64,000 nucleotides of DNA. It comes from Gammaproteobacteria bacterium. Lineage in GTDB: Bacteria > Pseudomonadota > Gammaproteobacteria > UBA4575. This document shows, piece by piece, positions 1-64,000 of this stretch. The stretch's first letter is position 1. Every line of letters starts with the position of its first letter. The DNA is taken from contig CBDCTA010000029.1 in assembly GCA_965221955.1 (NCBI GenBank), positions 512,001 through 576,000 on the forward strand, in the 5' to 3' direction. The notes under the pieces are model-generated. The model searched no databases and was not told the DNA's origin. It saw only the letters and a list, made by a program, of their open reading frames with translations. Both the position numbers and the translations under genes were made by a program.

Positions 1-231
1 AAAGGTCAAACTTTACAAGAACCCTTTCTAAATGCTTTGCGAAAAGAAAAAGTCCCCGTATCAATTTATTTAGTTAATGGAATCAAATTACAAGGCCAAG
101 TTGATTCATTTGATCAATTCGTTGTGCTACTAAAAAATAGTGTCAATCAGATGGTGTACAAACATGCCATTTCTACTATTGTACCTTCACGTATGGTGAA
201 GATGCCGATGAGTGATGAGCAGCCTGAATAA
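1..231 (+). CDS. hfq: RNA chaperone Hfq (5' end truncated by window edge)
   Basis: Frame 1 reads [33 protein letters not shown]...YKHAIST, Hfq signature; precedes hflX. Confidence 0.98.
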
Positions 232-269
232 TTTGCAGTATCCTATAACCATTCATTTAGGATTTTCTT

Positions 270-1556
270 TTGTTTGAGCGTCCAGACATAGGTCAACGCG
301 CTATACTTGTGCATGTAAAGTTTAATGGGGCAGCAAATAATCAAGACTTAGGTGAATTTAAAGATCTGGTACGATCGACTGGTGCAGAAATTGCCACAGT
401 TGTAACCGTGCAACGTAGTACACCTGATGCAAAACTATTAATTGGCAGTGGCAAGGTTGAAGAGATTGGTGTGCTTGCTTATTCGCTTGAAGCCGATATT
501 GTAATTTTTAATTATTCTTTATCTCCGAGTCAGGAGCGCAACTTAGAAAAGATTTGTAAAAAACGTGTTCTGGATCGAACTGGTTTAATCTTAGACATTT
601 TTGCGCAACGCGCGCGCTCCTACGAAGGTAAGTTACAAGTAGAGCTTGCGCAATTAAAGTATTTATCCACACGCTTGGTGCGTGGTTGGAGTCATTTGGA
701 GCGTCAGAAAGGTGGTATTGGTTTACGCGGTCCGGGTGAGAAACAATTAGAATCTGATAGACGCTTGTTACGTGCACGAATTAAACAAATTTCTAAGCGT
801 TTAGATAAATTACGCCAACAGCGAGATCAAGGCAGAGCAGCACGCAGAAAAACGACTACACCTACGGTTGCATTAGTGGGTTATACCAACGCAGGTAAGT
901 CGACCTTATTTAATCGTTTAACGGATGCTACGGTATATTCTGCAGATAAGTTATTTGCAACGTTAGACCCAACGCTACGGCGTATGCAGATTTCTAAGGG
1001 TCAGCATATTGTGTTGGCGGATACAGTTGGGTTCATTCAAGATTTGCCGCACGATCTAATCGAAGCATTTCATGCCACATTACAAGAAACGCAAGAGGCA
1101 GATCTACTTTTACACATTGTTGATGCGAGTGATCCAAACCGCGACAACAATATTGAACAGGTTCAGCTTGTTCTGGAGCAAATCGATGCTTTGGAAGTTC
1201 CGCAGATCATGGTGTTTAACAAAATAGATCAAATTGACATGTTGCCGAATGTTGATCTAGATGCACATGGGAGAATTCAACATGTTTGGATGTCTGCTCA
1301 GAGTGGAGAAGGTAAAGAGCTTTTGGTTCAAGCGCTGAAACAGTATTTTGAACAACAAGTTGAGCGTATGTGGCTGCATTTACCTCCGGCCAAAGGTGGG
1401 TTGCGTAGTGAGCTATATAAGCATAGTGAAGTGTTGCAAGAGTCTGTTGATGATCAAGGATTCTGGTTGATCGAGGCTGAAATTCCTTTGAATATACTCA
1501 AAAAGTTTGCGGAATATAAAATTCCTGAAGAATCTGTACAGCAGGCAAGCTTATAA
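270..1556 (+). CDS. hflX: Ribosome rescue GTPase HflX
   Basis: GYTNAGKS, DKLFATLD, DTVG, NKID motifs; hfq-hflX synteny. Confidence 0.97.
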   Translation: MFERPDIGQRAILVHVKFNGAANNQDLGEFKDLVRSTGAEIATVVTVQRSTPDAKLLIGSGKVEEIGVLAYSLEADIVIFNYSLSPSQERNLEKICKKRVLDRTGLILDIFAQRARSYEGKLQVELAQLKYLSTRLVRGWSHLERQKGGIGLRGPGEKQLESDRRLLRARIKQISKRLDKLRQQRDQGRAARRKTTTPTVALVGYTNAGKSTLFNRLTDATVYSADKLFATLDPTLRRMQISKGQHIVLADTVGFIQDLPHDLIEAFHATLQETQEADLLLHIVDASDPNRDNNIEQVQLVLEQIDALEVPQIMVFNKIDQIDMLPNVDLDAHGRIQHVWMSAQSGEGKELLVQALKQYFEQQVERMWLHLPPAKGGLRSELYKHSEVLQESVDDQGFWLIEAEIPLNILKKFAEYKIPEESVQQASL

Positions 1557-1637
1557 GCTGACTTTTTCTATTGTCTTGATAGAATGTGTCATTCGTGTCG
1601 AATAAAAATTAACCCATAACCATTTCTGGAGTGAACT

Positions 1638-2780
1638 ATGCCTTGGAACAGCCCAGGCGACGATAATAAAGATAAAGACCCTTGGGGTCGGAACTCGGGC
1701 AATCAAGGCCCCCCTGATCTTGACGAAGTATTTCGCAACTTAACCAAAAAATTCGGTGGAATTTTTGGCGGTAGTTCGTCTGGTGGTTCTGGAGGAGATG
1801 GTAAACCTTTCGTTTTGTTCGCACTGATAGCGGCGTTGGCGTTATGGGGCATCTACGATAGATTTGGTTTCTATGTAGTCAAGCAAGCTGAAAGAGGGGT
1901 GGAGTTACGTTTTGGTGAGTTTCAGGAAATGACCAGCGCTGGTTTGAATTGGCATTTACCCTTCCCAATTGAAACGGTTGAGATTGTAAACGTGGATGAA
2001 GTTCGTGAGGTTACAAATAAAACCTCCATGTTGACCCAGGATGAAAACATTGTAGAAGTCTCTCTCGAAGCTCAATATAAAATTGGCGATGCGAAGGAGT
2101 ATGTTTTTAATGTAAGAGACCCCGATCAAACGGTTAAAGATGCAATGGAAAGTGCAGTACGCGAAATCGTTGGTAAGAGCACTATTGATTTTGTACTCTT
2201 TGAAGGTCGTGCGCAAATCTCAAGTGTTACCCGAGAATTATTGCAAGAGATTCTTGATAGTTACAAGTCAGGCATTTTTATTCAAAAAGTAAACCTTGAG
2301 CGATCGGTTCCTCCGAACGAAGTAAAGGCAGCATTCGATGACGCGATAAAATCACGTGAGGACTATAACCGTTATATAAAAGAGGCTGAGGCCTATGCAA
2401 ATAGCATTCTTCCACAAGCGCGCGGTGAAGCTGCAAGGCAGTTACAAGAAGCGGATGCATATCGAGATCGTGTCATTGCCAATTCTGAAGGTGAAGCAAA
2501 GCGATTTTTAAAGCTTTTAGCAGAATACGAAAAAGCACCAGAAGTTACGCGTGAACGTTTATACATTGAAGCTGTAGAGTCGGTTTATACTCATAGCAAT
2601 AAAGTTATGATGGATGTTGAGGGCGGTAACAACCTTTTATACTTGCCTCTTGATCAAATTATGAAACAACGGTCGATGATAGGTAATCAGAACGTAACGA
2701 GTGAAAGGTTTAATAGTGAAAATTTTGGCTTAAATAATCAGCCGATTACATCCGATAACACTGGTCGCGAGGGACGTTAA
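1638..2780 (+). CDS. hflK: FtsH modulator HflK (SPFH domain)
   Basis: MPWN..DPWG..GPPDLDE N-terminus, TM helix, band-7 domain. Confidence 0.96.
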   Translation: MPWNSPGDDNKDKDPWGRNSGNQGPPDLDEVFRNLTKKFGGIFGGSSSGGSGGDGKPFVLFALIAALALWGIYDRFGFYVVKQAERGVELRFGEFQEMTSAGLNWHLPFPIETVEIVNVDEVREVTNKTSMLTQDENIVEVSLEAQYKIGDAKEYVFNVRDPDQTVKDAMESAVREIVGKSTIDFVLFEGRAQISSVTRELLQEILDSYKSGIFIQKVNLERSVPPNEVKAAFDDAIKSREDYNRYIKEAEAYANSILPQARGEAARQLQEADAYRDRVIANSEGEAKRFLKLLAEYEKAPEVTRERLYIEAVESVYTHSNKVMMDVEGGNNLLYLPLDQIMKQRSMIGNQNVTSERFNSENFGLNNQPITSDNTGREGR

Positions 2781-2782
2781 TC

Positions 2783-3646
2783 ATGAATAGTAAAATCGTA
2801 CTTGCAATCATAGCTTTGTTAATTGTTGGTTTTTTTAGTTTTACTTTTCAGGTAGATCAGCGCCAAACAGCGATTAAATTAAAATTTGGAAAAGTAGATC
2901 AAGCCAACATAGAGCCTGGCTTGCATTTTAAGATCCCCATTATGAACACGATTGAAAAATACGATAACCGTATTTTGACATTGGATGCTCCGCCAACGGA
3001 GTTCCCTACTAATGAAAAGAAATATGTAATTGTAGATTTCTTTGCCAAGTGGCGAATATCCGATGTGGAAAAGTATTACTTGGCTACTAGCGGTGTCGAG
3101 TCAAGGGCGAATCAACGTCTAGAGCTTATTTTGGTTGATGGTTTAAAAAATGAGTTTGGCACACGTACTATTCAGGAAGTGGTTTCAGGGGAGCGTGCTG
3201 AGATAATGGATGTAATTCAGGTGCAATCCAATAATGAAGCAAAAAATTTCGGAATTACAGTTGTTGATGTTCGCGTAAGTAAGATCGATTTACCAGAATC
3301 TGTGAGTGACTCTGTATTTAAAAATATGCGTGCTGAGCGTGACCGCGTTGCTAAAGATTTTCGTGCACGCGGTAGAGAACAAGCAGAAGTGATTCGAGCT
3401 ACTGCAGATAAAGAGCGCACTGTGATTTTGGCGAATGCGTATAAAGAAGCCGAACAAATTCGTGGTGATGGTGATGCGAAGTCTGCTGAAATCTATGCAA
3501 ATGCGTTTTCAAAAAACGAAGAATTTTATAGTTTTACGCGTAGTTTAAAGGCTTATACCAATACCTTTAATAGTAATAATGATGTTTTGATTATGGAGCC
3601 AGATTCTGAGTTTTTCCGCTACTTCAAAAAATCTGAACAAAATTAA
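2783..3646 (+). CDS. hflC: FtsH modulator HflC
   Basis: SPFH domain, MRAER, FYSFTRSL, DSEFFRY; follows hflK. Confidence 0.96.
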   Translation: MNSKIVLAIIALLIVGFFSFTFQVDQRQTAIKLKFGKVDQANIEPGLHFKIPIMNTIEKYDNRILTLDAPPTEFPTNEKKYVIVDFFAKWRISDVEKYYLATSGVESRANQRLELILVDGLKNEFGTRTIQEVVSGERAEIMDVIQVQSNNEAKNFGITVVDVRVSKIDLPESVSDSVFKNMRAERDRVAKDFRARGREQAEVIRATADKERTVILANAYKEAEQIRGDGDAKSAEIYANAFSKNEEFYSFTRSLKAYTNTFNSNNDVLIMEPDSEFFRYFKKSEQN

Positions 3647-3679
3647 TTAGTTCTAGTTTCCCTTAATTAAGCTAAATAT

Positions 3680-3874
3680 ATGTGGAATGAGTTACTGGTT
3701 GCGATTGCGCTGGTTTTGGTTTTCGAGGGCATTATTCCATTTTTAGCACCAGAAAAATTTCGCCAAGCACTTATTCAGCTTGTGAATATGCCGGACCAAA
3801 TGTTACGCATGATAGGTCTGGCGAGTATGACGCTAGGAATTATTTTTCTATATATCTTAAAGTTAATTGATTAA
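3680..3874 (+). CDS. Small membrane protein DUF2065 (YjeT-like)
   Basis: AIALVLVFEGIIPFLAP..LRMIGL motif; usual position after hflC. Confidence 0.9.
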   Translation: MWNELLVAIALVLVFEGIIPFLAPEKFRQALIQLVNMPDQMLRMIGLASMTLGIIFLYILKLID

Positions 3875-3885
3875 TTAAACCCATA

Positions 3886-5067
3886 ATGAGTCAAGATCGC
3901 TGGTTGTTACCTGAAGGTATTGAAGAGTCGTTGCCGGATGAATCGGAATGGCTGGAAAAAAATCGTCGTGAGTTAGTCGATATGTTTTCAACGTGGGGCT
4001 ATGAATTAGTCATGCCGCCACTGATTGAGTATCTGGACTCACTGCTGATTGGCCCAAGTGATGATTTGGATTTGCAAACCTTTAAGTTAACCGATCAATT
4101 AACCGGGAAAATGATGGGTGTACGTGCAGATATGACTTCTCAAGTTGCACGGATTGATGCACGTATGTTGAAACGTGATGCGCCTACACGATTTTGTTAT
4201 TTAGGTTCAGTGTTGCACACTCGGCCAGGGGGGCGTGATTTAACGCGCAGCCCATTGCAAGTAGGCGCAGAGTTATACGGCCATAAAGGGTTGGATAGTG
4301 ATGTAGAAGTCATTTGTTTAATGCTTCAAGCATTAAGTTTAGTTGGGATTGAAGATATTCTGCTTGATCTAAGTCACGTTGGAATTTTATCTAAACTCGT
4401 AGAGCAAGCGGGATTCACTGAGGTCCAACAGAAACAACTGCAAACATTACTACAACAAAAAGCACTGCCTGAATATGAGCAATTTCTTATTACTTGTTCG
4501 CTAGAAGATAAATGGCAAACAGTATTTACTTCTTTAATTGATTTAAATGGTGAGGAAGAAATCATTGCTACAACTAAAGAGTTATTAAAAGATTGTGGCG
4601 CTGAAGTGATTGAATATATTCGATATGTAGAAGAACTTGCAGCGCGAGTGACAAAATATTATCCAAATATTCAGTTGCATTATGACTTTGCTGCGTTGAG
4701 TGGATATCGGTATCAAAATGGAGCTGTATTTGCTGCATATGTTTCAGGTCAAGGAGGGGAGATTGCGCGTGGGGGTCGTTATGACATGATAGGTGAGGTG
4801 TTTGGTCGTTCACGCCCTGCCACGGGATTTAGTATGGATCTAAAAGCCTTGGCAAAAATTTCACTGAAGTCGAGCCAATCCGTGCTTGGTATTTACGCGC
4901 CAAATGATGATGATTCGGAGTTGCAGAAAAAAATAAAACAATTACGTGCTCAAGGTGAACGAGTTATTTGTGAATTAGCAGGTCAAAAAGGCGACGCTCA
5001 AGATTTAAATTGTAATCGTGTAATCGTTAAACAAAACCAACAGTGGATAGTTAAGGATATCCAATAA
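3886..5067 (+). CDS. hisZ: ATP phosphoribosyltransferase regulatory subunit
   Basis: WLLPEGIEE, RADMT.QVARID, GGRYD..FGR.RPATGFS; upstream of purA. Confidence 0.95.
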   Translation: MSQDRWLLPEGIEESLPDESEWLEKNRRELVDMFSTWGYELVMPPLIEYLDSLLIGPSDDLDLQTFKLTDQLTGKMMGVRADMTSQVARIDARMLKRDAPTRFCYLGSVLHTRPGGRDLTRSPLQVGAELYGHKGLDSDVEVICLMLQALSLVGIEDILLDLSHVGILSKLVEQAGFTEVQQKQLQTLLQQKALPEYEQFLITCSLEDKWQTVFTSLIDLNGEEEIIATTKELLKDCGAEVIEYIRYVEELAARVTKYYPNIQLHYDFAALSGYRYQNGAVFAAYVSGQGGEIARGGRYDMIGEVFGRSRPATGFSMDLKALAKISLKSSQSVLGIYAPNDDDSELQKKIKQLRAQGERVICELAGQKGDAQDLNCNRVIVKQNQQWIVKDIQ

Positions 5068-5079
5068 AAATTAATCTAA

Positions 5080-6381
<1,302 letters not shown>

Positions 6382-6452
6382 TTAGTATTTAATTATTAGC
6401 GTTTAGCTAACCAGTTCACTCATAAATTGCATAGTTGTTTGATTATTAAGCT

Positions 6453-7445
6453 ATGAGTCTTAATGGTAAAACGTTCTTAATCGTTGGTGGAGCAGGTTAC
6501 ATCGGGTCACACATGACTTTGATGCTATTTGAGCTGGGATATCAAGTTTTAGTTCTAGATAATTTATCTACTGGCTTTGAAGATGCTGTGATCGGAGCAC
6601 AGCTTATACAAGGCGATATTCATGATTCGGCAAAACTCGACGAAGTATTTAAGCGAAATAAAGTCGATGTAGTAATGCACTTTGCAGCACATCTTGATGT
6701 AGGTGAATCTGTGCGTGATCCATTTAAGTATTACCAAAATAATGTAGTCGGTACTCAAACACTACTAGAAAAAATGGTCTCGCATAGGGTAAACAATTTT
6801 ATATTCTCATCGACAGCAGCCATTTTTGGCGAACCCGAATATGTGCCAATTGATGAAGTACATGATAAAAAACCTATTAATCCGTATGGTCACAGTAAGC
6901 TGATGGTAGAACAGATGCTGGAAAATTATGATCAAGCCTACGGGTTAAAATCCATTTGTTTGCGCTACTTCAATGCAGCTGGTGCGGATCCACAAGCCAG
7001 AATAGGTGAAAGGCATGATCCTGAAACGCATCTTATTCCGTTGGTATTGCAAGCTGCAACAGGACGTCGCGAGAGCATTAATGTTTTTGGTGACGATTAC
7101 GACACTGAGGATGGAACTTGTATACGCGATTACATCCATATTGTAGATTTGTGTACGGCACACCTGATTTCAACAGAGTATTTGTTATCCGAAGCACAAA
7201 GCAGGCAATTTAATCTTGGTAATGGAAATGGCTACACGGTTCAACAAGTAATTGATAGTGCTAAGAAGATCACCAATAAACCAATCAAAATAAATCAAGC
7301 GGAGCGGAGGGCAGGGGATCCTGCAAGATTGGTCGCGGATGCAACGTTGGCAAAAAAAATACTAAATTGGGTACCGAAATATACGGATTTAAATGAAATC
7401 ATAGAACATGCCTGGAAATGGGAAGTTCGGCAGAATAATAAATAA
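6453..7445 (+). CDS. galE: UDP-glucose 4-epimerase
   Basis: GGAGYIGSH, NPYG.SK, LRYFNAAGA, DGTCIRDYIH. Confidence 0.93.
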   Translation: MSLNGKTFLIVGGAGYIGSHMTLMLFELGYQVLVLDNLSTGFEDAVIGAQLIQGDIHDSAKLDEVFKRNKVDVVMHFAAHLDVGESVRDPFKYYQNNVVGTQTLLEKMVSHRVNNFIFSSTAAIFGEPEYVPIDEVHDKKPINPYGHSKLMVEQMLENYDQAYGLKSICLRYFNAAGADPQARIGERHDPETHLIPLVLQAATGRRESINVFGDDYDTEDGTCIRDYIHIVDLCTAHLISTEYLLSEAQSRQFNLGNGNGYTVQQVIDSAKKITNKPIKINQAERRAGDPARLVADATLAKKILNWVPKYTDLNEIIEHAWKWEVRQNNK

Positions 7446-7542
7446 GCAGTTTTAACTACGTATTTTTAAAATTCTTTATAGCTAACAAGTACTTAGTATA
7501 GCTATTATTGAATAAAGTCCTCTGTCCCCGCTCATCGTTCAT

Positions 7543-7570
7543 GAACCTTTTTGTCTCTACCCGTGTCTTA
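7543..7570 (+). promoter_or_regulatory. Putative sigma-E/AlgU-type promoter
   Basis: GAACCT-N17-TCTTA upstream of a lipoprotein gene; resembles GAACTT-N16/17-TCnnA consensus. Confidence 0.5.
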
Positions 7571-7660
7571 CACGCATATATGTGGGTTGCGCGTGTCAAC
7601 CAAAATCTTGGTGAAACGTTGTAGTCAATACGAAGTACTCAAAAACAAAAGAGGTTAACC

Positions 7661-8143
7661 ATGTATAAGCATTTCATACTTTCGATGATTCTAGTGTTAA
7701 GTTTTTCTTTAAGCGCCTGCGCTACTAATCCTTATGGAGGATACAGCGCGCCCAGTAAACAAACTCAAGGCGCAGTAGCTGGCGGTGTTATTGGCGGGCT
7801 TTTGGGTTCTACCGTGGGAGATGGAAGGGGCACAGTATGGGCAGCAGCAGCAGGAACATTAATAGGTGCTTTGGCAGGAGCGCATGTAGGTCGTCAGCTG
7901 GATGAACTAGATCGTTATCGTACGGGACAAACTTTAGAGACAGCGCCTACTGGAGCTACTAAAGAGTGGGTGAACCCAGACTCAGGTACGGCTTATTCCG
8001 TTACGCCGACACGCACTTATGATTCTGGATATGGAACACCTTGCCGTGAATTTACTATGGATGCAGAAATTGGTGGTCAAACTGAACAAGTATATGGCAC
8101 TGCATGTAGACAAGCGGACGGAAGTTGGAAGATGTCTGCTTAA
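7661..8143 (+). CDS. Glycine-zipper outer-membrane lipoprotein (17 kDa surface antigen-like)
   Basis: Lipobox LSAC, GAVAGGVIGGLLG zipper, W.NPDSG, CREF, GTACRQADGSW. Confidence 0.9.
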   Translation: MYKHFILSMILVLSFSLSACATNPYGGYSAPSKQTQGAVAGGVIGGLLGSTVGDGRGTVWAAAAGTLIGALAGAHVGRQLDELDRYRTGQTLETAPTGATKEWVNPDSGTAYSVTPTRTYDSGYGTPCREFTMDAEIGGQTEQVYGTACRQADGSWKMSA

Positions 8144-8203
8144 TAATTTATTAAATTTAAGGAAGAACTAGAACTGAAAAGTAACAAGGAATGTTAAAAA
8201 AAT

Positions 8204-8232
8204 AAAAAGCCCTGCATTAGCGGGGCTTTTTT
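8204..8232. terminator. Bidirectional intrinsic terminator
   Basis: AAAAA-GCCCTGC-atta-GCGGGGC-TTTTTT between convergent genes. Confidence 0.85.
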
Positions 8233-8262
8233 ATATCTTGATGGATTAAGTGCTGGTATGGA

Positions 8263-8823
8263 TTATCGAGACTTAATCGTATCTTGTTTCATGTTTTGGG
8301 CGAGCCATGCTTTGATTGTCCAAGGAAAAACGTTTTCTGATTCTGATATGTCTTCCCATCCTTGTTGAACGTAACATTGATATGCATCTGCGCCAAAAAT
8401 ATTTTGTACGCGCATGGGTTTGCTTTCATTGGCAGAATCACCATTAATTTCTTCATCTCTAAATGCATATAGAGTAGGTTCGTCTTCAAACTGCTCATCC
8501 ATTTTTAAAATGGTGATATATGCGCATTCAACACCCTCTCGATACAACACTTGGTAATCCACAATACCTAAATTTTCGTTGGCTTTTACTTTTTCAGTAA
8601 CCTCTTCAGGTTCATCTTTTTGAAACTGCTTAAAAACTTCATCAAACTCATCGTCATCGATATCGGCAGTAGAAATTTCTAAACCTTGCGTTCTTCGACG
8701 ATCGCCGAATACACGTCGATTCTCTTCAACAATTTCATTGTTATTGTCGCGCATTGGGAACGATTCCTTATTTTTATTTGTTCTACGATCCTTGCCAGAT
8801 CTACGATCGTATATAGTTTTCAT
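8263..8823 (-). CDS. Hypothetical protein with N-terminal DRR/NRR arginine repeats and acidic C-terminal region
   Basis: 186-aa ORF, YDRRSGKDRR...NRRVFGDRRR; terminator downstream and CRP-like site upstream. Confidence 0.8.
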   Translation of the reverse strand: MKTIYDRRSGKDRRTNKNKESFPMRDNNNEIVEENRRVFGDRRRTQGLEISTADIDDDEFDEVFKQFQKDEPEEVTEKVKANENLGIVDYQVLYREGVECAYITILKMDEQFEDEPTLYAFRDEEINGDSANESKPMRVQNIFGADAYQCYVQQGWEDISESENVFPWTIKAWLAQNMKQDTIKSR

Positions 8824-8903
8824 ATGCTTTCCCTTTGCGTATTCCCCGAAATATAAAGGTATGCAAAATTGTGTAAAACGATACCAGGCGTGTGATCTTC
8901 AGG

Positions 8904-8919
8904 TGTGATGCAGTTCACA
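8904..8919. promoter_or_regulatory. CRP/Vfr/Clp-type binding site
   Basis: Perfect TGTGA-tgcagt-TCACA; about -41 from a minus-strand TATCGT -10 box (8878-8883). Confidence 0.7.
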
Positions 8920-9061
8920 GCAAGTCTTCCACTTAGCAAGGTAATTCACCCATCTAGCGTAATTTCATGAATGCAGCATATGATTGGGTTGCTGGTAGAA
9001 ATTAATCGTTATTTTTCAAAGATTTCGCATTTGACGACTAAGGTAGTAGAGTGCGTCACAC

Positions 9062-11326
9062 ATGGCGCGTAAAAAGAAAAAAAAGTTAGTGGATCCCTAT
9101 GCTAAGCGTGAGGCATCTAAATATGAGCGACCAATTGCTAGCCGTGAACTTATTCTGCAAGTTCTAGAAGAAAGTGACGGGCCACTTGCACTAGGTGCGC
9201 TGCATGAAGCGCTTGACGTAGATTCCGAGAAAGTGGTGGATGCATTAGCGAGACGTTTAGGCGCGATGGAGCGTGATGGTCAACTTATCCGCAATCGTCA
9301 AAATCACTATTTACCGATTTCTAAAGTTGATTTAATGCGCGGTCGCGTAATGGGGCATCCGGATGGCTTCGGCTTCTTAATTCCTGATGAAGGTGGAGAG
9401 GACTTATTTCTTTCTCCATTTGAGATGCGTACCTTAATGCACGGGGATCGTGCCATTGTGCGTCCCGCTGGGAAATCCAAACGCGGTAAATTGCAAGGCA
9501 AGCTTGTTGAAATCATTGAGCGCAATAATAAACAGATTGTAGGTCGTTACTATAAAGAATCAGGCATTGGGTTTGTGGTGCCAGATAACAAACGTCTCAA
9601 TCAAGACATCATGATTCCCGCAGAAAATGCGATGCAAACTAAAAACGGCCAGTTTGTTGTCGCTACCATACTTGAACAACCAAATAAGTTCCGCCAGCCA
9701 ATTGGAAAAATAATTGAAGTCATTGGTGATCATTTAGCACCAGGGATGGAAATAGATGTTGCCATTCGTTCTTACGATTTGCCTTATAAATGGTCTGATC
9801 AAGTGCTACAGCAAGTTGAGCAATTTAGTGAAAAAGATATTCAACAACAGCTAAAGCACCGTAAAGATTTACGCGAATTTAATTTCGTCACCATAGATGG
9901 TAGTGATGCCAAAGATTTTGACGATGCAGTATATTGTGAGCCGCGTGAAAACGGTTGGCGTTTATGGGTAGCGATTGCCGATGTTTCACACTATGTTGAA
10001 ACTGATACGGCGTTAGATTATGAAGCTCGAAATCGTGGCACGTCGGTGTACTTTCCCGAGCGTGTTATTCCGATGTTGCCGGAAAATCTTTCCAATGAAT
10101 TGTGTTCATTAAAACCAGAAGTCGATCGCCTTTGTATGGTTTGCGAAATGTTCATCTCACATGGCGGTGAATTAAAGAGCCATAAGTTTTATGACGCGGT
10201 AATGTGCTCCTCAGCACGACTGACGTACGATGAGGTGCAAAAGATTCTTTATGATAAAAACAAACAAGTACGCGAACAGTGCGAACATTTGCTAAGTGAT
10301 TTAGAAAATTTACAAGGTGTATACAATGCACTACGCAAACAGCGTAAAAAACGTGGTGCAATTGATTTTGATACCAAAGAGACTATTTTTGAGTTTGATG
10401 AAGATAAAAAAATAAAAGCCATTCTTCCGCGCGAACGGTTTCAAGCGCATATGATCATCGAAGAATGCATGATTAGCGCCAATGTAGCTGCTGCAAAATT
10501 CATCACGAGTAAAAAATTACCAACTTTATATCGTGTGCATGAAGAGCCTACATTTGAAAAATTACGCGACATGCGTGAATTTCTTGAATCACTAGGTGTT
10601 GGTTTTCGTAAGGCAGAAAAGCCTAAACCGAGTGATTACATGGCGGTGATTAAAAAGATCGCGCATCGTAAAGATAAACAAATTATTGAAATGGTATTAC
10701 TCAGGTCCATGGCGCAAGCGGTTTACAGTCCAGATAGTACCGGTCATTTTGGTTTAGCCTTACCTTTGTACGCTCACTTTACTTCTCCGATTCGACGTTA
10801 TCCTGATCTAGTTGTACACCGTACGATTCGACATTTGCTGGCTAAGGAAAATAAAGCGTCTTTCCCTTTGTCGCAAAATGATTTACTACTCCTAGGTGAA
10901 CATTGCTCTATGTGCGAACGGCGTGCAGATGATGCAACGCGAGATGTGGATGCATGGCTTAAGTGTGAGTTTATGCAAGATAAGTTAGGCCAGGAATTTG
11001 CTGGTGTGATTACTTCAGTCACTGCATTTGGTTTTTTTGTCATGCTGAATGATTTCTTCGTTGAAGGTTTAGTGCATGTAACTACTTTGAAGAGTGATTA
11101 CTACCATTTTGATGAACAATCACATTGCTTGTTTGGTGAGCGCAGCAAGAAACGTTACGCCTTAGGAGACGAAGTAAAAATTATCGTCGCAAGAGTAAGT
11201 TTGGATGAACGCAAAATGGACTTTTCGCTAGCTCAGGTTGATAAGGAACATAAGACGAAAAGACCAAAGCCAAGTAATAAATATAAGGCTAAAAAATCAA
11301 AAAAGAAAAGAAAAAAGTTTAAGTAG
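9062..11326 (+). CDS. rnr: Ribonuclease R
   Basis: TIDG.DAKDFDDA, HFTSPIRRYPD, S1 domain, basic tail. Confidence 0.97.
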   Translation: MARKKKKKLVDPYAKREASKYERPIASRELILQVLEESDGPLALGALHEALDVDSEKVVDALARRLGAMERDGQLIRNRQNHYLPISKVDLMRGRVMGHPDGFGFLIPDEGGEDLFLSPFEMRTLMHGDRAIVRPAGKSKRGKLQGKLVEIIERNNKQIVGRYYKESGIGFVVPDNKRLNQDIMIPAENAMQTKNGQFVVATILEQPNKFRQPIGKIIEVIGDHLAPGMEIDVAIRSYDLPYKWSDQVLQQVEQFSEKDIQQQLKHRKDLREFNFVTIDGSDAKDFDDAVYCEPRENGWRLWVAIADVSHYVETDTALDYEARNRGTSVYFPERVIPMLPENLSNELCSLKPEVDRLCMVCEMFISHGGELKSHKFYDAVMCSSARLTYDEVQKILYDKNKQVREQCEHLLSDLENLQGVYNALRKQRKKRGAIDFDTKETIFEFDEDKKIKAILPRERFQAHMIIEECMISANVAAAKFITSKKLPTLYRVHEEPTFEKLRDMREFLESLGVGFRKAEKPKPSDYMAVIKKIAHRKDKQIIEMVLLRSMAQAVYSPDSTGHFGLALPLYAHFTSPIRRYPDLVVHRTIRHLLAKENKASFPLSQNDLLLLGEHCSMCERRADDATRDVDAWLKCEFMQDKLGQEFAGVITSVTAFGFFVMLNDFFVEGLVHVTTLKSDYYHFDEQSHCLFGERSKKRYALGDEVKIIVARVSLDERKMDFSLAQVDKEHKTKRPKPSNKYKAKKSKKKRKKFK

Positions 11327-11328
11327 TT

Positions 11329-12075
11329 TTGGGTGTGAAAAATATTTCGTTTGGTTTATACAGTTGTATGGCTGCAATACAGCAACGATCATTTCATATA
11401 CAAGAAGTATGTTTGCTAGATAGCAGAAACGATAAGCGTATGCAGGAAATTAAAGATGCGCTAGTTGCAAATAATATTTCGCATCGTTCTGTGAATAAAA
11501 AAGAACTAGAACAGCTATGCGGTGAAGTGAATCACCAAGGTGTGGTGGTAGTATATAAAGAGCAACAAACCAATAATGAAGCCACTTTGCTAGAGTATTG
11601 TGCGCAAGCCACTGAGCCATTGCTGTTGTTGGTGCTGGATCAAATTGTCGATCCACATAACTTAGGTGCTTGTTTGCGTACTGCAGAAGCAGCAGGGGCA
11701 AATGCGGTGATCAGTTCAACGCGTAACTCTGCGCCTTTGACACCCACAGTGCGTAAAGTTGCGTGTGGAGCTGCCGAACGGGTTCCCCTTATTTTTGCTA
11801 AAAATCTTGCGCGTTTTTTAGATGAGCTTAAACAACTCGGCGTTTGGGTGTATGGCACACAACCCACAGCGACAAAATTAATCTATGAAGCGGATTTTAG
11901 TCGTTCAACTGCACTCGTGATTGGTGCCGAAGGCTCAGGGATGCGTAGATTAGTCAGTGAGAAATGTGACGAATTATTACGCTTGCCCATGTCAGGAGAA
12001 ATGGCCAGCCTTAATGCTTCTGTCGCCACGGGTATTGGATTATTTGAAGCGGTGAGACAACGGTTAGAGGCCTGA
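11329..12075 (+). CDS. rlmB: 23S rRNA Gm2251 methyltransferase
   Basis: DPHNLGAC.RTA, GAEGSG.R, SLNASVA; follows rnr. Confidence 0.94.
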   Translation: MGVKNISFGLYSCMAAIQQRSFHIQEVCLLDSRNDKRMQEIKDALVANNISHRSVNKKELEQLCGEVNHQGVVVVYKEQQTNNEATLLEYCAQATEPLLLLVLDQIVDPHNLGACLRTAEAAGANAVISSTRNSAPLTPTVRKVACGAAERVPLIFAKNLARFLDELKQLGVWVYGTQPTATKLIYEADFSRSTALVIGAEGSGMRRLVSEKCDELLRLPMSGEMASLNASVATGIGLFEAVRQRLEA

Positions 12076-12120
12076 GCCGTGCGATATCCACTCATCTGTT
12101 TAGGGTAATTTTCAAGTGTC

Positions 12121-12149
12121 TTGCCTACTAAGAGGGCATCACGTACACT
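12121..12149 (+). promoter_or_regulatory. Sigma-70 promoter of rpsF operon
   Basis: TTGCCT-N17-TACACT. Confidence 0.6.
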
Positions 12150-12167
12150 TCGCGGCTCAAAATTCAG

Positions 12168-12234
12168 TAACTCCTTGCTTCACCGGGCCATACCTATGGT
12201 TACTGGGAGGCTTTAACCCATAGGGAGCATATAT
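12168..12234 (+). promoter_or_regulatory. Putative S6:S18 autoregulatory leader
   Basis: ACTCCTTGC near the 5' end is complementary to the GGGAG Shine-Dalgarno of rpsF, with an internal hairpin; position typical of this leader. Confidence 0.55.
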
Positions 12235-12717
12235 ATGCGTCACTACGAAATAGTGTTTCTGGTGCATCCTGACCAGAGCGACCAAGTCCCTGCGATGACA
12301 GAGCGTTATCGTTCTATTATCGATCAGGGTAATGGCAAAGTTCACCGCCTAGAAGATTGGGGACGTTTGCAACTTGCCTATCCGATTCAAAAGATTCATA
12401 AAGCACATTATGTGTTAATGAATATCGAGTGTAATCAAGAAGTCTTAGATGAGCTCACCAGTTCGTTTCGTTTTAACGATGCAGTGATTCGTAACATGGT
12501 GATTTCTGCGAAAAGAGCAGAGACTGAAAAGTCTGCAATGCTAAAAATGATTGAGCAAGAAGAAGCGGATAGTGGCAAAAAAACTGCCACTCAATCTAGC
12601 TCTGACTACTCGCAAGAACGCTCAACTGATGAGCCTGCTATAGAAGAAAGTCAGGCAGAAGCCCCGGCTGAAGCTGAACAAACTGAAGAAGCCGTTGCAG
12701 AGACATCTGAAAGTTAA
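12235..12717 (+). CDS. rpsF: 30S ribosomal protein S6 with long acidic tail
   Basis: [26 protein letters not shown]. Confidence 0.98.
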
Positions 12718-12741
12718 CGAATAGAATTAAAGGAAAATATC

Positions 12742-12966
12742 ATGGCACATTATTTTCGTAGAAGAAGGTATTGCCGCTTCACAGAAGAAGGCATTGAAGA
12801 AGTTGATTACAAAGACATTGCAATCTTAAAAGATTTCATTACGGAAACCGGTAAGATTGTGCCCAGTCGAGTAACCGGTACTAAGGCTAAATACCAACGC
12901 CAGTTATCTACCGCGATTAAACGGGCAAGATACATAGCGCTATTACCTTACAGCGATCGCCACTAA
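12742..12966 (+). CDS. rpsR: 30S ribosomal protein S18
   Basis: [28 protein letters not shown]. Confidence 0.98.
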
Positions 12967-13085
12967 GTATCTCCAGTAAGATCTAAGTAAATCTGCTATC
13001 TGGGTTAATTCTACAAAAAGTGGTTAATTTATAAGCGATTACGCTACTCAATTTTTATTATAATGGTTTATACAAAGAGAACGTT

Positions 13086-13535
13086 ATGGAAGTCATTTTA
13101 CTAACTAAAGTCGATAATCTTGGTGACTTAGGTGACAAGGTTAAAGTGCGCCCTGGTTATGCGCGCAATTTTTTAATTCCCAGTGGTAAAGCAAAATTTG
13201 CAACGGCTGAGAATTTAGCGGAGTTTGAAGCGCGTCGTGTGGAGTTAGAAAAACTTGCTGCTGAAGCATTGGCAAGTGCTGAAGCGCGTAAAGCTGAATT
13301 AGATGGCGCTAAGATTAGTATCACTGCAAAAGAAGTTGGCGAAGGCAAGTTGTTTGGTTCGGTTGGAATGGTCGATATCGTTAATGCTTTAAATGAAGCA
13401 GGTAAGAAGGTAGAAAAGAAAGAAGTACGCTTACCCGATGGTTCTTTCCATCATGTCGGGGAGTATCAAGTGGATATTCATTTACACTCTGATGTGAATG
13501 CAACGATTAACTTAGAGATTATTGGCGAAGAATAG
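13086..13535 (+). CDS. rplI: 50S ribosomal protein L9
   Basis: LG.LGD.VKV.PGYARNFLIP, GKLFGSV. Confidence 0.98.
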   Translation: MEVILLTKVDNLGDLGDKVKVRPGYARNFLIPSGKAKFATAENLAEFEARRVELEKLAAEALASAEARKAELDGAKISITAKEVGEGKLFGSVGMVDIVNALNEAGKKVEKKEVRLPDGSFHHVGEYQVDIHLHSDVNATINLEIIGEE

Positions 13536-13571
13536 TCGTTACGCCATGCGTCACCATGTTAATATAATATT

Positions 13572-15113
13572 GTGGCTGAATTAACTACGATTGGCACGGA
13601 GTTTGGGGCCACAAATACTGAAAGCCTACGCACGCTTCCTTATTCATTGGAGGCAGAACAAGCCGTAATCGGCGGACTCATTCTAGATAACTCCACTTGG
13701 GACCAGGTGGCGGATCGCATTAATGAAAACGATTTTCATTTATTTGATCATCGACTGATCTTTAGAACCATTGATGAGTTAGTAGAAAAGCAACAGCCGT
13801 TTGATGTGCTTACGCTTTCTGACTTATTGCGTCAGAAAGCTGAAATTTCCGATACTAATATTCTTGCCTACCTTGGTACACTTGCGAATGACACCCCCAG
13901 TGCAGCCAATATTCGTGCTTATGCGGATATTGTTCGTGAAAAATCAATTCTTAGACAGCTAGTAACTACCGGCAATGAAATTGCTTCGAGTGGGTTATCT
14001 CCTGAGGGGCGGGATGTAAATGAATTATTAGATGAAGCTGAACAAAAAGTTTTTCAGATTTCTGATCACAGCGTACATACCAGCCAAGGTTTTCAAAATA
14101 TAAAATCGCTACTCAAAACTACAGTTGAACAAATTGATGAATTGTTTGAACGCGGTGATCACATTACAGGTTTGCCGAGTGGCTATGATGAATTCGATGA
14201 GAAAACCGCAGGTTTGCAGAACGGCGAACTCATTATTGTCGCGGGTCGCCCGTCAATGGGTAAAACTAGTTTTGCAATGAACATTGTTGAATATGCTGCC
14301 TTGCGTAGTAATGCATCCGTTGCGATTTTTAGTATGGAAATGCCGGGGCGTTCGTTAACCATGAGAATGTTATCTTCTATGGGACGGATTGATGCGCAAC
14401 GCATACGTACAGGTAAGTTAACCGATGATGATTGGCCGCGTCTTACTAGTGCGGTTTCGATGTTGTCCGAGTCTAATTTATTTATTGATGATACGGCAGC
14501 GCTTTCACCAACTGAATTACGCGCGCGTGCTAGACGTTTGAAACGTGAGCATGGCTTATCTTTAATCATAGTGGATTATTTGCAGTTGATGCAGGTTAGC
14601 GGTACTACAGAAAATCGTGCAACTGAAATATCTGAAATCTCGCGTTCTTTAAAAGCCTTAGCAAAAGAATTAGATCTGCCTATTATTGCTTTGTCGCAAT
14701 TAAATCGTAGTTTAGAACAACGCACAGATAAGCGCCCTGTGATGTCTGATTTACGTGAATCAGGAGCGATAGAGCAAGATGCAGATTTGATTGTATTTAT
14801 CTATCGAGATGAAGTGTATAACGAAGACTCTCCTGATCAAGGTACCGCGGAAATCATTGTGGCAAAACAACGTAATGGTCCTATTTTTAAAACGAGACTG
14901 ACGTTCTTAGGTCAATACACGCGTTTTGAAAACTATGTGCCAGAGATTTATGTAGGAGGTCCGATGACTGGAGAAAGCTTTTCCAGTTCGAATATGACTA
15001 ATCCAAGCAGTCCTTCACCGGACCCTGGTTTTACAGAACAAAAGTTTTCTGATAAAAGTTTTCCTGCTAATGATTTTCCTAATGATATCCCTGATGACAT
15101 TGATGATGATTAA
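13572..15113 (+). CDS. dnaB: Replicative DNA helicase with C-terminal acidic extension
   Basis: AGRPSMGKT, FSMEM, DYLQL, LSQLNR, SDLRESGAIEQDAD, KQRNGP. Confidence 0.97.
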   Translation: MAELTTIGTEFGATNTESLRTLPYSLEAEQAVIGGLILDNSTWDQVADRINENDFHLFDHRLIFRTIDELVEKQQPFDVLTLSDLLRQKAEISDTNILAYLGTLANDTPSAANIRAYADIVREKSILRQLVTTGNEIASSGLSPEGRDVNELLDEAEQKVFQISDHSVHTSQGFQNIKSLLKTTVEQIDELFERGDHITGLPSGYDEFDEKTAGLQNGELIIVAGRPSMGKTSFAMNIVEYAALRSNASVAIFSMEMPGRSLTMRMLSSMGRIDAQRIRTGKLTDDDWPRLTSAVSMLSESNLFIDDTAALSPTELRARARRLKREHGLSLIIVDYLQLMQVSGTTENRATEISEISRSLKALAKELDLPIIALSQLNRSLEQRTDKRPVMSDLRESGAIEQDADLIVFIYRDEVYNEDSPDQGTAEIIVAKQRNGPIFKTRLTFLGQYTRFENYVPEIYVGGPMTGESFSSSNMTNPSSPSPDPGFTEQKFSDKSFPANDFPNDIPDDIDDD

Positions 15114-15152
15114 TGAAATGCTATGTCGAAAAACTCACCATGAGTTGTCTGC

Positions 15153-16232
15153 ATGAAGCGGGCTGCATTTGCGCGCATTAATTTAGCCCACCTAAAACAT
15201 AATCTTGCTGCCGTACGAAAAGTAGCAAATCAATCAAAAATCATGGCGGTGGTCAAGGCAGATGCTTATGGTCATGGCATGCTAAAAGTGTGTAACAGTT
15301 TACAAGATGTAGATGCCTTTTCAGTCGCTTATGTAAATGAAGCGCTAGAATTACGCGAAAGTGGTATTCAACAACCCATCGTGGCTTTACAAGGATTTAG
15401 TAGTGTTGAGGATTTGCAAAATGCAGTTAAGCAAAACATTCAAGTAGTGATTCATCATCAAGAACAATTAAATATTCTACAAAGATTTCCCGCTCCTACT
15501 AAATTGGATGTGTTCGTAAAGCTTGATACCGGTATGCATCGTTTGGGTTTTGTGCCCAGTGAATTTTCAACAGTATTGGGTCAAGTGCAATTACTGTTAT
15601 CCAATGAATCAAAAATAAGTTTTATGACACATTTAGCGTGTGCGGATGAGGTTGATAATCCCGCGACTCGAGCACAACTTCAACAATTTGATCTCGCGGT
15701 TGAAGATAAAAGTGGAGAGCAAACGATTGCGAATTCAGCGGGTATCATAGCTTGGCCGGAGTGTCATCGAGACTGGGTGCGCCCAGGTCTTGTCCTATAC
15801 GGTGTTAACCCCATCGAACAACAAGCAGCATCAACATCTATAGATTTACGAGCAGTGATGAGCCTGTATGCACCGCTTATCTCGGTTAAAAACTGTAAAA
15901 AAGGTGAAAAAATTGGCTATGGTGGCGATTTTAGTTGCCCTAGTGATATGGTCATAGGCATCATAGCAATAGGTTATGCGGATGGTTATCCACGTCATTT
16001 GAAACACGCACCTGATGTGTCAGTTGGTGGAAGACGAGTAACGGTAGTGGGTCGAGTTTCGATGGATATGATCGCGGTAGATCTAACCAGTACTGAGGCG
16101 CGAATAGGAGAAATCGTGGAGCTATGGGGTGAAACTGTTTCCGTAGCAGAAGTAGCAAAGCATGCTGAGACCATAAGTTATGAGCTGTTGTGTGCTGCAG
16201 GTAATGCAGTAGAAAAAAAATACATTCAATGA
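15153..16232 (+). CDS. alr: Alanine racemase
   Basis: AVVKADAYGHG, DTGMHRLG, GYADGYPR, GRVSMD. Confidence 0.96.
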   Translation: MKRAAFARINLAHLKHNLAAVRKVANQSKIMAVVKADAYGHGMLKVCNSLQDVDAFSVAYVNEALELRESGIQQPIVALQGFSSVEDLQNAVKQNIQVVIHHQEQLNILQRFPAPTKLDVFVKLDTGMHRLGFVPSEFSTVLGQVQLLLSNESKISFMTHLACADEVDNPATRAQLQQFDLAVEDKSGEQTIANSAGIIAWPECHRDWVRPGLVLYGVNPIEQQAASTSIDLRAVMSLYAPLISVKNCKKGEKIGYGGDFSCPSDMVIGIIAIGYADGYPRHLKHAPDVSVGGRRVTVVGRVSMDMIAVDLTSTEARIGEIVELWGETVSVAEVAKHAETISYELLCAAGNAVEKKYIQ

Positions 16233-16244
16233 TGGCGGTGTAAT

Positions 16245-17909
16245 ATGGAAAAAGTTTGGTTAAAAAGCTATCCAGAAGGTGTTCCTGAATTTGCAGAGTT
16301 GGGTAAGTATAAATCGTTGGCACATATGTTTGACGAATGTGCAGAGCGGCATAGTCATCTGCCAGCATTCTCCAACATGGGTGCGTCGATTAGTTTTTCT
16401 GAACTTAATATCGAGAGCTACAATTTTGCAGCTTATCTACAAACTGAACTAGGTTGTAAAAAAGGTGATCGTGTCGCGATCATGCTACCTAATTTATTGC
16501 AATTCCCTGTCGCTTTGTATGGTGTGTTACGTTCGGGTTGTGTTGCGGTTGACGTTAACCCACTTTATACCTCGCGCGAACTTGGTCACTACTTAAAAGA
16601 CTCTGGTGCAAAAGTAATTGTAATATTGGAAAACTTTGCAGATGTACTTGCTGAAATTATTCATGACACAGATGTTGAGCATGTAATTCTCACAAGAGTG
16701 GGCGATATGCTTGGTTTTCCAAAGTCGTTGCTGGTTAATTTTGTCCTTAAATATGTACAGAAAAAAATTCCTAAATACTCTATTGATAAAATTATTCCTT
16801 TCAATGAAGTCCTCGCAGTTGGGCAACAAAGGCAACTTGTAAAGCCAGAGCTGACTCAAGATGATTTAGCTTTTTTGCAATTTACTGGTGGAACAACAGG
16901 TTTAGCCAAGGGTGCAATGTTGTCGCACGGCAATTTGCTTGCCAATGTGGCGCAAGCCGGAGCTTTTTTTGGCCCAATTTTAGAAGAAGGTAAAGAAATC
17001 GTAATTACGGCCTTACCGCTGTACCACATATTTTCTTTAACTGCGAATTGTTTCTTGTTCACCAAAATTGGTGGGTTAAATTATTTAATTACTAACCCAC
17101 GCGATATGAAAGGCTTTGTAAAAGAGTTAGGCAAAGTGAAGTTTTCAGTGATCACTGGTGTAAATACTTTATTTAATGGTTTATTAAATACAGATGGCTT
17201 TTCCGATTTGGATTTCTCTCACCTTAAAGTTACTCTGGGTGGTGGTATGGCAGTGCAAGAATCTGTAGCAACAGAATGGCACGAAACCACGGGTTGTGTG
17301 TTAGCTGAGGCTTATGGTTTAACCGAAGCTTCTCCTGCGGTAACAATGAATCCTTATGATCTAAAAGAATATAACGGCACGATAGGTTTACCCATTCCGA
17401 ATACGGAAATCTCAATTCAAGATGATGAAGGGAATCATCTTGGAATAGAAGAAGCTGGAGAGCTATGTGTACGCGGGCCGCAAGTGATGCAAGGTTATTG
17501 GAACCGTCCTGAAGAAACTAAAAATACAATCGATGAAGAGGGTTGGTTGAAAACCGGTGATATTGCAATGGTGTCAGAGGATGGCTTTGTGCGTATTGTC
17601 GATCGTAAAAAAGATATGATTCTTGTTTCAGGTTTTAATGTCTATCCAAATGAAATTGAAAATGTAGTGCAGTCTCATGCTGGAGTATTAGAAGTGGCAG
17701 CCGTTGGTGTGGGTGATGAAGAGTCTGGCGAGGTAGTAAAGCTTTTCATTGTTAAGAAAGACCCTGCGTTGACTAAAGAAGATGTGTTAGAGCATTGCAA
17801 AGACCGGCTAACGCGTTATAAATGGCCTAAACATATTGAGTTTAGAGATGAGCTGCCTAAGACCAATGTTGGCAAAATCTTGCGTCGCGCACTTAGGGAT
17901 GAGGAATAG
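16245..17909 (+). CDS. fadD: Long-chain fatty acid-CoA ligase
   Basis: FTGGTTG.AKG, YGLTE, KTGD, SGFNVYPNEIE, PKTNVGKILRR. Confidence 0.93.
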   Translation: MEKVWLKSYPEGVPEFAELGKYKSLAHMFDECAERHSHLPAFSNMGASISFSELNIESYNFAAYLQTELGCKKGDRVAIMLPNLLQFPVALYGVLRSGCVAVDVNPLYTSRELGHYLKDSGAKVIVILENFADVLAEIIHDTDVEHVILTRVGDMLGFPKSLLVNFVLKYVQKKIPKYSIDKIIPFNEVLAVGQQRQLVKPELTQDDLAFLQFTGGTTGLAKGAMLSHGNLLANVAQAGAFFGPILEEGKEIVITALPLYHIFSLTANCFLFTKIGGLNYLITNPRDMKGFVKELGKVKFSVITGVNTLFNGLLNTDGFSDLDFSHLKVTLGGGMAVQESVATEWHETTGCVLAEAYGLTEASPAVTMNPYDLKEYNGTIGLPIPNTEISIQDDEGNHLGIEEAGELCVRGPQVMQGYWNRPEETKNTIDEEGWLKTGDIAMVSEDGFVRIVDRKKDMILVSGFNVYPNEIENVVQSHAGVLEVAAVGVGDEESGEVVKLFIVKKDPALTKEDVLEHCKDRLTRYKWPKHIEFRDELPKTNVGKILRRALRDEE

Positions 17910-18127
17910 AAAATTAATGTAATCGTGTTCAATAAGCTTCTGCTTGGAGGTGGTATTTTCTTAAAATAGGATGTATTTCAAAGAGTTAAAATCCCATAAA
18001 AAAATATGGAATTTGTAGAAAATGTGACGTAATTCCGTTGATCAAATGACGAAATTTCGTGACTATAGGTACTCTTAATCTTGTTTATAAGTCGTGCTAG
18101 AAGGCGTGACTCCGGAGTTGGTAATCA

Positions 18128-18625
18128 GTGAAGTCATACGAACAATCTGAAGATGCGATAAGTGATGCTCAGTTAGCGCTAGAGCGTCGTGATCGTCGTG
18201 ATCGTCGCACACCTTCCTTGAAGGGATTTGTCTATGGCTTGTTTTTGGCCAGGCGTCGTGGCCCTCGACGTGCAGAAAATTTATATCAATATAGTGATTG
18301 GTACGATGTTAAGTTATTAGTGCTATCGCTTAGCTTATTATTGTTGTCGTGCTTAGATGCTGCGATGACAATGAAGTTGTTATCTTTGGGTGCGGTGGAA
18401 CTAAACCCAATCATGAACGAGTTGATCAATCAGGGCACACGTTATTTTATTTGGATTAAAATTGCTATTACTGCGTTGTGTGTCATCGTGCTCGTTGCTC
18501 ACAATCGTTTTAAGCTGTTTAATTTTTTACGTGTCGACGTAATTCTCATTACCGCAGTATTTATTTATCTAGGTTTGGTGACTTACGAGTTTTATCTGTA
18601 TACCTTGGGTATACCTGCAGTTTAA
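18128..18625 (+). CDS. Membrane protein with ERR/DRR repeats (DUF5658-like)
   Basis: ERRDRRDRR N-terminus, LD..MT..LL..GAVELNP.M motif, three TM helices. Confidence 0.75.
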   Translation: MKSYEQSEDAISDAQLALERRDRRDRRTPSLKGFVYGLFLARRRGPRRAENLYQYSDWYDVKLLVLSLSLLLLSCLDAAMTMKLLSLGAVELNPIMNELINQGTRYFIWIKIAITALCVIVLVAHNRFKLFNFLRVDVILITAVFIYLGLVTYEFYLYTLGIPAV

Positions 18626-18978
18626 TTAAGCGATCCAATTAAGCTTTCATTTGGGTCTTGACGGATCTTTTTTAATTCTCTTTTCCAGAGTTTTATATTT
18701 TTAGGGCTTACGCCTTTTTCTACACTGTCTAGCCATTGGTCATGGCAGTTCATGACGAGTTCTAATCCTTCGTCAGTGAAATCTGAAACCTTTATTTCTA
18801 GTGAATGCCAGTCTTCGACTGCTTTGGGTAGTTTGTTTTTATATAAGCTACTTTCAAGTAAAAAACCTAATAATGGCTCATATCTTGATTTGAACTTTTC
18901 AATCGCATCCAGCTTGGAAGCGTCATCCATTTCTTCGTATATGTACCATTTGCACGCATCAATCGTGAATTCTTTCAT
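18622..18978 (-). CDS. Hypothetical protein
   Basis: 118-aa ORF with AAGGA Shine-Dalgarno upstream; no recognisable motif. Confidence 0.65.
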   Translation of the reverse strand: MKEFTIDACKWYIYEEMDDASKLDAIEKFKSRYEPLLGFLLESSLYKNKLPKAVEDWHSLEIKVSDFTDEGLELVMNCHDQWLDSVEKGVSPKNIKLWKRELKKIRQDPNESLIGSLN

Positions 18979-19134
18979 TGAGCATCCTTTGGTTTAGAGT
19001 TCCATTATTATATTTCTAAAAAACGTATTGTTATTTAATATATCTTTTGCATACAAATGTTATGTAAGCATGTCATCTGGATTTATTTACCATTTATCCT
19101 AATTGTTAATATTATTTGGTTTGTATTTAATTTT

Positions 19135-19833
19135 TTACACTTTAACGATCACAGCATTAAAGTATTGTGCATATACCTCAAGCGCACGATCTTTTGCTAA
19201 ACCTAAATGATCGGCGAGTGCTAAATCCATGCCGCGAAAGTTAATGTCATAATCTTTTGTATTAGATTCACTTTTGACAAATAAGGGCGACTCTTTGTTA
19301 TGCAGCAAAAATATTTTCGCAATAGATTGTTCGATAGGTATATCTAGTGATATGTGTCGTAAATCTGAATAATGCTGTTTCGTATGTTCTCTTGCAGCAA
19401 TAGAGATATCATCAAAACGCGCAGCCAATGCATAAGCTTGTTTGCTATCTAACCAAGTTTCTATGTGTTTGCTTTGGAGTTCTAAAATTCTTTCTGCATG
19501 CACACTACCTAATTCGCTGATGGCGTAGACGAAAAAAATGTAAAGCTGATAAAGCTTTATTGCATTTGTGAAAGCAGGAACAAAAGATTTAGGTGTTTCG
19601 TGATCTTCTTGTACGGAGTAATTAAATGGGGTGATGTTTTTAAGTAATAAATCGAGTGGGTAAAATGCTACGCTTTCAATCGTTCTTACTTCGCTATCAA
19701 CATCAACGTTTTGATCAATGTGATATTCCTGTAGGCACAGGCGTGCACTAGATTTCCGATTCGCGACCTCATTAGCGGTGAGCCCCCAGAGGTCTGGAAA
19801 ATCGGTTGAATCGATGGGTAGTGATTGCCCCAA
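19135..19833 (-). CDS. Hypothetical protein
   Basis: 232-aa ORF, TTG start preceded by AGGAG. Confidence 0.7.
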   Translation of the reverse strand: MGQSLPIDSTDFPDLWGLTANEVANRKSSARLCLQEYHIDQNVDVDSEVRTIESVAFYPLDLLLKNITPFNYSVQEDHETPKSFVPAFTNAIKLYQLYIFFVYAISELGSVHAERILELQSKHIETWLDSKQAYALAARFDDISIAAREHTKQHYSDLRHISLDIPIEQSIAKIFLLHNKESPLFVKSESNTKDYDINFRGMDLALADHLGLAKDRALEVYAQYFNAVIVKV

Positions 19834-20021
19834 TGGGTGCTCCTAGCGTAAAGATTAGATACAAATACCTATCTTAAGGGGGCTTTCTAAAGGGGCTCTA
19901 CAAACTTGAGATCGCCCGTTGTAAAGCAACGATAGAAGGATATTTGCCTAATCTAAACCACTGACTTTTTAGTGATAATCCAATATTTTTAGTTAATATC
20001 GATTCAAATTGCTAGTAATAA

Positions 20022-20043
20022 AAATGTGATCTGGTTCGCAATT
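20022..20043. promoter_or_regulatory. CRP/Vfr/Clp-type binding site
   Basis: AAATGTGATCTGGTTCGCAATT versus consensus AAATGTGATCTAGATCACATTT (18/22). Confidence 0.65.
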
Positions 20044-20120
20044 CGCTTTTGTGTGTACAATAGCCATAATATTTAGCACGAGTAGTGCTGAACGACTAAG
20101 CCACAATAAGTAAAATAAAG

Positions 20121-20669
20121 ATGGGCGAATCAAAACAAATCATTTCTGCAGCGTTGCAAACTAATGCTAGTCAAGCATCAATGGCAAAAATAAAAAATGG
20201 CAAAAATGCTGATGAGCAATTAGCGGATGAAGTTAAAAAGCTAGACCAAATCCGTGACATGCTTTTTGGCGAACACGTCGCAGCTTTGCAAGACAAATAT
20301 CAAACACTAGATAAAAATCTTGATCAAAGCATATCTGTTTTGCGCGAAGAGCTTAATACCTCAATTGCAGACTTAAAAAAGCAGGTTGATAAGAGATTTG
20401 ATCAATTGCAAAAGAATTTTCAGGCTGAACAAGTCGATCGTGAGTCACAACATGAAGAGCTAAGCTCTAATCTCGCGTCAATTAATTCAGATATCCTCAC
20501 AAAGATCGATTTGGAAGCAAAAAGAATCGATCAAGCATTCGATGAACAGCAGCAGGAATCCACTCGACAAATGAATGAGATGGTTGATTCATTACAAAAT
20601 GCAAAAGTGGATCGTAAGTCTTTAGCTGCAATATTTAGCCAATTTGCTAAGGAGCTTGAAGGCTCGTAA
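20121..20669 (+). CDS. Coiled-coil protein of unknown function
   Basis: LDQIRDMLFGEH motif, long heptad pattern, C-terminal KVDRKSLAAIF. Confidence 0.85.
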   Translation: MGESKQIISAALQTNASQASMAKIKNGKNADEQLADEVKKLDQIRDMLFGEHVAALQDKYQTLDKNLDQSISVLREELNTSIADLKKQVDKRFDQLQKNFQAEQVDRESQHEELSSNLASINSDILTKIDLEAKRIDQAFDEQQQESTRQMNEMVDSLQNAKVDRKSLAAIFSQFAKELEGS

Positions 20670-20681
20670 GCGAGGTTGTAA

Positions 20682-22487
20682 ATGCCTTCGCATATGGCGA
20701 AAGTCATGTTGCATCAAAACGAAATTGACGGTGAAGTGAGTCTTGGATCAAGTATTGGTTCTGCAGATGATCCCAGTGATCTTGAGCAATTACGCAAATT
20801 ATTATTAGGAAGCGAATATCAAGATCTCTTGAAGCTACAACGTGAATTTTCTGATCATTCACATGCCAGTGAAAAAATCTCGCAAGTTATTTCAGAAGCG
20901 ATAGCAATTCGCTCAAAACAAGATGATTCAATATCAAATGCATTGGTTCCATCATTAGAAACAGCGATACGTGTTTCTGCAAAGCGTAACCCTAAGCGTT
21001 TAGCGAATGCACTGTTCCCTGTGATGGGTCCAGCCATACGTGAATCCGTTGCAGAAACGGTTGGTGCGATGATGCAGCAAGTGAATCAATTGTTAGAAAA
21101 TAGTCTAAGCGCACGTTCGATTAAGTGGCGTATTAACGCATTGCGCACCAATCGCTCTTTTGCGGAGGTGATGCTTTCTGAAACAGTGCTCTACCAAGTA
21201 GAGCAGGTGTTTTTAATTCACCGCGAAACAAGTTTACTCATCAATCACCTTACTTCTGCCAATGCAATTGTCAAAGATCCGGATATGGTGTCAAGTATGC
21301 TTACTGCTGTAACGGATTTTGTGAAAGATTCATTTGTAGTGGATAAGCAACAAAGTGTTAAGTCGATAAAATTTGGACAGCTGAATTTGCTATTCGAGGC
21401 TGGACCACACGCAATCATAGTTGCTGCAGTTCGAGGTTTGATTCCATCTGACTTGCAAATCACTTTGCGCGAGCAGGTGGAAGAGTTGCATCGTTTATAT
21501 GGTAGTCAATTAGAAGATTATGATGGGAATACTGAGCAGTTTCCTGATACGCATGAACAATTAGATAAATGTTTACTAAGTAAGAAAAAAGATGATGCGA
21601 TCAGATCGGTGAGTGAGAATAAAATACCATGGGCAGCCATAATAGCCTTGACTCTGTTAATTCTTTTGCCATTTGTTTGGTGGATATTGAATAAAATTGA
21701 ACAAAATAAATGGAATGAAATTGTTAATCAGTTACAGGCAGAATCTGGAATCGTCATACTGAGTCACCATAAACAGGATGGAGAGTACATTGTTAATGGT
21801 TTGCTTGACCCCTTAGCAAAAGACCCAATGGAGATTATTGCTGCTAAAGAAGATTTTACCAAGGCAGTGCAGCTACAAATGCAATCTTATTATTCTAATG
21901 AGGTGAAGATTGTAAATAAGCGTTTGCATAAAGTATTGAATCCACCCAGCACGGTAAGAACAATTTTTGCCAATGGCCTATTAACAATAGAAGGTGAAGC
22001 CAATCCATCTTGGGTTGCAAGTTTGCCCAATAAACTACCGTTTATCTGGGGAGTAGATCGTGTAGATACGAGCAAATTACGTAAAATTGAGGATATTCAG
22101 CAGAAAATACTGCAACTCATCGGTTCAATTGAGGGCGTTGTAATAGAATATTCCTCAAACTCCACAGCCTTGGCTACGAATGATTTAATATCTATCTCAA
22201 ATATGTTGGATGATATTAATGCGCTTCAGGTGTATACCGCTCAAGCAGGGCATGCGTTCAAACTTGGTATATTAGGATTTGCTGATAAATCAGGATCTGA
22301 TGCAGTAAACAATGAAATTAGTGAGCAGCGTGCAAGAGTAGTGCATGCCGAACTCGTAAAGCGAGGAGTAGCGGAAGATAGCTTGTTGGCTAAAGGTCTA
22401 GGGCGTTATATCAAGCAGGCTGATCAAAATAGAACGCACAACTGTATTACACAACGATGTGTCATATTTGAGGTCTATATAAATTAA
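20682..22487 (+). CDS. Membrane protein: helical N-terminus, longin/roadblock-like domain, TM helix, C-terminal OmpA-like domain
   Basis: VEQVFLIHRETSLL..DPDMVSSMLTAVTDFVKDSF; TM IPWAAIIALTLLILLPFVWW; GFADKSG...NNEISEQRA..V...L...GV OmpA_C motif. Confidence 0.8.
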   Translation: MPSHMAKVMLHQNEIDGEVSLGSSIGSADDPSDLEQLRKLLLGSEYQDLLKLQREFSDHSHASEKISQVISEAIAIRSKQDDSISNALVPSLETAIRVSAKRNPKRLANALFPVMGPAIRESVAETVGAMMQQVNQLLENSLSARSIKWRINALRTNRSFAEVMLSETVLYQVEQVFLIHRETSLLINHLTSANAIVKDPDMVSSMLTAVTDFVKDSFVVDKQQSVKSIKFGQLNLLFEAGPHAIIVAAVRGLIPSDLQITLREQVEELHRLYGSQLEDYDGNTEQFPDTHEQLDKCLLSKKKDDAIRSVSENKIPWAAIIALTLLILLPFVWWILNKIEQNKWNEIVNQLQAESGIVILSHHKQDGEYIVNGLLDPLAKDPMEIIAAKEDFTKAVQLQMQSYYSNEVKIVNKRLHKVLNPPSTVRTIFANGLLTIEGEANPSWVASLPNKLPFIWGVDRVDTSKLRKIEDIQQKILQLIGSIEGVVIEYSSNSTALATNDLISISNMLDDINALQVYTAQAGHAFKLGILGFADKSGSDAVNNEISEQRARVVHAELVKRGVAEDSLLAKGLGRYIKQADQNRTHNCITQRCVIFEVYIN

Positions 22488-22507
22488 GTTTTATCAAATT
22501 ACTTTGT

Positions 22508-24361
22508 ATGAGCAATTCTAATTTCGAAACATTAGTCTCTTTATACCGAAGACTTGGGATCGTTGTGTTCGAGCAACGACAAGATAAAAGTTTTTGGTTG
22601 ATCTCATCGAAACCCGAATGGTTTTCCATGTTAGCTGATTTGAGTAAAGATTCTAATCAGGGTCAAGTAAGTGCAATTAAATCTAATGCTCTGAATTCTT
22701 TTATTGAAGAAGATGTTCAAAAGATGTGGTCAACTGGGAAAGAGCGAAAAGTTTCTTCCATTTGGATTGAGGCAGATTCGAGCGAAAATAGTATGCCATT
22801 TCAAGCTACGGCTTTGCGCCAAGTAGATAGCATGTTGGTTATTGTTGAACATGTACCTAATGCATATGAGGCGAAACAGTCTCAAGCAAAGCAAATGCGT
22901 GAAAATGATATATTGAAAGGCTTATTAGAAGATAAAAAAGCAGAACAAGCACAAAAAATTGCATCCAGAGAGACCGAGCTTGAACAAGAAATTAGTGAAC
23001 GTCGCGCCTTAGAGAAACAGTTAACTCATTTAGCCTTTCACGATTCCTTGACGGGCTTGCCGAATAGATCCTTGTTTACTGATCGATTGCAAAGAGCGAT
23101 CGCAGAAGCAGAACGAAAAAAAGAATCAGTGGTGGTAATGTTCGTTGACCTGGATGATTTCAAAAAAGTGAATGATTCCTTCGGGCATCATGTGGGTGAC
23201 AAAGTGATTCAGGGTGCTGCTTTGCGTTTAAAGAAATGTTTGCGTGATATTGACTCCATTGCGCGCTTGGGTGGTGATGAATTTACGTTGTTAGTTCCAC
23301 ATATTGGTGAGCGTGAAGATATTGAAGTAATTGCGAGAAGGTTGATTGAATCTTTAGATGAGCCTATTGTTGCCGAGGGCAATGAGTTTCGTATGTCGAT
23401 CAGTATCGGTATTTCGGTATACCCCAATGACGCGAATAATGAAGACAGCTTGCTACGTAATGCTGATACTGCAATGTATTTTGCTAAACACACACGTGGG
23501 CCTAGTTTTAAATTTTATGAACAGGATATGGGCACATCGCCTTCAAAACGTTTGGCGTTGGTGTCTGATATTGAGCTCGCTTTACAGCAAAAAGAATTCT
23601 TCTTGGTATATCAGCCAATTATTGATGTTAGAAAAATGGAAGTTACAGGTGCGGAAGCCTTATTGCGTTGGCGCCGTTCTGATGGAGAAATTTTTGAGCC
23701 GGATAGATTTATACCCCTTGCATGTGAGTCCGATTTAATTATTAAAATTGGATTATGGGTGATTGAACAAAGTTGTACTCAACTTAGAAACTGGCGTGGC
23801 ATCTATGGTGATAAATTTAGAATGAATATTAATTTATCTGTGCGTGAACTAGAGTCTAATATATGTAAAGAAAAGTTGCATACGACCATGGATGCATTGA
23901 ATTTACCTCCAGGGTCTTTAGAGGTTGAAATTACAGACACAGTACCCATCGAAAATTCGAATATTATGCAAACCAATGTAGAGTTTCTAAAGAGCTTGCA
24001 TGTTTCTGCTGCAATTGATCGATTTGGAGAACGTCAAACTTCCTTAAAATCAATTAAAATACTTGGATTGAATGCTATAAAAATTGATCGCTACTTTGTA
24101 AATGGCATTGAGTCTGATCAAGATAGCCATGATGTTTTTAATGGTATTGTTCAATTAAGTTTGAGTTTATCTAAAAATGTTTTAGTTGAAGGCATAGAAA
24201 CAAAAGAGCAGTTAGATGTCATCCAAAGTATGGATGTAGATGAAGCGCAAGGCTTTTTCTTTACTCAACCTTTAGAGTCACACTTTTTTGATCAGTGGAT
24301 GAAAGAGTTTGATAAGAAACAGAAGACCCAGTTAAAAATCGTCAAGCAGAAGAAAGCTTAA
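22508..24361 (+). CDS. Diguanylate cyclase/EAL hybrid with uncharacterised N-terminal domain
   Basis: HDSLTGLPNR, DLDDFK.VND.FGH..GD, RDID I-site, GGDEF, EALLRW; DDFGTG replaced by DRFGER. Confidence 0.92.
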   Translation: MSNSNFETLVSLYRRLGIVVFEQRQDKSFWLISSKPEWFSMLADLSKDSNQGQVSAIKSNALNSFIEEDVQKMWSTGKERKVSSIWIEADSSENSMPFQATALRQVDSMLVIVEHVPNAYEAKQSQAKQMRENDILKGLLEDKKAEQAQKIASRETELEQEISERRALEKQLTHLAFHDSLTGLPNRSLFTDRLQRAIAEAERKKESVVVMFVDLDDFKKVNDSFGHHVGDKVIQGAALRLKKCLRDIDSIARLGGDEFTLLVPHIGEREDIEVIARRLIESLDEPIVAEGNEFRMSISIGISVYPNDANNEDSLLRNADTAMYFAKHTRGPSFKFYEQDMGTSPSKRLALVSDIELALQQKEFFLVYQPIIDVRKMEVTGAEALLRWRRSDGEIFEPDRFIPLACESDLIIKIGLWVIEQSCTQLRNWRGIYGDKFRMNINLSVRELESNICKEKLHTTMDALNLPPGSLEVEITDTVPIENSNIMQTNVEFLKSLHVSAAIDRFGERQTSLKSIKILGLNAIKIDRYFVNGIESDQDSHDVFNGIVQLSLSLSKNVLVEGIETKEQLDVIQSMDVDEAQGFFFTQPLESHFFDQWMKEFDKKQKTQLKIVKQKKA

Positions 24362-24372
24362 GTAATAATGAA

Positions 24373-25596
24373 TTATGCCGTTGTGTAACGTTCGGCAACG
24401 TATTCTTGAAGGATTGATTTAAATTCTTCTGCAATTTTTTCGCCTTTTAAAGTAGTAAATTTACTACCATCCACATATACAGGTGCAATAGGCGATTCTC
24501 CAGTTCCGGGTAAGCTTATGCCGATATTGGCATGTTTGCTTTCGCCAGGACCATTGACTACACAGCCCATCACCGCTACTTTCATTTCTTCAACACCACT
24601 ATATTGTTGTTTCCAAATTGGCATTTGGTTCTTTAAAAAATTTTCGATATCAGCAGCTAAGTGTTGGAAATATTCGCTGGTAGTCCGGCCACAACCTGGA
24701 CATGAGGTGACTTGAGGAGTAAACGAACGTAGCTCCATCATTTGTAATATTTGCTGTGCGACGATTACTTCTTGGGTGCGGTTGCCGCCCGGTTCTGGTG
24801 TGAGTGAAATGCGAATCGTATCGCCGATGCCTTCTTGTAATAAAATTGAAAGTGCGGCAGTAGAGGCGACAATACCTTTGCTACCCATGCCTGCTTCGGT
24901 AAGACCAAGGTGTAGCGCATAATCACATCTTTTGGCTAAATCACGATAGACACGTATCAGCGCTTGTACTTCACTTAACTTGCAAGAAAGAATTATTTTA
25001 TTGTGGTCTAGACCAATTTTTTCAGCTAAAGCAGCACTTTCTAGTGCTGAGGCAATAATCGCATCATGCATCACTTCCTGTAGTGTTTTGGGTTGTGTGG
25101 ATGTAGAGTTTTCATCTAGCATTCTGGCTAATAAGTCTTGATCAAGACTTCCCCAGTTCACACCTATGCGAACCGGCTTATCATAGTTGCAAGCAATTTC
25201 AATAATTTCAGAAAATTGTTTGTCATGTAACTCGCCACGGCCAACATTGCCAGGGTTAATGCGATATTTGTCTAAAGCTGTTGCGCACTCGGTATATTTA
25301 GAAAGTAAACGTCCACCGTTAAAGTGAAAATCACCAACGATAGGTATATCTATATTTGCCTTATCAAGTTGTTCGCAAATTTTAGGCAGTGCTTGTGCGG
25401 AATCTTTGTTATTCACTGTAACGCGAACGATTTCTGAACCAGCATTTGCCAAGGCAGTAATTTGTTCTACCGTTTTGTTAACATCAGCTGTATCGGTATT
25501 AGTCATGGATTGCACTACAATGGGCGCATGTCCACCTACCATTACATTGCCCACCTGAACAGCAGTGCTATTACGACGAAAATTCATTGAACTCAT
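24373..25596 (-). CDS. ispG: HMBPP synthase (GcpE)
   Basis: [48 protein letters not shown]. Confidence 0.97.
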
Positions 25597-25719
25597 AGTT
25601 CAGTACTACATTAAAGTAGTAATTTATTAAAATGATGCAGAATAGTAACTCATTCAGATCCGGTTGCGGGTAGAATCAGATCAATAAGCGTTAAATAACC
25701 ATATATTTTTTATTAGTAC

Positions 25720-26136
25720 ATGTATTGGCAAGACAAGCTCACTGTGCGGTCCTCAGGTCGAGGTGCATATGAAGTCACACAGAACATTGAACGGATGATT
25801 CGTGACTCAGGAGTGCAACAGGGTTTGTGCCATTTGTTTATTCAGCATACCAGTGCTTCACTAATTATTAGTGAAAATGCTGATCCCGCTGTGCATAAAG
25901 ATCTGGAAACATTTATGTCCAAGCTCAGCCCAGATGGAGATCCTATGTTCACACATCGTGCAGAGGGTGATGATGATATGCCCGCGCATGTTCGTTCAGT
26001 ACTGACGCAAACAGAATTAAATGTACCTATTGCTAAAGGTTCTTCTGGTTTAGGCACTTGGCAGGGGATTTATTTATGGGAGCACCGAACTTCACCTCAT
26101 CAAAGGCAAATTATTGTTACTATTCACGGACAATAA
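25720..26136 (+). CDS. YjbQ/UPF0047 family protein
   Basis: HTSASL.I.ENADP.V, H..EG.DDMPAH, LGTWQGIYLWEHR. Confidence 0.9.
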   Translation: MYWQDKLTVRSSGRGAYEVTQNIERMIRDSGVQQGLCHLFIQHTSASLIISENADPAVHKDLETFMSKLSPDGDPMFTHRAEGDDDMPAHVRSVLTQTELNVPIAKGSSGLGTWQGIYLWEHRTSPHQRQIIVTIHGQ

Positions 26137-26181
26137 GTTTGGTCGAAACTTGATCTAAATTTACTAGCTTAAAATTTTATT

Positions 26182-26889
26182 ATGAGTGTATTCGCGGATA
26201 TACGTTGCGTGACTTTCGATTTGGATGACACCTTGTGGCCATGCAAGCCGACTATGATCAATGCAGAGATAGCATTGTATGAATGGTTATCTGAAAATTA
26301 TTCCAAAATCACTGACCAGTATTCACTGGATGATTTGAGAGAACATCGAAAAGACTTTGCGCAAAAAAATTTACATTTAGCGCATGATGTAACCTCTCTA
26401 CGTAGAGAATCATTAGCTGAACTTGCAAATCAATTTCAATATCCACTGCACATGGCAGATAAGGGTTTAGCTCTGTTTAGAAAACATAGAAATCAGATCA
26501 ATTTTTTTGACGATGCATTGCCCACCATTCGTATTCTTGCAAAACATTTTAAAATTGGTGCGATTACAAATGGCAATGCAGATTTAGAAGCAATTGGTGT
26601 CAGAGAACATTTTGATTATGTAGTGACAGCACAAGAAGCTGGTGTTGCCAAGCCAGATAAAAAAATATTTGAATATGCGCAAGAAAAAATTAGTTTTTCG
26701 AGCCATGAATTAGTGTATGTGGGCGATCACCCGACCATTGATATGTTGGGCTCAATTCATAGTGGTTGGAGATCACTTTGGTTTAACCCTGATAAGCAAT
26801 CATGGCCAGAAAGTGAATTACACAAAGATGTTCGACCTGATGCAGAGATACAGGCGCTGAGTCAATTGCCAGAATTATTATGTAATTAA
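26182..26889 (+). CDS. HAD-superfamily hydrolase (YigB-like)
   Basis: FDLDDTLW, ITNGN, AKPD, VGDH..D. Confidence 0.9.
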   Translation: MSVFADIRCVTFDLDDTLWPCKPTMINAEIALYEWLSENYSKITDQYSLDDLREHRKDFAQKNLHLAHDVTSLRRESLAELANQFQYPLHMADKGLALFRKHRNQINFFDDALPTIRILAKHFKIGAITNGNADLEAIGVREHFDYVVTAQEAGVAKPDKKIFEYAQEKISFSSHELVYVGDHPTIDMLGSIHSGWRSLWFNPDKQSWPESELHKDVRPDAEIQALSQLPELLCN

Positions 26890-26914
26890 GAATTTTAAAC
26901 ATAAGGAGAAGGAA

Positions 26915-27250
26915 ATGTCAGAACATGCTCTAGATCTTGAGGAAAGAGTAAGAAAATTGGAACGGATTATGTTTACTGTGCGTATCGCAATTATCGTACT
27001 AGTTGGATTCATGATGTATGACGCATTAGCCCCAGATACCGGTTCAGACATCATTTTTGCGGATAAAATCAAATCCAGGCAGTTTGTGTTGCTAGGGTCT
27101 GGTGATAAACCAGTTGGTTACTGGGATGTTAAAGATAACCATGGTTTTAAGATGTACTCAAAACAGGGCGACCACGTCTTATTAGCGCCAGAGGCACTGA
27201 CTTTTTATCAAGACAAACTGAATCCAGAAGTAAAATCTAAGTACGACTAG
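26915..27250 (+). CDS. Small single-TM hypothetical protein
   Basis: Strong AGGAG SD; LEERVRKLER coil followed by a hydrophobic helix. Confidence 0.75.
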   Translation: MSEHALDLEERVRKLERIMFTVRIAIIVLVGFMMYDALAPDTGSDIIFADKIKSRQFVLLGSGDKPVGYWDVKDNHGFKMYSKQGDHVLLAPEALTFYQDKLNPEVKSKYD

Positions 27251-27288
27251 TTCGCCAAATAGTTCAAGTATCGGTTACTTAGATCTTT

Positions 27289-28776
27289 TCAGATCTTTTC
27301 GCCGTACTTCTGTTTATGTAATTTTTTAGATTGACTTACCCACTTATCTCGGTTGATACGATCAGGGAAGCTGCCCAGTGTTTCCGCTAACGCTGTGATG
27401 TCATCTTTTGTTAGGCGGCCTAACTGTTCATAGGAGTACACACCAAAGTCATTTAGTTTGCCTTCCATTACAGGGCCGATACCTTTTACAACCTGTAAAT
27501 CATCTTTTACTTTTGCAGCCGCAATTTTTAAGCCTTTTGCGGGTGCCTTTAATCCTGCTGCAGGTTTGTTAACTGTTTTTGGTTTAGCTTTTTTTGCAAC
27601 GGGTTTGGGTCGAGGAGACACCAGCTGAGTTTTAATTTTGTTTTTAAATGCCTCGATTGTATGTTCATGCTCACGCAACATTGATAAATCAAGCTTGGAT
27701 GACTGAAGCTCGCTTTCTAAAGTAGACATTTTAGTTTTATATTCCTGTACTACTGCAGCGCTTGAAGCTTGCGCGCGACTTTCAGCAGTGCGTAGTTGTT
27801 CACGTAAATCATCAATCACTGCGTCTTTTTCTTCACAAGTATCTACAAATACACGTTCTTTTTCGCTGGCCTCAAGTTTTACTTCATTGATCTGTTTGTA
27901 AGTACGGCCTAAAACTGTATTTTTAGATGTGCCAATTAACCGTACTTTATCCATGAAACGGTTAAATTTAGTGTCTTGGCCTGGCTGGTCACCTTCTAAT
28001 GGAGTTAGTTCATGCAAACGGTTACGAAGCTTGCCTAATTCATCCTGATTACGTGAATTCTGCTCTGCTAAATCTTTGTTGCGTAACCTCTGCAATTCGT
28101 CAATTTCTGCTTGAGATTTATTTTGTAATGCATATAAATCAGCTTTTGCCGCGCCAAGTTGTTTTTCTAACTCAGGGTTCAAATGCATGCGGTCTTGTTT
28201 CCATTTGCTTTGGATTTGGCTGATCATGGCATATAGACTTTTTGTATCATTCTCTGATGTGGTGACCTTGTCATTTAGGCTTTGTACTTTTTCGATCATC
28301 TCATCGAGTCGATATTTATAAGACTCTTGATCCGTTACGTGCTTATTAAGACGTTTAATTTTCAGGTTCGCATCAGCATGTAAATCTGAATAATGGCTAG
28401 CAAGATTTTCAAAATCATTACGTTCACTTAGTGTTTGTTGATACATGCTTTGAACTTTTTTAAGCCAAGTTTGATGCGCGGGTAATTGTTTAGCTTTTTC
28501 AAGTGAGGTTTGCCAGCGCGATGTCATCAACATTAGATCGCTACTTTGGCGGTCATATTTGGCTTGTATATCTCCACACTGAGTTTTGTAGGCAACGGTT
28601 TGTTCTTTGGAATCTTCTAATTCACGTGTCTGGAGATTAATTTTGTTTTCTAAATCTTCACGCAATGCATTCATATTACGATTACATGTCCAGCGGCTGA
28701 CAAGCCATCCAACCAATATTCCTAGTGCTGCGGCACCTAATAGGTAAACGAGTAACTCATTTAATAAATAGCTCAT
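27289..28776 (-). CDS. Membrane-anchored long coiled-coil protein with C-terminal helix-hairpin-helix domain
   Basis: N-terminal TM (LLGAAALGILVGWL), heptad region, K/A/P linker, DDL..VKGIGP..E.KL...GV..Y.QL...RINRD.WV.Q. Confidence 0.85.
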   Translation of the reverse strand: MSYLLNELLVYLLGAAALGILVGWLVSRWTCNRNMNALREDLENKINLQTRELEDSKEQTVAYKTQCGDIQAKYDRQSSDLMLMTSRWQTSLEKAKQLPAHQTWLKKVQSMYQQTLSERNDFENLASHYSDLHADANLKIKRLNKHVTDQESYKYRLDEMIEKVQSLNDKVTTSENDTKSLYAMISQIQSKWKQDRMHLNPELEKQLGAAKADLYALQNKSQAEIDELQRLRNKDLAEQNSRNQDELGKLRNRLHELTPLEGDQPGQDTKFNRFMDKVRLIGTSKNTVLGRTYKQINEVKLEASEKERVFVDTCEEKDAVIDDLREQLRTAESRAQASSAAVVQEYKTKMSTLESELQSSKLDLSMLREHEHTIEAFKNKIKTQLVSPRPKPVAKKAKPKTVNKPAAGLKAPAKGLKIAAAKVKDDLQVVKGIGPVMEGKLNDFGVYSYEQLGRLTKDDITALAETLGSFPDRINRDKWVSQSKKLHKQKYGEKI

Positions 28777-28831
28777 AGTTATGGTCTCTTGTTGCTTGGG
28801 TTTAATTCCCGATCTTTATTAACGTTAAAAA

Positions 28832-29614
28832 TTAATTCTTTCGTGATACCGTGAACTCAATACGTCGGTTCAGGGCTCGCCCTTCGGCTGAATCATTAGC
28901 AGCAATCGGTGAAGATTCGCCAAATCCTGTGGCAGTGAGCCGTTCACTTTGAATGCCATTACTACTTAAGTAATTTAATACTGATTGTGCTCGCTGCTGA
29001 CTTAGCAGCAGGTTTAACTCATCATCACCAACACTGTCCGTGTGTCCTTCTATCGCGACATTAAATTCAAGATGCTTACTTAGCACGCTGACCACATCAT
29101 CGAGAACTTGTTGACCTTTTGGAGTGATCTCATTGCTATCAAATAAAAAAGTAATGCCCGAGAGATCTAAGGTTTGTAGTAATTCTTCTACAACTTCTTC
29201 TTTCACTGTTTCAATTTCTGGTTCTGATTCTGGTTCAAATTCAGGAAGCGGTTCTACTTTGGGCGTCATAATAATTTTCGGTTCTGCTGGTACTTGTTCA
29301 ACCTTAGTCACCACAAGTTGATTGGACACTACTCGAATGCCCGACATGCTTGCAATAATTTGTTCAATTTCATCGGAACGATTCTGGCTAGTAACCATGC
29401 CGGTTAACGTGGCATCACGTCCATCCATATTAACGATTACATTTCCAATTTGTTTGTCTTTTAATAGCTGATTACTTTTTAAGCTTAGATCGTTTTGAAT
29501 ATATTCAGCTTTGCTGTCTTTAGTAAACCAATACAAAGTGGGGAAGCCAACCAAGACAAGAATGAGAGAAAGTAATATGCAAAGGGTACAATTATTTGTA
29601 CGTTGATCAGTCAT
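28832..29614 (-). CDS. TM-BON-OmpA_C protein (ArfA/Rv0899-like architecture)
   Basis: V..DGRDATLTG.V...GIRVVSNQL (BON); F...S..I, IEGHTD, LSQQRA, GFGESSP, NRRIEF (OmpA_C). Confidence 0.88.
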   Translation of the reverse strand: MTDQRTNNCTLCILLSLILVLVGFPTLYWFTKDSKAEYIQNDLSLKSNQLLKDKQIGNVIVNMDGRDATLTGMVTSQNRSDEIEQIIASMSGIRVVSNQLVVTKVEQVPAEPKIIMTPKVEPLPEFEPESEPEIETVKEEVVEELLQTLDLSGITFLFDSNEITPKGQQVLDDVVSVLSKHLEFNVAIEGHTDSVGDDELNLLLSQQRAQSVLNYLSSNGIQSERLTATGFGESSPIAANDSAEGRALNRRIEFTVSRKN

Positions 29615-29813
29615 GGTTACTATCTGTTTTTTATCGTTTTATAGACAGAGAAACTGGCATTTCTCGACTCAAGGTAAGTATTGCTTGAACATCAAAAATT
29701 CGCAAACAAATTTGCCAGAATTAAACGAATATTTTTAATAGAAATATAAGCACATAAAGCATTATCCCTATAAAACTAAGGGGAATATTCTTGATATGTA
29801 AAGGTGAGTGCCT

Positions 29814-30269
29814 TTATCTAAATTCTTCAGGAATACTTTCGTTAAGTTTTTTAATCAAGCTAACAAACTGCTTGTTTTCAGAACCAGTAAAGTCTGAAAA
29901 CATTTTTTTATATGCTTGGTCCATCATCTCTATGCCGTGTTGAGCAACTTTTTCACCCATTGAAGTGAGTTTGATATCTACGACTCTACGGTCCAATTGG
30001 TTGTGTGAACGTTCAATACAGCCGCGATCTTCTAGCTGATCCAAGTAACGACTCACCGTAGCACGTTCAATCATTAGCTCATCAGCAAGTTTGGCCGGTG
30101 TGTAAATGGATTTGGAGGAAATTGCATGAATGAGACGCCATTGATTAAATTTTAAGCCATAATTGTTGAGCTCTTTGTTGAGAATTTTGCGCGCGAATGA
30201 ATTCAGCTTATCGGCAAATGAGATCATCATTGGCAAAGCGGAATTATGATGACTAGTATCTTCACTCAT
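29814..30269 (-). CDS. MarR-family transcriptional regulator
   Basis: GL.F.QW.L, ATVSR.LD.LE.RG.I.R....DRR...I.LT..G. Confidence 0.92.
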   Translation of the reverse strand: MSEDTSHHNSALPMMISFADKLNSFARKILNKELNNYGLKFNQWRLIHAISSKSIYTPAKLADELMIERATVSRYLDQLEDRGCIERSHNQLDRRVVDIKLTSMGEKVAQHGIEMMDQAYKKMFSDFTGSENKQFVSLIKKLNESIPEEFR

Positions 30270-30468
30270 GGCTGCGTGTATTAATGAATTTGAATCAGTA
30301 ACTTATTATTAGCTTATTCTCGGTTCTAAGGCACTTATTTAACGGTTAAAATTACGATTGTTCACAGTTTTAGTTCTCTACAATTTACGTTTGTTAACTA
30401 TCAGTTAGAAATTTGTTGATGAATTAGATGTCGACAAAGTTTAATGATAGGGGGTCGTAGTTTAAAGA

Positions 30469-30545
30469 TGGCGCCCCGAGTAGGAGTCGAACCTACGACC
30501 TCTCCCTTAGGAGGGGAGCGCTCTATCCAGCTGAGCTATCGGGGC
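30469..30545 (-). tRNA. tRNA-Arg(CCT)
   Basis: Cloverleaf GCCCCGA/TCGGGGC, anticodon arm CTCCC-CTCCTAA-GGGAG, TTCGA T-loop, encoded CCA. Confidence 0.96.
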
Positions 30546-30775
30546 AAGTCACATCCGCCGATCTTAGAGGAATGAAATAGTAACATGTGACCGACTATTT
30601 GTAGTTTGGTAAGAAATTAAGAAGAGTCGCTTCGCGACGATTAAATTTGTGTGGAATACCCTCACGCAAGAGATCATTTAAAGCTACAGATTTATGCTAT
30701 TCACAGATAGTATGTATTTTTATTTGTGTGCCTAGCGGGACAGCTTGATTTGCGAGTAATACCCACTCGCAAGTG

Positions 30776-30862
30776 TGGTGCCGAGGGAGAGAATCGAACT
30801 CTCACTATGTTTCCATAACCGGATTTTGAATCCGGCGCGTCTACCAGTTCCGCCACCCCGGC
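30776..30862 (-). tRNA. tRNA-Leu(CAA)
   Basis: 87 nt, GCCGGGG/CCTCGGC acceptor, CCGGA-TTCAAAA-TCCGG, long variable arm, CCA. Confidence 0.96.
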
Positions 30863-30949
30863 AAAGTCTGTGCGAAATCGATGTCTAGTGTAGCGCAAAT
30901 TGCTAAGCTAGCAACAACCTGCCAATAAAAATAAAACAATACTAAATAC

Positions 30950-33111
<2,162 letters not shown>

Positions 33112-33144
33112 TACGCCGCTTCTTATTGAGTCAGTATAAGTAAT

Positions 33145-33471
33145 ATGTTTTTGATATCAGATGCAATGGCTGAAGGCGGATCAGGGCCTGCAGGTGGTGG
33201 AATTGAATTATTTGTCATGATCGGCATTTTCTTTGCCATTATGTATTTCATGATTATTCGTCCACAATCTAAGCGCCAAAAAGAACACCAAAAGCTTATT
33301 GGCTCACTTTCGAAAGGAGACGAAGTGGAAACAACAGGCGGTATGTTAGGGAAAATTACCAAAGTGGGAGACAATTCCCTGCAAATTGAAATCTCAGAAG
33401 GTGTAACAATCAAGTTACAAAAAAATTCAATCTCGAAAGTGTTGCCAAAAGGTTCGCTCAAACAAGATTGA
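33145..33471 (+). CDS. yajC: Preprotein translocase subunit YajC
   Basis: YFMIIRPQ.KR.KEH, GDEV.T.GG; between tgt and secD. Confidence 0.96.
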   Translation: MFLISDAMAEGGSGPAGGGIELFVMIGIFFAIMYFMIIRPQSKRQKEHQKLIGSLSKGDEVETTGGMLGKITKVGDNSLQIEISEGVTIKLQKNSISKVLPKGSLKQD

Positions 33472-33522
33472 ATATTTCATCACACAAGTAATTAATCATT
33501 TAGTAAGACAAAGTAAATAATT

Positions 33523-35391
33523 ATGGTTCCAATGAATCATTATCCGCTGTGGAAGTATCTGCTTATCATTATTATTGTAGCGGTAGCAGCTTTGTATGCC
33601 TTACCCAATTTGTATCCAAATGTCCCCGCAGTTCAAATTTCTCATGAGTCGGGAGAGCTAGCAGATACAACACTAGATGCCGTAAAAGAAGCACTCGCAA
33701 AAGATAACATTCAAATTCAAGGTGAAGACCAACAAGATGATCGTATTTTGTTGCGTTTTGAAAACACTGAACAACAACTTCAAGCTTCAGAGGCGATAAA
33801 AGATGCTTTGGATGGACAGCATGTCGTGGCATTAAATTTGGCGCCTGCCACACCAGCTTGGTTGAGGGCTTTAGGTGCTACCCCCATGAATCTTGGTTTA
33901 GATCTTCGTGGTGGCGTGCATTTTCTTTTGCAAGTCGACATGAAAGCCGCAAAAGAAAAAGCGATAAATAACTATGTTTCCTCATTCCGTACTACTTTGC
34001 GTGAAGCAGAACTGAGACGTTTTTCAGTATCGCAGAATAAAGGCGAGCTTACAGTTAAGTTTAGAGATATTGAAAGTAGGGATGCAGGCTTAAAAGCATT
34101 GCAAAAAGAATATACAGATGAGTTAGTGTTTGATGAAAGTGATCAAGGTGGAGACTATTTTGTCACAGCGAAAGTCAGTGAAGATGCATTAAGAGAATTA
34201 CAACGCTTAGCCATACAACAAAACATTCAAACCTTGCGTAATCGTGTGAATGAATTGGGTGTAGCGGAACCGGTTATTCAACAACAAGGTGCCGAGCGGA
34301 TAGTTGTGCAGTTGCCAGGTGTGCAAGATACTGCTCAAGCAAAAGAAATTTTAGGTGCTACGGCTACTATCGAATTTCGTTTAGTAGATGAGCAAAATGA
34401 TCCATTTGCTGCGGCTGAAACCGGTCGGGTTCCTGTAGGCTCAGTACTTTATTACGAGCGTGACAATAAAAACCCAATCCTCTTAAAACGCGAAGTCATG
34501 CTAACTGGTGATTCAATAATTGATGCCGTTTCTGGGTTTGATGAAACAGGAAGGCCTGCAGCCATTATCACTTTGGATGGCAAAGGAGCAAGTCGCTTTG
34601 CTGATGTTACAGGTGAAAACATCAAGAAGTTGATGGCGGTCGTGTTTATTGATAATAAAGTAGTTACTGTTGAAAAAGATGGTGAAAAAGTAAGAAAAAC
34701 CATTAAGACAGAAGAAGTAATTAATGTTGCCCGAATTCAAGAGCAGCTGAGTAAGCGTTTTCAAATTGAAGGTTTAGATTCAACCCATGAAGCATTAAAG
34801 CTTTCCTTGCTTTTGCGGGCAGGCGCGCTTGCGGCTCCAGTAGAAATAGTTGAAGAGCGAACAGTAGGTCCGAGTTTAGGTAAGCAGAATATTGAACTCG
34901 GTAAAAAATCAATTTTAATTGGTTTAGCTTTAGTGATGATTTTTATGCTGTTCTACTACCGCATGTTCGGGATTGCAGCAAACCTCGCGCTAGCCGCAAA
35001 TCTAGTTTTGATTATTGGCATTATGTCGTTAATACCCGGTGCAACGTTAACGCTTCCTGGTATTGCAGGGATTGTCCTCACGGTAGGTATGGCAGTGGAT
35101 GCCAACGTACTGATCTTTGAGCGTATACGCGAAGAGTTAAAAAATGGTAATTCCCCACAAGCGAGTATTCATGCCGGTTATGCTAAAGCACTTTCAACGA
35201 TTGCAGACGCGAACATTACCACCTTGATTGCTGCTGTGGTGTTATTTGTTTTTGGTACCGGACCAATCAAAGGTTTTGCGGTAACGCTATCAATTGGAAT
35301 TGTGTGTTCCATGTTCACTGCGATCATGGGAACACGCGCATTGGTAAATTGGTATTACGGTAGTAAAAAAACTCCATCATTGGCGATCTAA
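33523..35391 (+). CDS. secD: Protein translocase subunit SecD
   Basis: LGLDLRGG, RVNELGVAEP, VGPSLG, GMAVDANVLIFERI. Confidence 0.98.
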   Translation: MVPMNHYPLWKYLLIIIIVAVAALYALPNLYPNVPAVQISHESGELADTTLDAVKEALAKDNIQIQGEDQQDDRILLRFENTEQQLQASEAIKDALDGQHVVALNLAPATPAWLRALGATPMNLGLDLRGGVHFLLQVDMKAAKEKAINNYVSSFRTTLREAELRRFSVSQNKGELTVKFRDIESRDAGLKALQKEYTDELVFDESDQGGDYFVTAKVSEDALRELQRLAIQQNIQTLRNRVNELGVAEPVIQQQGAERIVVQLPGVQDTAQAKEILGATATIEFRLVDEQNDPFAAAETGRVPVGSVLYYERDNKNPILLKREVMLTGDSIIDAVSGFDETGRPAAIITLDGKGASRFADVTGENIKKLMAVVFIDNKVVTVEKDGEKVRKTIKTEEVINVARIQEQLSKRFQIEGLDSTHEALKLSLLLRAGALAAPVEIVEERTVGPSLGKQNIELGKKSILIGLALVMIFMLFYYRMFGIAANLALAANLVLIIGIMSLIPGATLTLPGIAGIVLTVGMAVDANVLIFERIREELKNGNSPQASIHAGYAKALSTIADANITTLIAAVVLFVFGTGPIKGFAVTLSIGIVCSMFTAIMGTRALVNWYYGSKKTPSLAI

Positions 35392-35407
35392 GTGAATTAA
35401 GAAATCT

Positions 35408-36346
35408 ATGCAACTTTTAAAGGACAACTTAAATATTGACTTCATGGGCAAGCGAAAGCTGGCCTTGGTTTTGTCTCTAATTTTAATTGTTGTTTCAATT
35501 ACTGCGATAGCAATGCGCGGGTTGAACTTAGGCATTGATTTTACTGGTGGAACACTGGTGGAAGTAGGTTATAAAGACTCTGTTGAGCTTGAGCCGGTTA
35601 GAAAAGCGTTAGCTAGCAGTGGTTTTGATGATGTGATCGTGCAACATTTTGGTACCGCTAAAGATGTACTAATTCGTTTGCCGGTTGCTGAAAAGGATGA
35701 AGACAAATCGGCTTTGAGTAATCGAGTGTTGGATGCTTTAGCGACTACCGGTTCGCCCGAGATGCGCCGTGTAGAATTTGTAGGACCGCAAGTGGGTGAT
35801 GAATTGCGGGATAAGGGTGGTTTAGCAATGTTATATGCATTAATAGGCATTCTTATTTACGTTGCATTGCGATTTGAGTGGCGTTTCTCACTAGGATCTG
35901 TGGCAGCCTTGGTCCATGATGTCATTTTAGTAGTTGGTTTCTTTGCGCTTACTCAAGTTGAATTTGATTTAACCGTGCTAGCAGCGTTATTAGCTGTAAT
36001 TGGTTATTCATTGAATGACACGATTGTGGTGTTTGATCGTATCCGTGAAAACTTTCGGCGTTTACGTAAAGCAACGTCTGAAGGTGTAATCAATACTTCT
36101 ATTAATCAGACTCTGTCCCGTACTTTGATGACATCGGTGACTACATTGTTAGTGCTTATCGCGCTATTTTTGTTTGGTGGCGAAGTCATTCATGCATTTT
36201 CCATTGCATTAATTGTAGGTGTAATTGTAGGTACCTATTCTTCTATTTATGTTGCAAGCTCATCACTGCTTGTATTAAATGTAAGTAAAGAAGATTTAAT
36301 GCAGCCGGAGGTGGAGAATGCCAACGAAGACGGCAGCCAGGTATAA
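35408..36346 (+). CDS. secF: Protein translocase subunit SecF
   Basis: GIDFTGG, VGPQVG.EL, GYSLNDTIVVFDRIREN. Confidence 0.98.
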   Translation: MQLLKDNLNIDFMGKRKLALVLSLILIVVSITAIAMRGLNLGIDFTGGTLVEVGYKDSVELEPVRKALASSGFDDVIVQHFGTAKDVLIRLPVAEKDEDKSALSNRVLDALATTGSPEMRRVEFVGPQVGDELRDKGGLAMLYALIGILIYVALRFEWRFSLGSVAALVHDVILVVGFFALTQVEFDLTVLAALLAVIGYSLNDTIVVFDRIRENFRRLRKATSEGVINTSINQTLSRTLMTSVTTLLVLIALFLFGGEVIHAFSIALIVGVIVGTYSSIYVASSSLLVLNVSKEDLMQPEVENANEDGSQV

Positions 36347-36347
36347 C

Positions 36348-36473
36348 AAAGAAGTCCTGATTTAAATTGATACTTCGTTAAAAATTATTCTCAATATCGT
36401 TCGTGTATGTATTAATACACGTCACTCATTTCGAAAATTTTTGTCTCGTCTCAAACTAAATCAAAACTTCTTT
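36348..36473 (+). repeat. Palindromic TIR element, copy A (fills secF/suhB gap)
   Basis: Ends AAAGAAGTCCTGATTTA / TAAATCAAAACTTCTTT (15/17 complementary); central GTGTAT..ATACAC hairpin; core 36376-36454 closely matches 40965-41041. Confidence 0.85.
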
Positions 36474-37260
36474 AGGTTTTGTTATTTAAGGTTTGTAAAA
36501 TCAAACGAAACAATTTCGTATTTGCTGCCACTATATTTCCTGTTTCTAGGTGTGAATGACCGCCTTGCGTGTCCCCCACTAATCCACCCGCTTCTTGCAC
36601 AATTAAACAGCCTGCCGCAACGTCCCAAGTGTTAAGGCCGTATTCCCAAAATCCATCAACACGTCCTGCAGCCACATAAGCAAGATCAAGTGCTGCGGAC
36701 CCGGCACGGCGTATTCCTGAAGTGTGCAACATCAATTCTTTGAGTGATGCTAAGTAACGGTCAATATTTTGATTTTCTCGAAATGGAAATCCAGTGGCGA
36801 GTAATGCGCCCTCAAAACTCGTTAATTTTGAAACTCTGATTTTACGATCATTTAATGAAGCGCCGTTACCGCGCCCTGCACAAAATAATTCATCTTTGAA
36901 GGGGTCATAAATTACTGCAACTTCTAGTCGATCTTTATGTTTCAGAGCAATTGAAACAGAATAGTGTGGAAAACCACGTAAAAAATTAGTTGTGCCATCA
37001 AGTGGGTCGATAATCCATTGGAATTCATCATTATTGCCACTGCAACGATTACCACTTTCCTCGGCGAGAATGCTGTGTTGTGGGTATGCGCGGTGAATAA
37101 CATTAATAATTTCTTGTTCCGCTTTGAAATCGACTTCGCTGACAAAGTCATTTTTTTCTTTCGTTTGAATAGATAAAGAATGCACGCGTGACATATTGCG
37201 GAAAATAATTTTTCCCGCTTCACGAGCGGCTTCAATTGCAATGTTCAGAGTAGCTTGCAT
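36472..37260 (-). CDS. suhB: Inositol monophosphatase / Nus factor SuhB
   Basis: WIIDPLDGTTNF, RR.GSAALDLAYVA.GR.DG, WDVAAG; start placed at MQATLNIA (37260), the usual SuhB N-terminus. Confidence 0.95.
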   Translation of the reverse strand: MQATLNIAIEAAREAGKIIFRNMSRVHSLSIQTKEKNDFVSEVDFKAEQEIINVIHRAYPQHSILAEESGNRCSGNNDEFQWIIDPLDGTTNFLRGFPHYSVSIALKHKDRLEVAVIYDPFKDELFCAGRGNGASLNDRKIRVSKLTSFEGALLATGFPFRENQNIDRYLASLKELMLHTSGIRRAGSAALDLAYVAAGRVDGFWEYGLNTWDVAAGCLIVQEAGGLVGDTQGGHSHLETGNIVAANTKLFRLILQTLNNKT

Positions 37261-37298
37261 ATAAACAGATATTATGAAATTGATCGCGCAGCATAGCA

Positions 37299-37315
37299 TT
37301 GGCAAGTAAATTGCG
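37299..37315 (+). promoter_or_regulatory. Putative sigma-54 (-24/-12) promoter
   Basis: TTGGCAAGTAAATTGCG: GG-N10-GC with TGGCA and TTGC; predicted +1 near 37326. Confidence 0.5.
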
Positions 37316-37322
37316 TATACAC

Positions 37323-37420
37323 TTATGTACATGGAAGTACTGTATGCCGGTTTTGCACGACTGCATGGATGCAGGAGATAGAACGAAGCAGGATGCTAGA
37401 GTCGAGGAGCAAAAACCGGC
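37323..37420 (+). repeat. Nested GGA-hairpin cassette (copy F); candidate Csr/Rsm-type small RNA or leader
   Basis: Outer 49-bp unit 43/49 identical to reverse complement of 47943-47991; 48-bp inner unit inserted in its CAGGAG loop; five GGA motifs. Confidence 0.75.
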
Positions 37421-37468
37421 GTTTTAAAAAAAGTATCTCTTCTAGCTAATTAGTAGCTACCCATAGTC

Positions 37469-38215
37469 GTGAATAAACCATATAAAATTAAAATCGTCTT
37501 GGTCGAACCATCACACCCTGGAAATATTGGGGCAGCTGCACGTGCAGCTAAGACAATGTGCATTGAAAATTTGGTGTTAGTGAAGCCAGCAGAATTTCCT
37601 AGTGGCCAAGCGCGAGCGAGAGCAACAGGTGCTTTAGATGTGCTAGAGCGTGCTGAGATATGTGATACGTTAAGTGCAGCAATTGCAGATTGCACTTTTG
37701 TGGTAGGTGCGAGTGCACGTGTTCGTGGATTACAATGTCCTGACATTGCTCCTGATGCATTGGGTGATAAAGTATGGAAAGAAGTAGAGCAGGGGAATGT
37801 AGCAATTGTGTTTGGACGAGAGAGCAGTGGGTTATCAAATGAAGAATTAGATCAATGTCATTTCTTAACAACGATACCTGCAAACTGGGAGTTTAGTTCG
37901 CTCAATATTGCATCCGCTGTGCAAGTGATTTGTTATGAAATCTATAAGGCCTATCTAAATAAAAGTAATACTAAAAATGTTTCCGATATATCTGGTGATA
38001 CGGATGAATTAGCAACCGCTGAAGAAGTTGAACACCTATTGGTACACATGCAGCAAGTATTGCAAGAGATCGAGTTTTTTGATCCTAAACAACCTAAATT
38101 GTTAATGCGCCGCTTACGACAACTTTACTGTCGTGCACGATTGTCGCGTGTAGAAACAAATATCTTGCGCGGCATTCTCAGTGCAACTCAAAAATACAAG
38201 CGTAATGCAGACTAA
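37469..38215 (+). CDS. trmJ: tRNA (C32/U32-2'-O)-methyltransferase TrmJ
   Basis: SHPGNIGAAARA.KTM, FGRE.SGL.NEEL, SSLN; suhB/trmJ/iscR synteny. Confidence 0.93.
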   Translation: MNKPYKIKIVLVEPSHPGNIGAAARAAKTMCIENLVLVKPAEFPSGQARARATGALDVLERAEICDTLSAAIADCTFVVGASARVRGLQCPDIAPDALGDKVWKEVEQGNVAIVFGRESSGLSNEELDQCHFLTTIPANWEFSSLNIASAVQVICYEIYKAYLNKSNTKNVSDISGDTDELATAEEVEHLLVHMQQVLQEIEFFDPKQPKLLMRRLRQLYCRARLSRVETNILRGILSATQKYKRNAD

Positions 38216-38301
38216 TTTCCATATTTTTATAAAGGTTATCAATCCTGGTTTTTAAGCTCCCTACCCATGGGGATAGTGAAGCGAACAAACCGCCTATCTA
38301 T

Positions 38302-38328
38302 AATACCTGAGTAACTTACTGGGTTATT
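38302..38328. promoter_or_regulatory. IscR type-1 operator
   Basis: Imperfect palindrome AATACCTGAGTAACTTACTGGGTTATT directly upstream of iscR. Confidence 0.75.
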
Positions 38329-38380
38329 TGTTATACTTACAGTCTCGTAACTGAGCGGATTTTGATAAAGGCGGTACTGT

Positions 38381-38851
38381 ATGAAACTGAGCACAAAAGG
38401 GCGTTATGCTGTGACAGCGATGTTTGATATTGCATTGCACAATCAAACGGGTCCGGTTTCCTTGTCAGATATAGCTGATCGACAAGGTATTTCATTGTCG
38501 TATTTAGAGCAATTGTTTACACGTTTACGACAGCAAGGACTGGTGAAAAGTACACGAGGACCTGGTGGCGGCTATTCACTTGCCATCGATTCTGAACAAA
38601 TTGCGATTTCAGATGTAATTGATGCCGTTGATGAAAACGTCGATGCGACACGTTGCGGTGGTAAAGCCGATTGTCAAAACCATCAACGTTGTTTAACTCA
38701 TGATTTATGGGAAAACTTGAGTGGTGAAATCAGAAGCTATCTCTCAAACATTAGTCTAGCTCAAGCAGTGAGCGATTTAAGTGTTCGTAAAGTAGCGAGT
38801 CGTCAGGATCTGAGTAATAACCAACAAGTTCATCCTGTTGAGTTTAGTTAA
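38381..38851 (+). CDS. iscR: Fe-S cluster assembly regulator IscR
   Basis: [31 protein letters not shown]-x5-C-x5-C.THDLW. Confidence 0.97.
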
Positions 38852-38890
38852 GGCGAGTTTAGTTAAAAAATTTATTGAAGGTAAAGCAAA

Positions 38891-40115
38891 GTGACAGATG
38901 TAAAACTACCCATCTATTTAGATTACAGTGCGACTACGCCAGTTGATGAGCGAGTGGCACAAGCGATGATGGATTGTTTAACCAAAGAAGGTAACTTCGG
39001 TAACCCCGCATCACGCAGTCATAGCTTTGGTTGGGATGCAGACAAGGCCGTTGAAGAAGCGCGAGCTAATGTTGCGGCACTCATTAATGCTAATCCTAAA
39101 GAAATTATTTGGACCAGTGGTGCAACAGAGTCTGATAATTTAGCCATTAAAGGTGCGGCGCATTTTTATCAAAAAAATGGTAAGCATTTAATCACCTGCA
39201 AAACCGAACATAAGGCAGTTTTAGATACTTGTCGTCAGCTTGAGCGAGAAGGATTTGAGGTTACCTATTTAGAGCCGCGTAATAATGGTTTGATTGATTT
39301 AGAAGATTTAAAAGCTGCAATTCGTGATGACACCATTTTGATTTCGATTATGCATGTGAATAATGAAATCGGAGTGATTCAGGATATTAAAGGCATTGGT
39401 GAAATCACACGCGAACGCAAAATTATTTTTCATGTGGATGCGGCGCAAAGTCCCTGGGAAAGTACCAGTTGATGTGGAAGAAATGAATGTAGATTTAATG
39501 AGCCTATCTGCACATAAAGTATATGGCCCTAAAGGTATTGGAGCTTTATATGTTCGCAGAAAACCACGTGTACGTATTGAAGCGCAGATTCATGGTGGTG
39601 GCCATGAGCGTGGTATGCGTTCTGGTACGTTGGCTACACATCAAATTGTAGGCATGGGCGAAGCATTTCGGATCGCTAAAGAAGAAATGGCTGCAGATAA
39701 CGAACGAATTTTAATGTTGCGCAATCGTTTATTAAATGGCCTTAAAGATATGGAAGAAATCTATATTAATGGTGACCTTGAACAGCGTATTCCGGGTAAC
39801 CTAAATGTTAGTTTTAACTTCGTCGAAGGTGAAAGTTTAATTATGGCGCTGAAAGATATTGCAGTGTCTTCCGGGTCTGCATGTACAAGTGCATCACTTG
39901 AGCCAAGTTATGTATTGCGCGCATTAGGACGAGATGACGAACTTGCACATAGCTCAATTCGCTTCACTATTGGTCGTTTTACAACGGTCGAAGAAGTGGA
40001 TTATGCGATTGAGTTAATTAGAAAAGCGGTGATTAAATTGCGCGATCTTTCACCTCTGTGGGATATGTATAAAGAAGGGATCGATCTTAAATCGATCGAG
40101 TGGGCCGCGCATTAA
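38891..40115 (+). pseudogene. iscS: Cysteine desulfurase IscS split by a +1 frameshift (probably a sequencing error)
   Basis: YLDYSATTP...HVDAAQSP in one frame, [24 protein letters not shown] in the next; removing one C at 39452-39454 gives a 407-aa ORF. Confidence 0.93.
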
Positions 40116-40170
40116 TTATTTTGATTTTTGATTAGGAATAATAAGTAGGAAATATTAGGAGACGATAACC

Positions 40171-40590
40171 ATGGCATATAGTGACAAAGTACTAGATCAC
40201 TACGAAAATCCACGCAACGTAGGATCTTTTGAAAAAGATGATCCCAATGTGGGCACCGGTATGGTAGGTGCACCTGCATGTGGTGATGTGATGAAATTAC
40301 AAATTAAAGTAGGTAATGACGGCATAATTGAAGACGCTAAATTTAAAACCTACGGTTGTGGCTCTGCGATTGCTTCATCTAGCTTACTTACCGAATGGGT
40401 AAAAGGTAAAACGCTAGAACAAGCGAGTGAAATTAAAAATACCGATATCGCTGAAGAACTAGCACTTCCACCAGTTAAAATTCATTGTTCAGTTTTAGCA
40501 GAAGATGCAATCAAAGCTGCTATTACTGATCTTAAATCTAAAGCTGATGGCTCAGCAGAAGATAATCAACAACAGAAGAAAATTGCTTAA
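40171..40590 (+). CDS. iscU: Fe-S scaffold IscU
   Basis: YSDKVLDHYENPRNVG, GAPACGD, GCGSA, LPPVKIHCS. Confidence 0.98.
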   Translation: MAYSDKVLDHYENPRNVGSFEKDDPNVGTGMVGAPACGDVMKLQIKVGNDGIIEDAKFKTYGCGSAIASSSLLTEWVKGKTLEQASEIKNTDIAEELALPPVKIHCSVLAEDAIKAAITDLKSKADGSAEDNQQQKKIA

Positions 40591-40599
40591 TCATTAGTT

Positions 40600-40923
40600 A
40601 TGTCTATCTCGCTAACTGAAAGTGCAGCTACACACGTAAAAAGTTATCTTGAAAAAAGAGGTAAAGGTGTTGGTGTGCGGTTAGGAGTGAAAACCACGGG
40701 CTGTTCTGGTATGGCATACACCATAGAATTTGCAGACCAAATTGAAGATGAAGATCAAGTTTTTGAAGACAAAGGCGTTAAGGTTATCGTTGACCCTAAA
40801 AGCATGGTCTATCTTGGCGGCACAGAACTCGATTTTACTCGTGAAGGATTGAATGAGGGCTTTAAGTTTACAAATCCAAACGAGAAAGAGAGATGCGGGT
40901 GTGGAGAAAGCTTCAGTGTGTGA
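40600..40923 (+). CDS. iscA: Fe-S assembly protein IscA
   Basis: GCSG.AY, NPN....CGCGESF. Confidence 0.97.
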
Positions 40924-41071
40924 GGAAACTTTGAATTATTCTGCCTTAGTTTAATTGTTATGGTCGTTAAAAAATAATCACAAATCGTTCATGTATATTT
41001 AATACACATCACTCATTTCGATATTTTTTGCCTCGTCTCAACCGCTTCACTAATAAATCAAAGTTCCTTCA
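40921..41071 (+). repeat. Palindromic TIR element, copy B (iscA/hscB)
   Basis: Ends TGAGGAAACTTTGAATTATT / AATAAATCAAAGTTCCTTCA; core matches copy A; left end includes the iscA TGA. Confidence 0.85.
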
Positions 41072-41123
41072 GCAAAACTAAATTTTTTAGATAAGTTAGA
41101 AACTTCTTTAAGACCCTAAATAA

Positions 41124-41666
41124 ATGAATATTGATCTTACTCGAAGCTATTTCGAGCTATTCGGTTTTGATGAAGATTATTCAATTGATCAAGAACAGTT
41201 AGCAGAGAAATATCGAGCCTTGCAAAGCGAATTGCATCCTGATCGCTTTGCAAACGCAAGCGATCAAGAGCGTCGTGTTTCGGTACAAAATACAGCATAT
41301 GTAAACGAGGCTTATGCAACATTAAAAAGTGATTTAAAACGTGCGCATTATTTACTGCAATTGAGTGATATTGAATTCAACGCGGATGCTGAAACATCAA
41401 GTGATGCAGAATTTTTAATGCAAACAATGGAATTGCATGAAAAAGTAGATGAAGCAAGTAGTGCAGAACAACCATTACAGGTGCTCGATAAATTGTCTAT
41501 ACAGTTGAAGCAAGATCAACAAAATCTTATAGAGCAATTTGCTAGTCAATTTAAGGTGGATGATATGCCTGCTGCAAAAGATACTGCTCTTAAACTACAG
41601 TTCTATGAACGCTTGACTAATCAAGTGCGTAAGCTACAAGAAAAAATAGAAGAAGAGTTGTTGTAA
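41124..41666 (+). CDS. hscB: Co-chaperone HscB
   Basis: YFELFG, HPD J-domain, N.AY.TL, FLM..MEL. Confidence 0.96.
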   Translation: MNIDLTRSYFELFGFDEDYSIDQEQLAEKYRALQSELHPDRFANASDQERRVSVQNTAYVNEAYATLKSDLKRAHYLLQLSDIEFNADAETSSDAEFLMQTMELHEKVDEASSAEQPLQVLDKLSIQLKQDQQNLIEQFASQFKVDDMPAAKDTALKLQFYERLTNQVRKLQEKIEEELL

Positions 41667-43538
41667 ATGGCGCTTTTGCAAATATCAGAACCTGGTCAAT
41701 CAACAGCCCCACATGAGCATCGATTGGCAGCTGGAATTGATCTTGGTACGACAAATTCCTTGGTTGCAACGGTGCGCAGTGGTGTAGCCGAAACACTCGC
41801 AGATGAAAACGGCGAACACCTTTTGCCTTCAGTGGTGCGCTATATAAGTAACGATGAAATCGAGGTTGGAAAAGCCGCAATCTCACAGGCTGCGGTAGAC
41901 CCATTGAATACCTTGGCATCGGTTAAACGTATCATGGGGAGGTCGGTCAAAGATCTAGCTACATTAGAAGGCTATCTTCCCTATAAATTTAGTGATGATG
42001 TCAGCAATGTACCACGTATTGAAACGATTGCAGGGCCAGTTACACCAATTGAAGTTTCAGCTGAAATCTTAAAGACTTTGCGAGAACGTGCCGAAGCGAG
42101 CTTGGGCGGCGAGTTGAAAGGCATAGTGATTACCGTACCTGCCTATTTTGATGATGCGCAGCGCCAAGCCACTAAAGATGCAGCAACGCTAGCCGGTTTA
42201 AATGTATTTCGTTTGTTAAATGAGCCTACTGCCGCTGCGGTTGCATATGGGCTCGATCAAAAAGCAGAAGGCATCACTGCTATTTATGATTTGGGTGGTG
42301 GCACTTTTGATATTTCCATTTTAAAGCTCACCAAAGGTGTGTTTGAAGTACTTTCCACGGGTGGTGATACCGCTCTAGGTGGTGATGATTTTGACCGCGA
42401 GATTGCTGCTTGGGTTTTAACGCAAGCCAATCTTGATGCCAGTGATGATCATCAAATGATGCGGCGCTTGATGAAAGAGGCACGTCGCGTTAAAGAAGAG
42501 TTAAGTAATGAAGAAGAAGTGCTTATCAGTGTGAAGTTAAATTTAGAGGATAATTTCGAAACTATATTAACTCGCCAACAATTTGAAGAACTAATTGAAG
42601 CACATATTAATAAAACTATTGCTTGGTGTCGTAAAACTATTCGCGAAGCAGGTGTTGATGCTAGTGAAGTTCAGCATGTAGTGATGGTGGGTGGTTCAAC
42701 GCGTACACCTTTTGTGCGCGAAAAAGTTGCTGAGTTTTTTGGTAATCCACCGTTAATTGATATTGATCCTGATAAAGTCGTCGCGATTGGTGCAGCACTG
42801 CAGGCTGATAAACTTGCAGGTAATAATCCTGATGAAGATATGCTGTTGTTAGATGTTCTACCTTTGTCATTAGGCATTGAAACAATGGGAGAATTGGTTG
42901 AAAAAATTATCGAGCGTAATACTGTTATTCCAGTTACCCGGGCACAAAAATTTACGACTTTTAAAGATGGGCAAACGGCAATGCGTATACACGTATTGCA
43001 GGGTGAGCGCGAAAAAGTTTCAGACTGTCGCTCGCTTGCGACGTTTGATTTAACCGGTATTCCACCTATGGTAGCAGGTGCAGCTCATATTCAAGTTACT
43101 TTCCAAGTGGATGCCGACGGCCTTCTTAGTGTTAGCGCAGAGGAACTAAGCAGTGGAGTGCGCGCAAGTGTTGAAGTGAAACCTTCGTATGGTCTTAGTG
43201 ATACCGAAATTGAGACAATGTTAAAAGCTTCTTTTGAGCATGCAGAAGAGGATATGCGAATAAGAATGCTTGCTGAGCAACAAGTAGAGGCAGATCGAGT
43301 TTTAGAAGCATTACGATCCGCTTTAGCGAAAGATGGCTCATTATTAACCGAAGAAGAGTCCGCTAAAATACAGCGAGCTAAAAGTGTTTTATTGCAAGCA
43401 CGTAATGGTAATGACGAAGAGAAAATTAAACAAGCGATTAAAGCGCTTGAAAGTGACAGCGAAGAATTTATTGCACGACGTATGAATCGTAGTGTGCAGC
43501 AAGTGATGAAAGGTCACAAGCTCGAAGAATTTGAATAA
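41667..43538 (+). CDS. hscA: Chaperone HscA
   Basis: [38 protein letters not shown]. Confidence 0.97.
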
Positions 43539-43565
43539 CAAGCATTGGTACAAAGGAATTAAGCG

Positions 43566-43904
43566 GTGCCTAAAATTACATTTAAACCTCATGAAGAAAT
43601 TTGCCCAGAAGGCAAAGTGATCGAGGTAGAATCTGGTATCAGTATTTGTGATGCGGCTTTAAGTAATAAGATTGAAATAGAACATGCATGTGAGAAGTCG
43701 TGTGCGTGTACAACCTGTCATGTCTATGTGCGTGAAGGGTTAGATTCCTTAGCTGAGGCTGAAGAAAATGAGGAGGATTATCTTGATAAGGCTTGGGGTT
43801 TGGAGCCCGATTCTCGTTTGAGTTGTCAGGCGATTGTGGGTGAAGAAGATTTGGTGATTGAAATTCCAAAGTACACTATCAATATGGTTTCCGAAAACCA
43901 CTGA
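43566..43904 (+). CDS. fdx: ISC 2Fe-2S ferredoxin
   Basis: HACEKSCACTTCH, SRLSCQ, IPKYTIN. Confidence 0.97.
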   Translation: MPKITFKPHEEICPEGKVIEVESGISICDAALSNKIEIEHACEKSCACTTCHVYVREGLDSLAEAEENEEDYLDKAWGLEPDSRLSCQAIVGEEDLVIEIPKYTINMVSENH

Positions 43905-44028
43905 AAATGCGTATTTATGTCTCAATATGTCGTTGTTACAGTTTTTTCCAATGCTCATTTACAATCTAGTAAACTGCGCTTCTCAAAAACTGTGCGCCTA
44001 ATTTCGAGACAAAATCCACTATTTTCAG
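43901..44028 (+). repeat. Palindromic element, copy C (fdx/iscX; different terminal arms, same core)
   Basis: Ends CTGAAAATGCGTATTTATGTCTC / GAGACAAAATCCACTATTTTCAG; core CAATGCTCATTTAC..GTAAACTGCGCTT like copy E; left end includes the fdx TGA. Confidence 0.75.
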
Positions 44029-44072
44029 CGCCCTTGTTGTAACAAAGTCTCATCATAGTCGAGGATGTAAAT

Positions 44073-44273
44073 ATGCAATTAAAATGGACGGATTCGTTGG
44101 ATATAGCCATCGCTTTAGATGAAGCACACCCTGATGTGGACCCTCAATATGTGAGGTATACGGACTTACATGCCTGGATTTGTGCCCTTGAGGAATTTGA
44201 TGATGAGCCTGAAGCTTCCAATGAAAAAATTCTCGAGGCGATTCAGATGGCCTGGTTGGATGAACGTGACTGA
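44073..44273 (+). CDS. iscX: Fe-S assembly protein IscX
   Basis: LKWTD..DIAI.L...[21 protein letters not shown]. Confidence 0.96.
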
Positions 44274-44463
44274 TTGGCTATTTAGCCCCTCAGATAACTG
44301 GCATTTTTGCCTTCCTTTGCGAACCGCTAAAACATTGCTTCCTGCTGCTTGCTGGGAGTAGAATTCACTGAAAAATATAAGGAAAATTACGGATAAATCA
44401 ATCTGTAAGCCTTATAAGTTAGATTTCATATTAATTACAACAATTATCTAGGAACATATATTT

Positions 44464-44922
44464 ATGGCAATGGAACGCACACTGTCTATCATCAAACCAG
44501 ATGCAGTACTTAATAATGTGATTGGAGATGTTCAAGCACGAATAGAAAGTGCAGGGTTATCCATCATCGCCGTAAAGATGACGCGCTTAAGTAAAAAACA
44601 AGCAGCCTCATTTTATGAAATACATGAAGGAAAAGATTTTTACGAATACTTAATTAAATTTATGACCTCAGGTCCTGTAATTGTACAAGTGCTCGAAGGT
44701 GAAAATGCAATTAAGAACTATCGCAAAGTAATGGGTGCGACGATGTTTGGAAATGCAGAAAAAGGAACAATTAGAGAAAAGTATGCTACTTCAAATGCGC
44801 ACAATGCGGTACATGGTTCTGATTCACCTGAAAATGCCATACGTGAAATTGCTTTCTTTTTTCCTGAACGACAAATTTATCCAAGAAAAAATTATAAGTT
44901 AACTACAGACCCAAACGCATGA
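44464..44922 (+). CDS. ndk: Nucleoside diphosphate kinase (divergent)
   Basis: [28 protein letters not shown]. Confidence 0.94.
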
Positions 44923-46067
44923 ACTCTGTTGAAAAGAAATTTGTTAATCAAAACTTGATGGGTATGCCGCATCAAGATTTGGCACAATATTTTTCTGATC
45001 TGGGTGAAAAGTCATTTCGTGCCACGCAAATTATGAAGTGGACACATCAACACGGTATTACTGATTACGTGCAAATGACGAATCTTAGTAAGTCATTGCG
45101 TGATTGGTTAAGTGAAAATGCAATCATTCAACTACCTGAAATGTTGAATGAAGAAATTTCTACTGATGGTACGCGAAAATGGCTGCTACGTGTAAACGAA
45201 AAAAATGCTGTGGAGACGGTATACATTCCTGAAGAGGATAGAGCGACATTATGTGTTTCCTCACAGGCGGGTTGCACGTTGGATTGCACATTTTGTGCTA
45301 CCGCAAGACAGGGTTTTGCGGGAAATCTTACCTCAGCACAAATTATTGCCCAGCTTTGGTTTGCAGAGCATCGCTTACGTAAGCAACTGAATAAGCCAAG
45401 AGTCATCAGCAATATAGTATTTATGGGCATGGGCGAACCGTTGGCGAATTTTGATAATGTGGTGAAAGCCATAGATATCATGATGGATGACAACGCTTAC
45501 GGGTTAGGAAAACGCAAAGTCACAGTGAGCACATCTGGTATCGTGCCTAAAATGGATAAATTGCGTGAAGTGCTGGATGTTAGTTTAGCAGTATCATTAC
45601 ATGCGCCGAATGATGAAATTCGTAATCAGCTTGTGCCTTTAAACCGGCGTTATCCAATAAAAGAATTAATTGCAGCTTGTCATCGTTTTCTAGAAGACAA
45701 AAACCGCAAACACAGCATTACTTTTGAATATGTCATGTTGGATCAAGTCAATGATCAGCCTGAACATGCCAAGCAATTAATCAAAGTGATTAAGGGCTTA
45801 TCGTCAAAAGTGAACTTAATTCCTTTTAATGCATTTGAAAATTCTGGTTATCAACGTTCATCTGATCAAGCGATCGATACATTTAAAGAAATTTTACAAG
45901 CTGCAGATATAACTACGATTACACGTCGTCCCCGTGGCGAAGATATTGCAGCTGCTTGTGGGCAGTTAGCAGGAGATATTAAGGACCAAGTTAAACGCCA
46001 GCGTCATTATGAAAAACTATATGAAGCGGATCTTTTGAAACATAAGATCGAGGTCCAATACGTATGA
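44919..46067 (+). CDS. rlmN: 23S rRNA/tRNA m2A methyltransferase RlmN
   Basis: CVSSQAGC...C.FC, MGMGEP, SLHA, AACGQL. Confidence 0.97.
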
Positions 46068-46840
46068 CGCTGCATAAGTTAATTTTGTTGAGCGTAATAG
46101 TGCTGATTTTATCTGCATGTGCGACCACTTCTAGCACAGATGAACCTCTGGGACAAAACCAAAAAGCTGCAGCAATTAATGTGCAGTTAGGCGTGAATTA
46201 TCTCGGCCAGGGCGAATTTGAGTTAGCAGATAAAAAATTACGTCGTGCTTTGAAACAAGATCCAAGTTCAGCAACTGCTCATTGGGTGTTTGCTTTGTTG
46301 CAGGAAAGACTGGGAGAAGAAGCTGTTGCAGAAAAACATTTTCGTAAAGCGATCTCTTTAGACCCTAAAGATTCTAAGGCGCATAACAATTATGGCACGT
46401 TCTTATGTAAGCAAGATCGGGTTGAAGAAGCAGAAAAAGAATTTCTTCGCGCGATTGAAAATCCTTTATACGCTGATGCAGCTTCTGCCTACGCAAATGC
46501 GGGTATTTGTGTTTTGAAAGTTCCGGATAAGGTAAAAGCGGAAGAATATTTTCAAAAGTCATTAGGCTTAAATGCTTCGCATCGTTCTGCTTTGTACCAA
46601 ATGGCATTGTTAACCTTTGAGCGTCAGGAGTTTGTGCAGACTTCATATTATATGCAGCGTTACGAGAGCGTAGCGAAACATAATTCCCAATCTCTGTGGG
46701 TCGCATATCAAACAGAGGCCAGTCTTGGTAACCAAGGTAAAGCAGACGACTATGCGCATCAGTTGAAAAGATTATATCCAGCTTCTCAGGAAGCGAGATT
46801 GTTAGCAGAAAGTTATTGGAATGCAGGAAGAAAAAATTAA
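46064..46840 (+). CDS. pilW: Type IV pilus TPR lipoprotein PilW/PilF
   Basis: Lipobox LSAC, TPR repeats, NNYG.FLC; position after rlmN. Confidence 0.9.
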   Translation: MTLHKLILLSVIVLILSACATTSSTDEPLGQNQKAAAINVQLGVNYLGQGEFELADKKLRRALKQDPSSATAHWVFALLQERLGEEAVAEKHFRKAISLDPKDSKAHNNYGTFLCKQDRVEEAEKEFLRAIENPLYADAASAYANAGICVLKVPDKVKAEEYFQKSLGLNASHRSALYQMALLTFERQEFVQTSYYMQRYESVAKHNSQSLWVAYQTEASLGNQGKADDYAHQLKRLYPASQEARLLAESYWNAGRKN

Positions 46841-47759
46841 TTTCGAGACACAAGAGTCGGCTAAAAAGTCGATTGAAAAAAGCGTAAGTATCGGCGCTTT
46901 GCTCGTGAACGCGCGTAAAGCTGCTTCATTAAGTCAAGTCGATGTTGCTGAACAAATAAATTTACCTTTGCGTATTGTAAAGGCGCTTGAAGCGGATGAT
47001 TTTGATAACTTACCAGAAGCTACTTATATCCGTGGTTATTTGCGCAACTATGCACGTATTGTTGGAATCAATGCAGATCTATTAATTAACACTTTTAAAG
47101 AACAGCATCATCAAGAGCCTGAGGTGATTACTCCAATACGCTCTAAACAAAGTTATGATCCTGCAATACTATGGAGCACGGCCGCAGTATTTACTATTCT
47201 TGTTGGTTTAGTGGTTACATGGTGGTTTGAATCTAATCCTGTAACTACACCGAGTGTTGAACTTGTTAGTAATGAAAGTACTGCGAAAACGAATACTGAG
47301 ATGAAGCAGGATTTTAAGCACCCTCTCGGTAGTAAAGATGAGTCGGCAGTAGCTGAAGTCCATGATGAACTCCCAGTGCCGATGATTGATCACCAAACAT
47401 CAGAAATGAATAATCCCAGCGTTGTTGATGTCATCACTGAAGATCAGCAACAAGCGATGGAAGATGAATCACGTAACCCTAATCTGGTGAGTCTAAATGA
47501 TGGTGCGCAGATGCTTACTGTCACCTATGTAGAAAAAAGTTGGACAGAAATCAGAGATGCCGATGCAAATACCCTTATGCAAGGTTTGATTGAGCCCGGA
47601 GTCGTGAGAAACTTAAGAGGAAAGCCGCCTTTTGAGGTTTTTCTTGGTAATGCACCCGGCGTAGTAATAGAAGTTAATGGGCTCTATTTTGATCATTCGC
47701 AATATAATAGAAGTAATCGCACAGCACGATTTCAGGTATCGAGCAGCTCACCCAATTAA
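46821..47759 (+). CDS. rodZ: Cell-shape protein RodZ
   Basis: HTH with YIRGYLRNYAR, TM helix, SW.EI.DA...GNAP.V. Confidence 0.92.
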   Translation: MQEEKINFETQESAKKSIEKSVSIGALLVNARKAASLSQVDVAEQINLPLRIVKALEADDFDNLPEATYIRGYLRNYARIVGINADLLINTFKEQHHQEPEVITPIRSKQSYDPAILWSTAAVFTILVGLVVTWWFESNPVTTPSVELVSNESTAKTNTEMKQDFKHPLGSKDESAVAEVHDELPVPMIDHQTSEMNNPSVVDVITEDQQQAMEDESRNPNLVSLNDGAQMLTVTYVEKSWTEIRDADANTLMQGLIEPGVVRNLRGKPPFEVFLGNAPGVVIEVNGLYFDHSQYNRSNRTARFQVSSSSPN

Positions 47760-47782
47760 ATTATTCTTTGCAGAGCCACTCA

Positions 47783-48032
47783 AAGAGGCTCTGATTTATT
47801 AATGCAATGGCTGATATTAGGCAAAAAATGTCGACAAATCTGCCAGGAGCAGATTTGGAAAGCTATGCTAGCCAAAGGCCGAGCGCCAGGAAGGTGCGAG
47901 TCAAATAAGCAATATGTATTGATTTATACATTAGCGATTTGATCAGTTTTTGCTACTGCAAAACTGGTATACAGTACTTCCATATACATAAGATCATTTT
48001 TAACAACATATCAGAATAAATCAGAGTTTCTT
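47783..48032 (-). repeat. Composite palindromic element, copy D (inverted copy-E scaffold carrying two inserted cassettes)
   Basis: TIR AAGAGGCTCTGATTTATT / AATAAATCAGAGTTTCTT; arms match reverse complement of copy E; inserts at 47831-47900 and 47943-47991. Confidence 0.85.
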
Positions 48033-48038
48033 CCAATA

Positions 48039-49328
48039 ATGTCTAAGCGAATACAATCCATTCGCGGCATGCACGACGTGCTGCCGCCAGACAGTAATAA
48101 GTTACGTGCCATCGAGCATGCTACTCAGGATATTTTACAGCAATATGGGTATCAAGAAATTCGCATGCCTATATTGGAACAAACAGAACTGTTTAAACGT
48201 TCGCTGGGTGAAGTAACAGATATCGTAGAAAAAGAAATGTACACTTTCGAAGATCGCAATGGCGATAGCCTAACTTTGCGTCCTGAAGGTACTGCTAGTT
48301 GCGTGCGTGCTGGGATTCAACATGGATTTATTTACGGTCAACCGCAAAGACTTTGGTATTGCGGACCATTTTTTAGACACGAACGTCCACAAAAAGGACG
48401 TTATCGACAATTTCACCAGCTTGGTGTGGAAACTTTTGGCTATGTTGGTCCTGATATTGATGCAGAGTTAATTATATTAAGTGCACAGATGTGGAAGAAA
48501 ATTAATCTTCCCATGCAACCAAAGTTAGAAATTAATAGCTTAGGTTCGTTACAAGCTCGAAAAAGTTATCGTGAAAAGCTCATTCATTACTTGCAGCAAC
48601 ATGAAGATAAGCTAGATAAAGAAGCGCGACAACGTTTACAAACCAATCCAATGCGAATTCTGGATAGTAAAAATCCTGACATGCAAGAGATCATTCAAAA
48701 TGCGCCGAGTCTTTTAGAACACTTGGATGTTGAATCTGCTGAGCATTTTTTACAGTTGCAAAAAATATTAGATACAGTAGGTATTGAATATCAAATTAAT
48801 CCACGCTTAGTGCGTGGTTTAGATTATTACAGTAAAACTGTATTTGAATGGATCGCAGATGGCTTAGGTGCACAAGCGACTATTTGTGCAGGCGGCCGTT
48901 ATGATGGATTGGTAGAGCAGTTGGGAGGCAAGCCCTGTCCCGCAGCGGGTTTTGCGATTGGTTTAGAGCGATTGGCTTCACTGCTAGAGGATAATCAAGC
49001 AGGGGATCAATTATCTAGTTCTTCAATAGATGTTTATATGGTCCTGATGGGCGAAGCGGCTGAAATTGCAGGTACTCAACTAGCCAGTCAGTTACGCAGC
49101 CAGCTGCCCACCTCTTCTGTGATAACAAATTGTGGTGGCGGTAGTATAAAATCACAAATGAAGCGAGCCGATAAGTCCCATGCAAGGCTGGCTTTTATTT
49201 TGGGCGAAGATGAATTGAAAGATCAAAATGTCACAGTGAAATTCTTGCGCGAAAAACGTGAGCAAGAAACTGTGGCACAAAATGAGTTAGCTGCTTTTTT
49301 GACAGCTTATCTTAGCAATAAACCTTAA
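48039..49328 (+). CDS. hisS: Histidine-tRNA ligase
   Basis: RGM.D.LP, KEMY.F, LRPEGTA, FR.ERPQKGRYRQF.Q, LVRGLDYY, GGRYDGL. Confidence 0.98.
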   Translation: MSKRIQSIRGMHDVLPPDSNKLRAIEHATQDILQQYGYQEIRMPILEQTELFKRSLGEVTDIVEKEMYTFEDRNGDSLTLRPEGTASCVRAGIQHGFIYGQPQRLWYCGPFFRHERPQKGRYRQFHQLGVETFGYVGPDIDAELIILSAQMWKKINLPMQPKLEINSLGSLQARKSYREKLIHYLQQHEDKLDKEARQRLQTNPMRILDSKNPDMQEIIQNAPSLLEHLDVESAEHFLQLQKILDTVGIEYQINPRLVRGLDYYSKTVFEWIADGLGAQATICAGGRYDGLVEQLGGKPCPAAGFAIGLERLASLLEDNQAGDQLSSSSIDVYMVLMGEAAEIAGTQLASQLRSQLPTSSVITNCGGGSIKSQMKRADKSHARLAFILGEDELKDQNVTVKFLREKREQETVAQNELAAFLTAYLSNKP

Positions 49329-49348
49329 GGATATATAAGAGAAACGAC

Positions 49349-49996
49349 ATGGCCGAGTACGAAACGGAAGAACAACAAGTTGAAGCGATTAAAGAGTGGT
49401 GGAAACAGAATGGAGTAGCAGTGATTAGTGGTGCAGTGTTAGGTATTGCTGCGTTAGTCGGTTGGCGTGGATGGGGCTGGCATCAAGAAAAACAAGCTAA
49501 TGAGGCTTCTGATATTTTTGCAGTAGTTCATGAAGCGATTAATAAAATTGACACAACTGCATTAACCGAACAAGCTAAAATTTTACGTGAAAATTATGCT
49601 TCAACACCTTATGCATCTTTGGCTGTATTACACGAAGCAAAAATACAAAACGATAAAGGTGATAATACAGCTGCAGAAGAAAGTTTGCGCTGGGTGCTAA
49701 AAAATAGCAAACAAGACAGTGTACAAGACATTGCACGTTTGCGTTTAGCACGCTTACTACTTGCAGAAAATAAAATTGATGAAGCACAAACGATGGTGAA
49801 CGCAAGTACGTCTGAGGCCTATGCATCATTAGCAAACGAAATTCGTGGTGACATTTTTGTTGCTAAAGGGGAACTTGACCAGGCTAAAAAAGCTTATGAT
49901 CAAGCAATGCAATCTGCGAGCGGTAGTGGAGTCGAGTTTTTGGAATTAAAACGTAACGATTTAGGTATTTCTTCTGGAACGCAGCATGATACTTAA
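49349..49996 (+). CDS. yfgM: Ancillary SecYEG subunit YfgM
   Basis: YETEEQQVEAIK.WW..NG, TM, ARLRLAR, E..GD. Confidence 0.93.
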   Translation: MAEYETEEQQVEAIKEWWKQNGVAVISGAVLGIAALVGWRGWGWHQEKQANEASDIFAVVHEAINKIDTTALTEQAKILRENYASTPYASLAVLHEAKIQNDKGDNTAAEESLRWVLKNSKQDSVQDIARLRLARLLLAENKIDEAQTMVNASTSEAYASLANEIRGDIFVAKGELDQAKKAYDQAMQSASGSGVEFLELKRNDLGISSGTQHDT

Positions 49997-51173
49997 TAAA
50001 AGTATCAAGATTATCTTCATTTTATTTCTTGCAAGCTGTTTACAGCTTGCGGGTTGTAGTGTGCTTAAAAAACCGAAAGAGTGGTTTGAAAAAGAAGAGG
50101 ATCCAAGAGAGCCAACAAAACTTACTAAAATTGAAACTGAAAAAATCAGTGTTCAGCAAGTTTGGCGGAACTCAGTTGGTAATCTAGAAGAATCCTACAA
50201 CAAGATTCGCCCGTACATCACTGATCAACGCGTATATCTTTGTGATGCTGAAGGTCGTGTAGAAGCTTGGAAACGTGAAGATGGAAAGCGTTTATGGTCG
50301 ATAAATCTGAAAGAAAATATTTCTGGTGGTGTGAATGGTGGTGAAGGAATTATTGCTATAGGCACTGAAAATGGAGAAGTGATCGCGCTGGGTGCTGAAG
50401 ATGGTGTAGAACGCTGGCGAGCTAAAGTACCTAGTGAAGTAATGTCACTGTCAGAAGCAAAGTATGGTGTTATTGCAGTGCGTACCAATGACAGCAAAGT
50501 GCATGCATTGGAATTAAACTCTGGTAATGTCAGCTGGAGTGCTGGTAGAGGGGCGCCGCCCTTAACATTGCGTGGTGCGAGTCAACCTAAAGTAGTAGGA
50601 GATGTAGTATTAGTAGGTTTTGATGATGGCAAGCTCATGGCTATAAGCCTTCGTGATGGTGAGCCTTTGTGGGAGGTGTCAGTTTCAACACCAAAAGGGC
50701 GTTCTGAGCTCGAACGCATGTCAGATGTTGATGGTGAATTTGCTTATCTAGATGGTATTGTGTTTGCGGCAAGTTTCAACGGTCGTGTGGTTGCCATTGA
50801 CTTAGACACAGGAAAAACATTATGGAGCAAAGATCTTTCTTCTTATGCGGGTTTAGGGGTGGATAGAGAACGAGTGTACGTAACCGATTCTGATGACAGT
50901 GTTTGGGGTTTAGATATTTCTTCAGGTGCAACATTATGGCGGCAAGATAAACTCTTGTATAGAGAACTTACTGCTCCGCAAGTAATGGGTAACTACGTTA
51001 TGACTTGTGATTTCAAAGGCTATTGTCATTGGTTGTCTAAAGAAGATGGGAAAATTATTGGTCGCGATGATATTGCTGGAGATGCTATCGAAGTGGCACC
51101 TGTGGTTATCAATCAGCGTGCTTACGTATTAGCAAACAACGGCTCACTTTCAGTTCTGCAATACCGAAAGTAA
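49986..51173 (+). CDS. bamB: Outer membrane assembly factor BamB
   Basis: Lipobox LAGC, PQQ-like propeller repeats, G.SELER..DVD, G..LW.Q. Confidence 0.93.
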   Translation: MILNKSIKIIFILFLASCLQLAGCSVLKKPKEWFEKEEDPREPTKLTKIETEKISVQQVWRNSVGNLEESYNKIRPYITDQRVYLCDAEGRVEAWKREDGKRLWSINLKENISGGVNGGEGIIAIGTENGEVIALGAEDGVERWRAKVPSEVMSLSEAKYGVIAVRTNDSKVHALELNSGNVSWSAGRGAPPLTLRGASQPKVVGDVVLVGFDDGKLMAISLRDGEPLWEVSVSTPKGRSELERMSDVDGEFAYLDGIVFAASFNGRVVAIDLDTGKTLWSKDLSSYAGLGVDRERVYVTDSDDSVWGLDISSGATLWRQDKLLYRELTAPQVMGNYVMTCDFKGYCHWLSKEDGKIIGRDDIAGDAIEVAPVVINQRAYVLANNGSLSVLQYRK

Positions 51174-51207
51174 TTGCTAATTTTTATTTACCTACGAGTG
51201 TTTAGCT

Positions 51208-52617
51208 ATGAAACCTGTCATTGCACTAGTGGGTCGCCCCAATGTTGGTAAATCAACTTTATTTAATTATCTCACCAAATCTAATCGAGCATTAGTTGCA
51301 GACCAACCAGGTCTCACGCGTGATCGTATTTACGGTATAACTCGGCGTTTCGATGATCGTTACATCGTAATTGATACCGGCGGGATTGCACCGCCAGATG
51401 ATTCCAAAGATCAAGACAGAATGAATCTTGCGATTAGCAACCAAGCATGGATGGCAATTGAAGAGGCGGACTTTGTTTGTTTTCTTGTGGACGGTACGGA
51501 AGGTTTAGTGCCTCAAGATGAAGAAGTATTTTCTAAGCTTAGATCGGCAAATAAGAAAACCGTAGTTTTGGTGAACAAGGCCGATGCCGGTGCGCATAAT
51601 ATGCTGTCTAGTGATTTTTATTCGCTTGGCGCAGAGCAAGTCTATGAGATTTCAGCCAAATCTGGGAAGGGTGTAAGAGACGTATTCAGTAAATTAGATG
51701 AGCAAATTCCGCCTATAGAGGAAGTTGCTGAAGAAGAAGGTGAAGCAAAAGTAATTAAAGTTGCTTTGGTGGGTCGTCCAAATGTAGGGAAATCAACCTT
51801 AGCGAATGCATTGATAGGAGAAGAGCGTTTTGTTACTTCCAATATTCCTGGTACCACACGCGATAGTATTTCGGTGCGCATCGAAAAATTTGGAACACAG
51901 TTTGAGTTAATTGATACTGCAGGTGTTCGTCGACGCAGTAAAGTGCAGGACATGGTAGAAAAATTCAGTGTCGTAAAAACCATTCAAGCCATAGAGGATG
52001 CACACGTTGTTATTTTAATGTTAGATGGCACACAAGAGTTTGCGGAACAAGATGCAAGGTTAGCAGGCATGGTATTAGAAAGTGGGCGTGCAGTAGTGGT
52101 GGCAATAAATAAAACTGACATCAGTTCTAACGAAGATCGCAAGGAGATTCAAAAGGGCTTTGATCTGAAATTACGCTTTTTAGAATATGCAGAAAAGTTG
52201 TTTATTTCAGCTAAAAACAAAGAAGGTGTGACTAAATTACTACGTGCCGCTGTGCGGGCATACAAGTCTGCAAATATAGAAGTGAGTACTGCAGAAATAA
52301 ACCGAATATTAGAAAATGCTCTTGAAAGCTTTCAGCCGCCATTAGTGCGAGGGCGAAGAATTAAACTGAAATATGCAGCGCAAGTAGGCACGAATCCGCC
52401 TACGATTGCTATTCATGGTAATCAAATCGGCAGAATCCCGGGCTCTTATAAGCGCTATCTTGAAAACTACTTTCGCAAAACATTAAAACTAGTCGGCACA
52501 CCAATTTTATTAGTATTCAAACAGCCTGATAACCCTTATGCAGGTAAACGCAATAAACTCACACCAAGACAAGAACGTTCTAGAAAACGCATGCTGAAAA
52601 AAGTGAAGCGTAATTGA
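51208..52617 (+). CDS. der: Ribosome biogenesis GTPase Der
   Basis: Two GRPNVGKS P-loops, PG.TRD, DTGG/DTAG, KH-like C-terminus. Confidence 0.98.
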   Translation: MKPVIALVGRPNVGKSTLFNYLTKSNRALVADQPGLTRDRIYGITRRFDDRYIVIDTGGIAPPDDSKDQDRMNLAISNQAWMAIEEADFVCFLVDGTEGLVPQDEEVFSKLRSANKKTVVLVNKADAGAHNMLSSDFYSLGAEQVYEISAKSGKGVRDVFSKLDEQIPPIEEVAEEEGEAKVIKVALVGRPNVGKSTLANALIGEERFVTSNIPGTTRDSISVRIEKFGTQFELIDTAGVRRRSKVQDMVEKFSVVKTIQAIEDAHVVILMLDGTQEFAEQDARLAGMVLESGRAVVVAINKTDISSNEDRKEIQKGFDLKLRFLEYAEKLFISAKNKEGVTKLLRAAVRAYKSANIEVSTAEINRILENALESFQPPLVRGRRIKLKYAAQVGTNPPTIAIHGNQIGRIPGSYKRYLENYFRKTLKLVGTPILLVFKQPDNPYAGKRNKLTPRQERSRKRMLKKVKRN

Positions 52618-52657
52618 AATAAATAATGTTTAACTGGCTAAATAATAAAATAGCTGC

Positions 52658-53362
52658 TTACAAGCCAAACTTAGGCAATATGATTTGTAAATACAAATCT
52701 GCAATTTTTTGATGACCGTCATTATTGGGATGAAAACCATCTTTTTTGCTGACTAGCATATCGCCAGGTTGGGCTTTGAAAAAATCTACAATAGGTACAT
52801 TATATTTTTGTGCTTGGCGCGTGATGGCTTGATTGAAAGCAGCTACTCGTTCAACTGTCACATCTCGATCTGGGTCTTCTCTAAATTTTTTAATTTGTGT
52901 TAAGTCTGGAAGATTCATGATCACTACAAATGCATTACTTTTGCTGCGCAAGCGACTTAGAATGTAAGCAAGATCTTCTTCAAATTCATCCACATCATTA
53001 CCGCCAATTAAATCATTTGCACCGGTCCAGATAGTGACTAGATTAATTTCTGTATCACGTTTGAGTGCTGCTTTTGCAGTTTTCTTAATTGCGGGAATAT
53101 CTGCAGTGGGAATACCGAGATTAAGCAAATTTACTTTTCTGCCACGATCTTCGAATCCGTCTTTAATCCGGTATACATAGCCGCGAGTGATGGGTTCAGC
53201 GCCTATGCCAAAGGCATCACTTGCACCTAGGGCAACATAGTTAACCGGTGGTAAATCATTCGCTGGACCTTGTTTGATATCGTCATCATCGGAGCTGCTG
53301 GCACAGCTTGCGATCAAAAGAACGCTGACAACTGGAATGAGCAAAGATCGTAATTTTTTCAT
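52658..53362 (-). CDS. SGNH/GDSL hydrolase lipoprotein
   Basis: Lipobox IASC, YVALGAS, GANDL, DGFHPN. Confidence 0.88.
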   Translation of the reverse strand: MKKLRSLLIPVVSVLLIASCASSSDDDDIKQGPANDLPPVNYVALGASDAFGIGAEPITRGYVYRIKDGFEDRGRKVNLLNLGIPTADIPAIKKTAKAALKRDTEINLVTIWTGANDLIGGNDVDEFEEDLAYILSRLRSKSNAFVVIMNLPDLTQIKKFREDPDRDVTVERVAAFNQAITRQAQKYNVPIVDFFKAQPGDMLVSKKDGFHPNNDGHQKIADLYLQIILPKFGL

Positions 53363-53485
53363 AATAGCCCCTGGGAGAAGTGTTTCTATTATATATGTGT
53401 CAAACCACCACGTGGGTGATTATCTAGAAGTGGACTATATAGGAGTGTGAAAATTCAGAAAATTTTCACCTTTGTAGCAACAACT

Positions 53486-53866
53486 TTATTCGGTTTGTGA
53501 TTTATTCAGCATGATTTTTGCGTTATGCATGCGCTTATAAAGAGGAGCGCATTCGGGAAGTACGGTATCGGTAAATTCTTGCCTAGACATTTTATGGTCG
53601 GAGGCATATTTTTTAACAAGCTTTATATACATATCGCAAATCGCGATTTCGTTCTGATAGTTTTTTTCTTTTCTTGATAATACTGCTGCTTGTTCAAAAT
53701 ATTTGGGCGCTGGCATGATACCGGTATCTAGAGATTTTTCAATTTCGCCTCTGCAACAATCCACAACTGTATTGATATCCGTTTCATCTGGATTTTTTGA
53801 TTGAGTCTGTAAAGTTTTTAATGGAATTATTTTTTGGATAATAGTACTTAGCTTTTCCGTAGCCAT
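53486..53866 (-). CDS. Hypothetical TPR-like protein
   Basis: PAPKYFEQAAVLSRKEKNYQNEIAIC helical motif; AAGGA SD. Confidence 0.7.
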   Translation of the reverse strand: MATEKLSTIIQKIIPLKTLQTQSKNPDETDINTVVDCCRGEIEKSLDTGIMPAPKYFEQAAVLSRKEKNYQNEIAICDMYIKLVKKYASDHKMSRQEFTDTVLPECAPLYKRMHNAKIMLNKSQTE

Positions 53867-54074
53867 CGTGTGTTCCTTTCAGATGTTAGGAATATATTCG
53901 TACAAAAGAATATGGCTGCGTAGGTTATCCCGATAGACGGACCGTTAGATTGTATGAAATTCTAATGGGTTCAATGAATTTTAATTATTGATTTTTGTAA
54001 GTAATAACGTTTTTTATTGCGTTAAATGTAACGAATGAAAGTGAATAAAAATTAATTGACTGAGATTGAATGAG

Positions 54075-54272
54075 TTACTCGAGTTTATTTACGAGTCGGT
54101 ATGCGCCAATCAGAATTCCAAAGCCAACATATAAACCTAATAAAGAAATAAATAATAACAAGCCCATTTCGAAGGGAAGCAGACGTGTTTTAACAGCATA
54201 GAACAAACCAAATACCGCGCATACGAATAACATCATGGCGGCAAAGACTAAAAATACTTTTTTCTTGTTCAA
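54075..54272 (-). CDS. Small two-TM hypothetical protein
   Basis: 65 aa, two hydrophobic helices. Confidence 0.6.
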   Translation of the reverse strand: MNKKKVFLVFAAMMLFVCAVFGLFYAVKTRLLPFEMGLLLFISLLGLYVGFGILIGAYRLVNKLE

Positions 54273-54392
54273 AGTAAGGGGCCTTTTGGCATATTGATGG
54301 AAGATTTCATTTTACAGGTCTCATCCTAATTCACATGTAGGATTCAGTACCTAATAAAATCAACAAGTTAGGAGCAGGCCGCTCTAGATATG

Positions 54393-54436
54393 TTGTAAAT
54401 ATTACAAATATATTTATAATGATGTAAATACATCAT
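54393..54436 (+). promoter_or_regulatory. Promoter/operator of the TA operon
   Basis: TTGTAA-N16-TATAAT overlapped by palindromes TTGTAA-ata-TTACAA and ATGATGTA-aa-TACATCAT. Confidence 0.65.
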
Positions 54437-54441
54437 AGGAG

Positions 54442-54819
54442 ATGATCATGAGTGCACAAGTTCAAAGGCTGCCTGCTGAAGGCGAAGTGTTGAGTAAAGC
54501 CTTATTGAATAGCAAAGAACACTTGGGTTTAACCAACACAGAGCTAGGTGAAATCATCGGTAAAGACCGAACTTATTTTACGCGTTTGCGTAATCACAAC
54601 GTGCTTGAGCCTGATAGTAAAGAAGGTGAATTGGCATTGCATGTGATTCGTATTTATCGATCTTTATACGCACTAGAAGGTGGTGACCTCGAAGCGATGG
54701 AAGAGTGGTTGAATACAGCGAATAAACATTTAAACGCTATACCTAAGGAGTTGCTTAAAAATGTGCAAGGGCTTATACAAGTTACGGAATACTTAGACGC
54801 TATGCGCGGCAAAGTGTAG
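54442..54819 (+). CDS. Xre/MbcA/ParS-type antitoxin
   Basis: N-terminal HTH (LGLTNTELGEIIG), C-terminal W..T.N.HL...P..LL..VQGL..V..YLDAMRG. Confidence 0.9.
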   Translation: MIMSAQVQRLPAEGEVLSKALLNSKEHLGLTNTELGEIIGKDRTYFTRLRNHNVLEPDSKEGELALHVIRIYRSLYALEGGDLEAMEEWLNTANKHLNAIPKELLKNVQGLIQVTEYLDAMRGKV

Positions 54820-54823
54820 CACT

Positions 54824-54950
54824 GAAGTTCTGATTTATCTTGCTATGTTGTTAAAAGCTCTCTCGCAATGCTCATGTATAAGTTTATACACTCCGCTTGC
54901 TCGAGATCTTTTGCCTAATAGCAGCCACTTCGTTAATAAATCAGAACTCC
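54824..54950 (+). repeat. Palindromic TIR element, copy E (between antitoxin and toxin)
   Basis: TIR GAAGTTCTGATTTAT / ATAAATCAGAACTCC (14/15); core CTCGCAATGCTCATGTATAA-gt-TTATACACTCCGCTTGCTCGAG. Confidence 0.88.
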
Positions 54951-54963
54951 CTTAAGCTTCATA

Positions 54964-55707
54964 ATGAGGCTAATTGTTAAAGAAGAGCATATTCAGCAGC
55001 TGCATGCAGAGGTGTTTCGAGTTGCTGAATCGCAGCAGAAGGTTGCAACCAATACTTTGGTAGATACGCTAGAAGAGCAACGGTTATTAGAAGAGATGCT
55101 GGATCGAGTAAAACCTCGAATTCCACAAGAGTGTGATCAATATGATTATCTAATCTACACACCGTTTCGTTATCCGCCGCTTAAACATGGTTCGCGCTTT
55201 GGAAAAAAACATCATTCGAGTATTTTTTATGGTTCTAAAAATATAGAAGCTGCTTTTGCAGAGTTGGCCTATTACCGATTTGTATATTATGACGGCATGA
55301 TGACCTCACCAAAAAAGAAGCAGAAAGTGACTCAGCACACATCTTTTAGGATTGATCTGCAAACTGAAAAGGGTGTGGTATTGAATGAGCAGCCATTCAA
55401 AAAATATAAAAATAAGATTAGTGATCCAACAAGTTATAGTGTGGCGCAGAAATTGGGTGAGGAGATGCGTGAAAAAGAGATCCAGGCATTTAGTTATTTT
55501 TCTGCAAGAGCAGAGAATCAAATCAATATAGGTATTTTTAGTTGTGAAGCCATCACCTGTAAAATACCTCAAGCATTAAGCCATTGGAGCTGTATTACCC
55601 GTGAGAAAAGTGTGACGATTCGCAGTCTGGATAGTCGTTGGAGTAGTATAAGCTTTGAGCTTAAGCAATTTTTAGTTGATGGAACATTACCATCTCCTGC
55701 GATATAG
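54964..55707 (+). CDS. RES-domain toxin (NAD+-acting family)
   Basis: FRVAESQ (R), TPFRYPP..GSRFG, AELAYYR (E), YFSAR (S); downstream of Xre antitoxin. Confidence 0.9.
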   Translation: MRLIVKEEHIQQLHAEVFRVAESQQKVATNTLVDTLEEQRLLEEMLDRVKPRIPQECDQYDYLIYTPFRYPPLKHGSRFGKKHHSSIFYGSKNIEAAFAELAYYRFVYYDGMMTSPKKKQKVTQHTSFRIDLQTEKGVVLNEQPFKKYKNKISDPTSYSVAQKLGEEMREKEIQAFSYFSARAENQINIGIFSCEAITCKIPQALSHWSCITREKSVTIRSLDSRWSSISFELKQFLVDGTLPSPAI

Positions 55708-55727
55708 GTTTCTTAAAAGGCTGGAAA

Positions 55728-55991
55728 ATGATTAAAAAAATAATGCTATCAGTGCTGGTTTTGCTCAGCACAATAATGACTTTGCATGCTGAAGATAATT
55801 ACTGTTATCAAGAACCAGATAAATGTACTGGAGGCGATATTTTAATTTTGAGTCTTTCTGAAGACGTGGCGAAATATTGTGATTTTGATAAACAGATAGT
55901 GTCGGTTGAAAGACGAACCTCCAGTAGTTCATTTAATAATGAAGATGTAGTGTGTGTAAAAATCACTACGCCCAGAAAAAAGTTGAAATAG
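55728..55991 (+). CDS. Small secreted cysteine-containing protein
   Basis: Signal peptide ending TLHA, four Cys, YCDFDKQIV motif. Confidence 0.65.
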   Translation: MIKKIMLSVLVLLSTIMTLHAEDNYCYQEPDKCTGGDILILSLSEDVAKYCDFDKQIVSVERRTSSSSFNNEDVVCVKITTPRKKLK

Positions 55992-56020
55992 AAAAGAGTT
56001 AAAGCAGTAAAAATATGAAG

Positions 56021-58122
56021 TTAAGCTTGTATAGCAATTTTACGTTGCAAGGTGTTTAGCTGGCCTTTGAGTTCAGTAAGTTTTTGTTTAGAAATTACCA
56101 ACATTTGGATCATAGAGAAGTGTATTTAGCATTTGTATTGTTGGTGTATATTCAGCTCTAGATACCATTGCTTTGCGTGATGATTTTTTCAATAAACTGA
56201 GTAGGCGTTTCTTGCAGATTTCTTTGAAAGCCTTTTTTGTTCAGCTTTGAAACAAAGCTCAGGAATACTTTTATTACTGGATGTGTTGGTTTTCGATGGT
56301 TTGATAAAAATAATGATAGGGCGACAAAAGTCGCGCTTAATAAAGCACCTAGCAATAATACAAAAGCAATTTTTATAGTGGATATTTTTCCGAATAGTTT
56401 TTGTAAAAAATCTGTCTGGCGTTCTGAGTTATAACCAAGGATAAATAAATTCCAGCGATGCTCTAAAGATTCAAATAGAAACATCATTTTTTGCAATCCT
56501 GGTACGCCATTGAGTCGCACATTAGTGAATGCAGATAGTGAGTCAAGATCATTTTCAGGTAAGGCGGCGCTCAAGCTGTCATGAATTCTTGAGGGTGCGA
56601 CCGCTGCGGTAGGGTCAACGCGCTGCCAGCCCTTATTTTTTTGCCAATATTCTACCCAAGCGTGCGCTAAATATTGTCGAACGACAACATGACCGGTAAG
56701 CGGGTTGACTTCGCCACCTTGATAGCCACCGACCATGCGTGCTGGAATCTTTGCTGCACGCAGCATATACACAAGCGCACCCGCGTAATGAGAGCAGAAA
56801 CCTTGGCGTGTATCAAACCAAAATTGATCAATACTATTTTGCTTTTCTAAAGTCGGTGGCTCAAGTGTGTAGTGATAAGGTTGGTTTCGAATATGATCGA
56901 GTACTTTGCTAACAAAATCTTCTATGTCTAAAGATTGTGCATATAAATCTTGAGCAAAAGCAATGGTACGTGGGTTGTCATTTTTATCTATTTGTGTTGC
57001 TTGAATTCTTAAAAATTCTGGTAACCAAGTGTTTAGTGTTGCGTTAGGGTAAGAGTCGACTTCGTACTGTAAAAGCGATTGTACAGTTTGTTGATGGGTG
57101 AGTTTGTAATTCCACATTAAGCCAGTGGACCGTGTTCTAGGAATGGCCAGGTCAATGCCAATAAGTGTTCGATCATAAGTGGGTTCTAATAAAATACTAT
57201 ATGAAATTTTTTCACTGTTATTTTTGCTTAACTCATTCGGTACAAACCAAGCTTGATTGAGATTGTGTGCCCAGCTTGTTTTCGGAATATTGTTGAACTT
57301 GCTGGGGATGGTAGCTTCGGACCATCTTCCGTCTTCAAAATTAGCAAATACTCTGCCACGCCAGTAGAGCTCACTTGTGGGGGGTACTGCATCTTTAAAA
57401 ATGGCGCGAAAAGCAATTTCATCTGAACGTGCTAGTTTTGAAATATCTCCAGGTGTAATTTCTGAACCTAGGCCAGTGCGAGCCTGTAGATTAGGACTGG
57501 AGATGGCCCACATTGGGCCAATGCGTGGGAATAACACAAATAAAACCACCATTAATGGAACCGCTTGCAGCAATATTTTGCTGGCCACTTTTAGAGACTC
57601 TACTGGTTTTACGCGCGTGTGGAATTGATTCATGCCCACCATTGCAGCTGTCACTAGAATTAATGCACAAAATTCATAAGCAACGATTCCCATGCTTTGT
57701 TTGAAGATGAATTGGATGGCGATTACGAAATAGGCAATGAATATGACGACATAAGCGTCGCGTTGAGTTTTCATTTCTAGCAACTTGAGTGCAAACGCCA
57801 TAACCAATAACGCGGCCCAGGTTTCGAGGTTTTGTGTAATACCTTCCGAAATAACAATTCCTGCTGCACTCGCTAATACTAAAGCTGCTTTGTGCCAAAA
57901 GGATAAAAAATTTCTGCGTCCTAAAAAAATCATCCAGCGCCAGGCCACACAAAATAAACTGGCGACGATAATCCAAATAGACACTTGTGAAACGTGAGGC
58001 ACCACTACAATTACAAATGCGCCCATTAAAATGATTAAACTATTACGTGGTATTTGTGCGACCACGCCATGTTGCCACTGGTTTTTTTGTTGCTTAATTA
58101 TGGAGGTCATGAGGAAGTCCAT
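56021..58122 (-). CDS. Membrane transglutaminase-like protein (TgpA/DUF3488 type); called ORF stops at 56158, C-terminus restored by removing two extra bases
   Basis: Multi-TM N-terminus, LYWRG, YTLEP, GFCSHYA (catalytic Cys), HAWVEYW, RVDPT. Confidence 0.88.
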
Positions 58123-59095
58123 ATAAAGCCAGCTCTTTTAACACTTGGTCTAAATGTACTTTGCCGGTGTTAGGCGGAATTTCTACCTGCGGGAGTTTGA
58201 GCCCAAATTCTTTGTCGTGGTTATATGCATTCAGTGCCATTCCAGTGAGCAGGCTCAAGCGTAATTCTGTGTCACCTTCGAGTTGATACCAATCTAAAAC
58301 CAGAAAGGAGTCAGCATACGCTGCAAATTGTTTAACCAACAATTCATCTTGGCGAGCATAACTTCGCCAAAGGATATGGCGTGGAGAATCTCCAGGGTGG
58401 TAGTTACGCATATCATGAAAATCATCACTGCCACTTCGATGGCTTAGGTGTCCTTCATCATCATCGCCAGTATTTTCAAATTGATGTTCATGAAAAAGCG
58501 GTTTTGGGTAAACGATGGCATTCGCATTTAAATCAATCCATGTCCAGGCGCGTAGTAAACCCAATGGATAATAAGTTTCTACCAACAGTCTTTTCGGGTT
58601 AAGCCATCCTCTTTGTTTGGCTTTTACGAAACAATGTGTAGTTGTGGAGGTGTTATCATATAACTCAACCCATTGTTTTACCTGATTTATCCAACCGATT
58701 TGAATGCCTTCACGTTTAGATTTTTCAGGTCGAATGACCTTGATAGAGAATTCAATGTCTTCATTTACAAACCCTGTACCAGTATTTTGTAATTCAAGCG
58801 TTATATTGGCTAGGTTCTTATAAGTATAGAAAATAGTAACGAAAAAAACGCTTGCTAACCAAAACGTGAGGCCGAAAACTAAGGAGTTTTCATAATTGAT
58901 AGCCGCTAATAGTAAGGCTAGTAATAAAATTGAAAATATGAACCCAACTCGTGTTGGGAAAATAAAAATAGATTTTTGATTGAGTGTGATACTTTTTTGC
59001 GGGGGAATTCGTCGGTTTAACCAATATTTAAATTGGTTTTTGAAAGGCCGTAGCGCCCAAATAGAACTATTGTTAGAGCTACTAAGTGAGGACAT
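58094..59095 (-). CDS. DUF58 family protein
   Basis: IFIFPT..G, AINY.N, YPLGL.RAW, VYPKP, R.Y.PGD..R.I.W. Confidence 0.9.
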   Translation of the reverse strand: MSSLSSSNNSSIWALRPFKNQFKYWLNRRIPPQKSITLNQKSIFIFPTRVGFIFSILLLALLLAAINYENSLVFGLTFWLASVFFVTIFYTYKNLANITLELQNTGTGFVNEDIEFSIKVIRPEKSKREGIQIGWINQVKQWVELYDNTSTTTHCFVKAKQRGWLNPKRLLVETYYPLGLLRAWTWIDLNANAIVYPKPLFHEHQFENTGDDDEGHLSHRSGSDDFHDMRNYHPGDSPRHILWRSYARQDELLVKQFAAYADSFLVLDWYQLEGDTELRLSLLTGMALNAYNHDKEFGLKLPQVEIPPNTGKVHLDQVLKELALYGLPHDLHN

Positions 59096-60053
59096 CTACA
59101 CCGGCAAGTAGTTTTTGGGCTAAAGAGATTCCGCCATGGCCGGTAAAATCAGCACTACCTCTTAAACGATGCTCGACAACACTAGGTAACACTTGTTGTA
59201 CATCTTCTGGAACGACATGAGTGCGCCGATGAATTAATGCCCAAGCTTTTGCTGCTCGCAATAATGACAGTGCGCCACGTGGGGATAAACCAAAAGCAAA
59301 TTCATTTTGTTTGCGTGAGTAATCCACTAATCGTTGAACGTAATCTAATAAAGTGTCTGCCACTTTTATTTGTTCGACTTCTGCTTGGATGGCGATGAGC
59401 TTTTCTGTACTCATCACAGCATGGAGTTTTTCTAATTGTTTGCGTCGGTCTCCTTCTGTTAACAACTTACGTTCCGCTTCTTGATCTGGATAACCTAGCT
59501 CGATACGCATTAAAAACCGATCCATTTGGGATTCGGGTAAAGGGTAGGTGCCTGTTTGAGTGGCAGGATTTTGTGTGGCAATCACAAAGAAAGGTTGAGG
59601 GAGTTGATGGGTCTCACCATCTACTGTAATGGTTTGTTCTTCCATGACCTCTAATAATGCGCTTTGACTTTTTGGTGTTGCACGATTAATTTCATCTGCA
59701 AGTAGCACTTGAGAAAATACGGGTCCGGGCATGAACCGAAAAGTGGAAGTGTTTTTATCAAAAATAGAAACGCCAATAACATCACTAGGTAATAAGTCAC
59801 TGGTAAACTGAATACGATTAAACTCGAGTCCTAGAATCTGTGCCAGAGTATGGGACAACAATGTTTTACCCATCCCAGGTAAGTCTTCGATGAGCAAATG
59901 TCCTCTTGCGAATAGGCATGCTAATGCCAAACGTATTTGAGTATCTTTTCCCAACAAAACTTTTGATACTCCCTCAATAACCGTATCGATAGTATCGGTT
60001 TGGGAGGTATTGACTTGTGAAAGCTTAGCAGTGTTGGATGTCGGTACCATCAT
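59082..60053 (-). CDS. MoxR-family AAA+ ATPase
   Basis: GHLLIED.PG.GKT, RIQFT.DLLPSD, LADEINRA.PK.QSALLE, ATQNP. Confidence 0.95.
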   Translation of the reverse strand: MMVPTSNTAKLSQVNTSQTDTIDTVIEGVSKVLLGKDTQIRLALACLFARGHLLIEDLPGMGKTLLSHTLAQILGLEFNRIQFTSDLLPSDVIGVSIFDKNTSTFRFMPGPVFSQVLLADEINRATPKSQSALLEVMEEQTITVDGETHQLPQPFFVIATQNPATQTGTYPLPESQMDRFLMRIELGYPDQEAERKLLTEGDRRKQLEKLHAVMSTEKLIAIQAEVEQIKVADTLLDYVQRLVDYSRKQNEFAFGLSPRGALSLLRAAKAWALIHRRTHVVPEDVQQVLPSVVEHRLRGSADFTGHGGISLAQKLLAGVDVLT

Positions 60054-60146
60054 TATTATGTCCTTAGCCGATAACCATAGCTTTAAATGTGCAGTTGGAC
60101 TAGGTCATTGGTCAGCTATACCTAGTCGATAGCTGCACTAAAAGGG

Positions 60147-60575
60147 TCATTTCCAACCTACGGGTTCGTAACCTTTGTCGATAAGACAGCGTTCAACGAT
60201 TTCTTTATACGCAGGGCTAGGGCCTTTGTTGCGTCGCATGCCTGAGAAGAATCGGTTCATACCACGGCTAATAGCTCCAACTGCGGCAGCAGTTCCAGCG
60301 TTTCCAGTTACTGCACCTGTAGCAGCACCTGTAGCGGCACCTTCAGTCGCACTGCCTGCAGTCTCTTTCGCGGTTTCAGTCGCACTGCTTGAAGAAGCAC
60401 CGCTATCTTTAGCCAGTTGTGTGCATTCGTTAATATCTTTACGTACCTGTTCATCACCCACTTCTTTCGCATGTTCGTTAGGGTATAAAACTGGTTGTGG
60501 TGTTGCGCAGGCAAAAAGTAGGCTTGATGCTGCTAATACAAAATATTTGACCGCATTCATTAATGATTCATCCAC
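60147..60575 (-). CDS. Glycine-zipper lipoprotein
   Basis: Lipobox LFAC, PVLYPN, GAATGAATGAVTG, VERCL..KGY...GW. Confidence 0.8.
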   Translation of the reverse strand: MDESLMNAVKYFVLAASSLLFACATPQPVLYPNEHAKEVGDEQVRKDINECTQLAKDSGASSSSATETAKETAGSATEGAATGAATGAVTGNAGTAAAVGAISRGMNRFFSGMRRNKGPSPAYKEIVERCLIDKGYEPVGWK

Positions 60576-60649
60576 TAAAGTAATTGGAATAGTGTTGAGT
60601 TAAATATAGACAAGTCTTCTGAGCAATAGTTACAAATATAAAGAGTTAT

Positions 60650-61528
60650 TTAAGGAATTTTAGACTCTAAATCCTCTACATTCACTTTAGGATGTGCTTG
60701 TTTGAACTTTTGTAATTGGCGAGCCGCTTCTGCATAGTCTTTGCGTGCCACCAACTTCTCGATCATCAGCAGCCAGTCTTCAACTGGAATCGGCGCAAAT
60801 TCTGATTCTCTTTCTTGTTTGGATTTTGTAGTTAACACACCATTGCTTAATCTTCCACTTTCTGAAGCCATATCTTCAGTTGTATCGGCATTTTTTTCTG
60901 AACGCGGTTTTTCACTTTGTGTCGATCTTTGTCTCATTAAACTTTCTGTTGCTTTATCTTGGAGATTCTCCATATCTCCTACAGGTTTTTCTAAACCTGG
61001 TTCTGACTCTAACAAGTCGCGTGAAATGGTTTGAGTTGGTTGTGTCTTTTTCTTTGCGGCAGGTTCAGCTTCACGCTCTTTGGAGGAAAGAGCGCCTTTC
61101 GAGACACTTTCATCAATGGGTACCTCATTTGAAGCATCAAAGTCTAATTTTTTATTAAATGAAGAAATATCGTCAACTGTTATTTCTTCCGCTTGATTTA
61201 AAATTCTATTTTCATCTTTGCCAGATTTACTTTGTTGTGAATCACTAGGTGCGGAGATATCTGGGATAGGGGGTAGTTTTAGTTGTTTTGGATTTTGATC
61301 TAATTGCACAATTAAACCAAACACAACGACAACACTGGCTGCAAGTGATAGAGGCACTTTCCAGCCGCCACCAAAATGGCTGCTTACGCCGCTAGATTTT
61401 TCTGCTTTAGCAGCATGATTAATAATTTCATAATTTAGCTTGGCCGAAGCCGTTTCCTTGGCACCTTCTTTATACAGCCGAGCTAAGACTTGATCATCAT
61501 TAGCATCGTTTTGTGAATGGTTTGTCAT
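60650..61528 (-). CDS. Putative anti-sigma factor (SbrR-like)
   Basis: Short cytoplasmic N-terminus, TM W.VPLSLAASVVVV, low-complexity linker, C-terminal EDWL..I..L......EA..QL..F...HP. Confidence 0.75.
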   Translation of the reverse strand: MTNHSQNDANDDQVLARLYKEGAKETASAKLNYEIINHAAKAEKSSGVSSHFGGGWKVPLSLAASVVVVFGLIVQLDQNPKQLKLPPIPDISAPSDSQQSKSGKDENRILNQAEEITVDDISSFNKKLDFDASNEVPIDESVSKGALSSKEREAEPAAKKKTQPTQTISRDLLESEPGLEKPVGDMENLQDKATESLMRQRSTQSEKPRSEKNADTTEDMASESGRLSNGVLTTKSKQERESEFAPIPVEDWLLMIEKLVARKDYAEAARQLQKFKQAHPKVNVEDLESKIP

Positions 61529-61531
61529 GTC

Positions 61532-62107
61532 TTAATCTAATATGGCGGCTTTAAGTTTATTCTTTGCATAACGTAAACGACTTTTTGCAGTTTCTGTTTT
61601 TACTTGAGTAATCTCTGCAATTTCTTGCACAGTCATTTCTTGTTCAAAATGTAAAATGGCGGCTTCTTTTTGATCAGCAGGTAATGCCTCTAAGGCTTGC
61701 ATGAAGAGTTTGCTTTTTTGTTTCAAAGTAAACTCATCTTCGGGTAAAGCTAAAGGCGTAGATATAGTAGTAAATTCCTCAGTTATCTCTGCATCTTCAA
61801 ATTCAACACTTTGAGAAGGCTTTGCTTTGCGATAAAAATCCACCAAAGTATTGTGTGCGATGGTAAATAGATAAGTCTTAAATTTTGCTTTGGGCTTGTA
61901 ACGTGCCGCACTCTTGATCAATTTAATCCACACCTCCTGGTAGAGTTCTTCTGATTGCTGTGTATCGCTGCAATGTTTAACGAAGTAGCGGTACAACACA
62001 TCTTTATGCCTTCTATACAATATTTCAAAGGCAGACTGTTCGCCTTGCTGATACTGCAACATCAGGTTTTCATCACTTATTGTATCTGTCTGTTGCATCT
62101 GCTCCAT
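61532..62107 (-). CDS. ECF sigma factor (SbrI-like)
   Basis: SDE.LM..Y..G...AF..LY.RH, EEL.QEVW, F.TYLF.IA.N...D, ETAKSRLRYA. Confidence 0.92.
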   Translation of the reverse strand: MEQMQQTDTISDENLMLQYQQGEQSAFEILYRRHKDVLYRYFVKHCSDTQQSEELYQEVWIKLIKSAARYKPKAKFKTYLFTIAHNTLVDFYRKAKPSQSVEFEDAEITEEFTTISTPLALPEDEFTLKQKSKLFMQALEALPADQKEAAILHFEQEMTVQEIAEITQVKTETAKSRLRYAKNKLKAAILD

Positions 62108-62174
62108 GGCAGGCAGCCTAGCGATGCCAATCGTTTAGTGCAATAGGGTCTACAATAGTGTTCTCCTATATAGA

Positions 62175-62202
62175 TAAACGAATTAGATGAGGTAAAGGGT
62201 TA
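62175..62202 (-). promoter_or_regulatory. Putative autoregulatory ECF promoter
   Basis: Minus strand TAACCC-N16-CGTTTA upstream of the sigma gene (AAC/CGT ECF pattern). Confidence 0.6.
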
Positions 62203-62285
62203 GGTGCTATATAAATTGAATTCTAAAAATGAGCTATAAAAGAGTACATATACCGTTGATCGGCGAAGCTTGCTAGGATTCATTA

Positions 62286-63440
62286 ATGACAAAGTGCAAG
62301 GTATCTACACGTTTACGGCAAGTTAACGCATTTCATGTGATGAGCTTAATGGCTGAAGCTAAAAAGCTTGACGCGCAAGGGCGCCAAGTCATTCATATGG
62401 AGATGGGTGAACCCGATTTCTCTACTCCGCAGCCAATTATTGATGCAGGCATTCGAACTTTACAATCGGGTATTACGCAATACACACCTACATTAGGTTT
62501 ACCTGCATTACGTGAGGCGATAGCTGAGTTCTATTCAAAAGAATACCAAGTTGCGGTTGAAGCTGAGCAAATCATTATTACACCTGGCTCCGCTTCGGGA
62601 TTACAACTCGTGTTGAATTTAATGGTTTCTGAAGGAGATACAGTAGCTTTTGCAGATCCTGCTTATCCCAGCACACATAATTTAGTGCGTTTATTAGGTG
62701 GCAAAGTTTTACAGATCCCAGTGCACGAAGGCTCGATGTGGCAGCTTACTGCTGAAATACTTGAAGAAAATTGGAATGATTCCATTAATGCAGTGTTATT
62801 GGCGAGCCCTTCAAATCCTACTGGAACTATTCTTGATGATATGCAATTGCAAAAAATCGCAGATTTTTGCGAGTCTAAAGGCGTGTTTTTGTTAATGGAT
62901 GAAATTTATCACGGTTTAGTTTATGCACAGGCACCAAAAACAGCAGCAGGCTTAAACGATAATACTTTTGTGATTAATAGTTTTTCAAAGTTTTATGGTA
63001 TGACAGGTTGGCGAGTAGGTTGGATTGTTTCGCCCAAAGCGTATTTAGATGATGTAAATAAACTCGCACAGCATACTTTTTTGGCAGCACCTACATTAGG
63101 CCAACATGCAGCTCTGGCTGCATTTCAAGATGATGCGCAAAAAATTCTTATTCAGAGAAGAGATGAATTCAAGCTGCGGCGTGATTATCTGTATCAAGCA
63201 TTATTAGATTTGGGTTTTGAGATACCGGTTAAACCAGAAGGTGCATTTTATATTTATGCTGATTGCACAGCATTTACTCAAGACAGTTATGAATTTGCAA
63301 CTAAAGCGTTACAAGAAAAGTATGTTGCATTTACACCAGGTATAGATTTTGGAGAAGCTGGAGCAAAACAACATGTGCGTTTTGCCTATACTACTAATCT
63401 TGAAAACTTAAAAATAGGTATGCAGCGGCTTGCTGAGTGA
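62286..63440 (+). CDS. Class I/II PLP-dependent aminotransferase
   Basis: GEPDF, SP.NPTG, DEIY, SFSK.YGMTGWRVG, GAFY. Confidence 0.93.
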   Translation: MTKCKVSTRLRQVNAFHVMSLMAEAKKLDAQGRQVIHMEMGEPDFSTPQPIIDAGIRTLQSGITQYTPTLGLPALREAIAEFYSKEYQVAVEAEQIIITPGSASGLQLVLNLMVSEGDTVAFADPAYPSTHNLVRLLGGKVLQIPVHEGSMWQLTAEILEENWNDSINAVLLASPSNPTGTILDDMQLQKIADFCESKGVFLLMDEIYHGLVYAQAPKTAAGLNDNTFVINSFSKFYGMTGWRVGWIVSPKAYLDDVNKLAQHTFLAAPTLGQHAALAAFQDDAQKILIQRRDEFKLRRDYLYQALLDLGFEIPVKPEGAFYIYADCTAFTQDSYEFATKALQEKYVAFTPGIDFGEAGAKQHVRFAYTTNLENLKIGMQRLAE

Positions 63441-63611
63441 GCACAAGAATGTGCGAATATGAAGTCTATCAAGGATGATGCAACAGATTAAAGTTAGGTT
63501 GGCTAATTTTTCAGACATAACCGTTATTGGTTTTACGGAAATTTTGAAATCTCTAAACTTTAATCTGTAACAGCATTCATGTGGTTTAGTCACATTCGCA
63601 CATTTCTACGC

Positions 63612-63821
63612 TTACATCGCAAGTGATGAGTTGTGATACAAAGTAGAAGCTTTCTTGCAAAGAGTTTTGCGAACTTCTTCTTGATATTGGTCTTCAAAAC
63701 GTGGGATTTGTGAAGCAGCAGTCATGAGGTACCACAATCCATTGCGTTGCTTCATAAAATAAGAAACAAGCTTATTTGCTTCTCGTTTTGCTCTGGCGAG
63801 CATGAGTTCGTCCTGCATCAT
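63612..63821 (-). CDS. Small hypothetical protein
   Basis: 69-aa ORF with strong AGGAGG SD. Confidence 0.55.
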   Translation of the reverse strand: MMQDELMLARAKREANKLVSYFMKQRNGLWYLMTAASQIPRFEDQYQEEVRKTLCKKASTLYHNSSLAM

Positions 63822-64000
63822 TCGCCTCCTTATTTGAGGAATGACTACTACACCATTGTGTGCCTAATAATTAATGTATGAAGACAACACATTGATTAGT
63901 GGTGCTAAATCCCTTAATCAAAGGCACAATAACAGTCATCTAACTATTACTAATTAGAGTGGAAAAAATAAAATTGGTTCCGCTTAATACGGTTGAGGAC

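Follow-up and report, generated by a model that had tools for sequence, protein, structure and literature searches.

Three adjacent genes of the analysed window, by which we mean the whole 64 kb stretch of DNA, probably form a single transcription unit and a GTPase-less derivative, with c-di-GMP output, of the Group 1 Rup GTPase module. The new element is a clade which differs from the described module: its GTPase appears to be lost, a glutamine of the output protein's N-terminal domain is replaced by lysine in four of five members, the GGDEF domain and its I-site are intact, and the EAL domain is non-canonical.

The three open reading frames lie on one strand (Table 1) with gaps of 12 bp between genes 1 and 2 and 20 bp between genes 2 and 3, which agrees with the tight spacing given in the preliminary description, and a scan for terminator-like sites between them found none. 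According to the hydrophobicity scan, gene 2 has a single transmembrane segment, whereas genes 1 and 3 have none. Housekeeping genes, e.g. ispG, are the neighbours. The start of gene 2 may be 12 nt downstream of 20682, because its database version has 597 aa as compared to 601 aa in the reading frame.

Table 1. Features of the three-gene locus, in window coordinates
Feature	Position	Strand	Basis
CRP-like box TGTGATCTGGTTCGCA	20025-20040	+	pattern match; function doubtful
Conserved upstream block TTTTGTGTGTACAATA	20047-20062	+	best-conserved stretch, alignment of five orthologous upstream regions
Gene 1: soluble coiled-coil partner, 182 aa, no named family	20121-20669	+	coiled-coil matches sub-threshold only
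Gene 1 N-terminal motif LDQIRDMLFGEH (L41-H52)	20241-20276	+	family consensus NLDKIRDILFG
Gene 2: bitopic inner-membrane anchor, 601 aa	20682-22487	+	ORF, Pfam, alignment, model
Gene 2 N-terminal motif LEQLRKLLLGSE (L34-E45)	20781-20816	+	alignment, family conservation
Gene 2 cytoplasmic longin/roadblock-fold domain (predicted), residues ~160-280	21159-21521	+	AF2 model, Foldseek
Gene 2 transmembrane helix, residues 316-338	21627-21695	+	Kyte-Doolittle 19-mer maximum 2.58
Gene 2 periplasmic alpha/beta repeats, residues ~356-470, unnamed	21747-22091	+	model secondary structure, pLDDT ~90
Gene 2 OmpA-like peptidoglycan-binding domain (predicted), residues ~487-600	22140-22481	+	Pfam, Foldseek
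Gene 3: cytoplasmic GGDEF-EAL protein, 617 aa	22508-24361	+	ORF, Pfam
Gene 3 N-terminal input domain, residues 1-135, unnamed family	22508-22912	+	family HMM
Gene 3 GGDEF domain, RDID-x5-GGDEF at R246-F259	23033-23494	+	Pfam E 2.4e-51; aligned to MorA 4rnh
Gene 3 EAL domain; EAL at 383-385	23567-24271	+	Pfam E 9.9e-58

Upstream of the operon, a CRP-type box had been proposed, and such a box is present, agreeing with the consensus TGTGA-N6-TCACA at nine of ten positions. The pattern TGTGA-N6-TCRCA occurs three times (two sites) in the 64 kb window against 0.22 expected, a count that none of 100 shuffles reached. Control by CRP did not find the same backing, as the TGTGA half is kept in none of the four orthologous upstream regions. 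The conserved block that follows the box contains TACAAT at 20056-20061 and is a candidate -10 region with a possible promoter role; a consensus scan of the + strand upstream of gene 1 returned no sigma-70-type site.

The system had been presented as undescribed, which does not hold, since Wuichet and Sogaard-Andersen (2014; PMC4316618) described computationally the four-gene neighbourhood of Group 1 Rup GTPases. As set out there, the neighbourhood comprises a coiled-coil protein, a protein with a conserved domain, a membrane helix and an OmpA domain, the GTPase, and an output protein, either GGDEF-EAL or histidine kinase, whose conserved N-terminal region carries an invariant Gln. The paper also reports that Rup GTPases lack the G3 glutamine and that those of Group 1 are the prokaryotic GTPases nearest to eukaryotic Rab, Ran, Ras and Rho; it labels the domain found in gene 2 as of unknown function and states that no pairing of Rup GTPases with MglB homologues is predicted. 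Neither an experimental study of Group 1 Rup GTPases nor a fold assignment for the module was found in the passages of PMC4316618 consulted or by literature search. The window holds the same three non-GTPase families in the same order, with gene 1 as the coiled-coil protein and gene 2 as the conserved-domain/helix/OmpA protein. It differs in that no Rup GTPase is encoded between genes 2 and 3 or elsewhere within the 64 kb, the invariant Gln is a Lys, and the domain of unknown function is here modelled as a longin/roadblock fold.

Membership of the module was assessed by a six-frame HMM search of 81 loci from several phyla. A gene 1 homologue lies directly upstream of the gene 2 homologue in 80 of them, while downstream of the latter a Ras-family GTPase (165 aa) was found in 71/81 (71 of the 77 assessable) and a gene-3-type input domain, fused to varied outputs, in 65/81; gene 1, GTPase and input domain are all present in 59/81. 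The preliminary description had anticipated that the three genes co-occur in other genomes, that related operons contain a Ras-like GTPase which is absent here, and that one N-terminal domain carries variable outputs; all three points are thereby borne out. The GTPases match Pfam Ras at E ~1e-30 and carry DxxGE in place of DxxGQ, in agreement with the published absence of the G3 glutamine.

Genes 1 and 2 share a short N-terminal motif, as had been noticed beforehand, and at the coordinates given there. In gene 1, its R45 and G50 are invariant across 59 homologues, and in gene 2 its L/R are nearly invariant across 73. A profile-profile alignment with hhalign pairs exactly the two motifs over 29 columns (P 0.0022, with a probability of just 12.9%), so that the two do resemble each other, albeit over a short stretch. 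Gene 1 has no hydrophobic segment or membrane domain according to the hydrophobicity scan. This bears on a highly improbable reading of the locus as Zorya-type anti-phage defence, in which a peptidoglycan-anchored MotB-like protein is combined with a coiled-coil tail: gene 1 does give weak PADLOC/NCBIfam matches with ZorA tails (E 1.5e-4, 18.6 bits), as does the OmpA part of gene 2 with ZorB (E 0.002), but these matches are limited to the coiled-coil and OmpA parts, score far under the family cut-offs (16 bits vs 250 in NCBIfam), and are accompanied neither by a MotA-like membrane domain nor by a ZorC/D-type effector, among neighbours which are housekeeping genes. Assignment to ZorAB was thus rejected.

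Gene 2 has more than 1500 homologues, the sole name among which is 'OmpA family protein'. Its residues 316-338 are the sole strongly hydrophobic segment, spanned in the model by a helix at 317-353, and residues 527-585 match Pfam OmpA (32.5 bits vs a cut-off of 27.2), which confirms the proposed order of cytoplasmic domain, transmembrane helix and OmpA_C. In the OmpA_C motif GxTDxxGxxxxNxxLSxxRA, the conserved Asp and Arg have a role in peptidoglycan binding; G532, D535, N543 and R550 of gene 2 are invariant in 16 sequences, and Foldseek matches the C-terminus to Pal/OmpA C-terminal domains (E 2.4e-7, TM 0.77). Profile, conserved residues and predicted fold together identify a putative OmpA_C-like peptidoglycan-binding domain. 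In the alignment, longer relatives of gene 2 carry a duplicated alpha/beta unit.

A very unlikely alternative takes genes 1 and 2 as a structural envelope tether of the Pal/MotB kind, devoid of signalling, with gene 3 as an independent c-di-GMP enzyme that happens to adjoin it. The OmpA-like domain, which matches models of Pal, OmpA, YfiB and MotB, is compatible with such a tether; against it stand the module-specific N-terminal domain of gene 3, found downstream in 65/81 loci with many outputs, the gaps of 12 and 20 bp, and a membrane helix which has no Asp, with no MotA-like partner present.

On the cytoplasmic side, the model of gene 2 shows a helical region and a domain for which a longin/roadblock fold had been guessed. 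The domain-only AF2 model of residues 140-300 (pLDDT 82.8, pTM 0.72) has the order a-bb-a-bbb-a, with elements, in model numbering, E32-41, E47-52, H61-78, E89-92, E95-101, E105-113 and H117-139. Longin/roadblock members were defined by a five-stranded antiparallel sheet with flanking helices in the order bb-a-bbb-a(-a) and by structural similarity to known members. Foldseek returned 18 matches at E <= 0.001, and the matches listed are longin/roadblock proteins or complexes containing them; matches of the domain include AP sigma, Mon1-Ccz1, Sec22b, GATOR1/Rag, TRAPP, SRX, MglB and Ragulator, with the Sec22b longin at TM 0.78 on target and an rmsd of 2.7. At the level of the predicted structure, the fold is confirmed. 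Pfam at E <= 0.1 gave nothing in gene 2 residues 1-480 except a sub-threshold Snf7, and a 73-sequence profile found no PDB sequence match; assignment to the Robl_LC7 sequence family was rejected, as neither a Pfam profile nor a PDB sequence matched. Longin/roadblock folds act as platforms for small GTPases; a candidate role of this kind for gene 2, by binding a GTPase or acting on it as GAP or GEF, would fit the adjacency of the GTPase gene in relatives.

The fold is shared with eukaryotic longin platforms (Mon1-Ccz1, TRAPP, AP sigma/mu, GATOR1, SRX, Sec22b), which provide the best structural matches (5ldd, E 1.8e-4; 1ifq, TM 0.78; 9ddt, TM 0.67); there is, however, no sequence similarity to them, and gene 2 has additional helices at its N-terminus, is anchored in a bacterial membrane and does not occur in a context of vesicle traffic. 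Among bacterial systems, MglA-MglB of Myxococcus and Thermus and the actinobacterial conservon CvnA-D/Mfp likewise join a small Ras-like GTPase to a roadblock-fold partner, the conservon adding a histidine kinase, and the MglB chains 1j3w and 3t12 are among the Foldseek matches of the gene 2 domain (E 2.9e-3). MglB and CvnB are, in contrast, small, soluble and associated with GTPases of the MglA family, whereas gene 2 combines the platform with a membrane helix and a peptidoglycan anchor in one protein; furthermore, the platform domain is closer to longins than to MglB (TM on target 0.78 vs 0.48), and the window encodes no GTPase.

In gene 3, Pfam and profile libraries found no named domain in residues 1-160, in line with the unnamed region that had been noted ahead of GGDEF-EAL, and no PDB match for the input domain was obtained; a language-model match to HNOBA (0.88) is the sole fold lead. 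The input-domain family HMM matches 58 neighbour proteins and 1313 library representatives, and gene 3 scores E 1.1e-39 against it. K128 (22889-22891) occupies the column of the near-universal Gln of relatives, with a Gln one residue further on; this column holds Gln in 35 of 39 sequences and Lys in four, namely the window and L001-L003.

The GGDEF Pfam match covers residues 176-329 and that of EAL 354-588. Active diguanylate cyclases have a GG[DE]EF motif and an RxxD inhibition site five residues upstream; RDIDSIARLGGDEF at residues 246-259 holds both, and gene 3 is predicted to be a diguanylate cyclase with an intact active-site motif and I-site. The catalytic set of active EAL phosphodiesterases consists of EAL, N, E-x-x-E, DDFG, K, E and Q. 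The gene 3 domain retains EAL, NLS, KID, EGIE and QGF, while in the alignment to MorA 4rnh D504-R505 (DRFG) replaces DDFG and EITD replaces EITE, so that it does not qualify as a canonical active c-di-GMP phosphodiesterase. It lacks a metal-binding Asp and is therefore more likely regulatory or weak, as judged from the known EAL catalytic residues and this one alignment. The MorA-type GGDEF-EAL structure 4rnh is the best solved relative of the catalytic half (E 1.2e-93, residues 171-594), differing in its DDFG and in an unrelated N-terminal input domain.

The window and four relatives (L001-L004) form a Thiotrichales-like clade, which has support 100 and sits on a long stem branch (0.74). It lies within a Thiotrichales-type clade of 15 (support 98), and the ten remaining members of the latter all have the GTPase. 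DRFG is conserved in 5/5 members of the window clade, and all four of its proteins that were checked carry RxxD-GGDEF, DRFG and EITD. Five GGDEF-EAL proteins that have the input domain but belong to other clades show DDFG and E[IL]TE, and RxxD is present in none of the five. The nearest GTPase-bearing kin have HD-GYP outputs. The census found no GTPase gene in any of the five loci, although the sequence has room, and 55 GTPase queries, run against the 64 kb window and against 10-14 kb of L001-L004, gave no match below E 0.004. Across the window and the L001-L004 loci, the adjacent GTPase gene is, on the evidence of these sequences, secondarily lost.

It is unlikely that the module is still GTPase-dependent in the canonical way, its rup gene having moved to a genomic site beyond the 64 kb window. 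Such a relocation would fit the longin domain, which is still constrained and keeps 42 of 49 family-conserved positions (conservation of 85% or more among 66 GTPase-linked homologues) with seven mostly conservative changes, as well as the presence of every family-invariant gene 2 residue and the invariant Gln retained by L004; but the gene is adjacent in 71/77 assessable loci and missing from 5/5 clade members, the searches around the five loci were empty, the Gln tied to the GTPase in the published model is Lys in 4/5, and the stem branch is long.

Under the preferred reading of a GTPase-less derivative, the OmpA-like domain would anchor gene 2 to peptidoglycan, with gene 1 as its constant coiled-coil partner. 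Through its single membrane helix, gene 2 would relay an altered state of the wall or envelope to the longin platform, which is associated with gene 1 in the cytoplasm under this reading. The platform would then engage the input domain of gene 3, joined by a helix to GGDEF-EAL, and so set diguanylate cyclase activity. In relatives, a Ras-like GTPase devoid of the catalytic Gln sits between platform and output; this switch appears lost in the clade, and therefore we infer that the platform talks directly to the output. YfiB, an outer-membrane lipoprotein, acts via periplasmic YfiR on a membrane cyclase. The YfiBNR system, where YfiB controls the diguanylate cyclase YfiN/DgcN, similarly couples a peptidoglycan-binding OmpA-like protein to c-di-GMP synthesis, and YfiB chains and a YfiB model match the gene 2 C-terminus; the gene 2 anchor, however, spans the inner membrane, and gene 3 encodes a cytoplasmic cyclase whose input domain is of another kind.

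The longin-type fold of the constant membrane partner provides a concrete hypothesis for the regulator of Group 1 Rup GTPases and ties the module to the eukaryotic longin-GTPase pairing. Tentatively, the longin-GTPase partnership might have arisen in bacteria as a wall-anchored signalling device and may have reached eukaryotes with the GTPase, while platform and input domain could form a working pathway without it. The premise, itself doubtful, is that a longin-fold platform partners the bacterial GTPases nearest to Rab/Ras/Rho/Ran, the same fold being used by eukaryotic Rab and Rag exchange factors. If this is true, the window clade would serve as a natural experiment in which the effect of the GTPase can be judged from its absence. 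The GTPase-less clade, in which the Gln is changed and the output has shifted from degradation-type to synthesis-type, is a simple comparative system, which could reveal the contribution of the GTPase switch and the coupling between wall state and c-di-GMP.

The three genes follow one another closely (12 bp between genes 1 and 2, 20 bp between genes 2 and 3), with ispG convergent 11 bp past the end of gene 3, and a consensus scan found neither terminator-like sites between them nor a sigma-70-type site on the forward strand upstream of gene 1. Among named families, gene 1 matched only coiled coils, all below threshold. In gene 2, residues 527-585 are a Pfam OmpA domain, above the curated cut-off, and no other named domain was found outside it. 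Gene 3 carries GGDEF at residues 176-329 and EAL at 354-588, while residues 1-160 gave no family match; its N-terminal domain is hereafter called the input domain. A single strongly hydrophobic stretch is present in gene 2 (residues 316-338) and none in genes 1 and 3. Gene 2 is 597 aa long in its database version, so translation may begin at the ATG 12 nt past 20682; a GAGG lies 6 nt ahead of 20682. Zorya and other defence systems were considered as the identity of the three genes and rejected.

The surroundings of the operon also contain three small genes (18128-19833), syntenic in the related loci L001-L004 and not in distant ones. Further along, a 495-aa protein combines a hydrophobic N-terminus with a long coiled coil, and its C-terminal ~100 aa resembles the C-terminal extensions of some NuoE, L21 and S2 proteins and the phasin PhaH (NCBIfam E 3e-16 to 3e-9, far under the cut-offs).

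Coordinates of the three genes and of associated features (window positions unless a locus is given)
Feature	Position	Strand	Remarks
Palindromic CRP-type site	8904-8919		TGTGATGCAGTTCACA
DUF5658 gene	18128-18625	+	family match
ORF without family	18622-18978	-	
ORF without family	19135-19833	-	divergent from gene 1
Conserved block	19905-19950		~45 nt, between gene 19135-19833 and gene 1
CRP-like box	20025-20040		upstream of gene 1
Gene 1	20121-20669	+	ORF, 182 aa
Gene 2	20682-22487	+	ORF, 601 aa
Gene 3	22508-24361	+	ORF, 617 aa
Coiled-coil protein	27289-28776	-	495 aa
Der/EngA	51208-52617		MMR_HSR1 twice and KH_dom-like
Fused genes 1 and 2	L049:5365-7767		Acidobacteriota, in frame, 800 aa
Second unnamed domain	L028:8206-8607		also L036, L069, L071, L077, L061, L072, L078, L079
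Second unnamed domain, fused	L046:8230-9108		
Second unnamed domain, fused	L055:5853-6875		
Second unnamed domain, fused	L062:2799-3818		

A full-length AF2 model of gene 2 (16 sequences; pLDDT 72.1, pTM 0.36) begins with low-confidence N-terminal helices, followed by an a-bb-a-bbb-a unit (residues 160-278) and a long helix spanning the hydrophobic stretch; beyond these come confident periplasmic alpha/beta units and an OmpA-like end. Searching with this model, Foldseek retrieved Pal/OmpA-type domains only (best 4g4v, E 2.4e-7, TM on target 0.77), and a domain-only model was therefore needed. Built from residues 140-300 aligned with 72 homologous segments from the fetched loci (pLDDT 82.8, pTM 0.72), it gave 18 matches in the PDB at E <= 0.001, of which those listed are longin/roadblock proteins or complexes containing them. 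Its structural relatives comprise the N-terminal domains of AP-1/AP-2/AP-3 sigma and mu, Mon1-Ccz1 (5ldd, E 1.8e-4), the Sec22b longin (1ifq, TM 0.63 on query and 0.78 on target, rmsd 2.7), GATOR1 and Rag C-terminal domains, TRAPP subunits, SRX, Ragulator, an Asgard roadblock and MglB (1j3w and 3t12, E 2.9e-3, TM on target 0.48-0.49), so that the domain is structurally nearer to longins than to MglB. At the sequence level there is no similarity to Pfam, and a profile search of PDB sequences remained at chance level (E 0.15). The longin/roadblock fold proposed in the preliminary description is thus borne out, as a confident prediction.

We infer that gene 2 is oriented with its N-terminus in and its C-terminus out, given the lack of a signal peptide, the Lys-rich stretch that precedes the helix and the need of the OmpA domain to reach the wall. 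In three relatives of 648-812 aa (P0093, P0050, P0070) the periplasmic alpha/beta unit that separates the membrane helix from the OmpA domain is duplicated, as would suit a sensor or spacer of modular build in the periplasm.

More than 1500 relatives of gene 2 were recognised among 8000 candidates scored, named at most 'OmpA family protein'. A genome scan recovered at least 573 relatives among at least 585 pattern matches, and the best 80 loci, which are the closest relatives and not a random sample, were kept; they derive from Thiotrichales-type gammaproteobacteria, Acidobacteriota, Nostocales, Thermodesulfobacteriota, Verrucomicrobiota, Mariprofundaceae and others. Across these phyla a six-frame HMM census of 81 loci (the window plus the best 80 of at least 573 relatives) bore out the expected neighbourhood of coiled-coil partner, small GTPase and input domain. 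A gene 1 homologue lies immediately upstream of gene 2 in 80 of the 81 (the contig of the sole exception, L007, has just 411 nt upstream), a small GTPase lies downstream in 71, an input-domain protein downstream in 65, and 59 loci have all three. Four of the ten loci counted as GTPase-less (L045, L064, L070, L080) end 219-1385 nt past the longin domain and cannot be judged, and the other six, namely the window, L001-L004 and L063, have room for the gene. L063, from a Deltaproteobacteria-labelled MAG, has neither GTPase nor input-domain gene despite room after gene 2; it is the only such locus among the 81 outside the window and L001-L004 (hereafter the window clade) and may represent a second independent GTPase loss. 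The neighbouring GTPases belong to Pfam Ras (E 1e-30 to 1e-34), with the consensus DxxGE over 55 sequences, as opposed to the DxxGQ of Ras.

The system had been put forward as undescribed, but Wuichet and Sogaard-Andersen 2014 (PMC4316618) already report this gene neighbourhood for 'Group 1 Rup' GTPases. In their account, the neighbourhood includes a coiled-coil protein, the GTPase is without the G3 glutamine, and the output protein (usually GGDEF/EAL or histidine kinase) has an N-terminal region with an invariant glutamine; the authors speculate that the GTPase receives this glutamine in trans; the legend of Table S2 names the two unknown proteins of the module DUFX and DUFY. No later work on this module was found in the literature covered, which lay outside subscription journals. 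For other systems, a 2026 preprint mentions profilin-longin-like domains that occur with GTPases.

Variable outputs on a shared N-terminal domain had likewise been anticipated, and the HMM of the input-domain family, built on an alignment of 39 sequences, matches 58 neighbour proteins of diverse architecture: 23 hybrid histidine kinases, 11 plain histidine kinases, 11 HD-GYP-type (HD_5) proteins, five GGDEF-EAL proteins, which are those of the window clade, one GAF kinase and seven short proteins without a further domain (assigned by Pfam, except L002 and L003, by orthology and motifs). Against 1.84 billion representatives, the profile retrieved 1313 proteins at E <= 0.001, 1078 of them at E <= 1e-10. 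Among the 68 scanned for domains, of 150 listed, outputs were kinase-type (~41), GGDEF-EAL (5), HD-GYP (4), Ser/Thr kinase, SpoIIE phosphatase and REC-Hpt (1 each) or PAS or GAF only (2), and 13 had no named domain. From this spread of outputs, the input domain is a promiscuous, system-specific input module. A profile search of PDB sequences stayed at chance level (E 0.84), and language-model atlas searches led to unnamed clusters, the only named lead being HNOBA at 0.88, under the tool's level for more than a lead.

In 20 loci the GTPase is followed by another unnamed domain family, ~130 aa long and absent from the window. It either stands alone, in Nostocales, or is fused to PAS or adenylate/guanylate cyclase; in 17 of 21 library representatives tested it is fused ahead of a gene-3-type input domain. 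Profile-profile comparison found no similarity among the longin domain, the input domain and this second domain.

The N-terminal motifs of genes 1 and 2, from which co-assembly had been suggested, do lie at 20241-20276 and 20781-20816, with the family consensus NLDKIRDILFG-Q in gene 1 and L-ELR-LLLGPE in gene 2. They are paired by hhalign over 29 columns (P 0.0022, probability 12.9%), a resemblance that is real but short, and no proof of homology or co-assembly. When the gene 1 motif was turned into a short HMM, it matched just 3 of 73 gene 2 proteins, one being a true fusion and one a frame artefact of ORF calling. The fusion, a single case in L049, supports the view that genes 1 and 2 work together, and may itself be a sequencing error.

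Upstream of gene 1, the CRP-type box of the preliminary description stands out statistically within the window, but the four orthologous upstream regions do not preserve it; what they do preserve is the block TTTTGyGTGTACAATA, which starts 7 nt after the box. A better, perfectly palindromic CRP-type site occurs elsewhere in the window (see table). The ~45-nt block between the divergent gene and gene 1 is conserved in 5/5 orthologous regions and could fold into a small hairpin of 8 pairs at -4.9 kcal/mol, two of the pairs showing compensatory changes; Rfam gave no match in the region upstream of gene 1, this block included.

Searches of the window and L001-L004 with 55 GTPase queries returned nothing better than E 0.004. 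The weak similarity in the window, near 51.2-52.2 kb, is due to the double GTPase Der/EngA, which was rejected as a Rup GTPase. In a quick maximum-likelihood tree of 69 of 73 gene 2 ORFs (four outside 500-700 aa were left out), the five GTPase-less sequences form one clade (SH-aLRT 100) on a long stem (0.74), nested in a clade of 15 (support 98) whose remaining 10 members all have the GTPase. The distribution of GTPase presence requires two changes over the tree, a number as low as which was reached in 0 of 500 shuffles. On this midpoint-rooted tree, the absence reads as one secondary loss. Of the 49 longin-domain positions conserved at >=85% in 66 GTPase-linked homologues, 42 are kept and the seven changes are mostly conservative. 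This persisting constraint counts against a clean 'rewiring' and would be compatible, too, with a GTPase gene at some other place in the genome.

Alongside the loss from the neighbourhood, the window clade carries its own substitutions in gene 3. The invariant-Gln column is Gln in 35 of 39 aligned input domains (39 of the 49 first matches, 10 with long extensions excluded) and Lys in four, these being the window (K128) and L001-L003; L004 keeps Gln. RDID-x5-GGDEF, EAL, DRFG and EITD are conserved in 5/5 proteins of the window and L001-L004, and the same pattern recurs in 4/4 further window-clade proteins checked, whereas MorA (4rnh) has DDFG and ELTE in place of DRFG and EITD. Input-domain GGDEF-EAL representatives of other clades keep DDFG, E[IL]TE and Gln (5/5), have RxxD in 0/5 and miss the GGDEF motif in 3/5; the nearest GTPase-bearing kin have HD-GYP outputs. 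Judged by these motifs, the output of the window clade looks to have turned from c-di-GMP degradation to synthesis.

The data show the domain anatomy, the fold as a prediction, the linkage of the genes across phyla, and the loss and substitutions peculiar to the window clade. In the proposed mechanism, the periplasmic part of gene 2 would report the state of the wall, and the longin platform, together with gene 1, would engage the input domain of gene 3 and so set cyclase activity. A complex prediction of gene 2 residues 25-310 (16 rows) with input domain 1-140 (39 rows), run without controls, reached a score of 0.00, the mark being 0.32, and weighs neither for nor against binding.

What looks like an ordinary 'OmpA family protein' operon in fact belongs to a previously described Ras-type signalling module. 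To that module are added a predicted longin-type fold for its membrane partner and what appears, from comparison of the loci, to be a natural GTPase-less, cyclase-type variant.

Follow-up and report, generated by a model that had tools for sequence, protein, structure and literature searches.

The Five Copies in the Window

The window, by which we mean the whole stretch of 64,000 nucleotides analysed, holds five copies of a palindromic repeat, set between genes that include iscA, hscB, fdx and iscX of the isc operon and hisS. A preliminary description of this DNA had listed five such copies, and nhmmer and a covariance model of the repeat (R1) found all of them where it had placed them. Copy A (36348..36473, plus strand) is a canonical type-1 copy, delimited by nhmmer at 36351-36470 and by R1 at 36346-36474 (E 5.9e-20 over the whole genome). 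Its left end lies 1 nt past the TAA of the upstream plus-strand gene (ORF end 36346) and its right end 1 nt short of the stop codon of a convergent minus-strand gene. Copy B (40921..41071, plus strand; nhmmer 40924-41065) is a long variant of type 1, both arms of which contain extra segments; it sits between iscA and hscB, and the iscA stop codon TGA (40921-40923) abuts its left end. Directly behind it, the plus-strand segment 41072..41095 resembles, by eye, the right ends of the subfamily-2 copies found at the same site in genomes G007, G014, G002 and G013, and it is probably the leftover right end of an earlier subfamily-2 copy. Copy C (43901..44028, plus strand), between fdx and iscX, was detected by nhmmer at 43919-44013 (E 1.4e-8) and by R1 at 43901-44027 (E 9.2e-8), and the fdx stop codon TGA (43902-43904) falls within it.

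Copy D (47783..48032, minus strand) is a type-1 copy lying antisense between a plus-strand gene and hisS. It had been described as inverted and expanded, and so it is: two nested inserts enlarge it to 250 nt, and nhmmer recovers it as two minus-strand pieces, 47786-47837 and 47974-48030. One insert, module 2 (47931..47992, minus strand), is a hairpin repeat that has five further matches in the genome and pairs as an inverted repeat with 37322-37357. The other, module 3 (47828..47902, minus strand), occupies 75 nt of the right arm and is richer in G+C; it is unique in this genome, and the same insert is found at the same place in copies of G005 and G041. Copy E (54824..54950, plus strand; nhmmer 54824-54949) is of type 1 with a longer right arm, starts 4 nt past the upstream stop codon (54817-54819) and ends about 13 nt ahead of the next ATG (54964). 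The repeat search of the window also recovered pairwise direct and inverted repeats between the copies.

Most of what the preliminary description had said of these copies was borne out. Each of them lies between ORFs, no transposase gene was seen in or next to any of them, and neither nhmmer nor the covariance model found a further copy in positions 1-36000; the nearest copy outside the window lies 1055 nt ahead of its start. The ends GAAGYTCTGATTTA ... TAAATCAGARCTTC, which had been attributed to four copies, are common to A, D and E, are weakened in B and are absent from C. Copy C retains the core with different, self-complementary arms, as had been noticed, and was assigned to subfamily 2.

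The Repeat Family in the Genome

The five copies belong to one dispersed family, as first proposed. In the genome (2.69 Mb), 49 nhmmer matches correspond to 47 loci, with E values from 4e-27 to 8e-4, and the covariance model gives 57 matches with both strands counted; the nhmmer result is far beyond chance. The loci are spread over 15 of the 29 contigs and form no array, and this dispersal led us to reject a CRISPR or tandem repeat. The unit is an imperfect palindrome of about 120 nt whose type-1 inverted ends, of the GAAGCTCTGATTTA type, measure 14-15 nt. The hairpin contains asymmetric internal loops that are conserved, a stem that varies and a small hairpin at the top, and the conserved blocks are separated by near-constant spacing. 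Individual units span 85-250 nt and all are intergenic, with none inside any ORF of at least 100 aa. Subfamily 2, with its own self-complementary ends, has seven loci in the genome, counted by eye.

No identity with an Rfam family emerged: at the gathering score the window gave two tRNAs only, and 11 copies searched with E values up to 1 had no match. The repeat had no match in plasmid and phage collections, the canonical copy had no blastn match (word size 11, E ≤0.001) in a collection of 5,426 E. coli genomes, and a search of paper texts with four motifs returned unrelated primers only.

Hairpin Structure and Covariation

The structure was drawn by hand and the alignment was model-based and leans towards the structure, a circumstance with which the following values have to be read: 38 of the 50 stem pairs carry compensated double changes, 84.1% of the cells were paired versus 73.1% in shuffles, and the covariation score was 0.317, where shuffles gave 0.134 and slid controls no more than 0.084. 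The claim that structure is kept more than sequence is upheld by this maintenance of pairing through compensating changes. Helix 1 was 80.7% paired, so that the unit has a terminal inverted repeat around a short core without a transposase gene. RNAalifold predicted no structure on a plain MAFFT alignment, because in that alignment the variable stem is out of register. Pairing is also visible among close copies: five copies of G041 differ at 16 internal positions, four of which form the pairs 8-130 and 10-128, with three compensated double changes.

Taking both strands into account, the summed fold energy of 37 copies was -1043 kcal/mol for the sense strand and -1396 kcal/mol for the antisense strand. 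Among the mismatches of the sense strand, A·C (105) exceeds G·T (96, of which 38 belong to one invariant pair), so that nothing points to a preference for G·U pairs in a sense RNA. The favoured strand, if there is one, is the antisense.

Position and Direction at Stop Codons

At 29 of the 47 loci no more than 8 nt separate the left end of the repeat from the stop codon of the gene that precedes it on the same strand, and at three more the distance is 9-30 nt; the reverse arrangement, with the right end just behind a stop codon, was seen at only two of the 47. Between co-directional genes there were 29 sense and 8 antisense copies (binomial p 0.00075). Elsewhere the picture was similar: 16 of 20 hits in other genomes had sense orientation and a stop codon no more than 40 nt away, and 21 of 32 hits at hand-picked, hence non-random, loci of G041 lay within 8 nt of one. 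This rule of position and direction at stop codons is newly observed here and had escaped the preliminary description. Several copies overlap the last codons of the gene or even supply its stop codon. At site C the stop is TAA in the empty genomes and TGA in the filled ones, the GA being contributed by the element, and at locus L165 of G041 the insertion altered the last codons of the gene.

In this genome GC skew explains the direction of the copies as well as gene direction does, the six discordant cases dividing 3:3. In G041 four of four cases follow gene direction, on the assumption that the majority direction of a contig is its leading strand, and copies beside minority-strand genes there still place their left end at the stop codon.

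A palindromic site behind an ORF, pointing in the same direction and with a better-folding bottom strand, is also typical of the attC sites of integrons. Considering that the present copies share these features, being imperfect palindromes of the 120-150 nt class directly behind ORFs, oriented with them and folding better on the bottom strand, we weighed whether they could be attC-like sites or other boundaries of mobile gene cassettes. Synteny contradicts this and we rejected it as extremely improbable: the flanks are core genes whose order is conserved (isc operon, hisS) and which align in 14 of 14 relatives of the genus with or without the element, the copies are dispersed on 15 of 29 contigs instead of forming an array, and gain or loss affects the element without the gene next to it.

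Presence and Absence in Related Genomes

Matches to the repeat were found in 22 of the 56 genomes of the order, belonging to 7 of its 11 genera, with 0 to 55 copies per genome. Sites A and D are empty in all relatives compared (10 of 10 and 11 of 11, the latter from 12 rows with one genome twice), so copies A and D are private to this genome; some of the empty D sites retain a short end-like remnant. At site B, 8 of 11 relatives carry copies, which are of differing variants, and two of the three unfilled genomes (G010 and G004) have there a short hairpin rich in G+C with a T-rich run behind it. Site C is filled in 3 of 11 relatives, where G007, G005 and G003 carry an orthologous copy, and is empty in eight. 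Between these orthologues the element is 65-79% identical versus 48-66% for the spacer behind it, and the copy is the better conserved of the two in five of six pairs. Site E is filled in two of seven relatives, and in the empty ones the stop and start codons are only about 8 nt apart. At both C and E most relatives are empty, without any replacement.

Copies within one genome reach 97.4% identity in G041 versus a maximum of 82.8% here, and three of its sites (L168, L165 and L159) are unoccupied in the congener G022. Since orthologous sites differ in occupancy between species and the G041 copies are near-identical, the family has moved. These comparisons show that it is gained and lost at orthologous sites and support the original view of a mobile, non-autonomous repeat, with the reservation that gene conversion among copies could imitate some of the "young" ones. 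Fixation at shared sites, which would speak against mobility, is seen in part: several relatives also have copy C, and several have site B occupied, and some copies must on this account be old and fixed. We also searched for contigs that skip a copy. The candidates were rejected as strain polymorphisms, their joints having sides of 20-32 letters that link different copies, as expected from cross-mapping; the sole solid difference was at site B, where a contig with flanks 98.7% identical has a different 151-nt filling.

The occupancy of site B, with a hairpin and T-run in two of the three genomes that have no copy, and the conservation of copy C over its trailing spacer raise the alternative of a domesticated RNA element. 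Here the hairpin would be kept for the use of the host in operon mRNAs, where it might stabilise 3′ ends, mark a processing site or, as a partial stop, adjust the amount of the upstream gene product relative to the downstream one; its spread would be secondary. The covariation of the stems and the orientation of the copies with the genes agree with such a role, and ERIC copies are described as co-transcribed and able to change mRNA decay in PMC3184786. The private copies at A and D, the emptiness of C and E in most relatives and a copy number that ranges from 0 to 55 among related genomes tell against it. A terminator or promoter function was discarded, a simple scan finding neither type of site at any of the five copies, and no Rfam family was matched. 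We consider this alternative unlikely.

Target Sites and Candidate Mobilising Enzymes

Target duplication was judged at the five sites of the window and at five of G041, with relatives 75-80% identical and the junctions accordingly blurred. The filled/empty pair formed by G041 L165 and G022 fits a duplication of TTAA or TA, while copies A, D and E and the three youngest copies of G041 have no consistent duplication. Searches with the end motif (up to three mismatches) and with half-models did not find in this genome a long element with the same ends; they returned only short solo remnants and one mini-derivative, and the long repeats of the genome are duplicated contigs or ordinary genes. The strict label of MITE is doubtful, because there is no consistent target duplication and no parent insertion sequence was found.

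Six transposase families (DDE_3, IS110, rve, DDE_Tnp_1, Y1 and Transposase_31) were searched; all are absent from this assembly, which is 96.6% complete and in which an unassembled IS is possible, and none of them tracks the repeat across genomes. Y1_Tnp occurs in 1 of 15 genomes of the genus. RAYT-like genes are present in 10 of the 56 genomes of the order, this one not among them, and IS110 genes also in 10 of 56. The parent IS or RAYT gene flanked by the same ends, which the preliminary description had envisaged, was thus not found in the genome, and the six RAYT-like or IS110 loci fetched from relatives (three of them RAYT-like) have no copy within 1.5 kb.

These results bear on the possibility that the repeat moves as a single-stranded DNA hairpin in the manner of REPINs, through a RAYT or IS200-type tyrosine transposase or by IS110-type targeting, with the replication fork setting its direction. 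Such a process would suit the lack of target duplication at most sites, a unit that is wholly a hairpin with arms complementary even in young copies, the better folding of the antisense strand and the fit of direction to GC skew in this genome; moreover G041, with its young copies, has one RAYT-like gene (71 bits, under the 80-bit cut-off) and 11-12 IS110 genes. However, 16 of the 22 repeat-bearing genomes have neither RAYT-like nor IS110 genes, among them G010 and G019, assembled in one contig each, and G014, in two. It is also the left end specifically that abuts stop codons (29 loci versus 2), a rule kept beside the minority-strand genes of G041, and the repeat ends lack the GTAG or CGTC tags named for REP families in the title of PMC3733652. 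We therefore judge this route to be rather improbable.

Comparison with Known Palindromic Repeats

REPINs are long hairpins of two inverted halves, without target duplication, in which pairing is kept by compensating changes. The present repeat is likewise a long hairpin whose pairing is preserved by compensated changes, but 46 of the 56 genomes of the order, including this one, have no RAYT-like gene, the existing RAYT-like genes are not flanked by copies and the ends carry no GTAG or CGTC tags. Wilson and Sharp reportedly described in 2006 that ERIC also has longer forms, in which inserts occupy fixed places, and that it shows compensating changes. ERIC sequences are imperfect palindromes of about 127 bp that are intergenic and co-transcribed, can alter mRNA decay and have no transposase of their own, and ERIC-type copies show a TA motif at both ends (as outlined in PMC3184786). 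The size class, the imperfect palindrome, the intergenic location and the lack of an own transposase are shared by our repeat, which differs in belonging to another bacterial lineage, in having no sequence likeness in E. coli genomes and in showing no consistent duplication where ERIC has its TA motif. The tight rule of stop codon and direction is not among the ERIC traits described in the relevant part of PMC3184786.

The Correia or NEMIS units of Neisseria, according to the same part of that source, measure 104-157 bp, have inverted ends and many copies, are co-transcribed with their neighbours and bear promoters and an IHF site, and their presence or absence between strains has been read as movement (PMC3184786). 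Compared by description, they agree with the present repeat in size class, inverted ends, multiplicity and an occupancy that differs between genomes, and differ from it in their promoters, no promoter-like site being found at our five copies, where TA duplication is not shown either. QMITE2 of Coxiella burnetii, in the portion of PMC5896051 that deals with it, is about 190 bp long with direct repeats of 7-9 bp, inserts at gene 3′ ends with hairpin copies that overlap them by 1-10 bp, has truncated REP-like short forms, and coexists with an associated IS110-family element, IS1111 being found inside copies. Again compared by description, it resembles our repeat as a small hairpin at or overlapping gene 3′ ends, with short forms and an IS110 association; ours has about 120 nt and no such direct repeats, and the IS110 loci fetched here hold no copy, whereas QMITE2 copies contain IS1111. 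As for the Rickettsia palindromic elements, of which the core had reminded the author of the preliminary description (RPE-1), their size class of 105-146 bp, as listed in PMC3184786, and their palindromic build are similar; Rfam contains no RPE family. A difference lies in placement, since the present copies follow the genes and change no more than their final few codons. In-frame insertion within genes is what RPEs are reportedly known for, from the work of Ogata in 2000, and this habit was not observed here.

Proposed Origin and Maintenance

With moderate confidence, we favour the reading that the repeat is a small, non-coding, selfish palindromic family of the ERIC/Correia kind that has long been mobile in this order of marine gammaproteobacteria. 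New copies would arise rarely, when the hairpin or its ends are acted on in trans by an enzyme outside the six transposase families searched. Insertion would prefer T-A-rich, YTAR-like sites, the stop codons TAA and TAG among them. Since the copies occupy spacers that separate co-directional genes, they are probably transcribed within operon mRNAs. Selection would then retain only the copies whose hairpin starts at the stop codon, where a terminating ribosome could open the outer stem and the folded hairpin could keep the stop codon and the next start codon near each other; it may also retain the orientation that yields the weaker RNA hairpin. The part that concerns the ribosome and coupling does not by itself explain the direction bias, because both ends are alike. 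A mutated stem would soon regain its pairing, whether because the hairpin is under selection or because one arm serves to correct the other.

A more radical reading, which we regard as improbable and put forward as speculation, is that of a transposase-free hairpin that targets sites of translation termination in the sense direction, with its arms mutually corrected on copying and the hairpin preserving stop-start coupling.

Although ERIC and similar small palindromes were described decades ago, their mode of movement and the reasons for their placement are still poorly understood. The present family is an unusually clean case: most of its copies follow a sharp rule of placement and orientation at stop codons, filled and empty sites can be compared across an order, one genome has very young copies, and there are genomes without the usual transposases. 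It makes testable what moves such repeats and in what way an operon accommodates a 120-nt hairpin that separates coupled genes. The covariance model of the repeat is also of use in genome annotation, where it marks gene ends and accounts for short C-terminal differences, and for altered stop codons, among related species. The transposase-free reading, if true, would represent a new mode of targeting, by gene ends instead of DNA sequence; it would also be a novel means by which selfish DNA stays harmless within operons.

Size and Arrangement of the Family

The five stretches that the preliminary description had grouped together, copies A (36348–36473), B (40921–41071), C (43901–44028), D (47783–48032, minus strand) and E (54824–54950), are akin to one another, on which direct reading and the pairwise repeat search within the window agree (the pairs A-B, B-E and C-E are similar and D is inverted relative to B and E). 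The word-7 blastn search advised there, carried out with the five copies against the whole genome (2.69 Mb in 29 contigs, the window being C29:512001–576000), gave 89 rows; the nhmmer search that followed it up converged after three rounds on 49 matches (E 4e-27 to 8e-4), and joining of the pieces split by inserts reduced these to 47 loci. Exactly five copies lie inside the window, and the whole-genome nhmmer search placed none in its first 36 kb, where none had been noticed by reading. Copy C, a weak nhmmer match (E 1.4e-8), had been said to keep the core and to have different, still self-complementary arms; by eye this holds, and six other loci are alike. These seven loci form subfamily 2, with the common core and other self-complementary ends, while the copies with canonical ends are type 1.

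The intervals between neighbouring copies were under 5 kb in 9 of 35 cases versus 2.9 expected (P 0.002). Clustered copies occupy successive junctions between the genes of single operons (C29:495783–500860, C29:548351–566949, and C29:317361–318677). Genome G041, of another genus of the order, is likewise clustered, with three copies in 3 kb at locus L152.

Position and Direction Relative to Genes

Taking the longest nonoverlapping ORFs as gene calls, the left end of the element is located at most 8 nt past the stop codon of a same-strand gene at 29 of the 47 loci and 9–30 nt past it at three more, all of subfamily 2, in which the true gap is smaller because the match begins inside the unit. 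The right end is so placed, behind a gene reading into the copy, at only 2 of the 47. This stop-codon position and direction is the most striking regularity of the family. Where the spacer has room, the copies lie directly against the upstream stop instead of midway between the genes; the upstream/downstream gaps are, for example, 0/58 nt for copy B and 0/42 nt and 1/66 nt at two other loci. Between co-directional genes there were 29 sense versus 8 antisense copies (p 0.00075). Six of these eight are type 1 and, by reading, all atypical (module 2, a small nested insert, is present in three, inserts in the arms in two, and a truncation in one); the remaining two belong to subfamily 2 (C29, 162497 and 611930). 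Among eleven other genomes, 16 of 20 matches had the sense direction and a stop no more than 40 nt away, and in G041, from which loci were chosen to include the minority direction, 21 of 32 were within 8 nt.

Gene direction and fork direction are confounded in this genome, and the six discordant cases divide 3 : 3. In G041, four copies lie next to genes that run on the minority strand of the contig, the majority being defined per contig and not by skew; each has the direction of its gene, at gaps of 0–6 nt. We give more weight to the left/right asymmetry of 29 versus 2, which is defined by the genes, as evidence for a link to them. Some copies extend into the gene itself. At site C, the fdx-iscX spacer, fdx ends with TAA in the eight empty genomes versus TGA in the four filled ones, the GA being that of the element, and at locus L165 of G041 the gene end changes from ...SLNK to ...SLRKP, with the stop 11 nt within the copy.

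Anatomy and Pairing of the Element

A canonical copy is 117–122 nt long and the spacing of its conserved blocks is nearly constant (18-19, 22–25, 40–42, and 17 nt). Read from the outside inward, it starts with inverted ends of the GAAGCTCTGATTTA type, which enclose a second, short helix. Next comes a conserved internal loop, asymmetric, in which TTC faces CTC, beside a T·G pair that is invariant. The stem that follows is long, A/T-rich, and different in sequence from copy to copy; it leads to a GC/GC clamp of two pairs and a top hairpin, TGTAT/ATACA in some copies and TTTAC/GTAAA in others. Long variants have additional segments in one arm or both, and some copies contain nested inserts.

RNAalifold predicted no structure from the raw alignment. 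The covariance model R1 was built from a structure drawn by hand on an alignment of 14 copies, and the pairing statistics rest on 38 copies, drawn from eleven relatives as well as this genome, that were realigned to it. In this 38-copy alignment, paired cells reached 84.1% versus 73.1% in shuffles, and both sides had changed in 38 of 50 pairs (202 cells versus 60 in shuffles). The covariation score was 0.317, when shuffles gave 0.134 and slid partners no more than 0.084; the alignment, being fitted to R1, is biased towards the structure, and the slid controls carry equal bias.

The five youngest copies of G041 differ at 16 internal positions, four of which make up the end-stem pairs 8-130 (G-C or A-T) and 10-128 (T-A, A-T, or C-G). 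These two pairs show three compensated double changes, when a rough estimate for independent mutation at such divergence is well under one. End pairing is therefore restored fast, via strong selection or the copying of one arm from the other, and this is the main hint that the working form is a hairpin and not a pair of protein-binding ends. Regarding the strand, the RNA fold energy summed over 37 copies was −1396 kcal/mol for the antisense and −1043 kcal/mol for the sense. Sense-strand mismatches of the A·C kind (105) exceed those of the G·T kind (96, including 38 at the invariant pair), and thus there is no footprint of G·U tolerance in sense RNA. Either the operons tolerate the weaker sense hairpin, or the active form is the bottom DNA strand.

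A second, smaller repeat and a further insert accompany the family. Module 2, the repeat, consists of a short hairpin and, after it, a stem of 11-12 bp with perfect pairing. It was found in the window at 37322–37420 (plus strand) and, nested in copy D, at 47931–47992, and elsewhere in the genome at C5:68415, C28:89507, C21:10256, and C29:585740. It is nested in six copies of the main family, in either arm, and stands once alone in a divergent promoter region, its own loop having a further 48-nt insert. Module 3 (75 nt, of higher G+C, with a perfect 9-bp hairpin) is located inside copy D at 47828–47902, its single occurrence in this genome, and also in L137 (G005, site E) and L172:2440–2800 (G041); the point of the right arm is identical in these copies of three genomes and two genera. 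A derivative of about 48 nt consisting of the two inverted ends only (C26, about 57000–57050) and, in tight spacers, three isolated end-like fragments of 17-18 nt (C6:7062, C14:33715, and C21:6293) look like decay products of the family.

Filled and Empty Sites

The 19.9-kb region around the five copies aligns with every relative of the genus at 68–82% identity, and the occupancy of each site was judged through its flanks in these matching regions. Site A was filled in none and empty in all 10 of the relatives compared, and site D likewise was filled in 0 and empty in 11 of 11 (12 rows, one genome appearing twice). Site C was filled in 3 and empty in 8 of 11, and site E was filled in 2 and empty in 5 of 7. 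Site B, the iscA-hscB spacer, was filled in 8 and empty in 3 of 11, with type 1 in three, subfamily 2 in four, and a module-2 chimera in one. The comparison of empty with filled sites, proposed at the outset as a way to define ends and target duplication, shows that occupancy differs among relatives, A and D being empty in all those compared. A short piece resembling one element end was found at the "empty" site D of G007, G011, and G014 and at a site of G022; these remnants point to repeated hits on the same spacers or to decay by internal deletion. The iscA-hscB spacers without the repeat at L135 (G010) and L146 (G004) contain, in the position of the repeat, a short G+C-rich hairpin and then a T-rich run, as if some hairpin downstream of iscA were wanted.

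Copies within this genome have a mean identity of 69% (maximum 82.8%) and, as judged from their sequences, are old. In G041, copies at different loci are up to 97.4% identical, and its loci L168, L165, and L159 are empty in the congener G022, so the family was recently active in at least one lineage. Copies A, C, and D are also present on contigs from public runs, and on a contig with 98.7% identical flanks site B has 151 letters versus 204 in the window.

Target and Candidate Movers

No direct repeat of at least 3 nt was found beside A, D, or E. At L165, the empty site rebuilt with a protein guide fits a duplication of TTAA, or of the TA within it. Around eight G041 copies, most flanking sequences are of a YTAR-like kind (TTAA, CTAA, CTAG, and TTAG), and left and right flanks are not identical, even in the youngest copies. 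A preference for YTAR-like sites, in which TAA and TAG are included, would help explain the stop-codon habit; it cannot account for the direction.

This genome holds no long element bearing the ends of the family and no match for DDE_3, IS110, rve, DDE_Tnp_1, Y1_Tnp, or Transposase_31. The long repeats that do occur are of two kinds: contigs present in duplicate, apparently as strain variants, and two ordinary genes that each occur twice. The contig pairs C19/C3, C14/C23, C10/C29, C6/C24, C12/C13, C11/C26, and C8/C18 are 94–99.8% identical over 4–11 kb, and they look like the trace of more than one strain, or of contig ends present in duplicate, in the assembly, matching the contamination estimate of 4.3%. 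The two genes present twice (C26:55522–56889 = C29:454582–455949 and C26:24490–25645 = C29:202067–203222) are 99.6% identical in different surroundings. One is a secreted binding-protein-like ORF of 449 aa and the other a membrane hydroxylase/desaturase-like ORF of 380 aa; neither is an insertion sequence.

Among the 56 genomes of the order, DDE_Tnp_1 was found in 9, DDE_3 in 2, RAYT-like genes in 10, and IS110 in 10. Cross-tabulation gave neither a RAYT-like nor an IS110 gene in 16 of the 22 element-bearing genomes, drafts being liable to miss assembled insertion sequences; G010 and G019 (one contig each) and G014 (two contigs) have the element without either gene. G041 has one RAYT-like gene (230 aa, 71 bits versus a cut-off of 80) and 11-12 IS110-family genes of three types (L192, L193, and further places); the genome of the window has no gene of either kind. 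The suggestion that RAYT or IS genes might be flanked by the family's ends was not borne out, no copy being found within 1.5 kb of any of the six RAYT-like/IS110 loci checked.

Known Families and Distribution

The comparison with Rfam recommended in the preliminary description brought up no described family, with only two tRNAs matched within the window and none of eleven copies matching at E up to 1. There was no blastn match among plasmid, phage, or E. coli collections and no match for four family motifs in the texts of bacterial literature searched, and a simple scan of the five copies revealed neither terminator-like nor promoter-like sites.

Of the other genomes in the genus, 13 of 14 had R1 matches, as did 4 of 16 taken from different families within the class. 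Across the order, which consists of one family with 56 species genomes, matches at E up to 1e-6 were found in 22 of the 56 genomes and 7 of 11 genera, with 0 to 55 per genome. The nearest named record for HscA is that of an uncultured gammaproteobacterium (83% identical), and two of the public runs containing the sequence are labelled marine metagenome.

By analogy, the family behaves like ERIC and Correia, as a selfish noncoding hairpin repeat in transcribed spacers, according to the properties given in PMC3184786. With QMITE2 of Coxiella it has in common the overlap with gene 3′ ends, as reported in PMC5896051. On sequence grounds, as far as they are comparable, it is not ERIC, Correia, or QMITE2, and two of the features that define a strict MITE are absent or in doubt. 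The copies are probably cotranscribed with the neighbouring genes, and the terminating ribosome may open the hairpin, which would keep stop and start together. At sites such as iscA-hscB, the element may even benefit the host.

Follow-up and report, generated by a model that had tools for sequence, protein, structure and literature searches.

A GGA-hairpin array beside trmJ in a gammaproteobacterium is probably a composite of nested repeats and not a sigma-54-dependent RNA gene

The 208-nt spacer separating the divergent suhB-like and trmJ-like genes of a gammaproteobacterium from the UBA4575 lineage holds an array of GGA-bearing hairpins, located at 37322-37420 of the 64,000-nt stretch of DNA analysed here and referred to below as the window. 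This array is probably a composite, non-coding and hairpin-forming repeat, nested by targeted insertion and now decaying, rather than an RNA gene under sigma-54 control. It is also likely that the composite belongs to a superfamily of AYGGAY-loop hairpin elements, one member of which has become lodged beside the control region of trmJ. An earlier, sequence-only reading of the window had proposed instead a candidate Csr/Rsm sponge RNA, started by a sigma-54 promoter and assembled from mobile cassettes. The evidence for the modular and mobile nature of the array, and that bearing on its possible transcription and on its possible recognition by CsrA, are presented in turn.

The GGA-hairpin array in the suhB-trmJ spacer

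The suhB-like gene, which codes for an inositol monophosphatase, is the divergent neighbour of the array and lies on the minus strand (36472-37260; Pfam Inositol_P, E 5.6e-73). Its true start is the ATG at 37260, the longer ORF that reaches 37332 being an over-call. The trmJ-like gene, coding for a SpoU methyltransferase, is found downstream of the array on the plus strand (37469-38215; Pfam SpoU_methylase, E 2.1e-29), and trmJ orthologues are present in 29 of the 31 genomes searched. Besides, the iscS gene of the window (38891-40115) was observed as two overlapping ORFs, 38891-39472 and 39396-40115, which match positions 1-179 and 181-370 of Pfam Aminotran_5, respectively. Either a frameshift, pseudogene formation or a fault of the assembly accounts for this split, the iscR-iscS cluster being otherwise intact.

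Every motif from which the sponge had been proposed was found at its place on the plus strand: the TTGGCA-agtaaa-TTGC string (37299-37314), the three hairpins GTAC-ATGGAA-GTAC (37327-37340), CTGC-ATGGAT-GCAG (37361-37374) and AGC-AGGAT-GCT (37387-37397), the CAGGAG (37373-37378) and GAGGAG (37404-37409) strings, and an outer stem in which 37346-37356 pairs with 37409-37420, followed by GTTTT at 37421-37425. The count of five GGA motifs in less than 100 nt likewise holds, the 99-nt composite containing five GGA and no TCC, and such a density (at least five GGA) is reached by just 155 of the 54,382 non-overlapping 99-nt segments of the genome, both strands considered. As for the structure, RNA folding is predicted for both strands of the array, at -30.9 kcal/mol (z -2.7) for the plus strand and at -29.3 kcal/mol (z -4.9) for the minus strand. 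The claim that three of the GGA motifs are exposed in hairpin loops is correct for the hairpins as drawn, but the minimum free energy fold keeps only the first of these hairpins, together with the outer stem.

Three nested modules and their copies in the source genome

When 37290-37440 was compared by BLAST with its own genome (2.69 Mb in 29 contigs, 38.6% G+C, 96.6% complete), two repeat families were retrieved, an outer one (A+B) and an inner one (C). On the plus strand of the window, module A (37322-37345) is composed of the GTAC-ATGGAA-GTAC hairpin (37327-37340) and its conserved flanks. Module B is a long stem, the left arm of which ends in the loop letters GCA (37346-37357), and the right arm of which occupies 37406-37420, after the loop letters GGAG and before GTTTT. 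Module C (37358-37405) is a 48-nt mini-insert with two hairpins, the first one at 37361-37374. Its position between GCA and GGAG confirms that a 48-nt insert sits inside a CA^GGAG loop, as had been suggested from the window. The empty form of module B (loop GCAGGAGC, without insert) was found in six other copies. In addition, contigs of foreign organisms from public runs break exactly at 37322, 37357 and 37393: some of them match 37322-37357 only and then continue with GGAGCAAAAAC, that is with the empty form, and others match 37357-37393 only.

A profile search of the source genome (nhmmer, E<=1e-3) detects nine copies of the outer unit and 13 of the inner unit, hence about 9-13 copies per module, and the exact 23-nt core of module C is present in six of 11 copies. 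The window copy of module C is AT-drifted, has a second hairpin of a variant type and differs from the 23-nt core by one mismatch. It is recognised by the profile built across taxa (nhmmer E 4.6e-11) and can be aligned with 64 distinct copies from other taxa. Module A, for its part, is found in seven of the 15 genomes of the genus, where the changes in its stem are compensating.

The nesting is not limited to the suhB-trmJ spacer. In the source genome, the inner units always lie within a B-like stem whose sequence varies from copy to copy, and several B(C) composites are in turn hosted by the loop of a palindrome that resembles a terminator. Another A+B(C) composite, whose B stem is different, is located at C22:82504-82602. 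The terminator-like palindrome that hosts B(C) in its loop is recurrent and has a length of about 33 nt, its arms AAAATGTCCGCTT and AAGCGGACATTTT being separated by a loop of 7 nt; it was seen in many places of the genome, for example at G000:C22:41255-41400 and C17:40248-40400, G000 being the source genome.

The window contains a second outer unit (A+B), at 47940-47992 (nhmmer E 1.9e-15). That this copy is real and insert-free agrees with the sequence-only reading, although its identity amounts to 43 of 47 aligned bases and not 43 of 49, and it is situated on the minus strand. It lies between rodZ-like and hisS genes, as identified with Pfam, and is antisense to both; as its loop reads GCAGTAGC, there is no GGA in that loop. 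Right after this unit, a conserved motif of the AAATCAGAGTTTC type covers 47993-48038 and ends just before the hisS start codon. Motifs of this type also precede start codons at other copies, and they may correspond to the end of a larger element or to a shared leader motif.

At a further locus (G000:C29:282837-283355), a 37-codon ORF is preceded, at a distance of about 200 nt, by a strong sigma-54-type site, TGGCAT-N5-TTGCT, and directly followed by a GGA-hairpin composite made of the same modules, with a clear terminator. The 3' end of a sigma-54 transcript may there contain such an array.

The same site in related genomes

Twelve suhB-trmJ spacers were compared, one of them belonging to a sister genus and the other eleven to the genus itself. 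Outside the repeat, a block of the window spacer (37289-37320; AGCATA ... AAAT ... CGTATAC) is conserved in the genus, its AGCATA and CGTATAC parts being present in all twelve spacers, with or without repeat. Judging from this conservation, the block probably takes part in the control of suhB and/or trmJ; inspection by eye led to no promoter assignment on either strand. The composite is present in four of the twelve spacers, namely those of the source genome, of G005, of G013 and, in a different composition, of G007, and in all four carriers the repeat starts 1-2 nt after the conserved block. The other eight spacers are short and display a clean empty site, and the closest relatives of the source genome are among those without element. 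Comparing filled with empty sites reveals no target duplication.

On a tree built from two genes (513 columns), the source genome groups with three genomes devoid of the element, and the four carriers require four changes, of which the starred branches force at least three. Such a scattered presence is in line with DNA that is mobile, as had been put forward for the cassettes, or subject to gain and loss. Furthermore, the G005 and G013 copies align over their full length with the window copy and have lost most of the GGAs and several stems, which we take to mean that a GGA array is not under selection at the suhB-trmJ site.

In this context, it was considered whether the array could act in cis, as a trmJ leader transcribed from the conserved block, whose GGA hairpins would be offered to CsrA, thereby coupling trmJ, and perhaps the downstream isc genes, to the Csr system, or would simply stabilise the mRNA 5' end. 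The array is indeed GGA-sense to trmJ and begins immediately past the CGTATAC(A/T) block, whose TATAC(A/T) hexamer could, from its letters, be a -10 box: TATACA at 37316-37321 matches the TATAAT consensus at five of six positions, and a start would then fall near the +1 that had been assigned to sigma-54. The loops, as we read them, are also close to the CsrA consensus, and csrA exists as a single copy. On the other side, the array stops 49 nt short of the trmJ start and covers no ribosome-binding site, eight of the twelve relatives do without it, the G005 and G013 copies are mostly free of GGA, and a simple scan of 37150-37550 calls neither a sigma-70 promoter nor a terminator. Finally, divergent spacers account for only five of the 45 cross-taxon copies assigned to tandem, convergent or divergent spacers, so that a leader placement is unusual for the family. 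Altogether, a cis-acting leader appears unlikely.

Module C across the Gammaproteobacteria

Module C is a discrete unit with a wide but patchy distribution in the Gammaproteobacteria. Its exact 23-nt core was found in at least 115 stretches in a scan with one genome per species, and the matches listed include records from Pseudomonas, Methylobacter, Endozoicomonas, Cellvibrionaceae, Lysobacterales, Thiomicrorhabdus and Mariprofundaceae. In an even sample of the class, the core at no more than one mismatch is carried by 50 of 401 genomes and 45 of 320 genera, with 1-27 copies per carrier. In the genus, ten of the 15 genomes have it, each of the 15 holding between 0 and 11 copies. A reversed-pattern control gave no match in either the genus or the class search. 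In a plasmid collection, matches were seen in chromid-size replicons of Pseudoalteromonas and, beyond these, as two partial matches only (37 nt, 97% identical to the initial portion of module C), which lie inside annotated pglX (BREX methyltransferase) genes of Moellerella and Salmonella plasmids.

The unit is 47-48 nt long in 95 of the 101 copies with a recognisable end. It is preceded by A in 90 of these 101 copies, and the base that follows it is mostly G, often as part of GGA or GG. At one locus, L038, several first halves of module C are followed by several second halves, an order which is expected if the unit inserts midway into another copy. With its discrete length, its sharp ends, this self-nesting and its patchiness in the genus, module C gives substance to the part of the sequence-only reading that spoke of tiny cassettes inserted into one another.

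The two hairpins are well supported by covariation. In an alignment of 65 distinct copies, standard pairs occupy 90% of the two-hairpin cells, and eight of the 12 pairs vary on both sides (37 cells), which none of 500 shuffles matches; for the first hairpin, the profile search brings more compensated variants. The GGA of the second-hairpin loop is kept in 64 of the 65 distinct copies and the adjacent letters vary, this loop reading AGGA, AUGGA or AGGGA in other copies and CAGGAU in the window copy, whose first loop is AUGGAU. In the first loop, departures are commonest at the letters immediately before and after GGA, and the most variable letter of the core, in the genus and class searches alike, is the N of A-N-GGA, a position at which the CsrA consensus tolerates any base. 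Among the stem mismatches, G-T outnumbers A-C by four to one, figures that are too sparse to separate RNA from DNA.

The sequences on either side of module C tend to pair with each other, at -14.3 kcal/mol on average vs -11.9 kcal/mol for mismatched flanks (p 4e-5), and 13 of 99 flank pairs fall below the 5th percentile of the control. A perfect flanking stem of at least five pairs is present in 9 of 100 copies only, so that the targeting of hairpin loops is no more than a tendency. The statement that module C is always found within inverted repeats was consequently rejected as too strong, given these few perfect runs and the partial nature of the duplex-energy tendency. Read on the strand of the unit, the flanks contain 253 GGA vs 175 TCC, the corresponding numbers in far controls being 1310 and 1321.

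Orientation relative to genes and replication

The position of 118 cross-taxon copies relative to genes was recorded on maps made of crude GC3-filtered ORFs, with a Pfam check for the tandem cases only (80 flanking ORFs). Between tandem genes, 24 copies are sense and 18 antisense (binomial p 0.44), 20 copies lie between convergent genes and five between divergent ones, and the rest are found inside called ORFs (16) or at locus edges (35). When both neighbours are confirmed by Pfam, a hand count gives 17 sense and 13 antisense copies, and the tandem cases of the source genome, both repeat families taken together, comprise seven sense and five antisense. That convergent spacers outnumber divergent ones (20 vs 5, p 0.004) is what extragenic repeats usually show. 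With regard to GC skew, the GGA strand coincides with the G-rich one in 41 of 100 loci, hence no replication-strand bias. A genome-wide scan of GGA-loop hairpin clusters had pointed to co-orientation with genes in 11 of 11 cases; this lead was abandoned, many of the clusters being ribosome-binding sites or lying in convergent spacers.

The strand bias of the copies had been proposed as a way to tell a CsrA-titrating RNA from a DNA-level recognition loop. The copies face both ways, which is the result that had been tied to a role of GGA in the DNA.

This even orientation bears directly on the view that the units are primarily Csr/Rsm-binding RNA modules, transcribed by read-through or from promoters of their own, and that their mobility is secondary. 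Such a view agrees with the invariance of GGA in both loops next to variable neighbours, with the extreme conservation across genera in the face of no known transposase and with the published proposals of AYGGAY loops as CsrA sites and of multi-hairpin variants as possible sponges. It would also agree with the four-to-one ratio of G-T over A-C stem mismatches, which are too few to weigh. Nevertheless, the units show no preference for one orientation relative to genes, and their antisense copies expose UCC instead of GGA. We thus regard this possibility as doubtful, and the same low probability is given to its widest form, in which module C and its sister modules would be pan-gammaproteobacterial mobile hairpin cassettes with true CsrA/Rsm sites in their loops. 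If this were true, insertion into GGA loops would build multivalent CsrA-binding RNAs and scatter CsrA sites in leaders and 3' ends, and the spread of a selfish element would be tied to the load on a global regulator. In that case, recognition by CsrA, and not a private transposase, would explain the near-identity of module C across more than 40 genera.

The proposed sigma-54 start and sponge gene

The sigma-54 consensus is TGGCAC-N5-TTGCW, with invariant GG and GC. The TGGCA-N6-TTGC match of the spacer (37300-37314, plus strand), from which a transcription start near 37326 had been predicted, is interpreted here as overlapping the conserved block by chance. This motif is present four times in the window (1.13 expected) and 61 times in the genome, where 12.8 are expected by composition. 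Twelve of the genomic matches are outside ORFs, and in eight of these TGGCA is followed by C or T and TTGC by A or T; the site at 37300, which reads TGGCAA-N5-TTGCG, has neither. Moreover, the relatives have TTGAGC, TTGACC or CTGACC at this site, the -24 GG being present in none of the 11. With these atypical flanking letters, the missing GG and the overlap with a block conserved in 12 of 12 spacers, the predicted sigma-54 start is not upheld.

The recommended verification that csrA and rpoN exist in the genome was positive, a single csrA and an rpoN being both found. The comparison with the Csr/Rsm models of Rfam had the opposite outcome: none is matched at gathering score in the window or at E<=10 in 37000-37700, and the best values in the whole source genome are 24.9 bits vs 57 for RsmY and 12.3 vs 71 for CsrB, with no match for RsmZ. 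A stand-alone CsrA sponge of about 100 nt, transcribed from a sigma-54 promoter at 37299-37314 and ending at the outer stem and GTTTT, is therefore very improbable: the formal GG-N10-GC match, the co-occurrence of rpoN and csrA, the five GGA per 99 nt and the genomic enrichment of the promoter motif, which suggests that sigma-54 promoters are in use, are outweighed by the promoter evidence just given, a run of only four T after the outer stem and no called terminator, no CsrB, RsmY, RsmZ or TwoAYGGAY match in Rfam, a site that is absent in the closest relatives and not conserved as a locus, the GGA loss in G005 and G013, and the two-way orientation of the same units, which are antisense to genes elsewhere.

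Comparison with known systems

At the level of Rfam, neither the element nor the module C copies of other taxa match any family. In particular, RF01731, the TwoAYGGAY model (family cut-off 43 bits), gives no match at E<=10 in 37000-37700, and carrier loci likewise lack one, be it at gathering score (18 loci) or at E<=1 (nine loci). The best RF01731 matches of the source genome are full-length and sub-threshold (36.2 and 31.3 bits) and are situated elsewhere, at G000:C5:52065-52230 and G000:C29:69046-69208, each of them with two hairpins having AGGA/ATGGAT loops.

The TwoAYGGAY RNA motif (Weinberg et al. 2010, PMC2864571) was proposed as a CsrA-binding RNA by Gardner & Eldai 2015 (PMC4333381). 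According to the preprint of Li et al. 2026 (10.64898/2026.09.22.753630), extended TwoAYGGAY RNAs in Pseudomonadota show extreme copy-number variation and flanking repeats, and both a sponge role and a mobile-element-like expansion are suggested, the link between the two being left unresolved there. The idea of a CsrA sponge related to mobile elements has thus already been proposed in print for a sister family. The elements described here resemble TwoAYGGAY RNAs in their layout of two successive hairpins on a basal stem, module C inside module B, with loops that may be counted as of the A-Y-G-G-A-Y type, and share with them multiple copies, a very uneven copy number and an association with other repeats. 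They differ by a unit of 48 nt vs a model of 168 positions, and by the second loop of the window copy, which is CAGGAU and not AYGGAY.

REP, BIME and REPIN elements, which Bertels and Rainey reportedly treated in 2011, are a second point of comparison. Like REPs and REPINs, the present units are short, extragenic, imperfect and multi-copy palindromes with covarying stems, and like REPs they are enriched between convergent and tandem genes. However, they number about ten copies per genome and not hundreds, a single sequence extends over many genera, in contrast to REPs, which are for the most part lineage-specific, the two hairpins of module C are unlike and in direct order instead of forming an inverted REP pair, and the source genome has no RAYT-type gene (no PF01797). 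GTAG-tagged palindromic repeats and REP dimers inside longer palindromes have also been described (Di Nocera et al. 2013, PMC3733652), and a GTAG precedes the second hairpin of module C.

With CsrB, RsmY, RsmZ and RsmX, the array has in common several GGA that can be drawn in or near loops within about 100 nt and loop letters near the CsrA consensus. It departs from these sponges in having no covariance-model match, no recognisable promoter or terminator and no conserved locus, and in being made of dispersed repeats that face both ways. Lastly, MITEs and palindrome-associated elements derived from IS200/IS605 (see also PMC6006769) are comparable with the present units, which are non-coding, multi-copy and polymorphic for presence or absence, have a hairpin close to either end, leave the target unduplicated and show empty sites that are clean. 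The long terminal inverted repeats and the target-site duplication expected of a MITE are missing, the window copy having only the 5-nt CGACT/AGTCG. The target is here merely A^G with a preference for GGA, there is no replication-strand bias, and no parent element was found, which sets the units apart from both classes.

In the literature, no published paper was found for the exact 18-nt string of the module C core; variants resembling module C may appear in the TwoAYGGAY supplements. None was found that joins CsrA, REP elements and GGA, and the combination of RsmA and MITE gave nothing relevant.

A possible mechanism for the nested repeats

If the array is a composite of nested repeats, the GGAs of the loops, together with the target, would be recognised by the machinery that copies or inserts the units, and a unit carrying its own target motif would generate strand-coherent GGA arrays as a by-product. 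Module C lands between A and G, often in CA^GGA or GA^GG and also within its own copies, and host-specific inverted repeats flank it above chance. The process may be a single-strand cut-and-paste guided by hairpins, of the type known from IS200/IS605 elements or REP transposases, a proposal that fits the missing target duplication, the hairpins near both ends and the clean loss. No Y1 transposase was detected in the source genome (no PF01797 match, at 96.6% completeness), so its copies may be relics, and 12 Y1-transposase loci from five carrier genomes have no module-C hairpins at their flanks that would designate a parent element. Yet relics should drift, and the six exact cores out of 11 indicate that something still selects or copies module C. 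Counting against a reading as repeats only, the near-identity over 45 genera also fits a very conserved host factor such as CsrA. At the suhB-trmJ site itself, if the TATAC(A/T) hexamer were a -10 box, the trmJ mRNA would begin with the composite, read in the GGA sense, and the composite could then lend stability to the leader or be bound by CsrA incidentally.

Implications

A GGA array that resembles a CsrA sponge being better explained as repeat DNA, motif-based Csr/Rsm calls should be checked against repeat families and for orientation. Module C is unusual among bacterial repeats in that it is near-identical over dozens of genera with compensated hairpins, and nests in other palindromes and in itself with no transposase in sight. 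The point of interest lies in the agent that copies these units and in the partner that their GGA loops serve, be it a protein such as CsrA or the insertion machinery. In view of the published TwoAYGGAY work, module C offers a small and tractable entry to the question of whether AYGGAY-loop elements are regulators, parasites or both.

Follow-up and report, generated by a model that had tools for sequence, protein, structure and literature searches.

The question raised by the rodZ-hisS spacer of this gammaproteobacterial genome is how a short intergenic gap came to be filled by a repeat that is itself interrupted by two further hairpin-rich segments, and whether those segments are able to move by themselves. 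The window, i.e., the whole stretch of 64,000 nucleotides that was analysed (G000:C29:512001-576000), belongs to an assembly of 2.69 Mb in 29 contigs, with 38.6% GC, 96.6% completeness and 4.3% contamination (the focal genome, G000). The spacer measures 279 bp there and only 21-38 bp at the orthologous, empty site of all 18 family relatives compared; in this survey 36 of the 41 genomes were matched and 20 loci were taken, from which the focal genome itself and one locus of another family with a different upstream gene were excluded. The additional DNA is a composite of an outer element, O (132 bp), and two inserts, A (69 bp) and B (49 bp), neither of which has TIRs or a target duplication (Table 1). 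The whole 250 nt fold at z = -6.2, with none of 200 shuffles as low. The composite is read here as an ERIC-like O carrying two unrelated non-coding cassettes, likely inserted independently through single-strand cut-and-join in trans, possibly of the HUH type, and to this combined reading we give a slightly better than even chance.

Table 1. Features of the focal locus and of the related copies discussed in the text (window positions, unless a contig of the focal genome is given).
Feature	Position	Strand	Remark
rodZ-like gene, upstream neighbour	46821-47759	+	ORF of 312 aa; NCBIfam RodZ E=2e-28, below the curated cut-off
O left arm (left TIR ~47783-47800)	47783-47834	+	ends at the insert-A site TCGA^
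Insert A, 69 bp, three conserved helices	47835-47903	+	ends fixed by the copies in G005, G007 and G010
O core hairpin	47904-47942	+	kept in the consensus fold of 43 O copies; 4 of 8 pairs changed on both sides
Insert B, 49 bp, two hairpins, inserted at TGA^GAT of O	47943-47991	-	site also filled in C21:10260, C18:16477 and metagenome contig L413
O right arm (right TIR ~48015-48032)	47992-48032	+	stops 6 bp before the hisS ATG (48039)
hisS, intact	48039-49328	+	429 aa; TIGR00442 E=1.5e-150, above the cut-off
O copy without A, B, C	36347-36471 (C29:548347-548471)	-	profile match
Second B copy, outside O, split by cassette C	37323-37419	+	49-bp unit plus 48-bp insert; no O match around it
Cassette C, 48 bp, inserted at GCA^GGA in the second loop of B	37358-37405	+	12 copies in the genome
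O copy without A, B, C	40921-41068 (C29:552921-553068)	-	profile match
Diverged O copy	43898-44025 (C29:555898-556025)	-	E=1.7e-12
Empty O copy (copy E of the first-pass annotation)	54821-54951	-	profile/alignment match
Three-level nests L061, L062, L064	C22:168262-168309, C17:40268-40315, C22:41276-41323	-	focal genome

The first-pass annotation had described this stretch as a TIR element with a GGA cassette on either side of its core hairpin, and most of that anatomy stands. The outer arms align in inverted orientation with the copy at 54.8-54.96 kb, at 80% over 56 nt and 85% over 33 nt, both hairpins drawn in the first insert are present in the sequence, and the reach of the element to 6 bp from the hisS ATG is seen directly. 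The limits of the second insert proved exact, with a 92% match to the inverted stretch 37322-37357. The first insert, placed at 47831-47900 (70 bp), was off by 3-4 bp, its real ends giving 69 bp and recurring in three other genomes; the core hairpin is confirmed, with its start moved from 47901 to 47904. Both GGA cassettes exist: the loops of insert A, at 47846 and 47889, lie on the mRNA strand, those of insert B lie on the minus strand, and the second of the two is mutated to AGTA in the focal copy. Nesting is likewise real, but the three levels proposed across the window resolve into two separate two-level nests, B within O here and C within B at 37.3 kb, and no O>B>C triple nest was found. 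True three-level nests of another composition occur elsewhere in the focal genome (Table 1), where a short palindrome holds a twin-GGA cassette, D, with C in the second loop of D. A further D-type GGA cassette (L068, C17:70391-70432, minus strand) interrupts a 5' tRNA-Arg fragment at the D-loop, upstream of an intact tRNA-Arg gene.

The gene order around the element has a peculiarity of its own, as in the family of the focal genome rodZ is followed directly by hisS (window positions 46821-48039), with no ispG between; ispG usually sits between these two genes. In the 38-bp rodZ-hisS spacer of G007 (L009), 13 bases are identical to the right end of O and may be what is left of an O that had been inserted there as well.

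The outer element was recovered by its profile at 47 loci of the focal genome (49 hits, none in the reversed genome), where it is 123-133 bp long and covers 5,997 bases, or 0.22% of the genome. A TIR of ~15 bp is kept at both ends of 38 of the 47 loci scored and is paired over 18 bp in the focal copy. Between co-directional genes O lies antisense in 29 cases and sense in 8 (p 8e-4), the focal copy being of the rarer, sense orientation. The abundance is patchy, with at least 40 copies in genome G041 against 1-3 BLAST hits in four other genomes, and no match to O was found in plasmids. In being small, non-coding, dispersed, bounded by TIRs and patchy among relatives, O resembles a MITE. Its ends tend towards T(Y)AA, and in 28 of the 29 antisense copies a stop codon directly adjoins the right end; the focal copy is without TA, and the spacer of the relatives is too distant to align. 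The target site duplication of ERIC is TA. The DDE family searched, IS630-type DDE_3, is present in 2 of the 56 family genomes, neither of them the focal one or G041, and no paired orphan TIR was noticed. Further small inserts or replacements in the core loop and the right arm are seen in the O copies L228, L229 and L281 and in those with a 15-bp right-arm extension.

Insert A recurs as a unit of 69-70 bp with identical ends, at the same position of O at other loci in G005 and G007, and outside O in G010, where it sits in a hairpin with a GAAA loop. Under a strict pattern A was found in 10 named genomes, mostly of Methylococcales, as well as in a Salmonella ERIC-type element and a T-loop copy; its first hairpin alone is present in 54 of 401 genomes of the class, with none in the reversed-pattern controls. 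A burst of A is confined to one genome, G041, with 27 model hits, 18 of which are of the focal 69-bp subfamily inside O. Among the contexts of A-type hairpins, 16 of 48 follow the GGTTCGA of T-loop copies and 14 of 48 lie on the same strand as a tRNA gene, at most 400 nt downstream of it. The helices covary, with two-sided change in 10 of 19 pairs (0 of 500 shuffles) and 94% of cells paired in an alignment of 16 sequences that includes the rrnB and E. coli ERIC copies. Five further family members in the focal genome, missed by the profile HMM, were recovered by a covariance model, and all five lie 70-210 nt downstream of tRNA genes, which answers the check proposed in the first-pass annotation, whether the first insert also occurs beside tRNA 3' ends, in the affirmative for relatives of that insert. 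The focal A itself adjoins no tRNA or rRNA end, so that the 18-19-bp upstream copy of a tRNA/rRNA 3' end which marks a TLR locus is missing there, whereas the other five members in this genome do have the TLR layout, and on its own it found no good match in E. coli.

Members of the same family were nevertheless located in enterobacteria. In E. coli K-12 one lies between the rrnB terminators, at GA^A in the duplicated 5S 3' end, and in E. coli NZ_AP019189.1 a cassette sits between yeiS and preT, in a repeat that is exactly 127 bp without the cassette; the same arrangement occurs in Salmonella enterica diarizonae and in a viral contig. These E. coli, Salmonella and viral repeats we take to be ERIC by our own recognition, the NZ_AP019189.1 record being without such annotation. 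A length of 127 bp is given for ERIC in PMC2229807. Judged by sequence and shared helices, insert A belongs to the family of the RrB core, the ERIC inserts and the tRNA T-loop inserts. Two features of its members were recorded besides. Several tRNA-linked copies (L143, L156, L161, L170 and those of G041/G022) are preceded by an inverted copy of the T-stem strand of that tRNA, so that part of the flank looks templated from the target. A cassette of the family lies in the 5' part of a 528-aa phage ORF, ParB/methyltransferase-like, with the frame kept open (L144:1501; viral loci L127-L135).

Cassettes B and C also occur apart from the focal element. B has 9 copies in the focal genome at E<1e-3, seven of them within O, itself so small a part of the genome: the right-arm site and the left arm are occupied three times each, and the seventh copy lies in an O that has lost its centre. 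The modules do occur separately elsewhere, on which the first-pass reading had staked itself. The copies of C lie within B, O and other GGA cassettes. In the family B was detected in 9 and C in 11 of 56 genomes (controls 0), and within O the orientation is constant, B being antiparallel at 19 of 19 loci and C parallel at 7 of 7. Metagenomes hold at least 121 B loci with at least 115 distinct copies, 110 without an O match among the matches listed. Among these same matches, the base before B is a purine in 112 of 113 copies, the target being mostly ATGR^, the unit ends with ATAA at the 49-nt position in 73 of 113, and at least three loci are exact head-to-tail arrays. A 1-bp duplication of A at B was considered and rejected, since among the matches listed 39 of 113 copies are preceded by G and nevertheless end with A. 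Among the matches listed, the commonest metagenome hosts of B belong to two other repeat families that look undescribed, and in one of these C is inserted too, ~20 bases further on (L312, L314, L337, L344, L354 and many of L311-L430). A generic scan for twin GGA hairpins did no better than its controls (63 vs 52 and 52).

A common junction rule emerges when all insertions are written on the reference strand of O, where each of the three cassettes has C as its first and A as its last base and lies next to a preceding purine, in most cases the A of a GA or CA, and where the GGA loops are parallel for A and C and antiparallel for B. The preceding base is a purine for B in 28 of 30 cases and A for C in 30 of 37, and the second base before insert A is G or C in 45 of 45, the A directly before the cut being fixed by the search pattern itself and the right end of A being called to within 1 nt. 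The hierarchy of units targeting hairpin elements that had been suggested is better described as a network, because A, B and C each enter O directly and C also enters B and other cassettes. In folding of 80-nt reconstructed targets, a length too short for the long stem of O, a preference for hairpin targets showed for the tRNA class only, where the median z was -4.1 for tRNA-linked A (n=12), against -0.82 for other A (n=33), -0.56 for C (n=37) and -0.13 for B (n=30). In the empty focal element, as reconstructed, both cuts fall 3' of two GA placed opposite each other in one 2x2 internal loop, which explains the symmetric look of the composite in the first-pass annotation; this fold is obtained with RNA parameters and is less clear with DNA ones. 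The tandem-GA position also holds for A in G007 and B in C21. As a rule, it was rejected and is kept as a lead only, for it fails with A in G041, where 16 sites fold as paired, and with left-arm B. The bases after the first hairpin, taken as a guide, fit the T-loop targets and the ATG target of B by eye, with no covariation.

These observations suggest a sequence of events. O would have entered the rodZ-hisS spacer after the species had split from the sampled relatives, and A and B would each have been inserted at a short strand-specific motif in O. The inserts would move independently of O, as is seen for A in G041 and as the several sites and hosts of B make plausible for the latter. A released single-stranded circle may then join 3' of a short motif, as in IS200/IS605 and REP/RAYT; this step, for which we would put the odds somewhat short of even, is suggested by the resemblance of the cassette 3' end to its own target (for B, ATAA vs ATGR) and by the exact head-to-tail multimers. 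For IS200/IS605 and REP/RAYT, HUH single-strand transposition is established, and by analogy an HUH-type transfer is our best, though tentative, guess for the chemistry. The guide-pairing rule of IS608/ISDra2 and the REP/RAYT cleavage site CT, when applied by hand, do not fit the ends of A, B and C. The resulting locus would probably be tolerated rather than selected.

The enzyme behind such a transfer was sought in the genomes that hold the cassettes. At its 96.6% completeness, the focal genome contains no Y1_Tnp, IS630-type DDE_3, IS110 Transposase_20 or RVT_1. Y1_Tnp is present in 8 of the 56 family genomes; of the 12 with B or C just 2 have it, and G010, assembled as a single contig, holds all three cassettes and no Y1_Tnp. 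At 27 Y1 loci no A, C or O match was found nearby; two weak B hits (E 0.018 and 0.1) lie beside ordinary IS200-like TnpA genes, without cassette flanks. Across the class, Y1_Tnp occurs in 46 of 53 genomes with the first hairpin of A against 221 of 346 (Fisher p 8e-4). Genome size and kinship confound this difference, and 7 of 54 genomes with A gave no Y1 hit; one genome, G094, is counted within the 54/401 and within 268/400, is absent from the A-positive row of the Fisher test, and had its locus dropped from all analyses. In G041 no cassette adjoins the Y1 gene, which lies on C8 and encodes 230 aa, or the AbiP2 reverse transcriptase, and no transposase or reverse transcriptase tested tracks the cassettes.

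Two other chemistries have to be weighed against single-strand transfer. Insertion from RNA, in which a reverse transcriptase, or else a host polymerase, would write short structured RNAs into nicked repeats and nicked copies of tRNA ends, is unlikely. It would suit the E. coli family member RrB, which is transcribed and processed according to PMC8144298, as well as the position of the tRNA-linked A copies on the tRNA sense strand, the sense bias of the GGA strand of B (19:6, p 0.015), and the fact that G041, with its burst of A, is the only one of five genomes with a reverse transcriptase. That enzyme, however, is an AbiP2-type defence reverse transcriptase with no cassette within 20 kb, and RVT_1, found in 12 of the 56 family genomes, was not found in the B/C carriers G000, G002, G004, G005, G007, G010, G015 and G021. 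The cassette ends are exact, with neither tails nor 5' truncation. Furthermore, the GGA strand of C is unbiased (~10 sense, 9 antisense) and that of A is sense here but antisense in 3 of 3 relatives; for these two it does not track transcription, which points to targeting at the DNA level.

About equally improbable is that host enzymes suffice, with template switching at hairpins or a housekeeping tyrosine recombinase copying cassettes between folded single strands. The lack of any dedicated enzyme that tracks the cassettes is in keeping with this, the focal genome has four tyrosine-recombinase hits, and the inverted T-stem copy often found before tRNA-linked copies would suggest templated fold-back synthesis. 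Template switching, however, copies nearby sequence and would not yield the same 69-bp ends in O, in ERIC, in a 5S-end copy and in a T-loop copy; the junctions have no common 6-8-bp crossover core, and a burst in a single genome suits a transient trans-acting factor better.

Whatever the chemistry, nesting by independent insertion is very probable, and G041 provides the evidence for insert A. The tree of O in this genome was built from 16 filled backbones, with A removed, and 40 empty copies, the latter being the scored BLAST matches among 106 candidates; the filled copies L231 and L237 (2 of the 18) were excluded, the right half of O being incomplete in them. A single clade of A-bearing backbones is rejected (p-AU 4.6e-12), and the A status changes 11 times on the tree, at least seven of these changes being forced. 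The inserts are 93% identical to one another against 77% for their O backbones, without correlation between the two (Mantel rho 0.15, p 0.18). The motif AGA^A is present at 16 of 16 filled and 17 of 40 empty copies (p 4e-5). Gains and losses look alike on such a tree, but had A been lost precisely from many backbones, the inserts that remain would not be younger than the O copies around them. Judged by these comparisons, A entered existing O copies of G041 repeatedly and on its own, a finding that is new here. The insertion site lies 2 nt to the right of the focal one, so A reached O more than once across lineages, and one diverged A is on the other strand of O. All four states of O with respect to A and right-arm B exist, namely both (the focal copy), A only (G005, G007), B only (C21, C18) and neither.

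It is quite improbable, by the same evidence, that each insert entered O only once or a few times and then spread with transposing O and by gene conversion among O copies. Several O copies are indeed filled at common sites, two filled copies, L192 and L222, are sisters whose flanks agree over 16-17 nt, and filled copies group slightly on the tree (11 of 500 shuffles had as few changes, the shuffled mean being 14.1). The flanks of near-identical A pairs, however, are identical over a median of 4 nt on the left and 9 on the right, exactly as for random empty targets (4 and 9), and this absence of excess flank argues against gene conversion. With the polyphyly and the missing correlation in G041, with A sites that differ between lineages, and with A, B and C also found in hosts unrelated to O, joint spread accounts for some copies and not for the origin of the junctions.

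As to consequences for hisS, the predicted fold has 6 unpaired bases between the long stem and the ATG, and the pair of GGA loops that A brings into the mRNA, ~150 and ~190 nt ahead of the start codon, could be putative CsrA sites. That the composite is a selected cis-regulatory leader, placing hisS under CsrA control, is very improbable all the same. The focal genome has csrA, insert A brings its loops into the rodZ-hisS mRNA, RrB binds CsrA through GGA loops in vitro (PMC8144298), the stem is predicted to end close to the start codon, and the focal O lies in the rarer of the two orientations (8/37). Against this, the element is absent from 18 of 18 relatives, the loops are far from the start codon, and those of B are antisense, one of them mutated. 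None of the evidence gathered shows a regulatory role in the hisS leader, and the locus is probably a tolerated insertion, which is the simplest reading of an intact hisS and of the absence of the element from relatives.

An assembly chimera of repeats, which 29 contigs and 4.3% contamination might have raised and which the first-pass annotation had named as its own undoing, is virtually impossible, since contigs of two studies span the junctions and the insert ends agree to the base with other genomes. A contig of study P2 spans 47721-48102 with one mismatch, and overlapping contigs of study P1 cover 47500-48026 and 47999-48300; no single piece spans all of the 801-nt query, and P1 or P2 may be the window's own source. 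The stretch is present in a marine metagenome run, with no RNA run among the listed holders. Elsewhere in the focal genome, C14:8.2-10 kb and C23:9.2-11 kb are near-identical, including a recombinase match and a C copy, which is probably assembly redundancy.

The wider proposal is that A, B and C represent one widespread, undescribed class of 47-77-base cassettes without TIRs, target duplications or genes, which a single strand-transfer enzyme would place 3' of a purine, in folded repeats or in copies of tRNA and 5S ends. We consider this possible, though rather less than an even bet. If true, insertions of one class would account for the ERIC inserts, for the tRNA-linked repeats and, between the rrnB terminators, for the CsrA-binding RrB, and G041, caught in a burst, would be a genome in which to look for the enzyme. 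Where ERIC inserts and tRNA-linked repeats come from has long been asked, and the locus ties both to one cassette family, giving exact ends and a target rule, with one genome that shows repeated independent insertion; the question becomes a search for one enzyme with a defined substrate. To our knowledge, cassettes of 47-69 bases moving precisely without TIRs would rank among the smallest mobile units. They would also scatter potential CsrA sites through intergenic DNA.

Several parts of this picture are already described, namely TLRs, RrB and TwoAYGGAY (PMC8144298 and PMC4333381). In the literature searched, with subscription papers and bioRxiv supplements outside its scope, no paper was found that treats the cassettes as one independently mobile class, or that treats O or B. 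With REP/RAYT and IS200/IS605 the cassettes share non-coding hairpin units, the absence of target duplication, strand-specific insertion 3' of a short motif and tandem multimers (PMC3733652); they differ in having no linked Y1 enzyme flanked by the same hairpins and in that the first hairpin starts at the first base. TwoAYGGAY (RF01731) has twin hairpins with AYGGAY-like loops, as in B and C, and its descriptions propose CsrA binding and suggest a mobile-element-like expansion (PMC4333381; bioRxiv 10.64898/2026.09.22.753630). B and C differ in being without the long basal stem and in being precise inserts in other repeats, and at the 43-bit threshold of RF01731 no copy of A, B, C or O matches, the four sub-threshold hits lying elsewhere. 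Full-length sub-threshold matches to TwoAYGGAY in the focal genome include C5:52065-52230 (minus strand, 36.2 bits) and C29:69046-69208 (minus strand, 31.3 bits). At the gathering level, Rfam recovered only tRNAs in the window and nothing meaningful on the element. One A-family copy scores 25.1 bits with AaHKsRNA22 (RF02902), which has the same hairpin layout; this is below the gathering score of 39.8, and the focal A is unmatched.

RrB of E. coli is closer, as its 73-nt core between the rrnB terminators aligns with A and forms the same three helices. Stenum et al. 2021 (PMC8144298) present RrB as a conserved CsrA-binding sRNA, the word 'mobile' being absent as far as the main text goes, and state of TLRs that they 'have no known function'. 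In sequence O stands apart from ERIC, the O profile giving no match at E<=10 on three ERIC-bearing sequences; a short core motif, written post hoc after both had been seen, is common to them and present in 18 of 43 O copies. The side of insertion differs, A lying 3' of the core in ERIC and 5' of it in O, and no B was seen in ERIC. ERIC/IRU elements reportedly carry internal inserts of ~70 bp at fixed sites (Sharp 1997; De Gregorio 2005; Wilson and Sharp 2006). The arrangement described here adds no new principle to this, for it parallels ERIC with internal inserts: both O and ERIC are palindromic repeats of ~127-132 bp with a central hairpin and with inserts at fixed sites.
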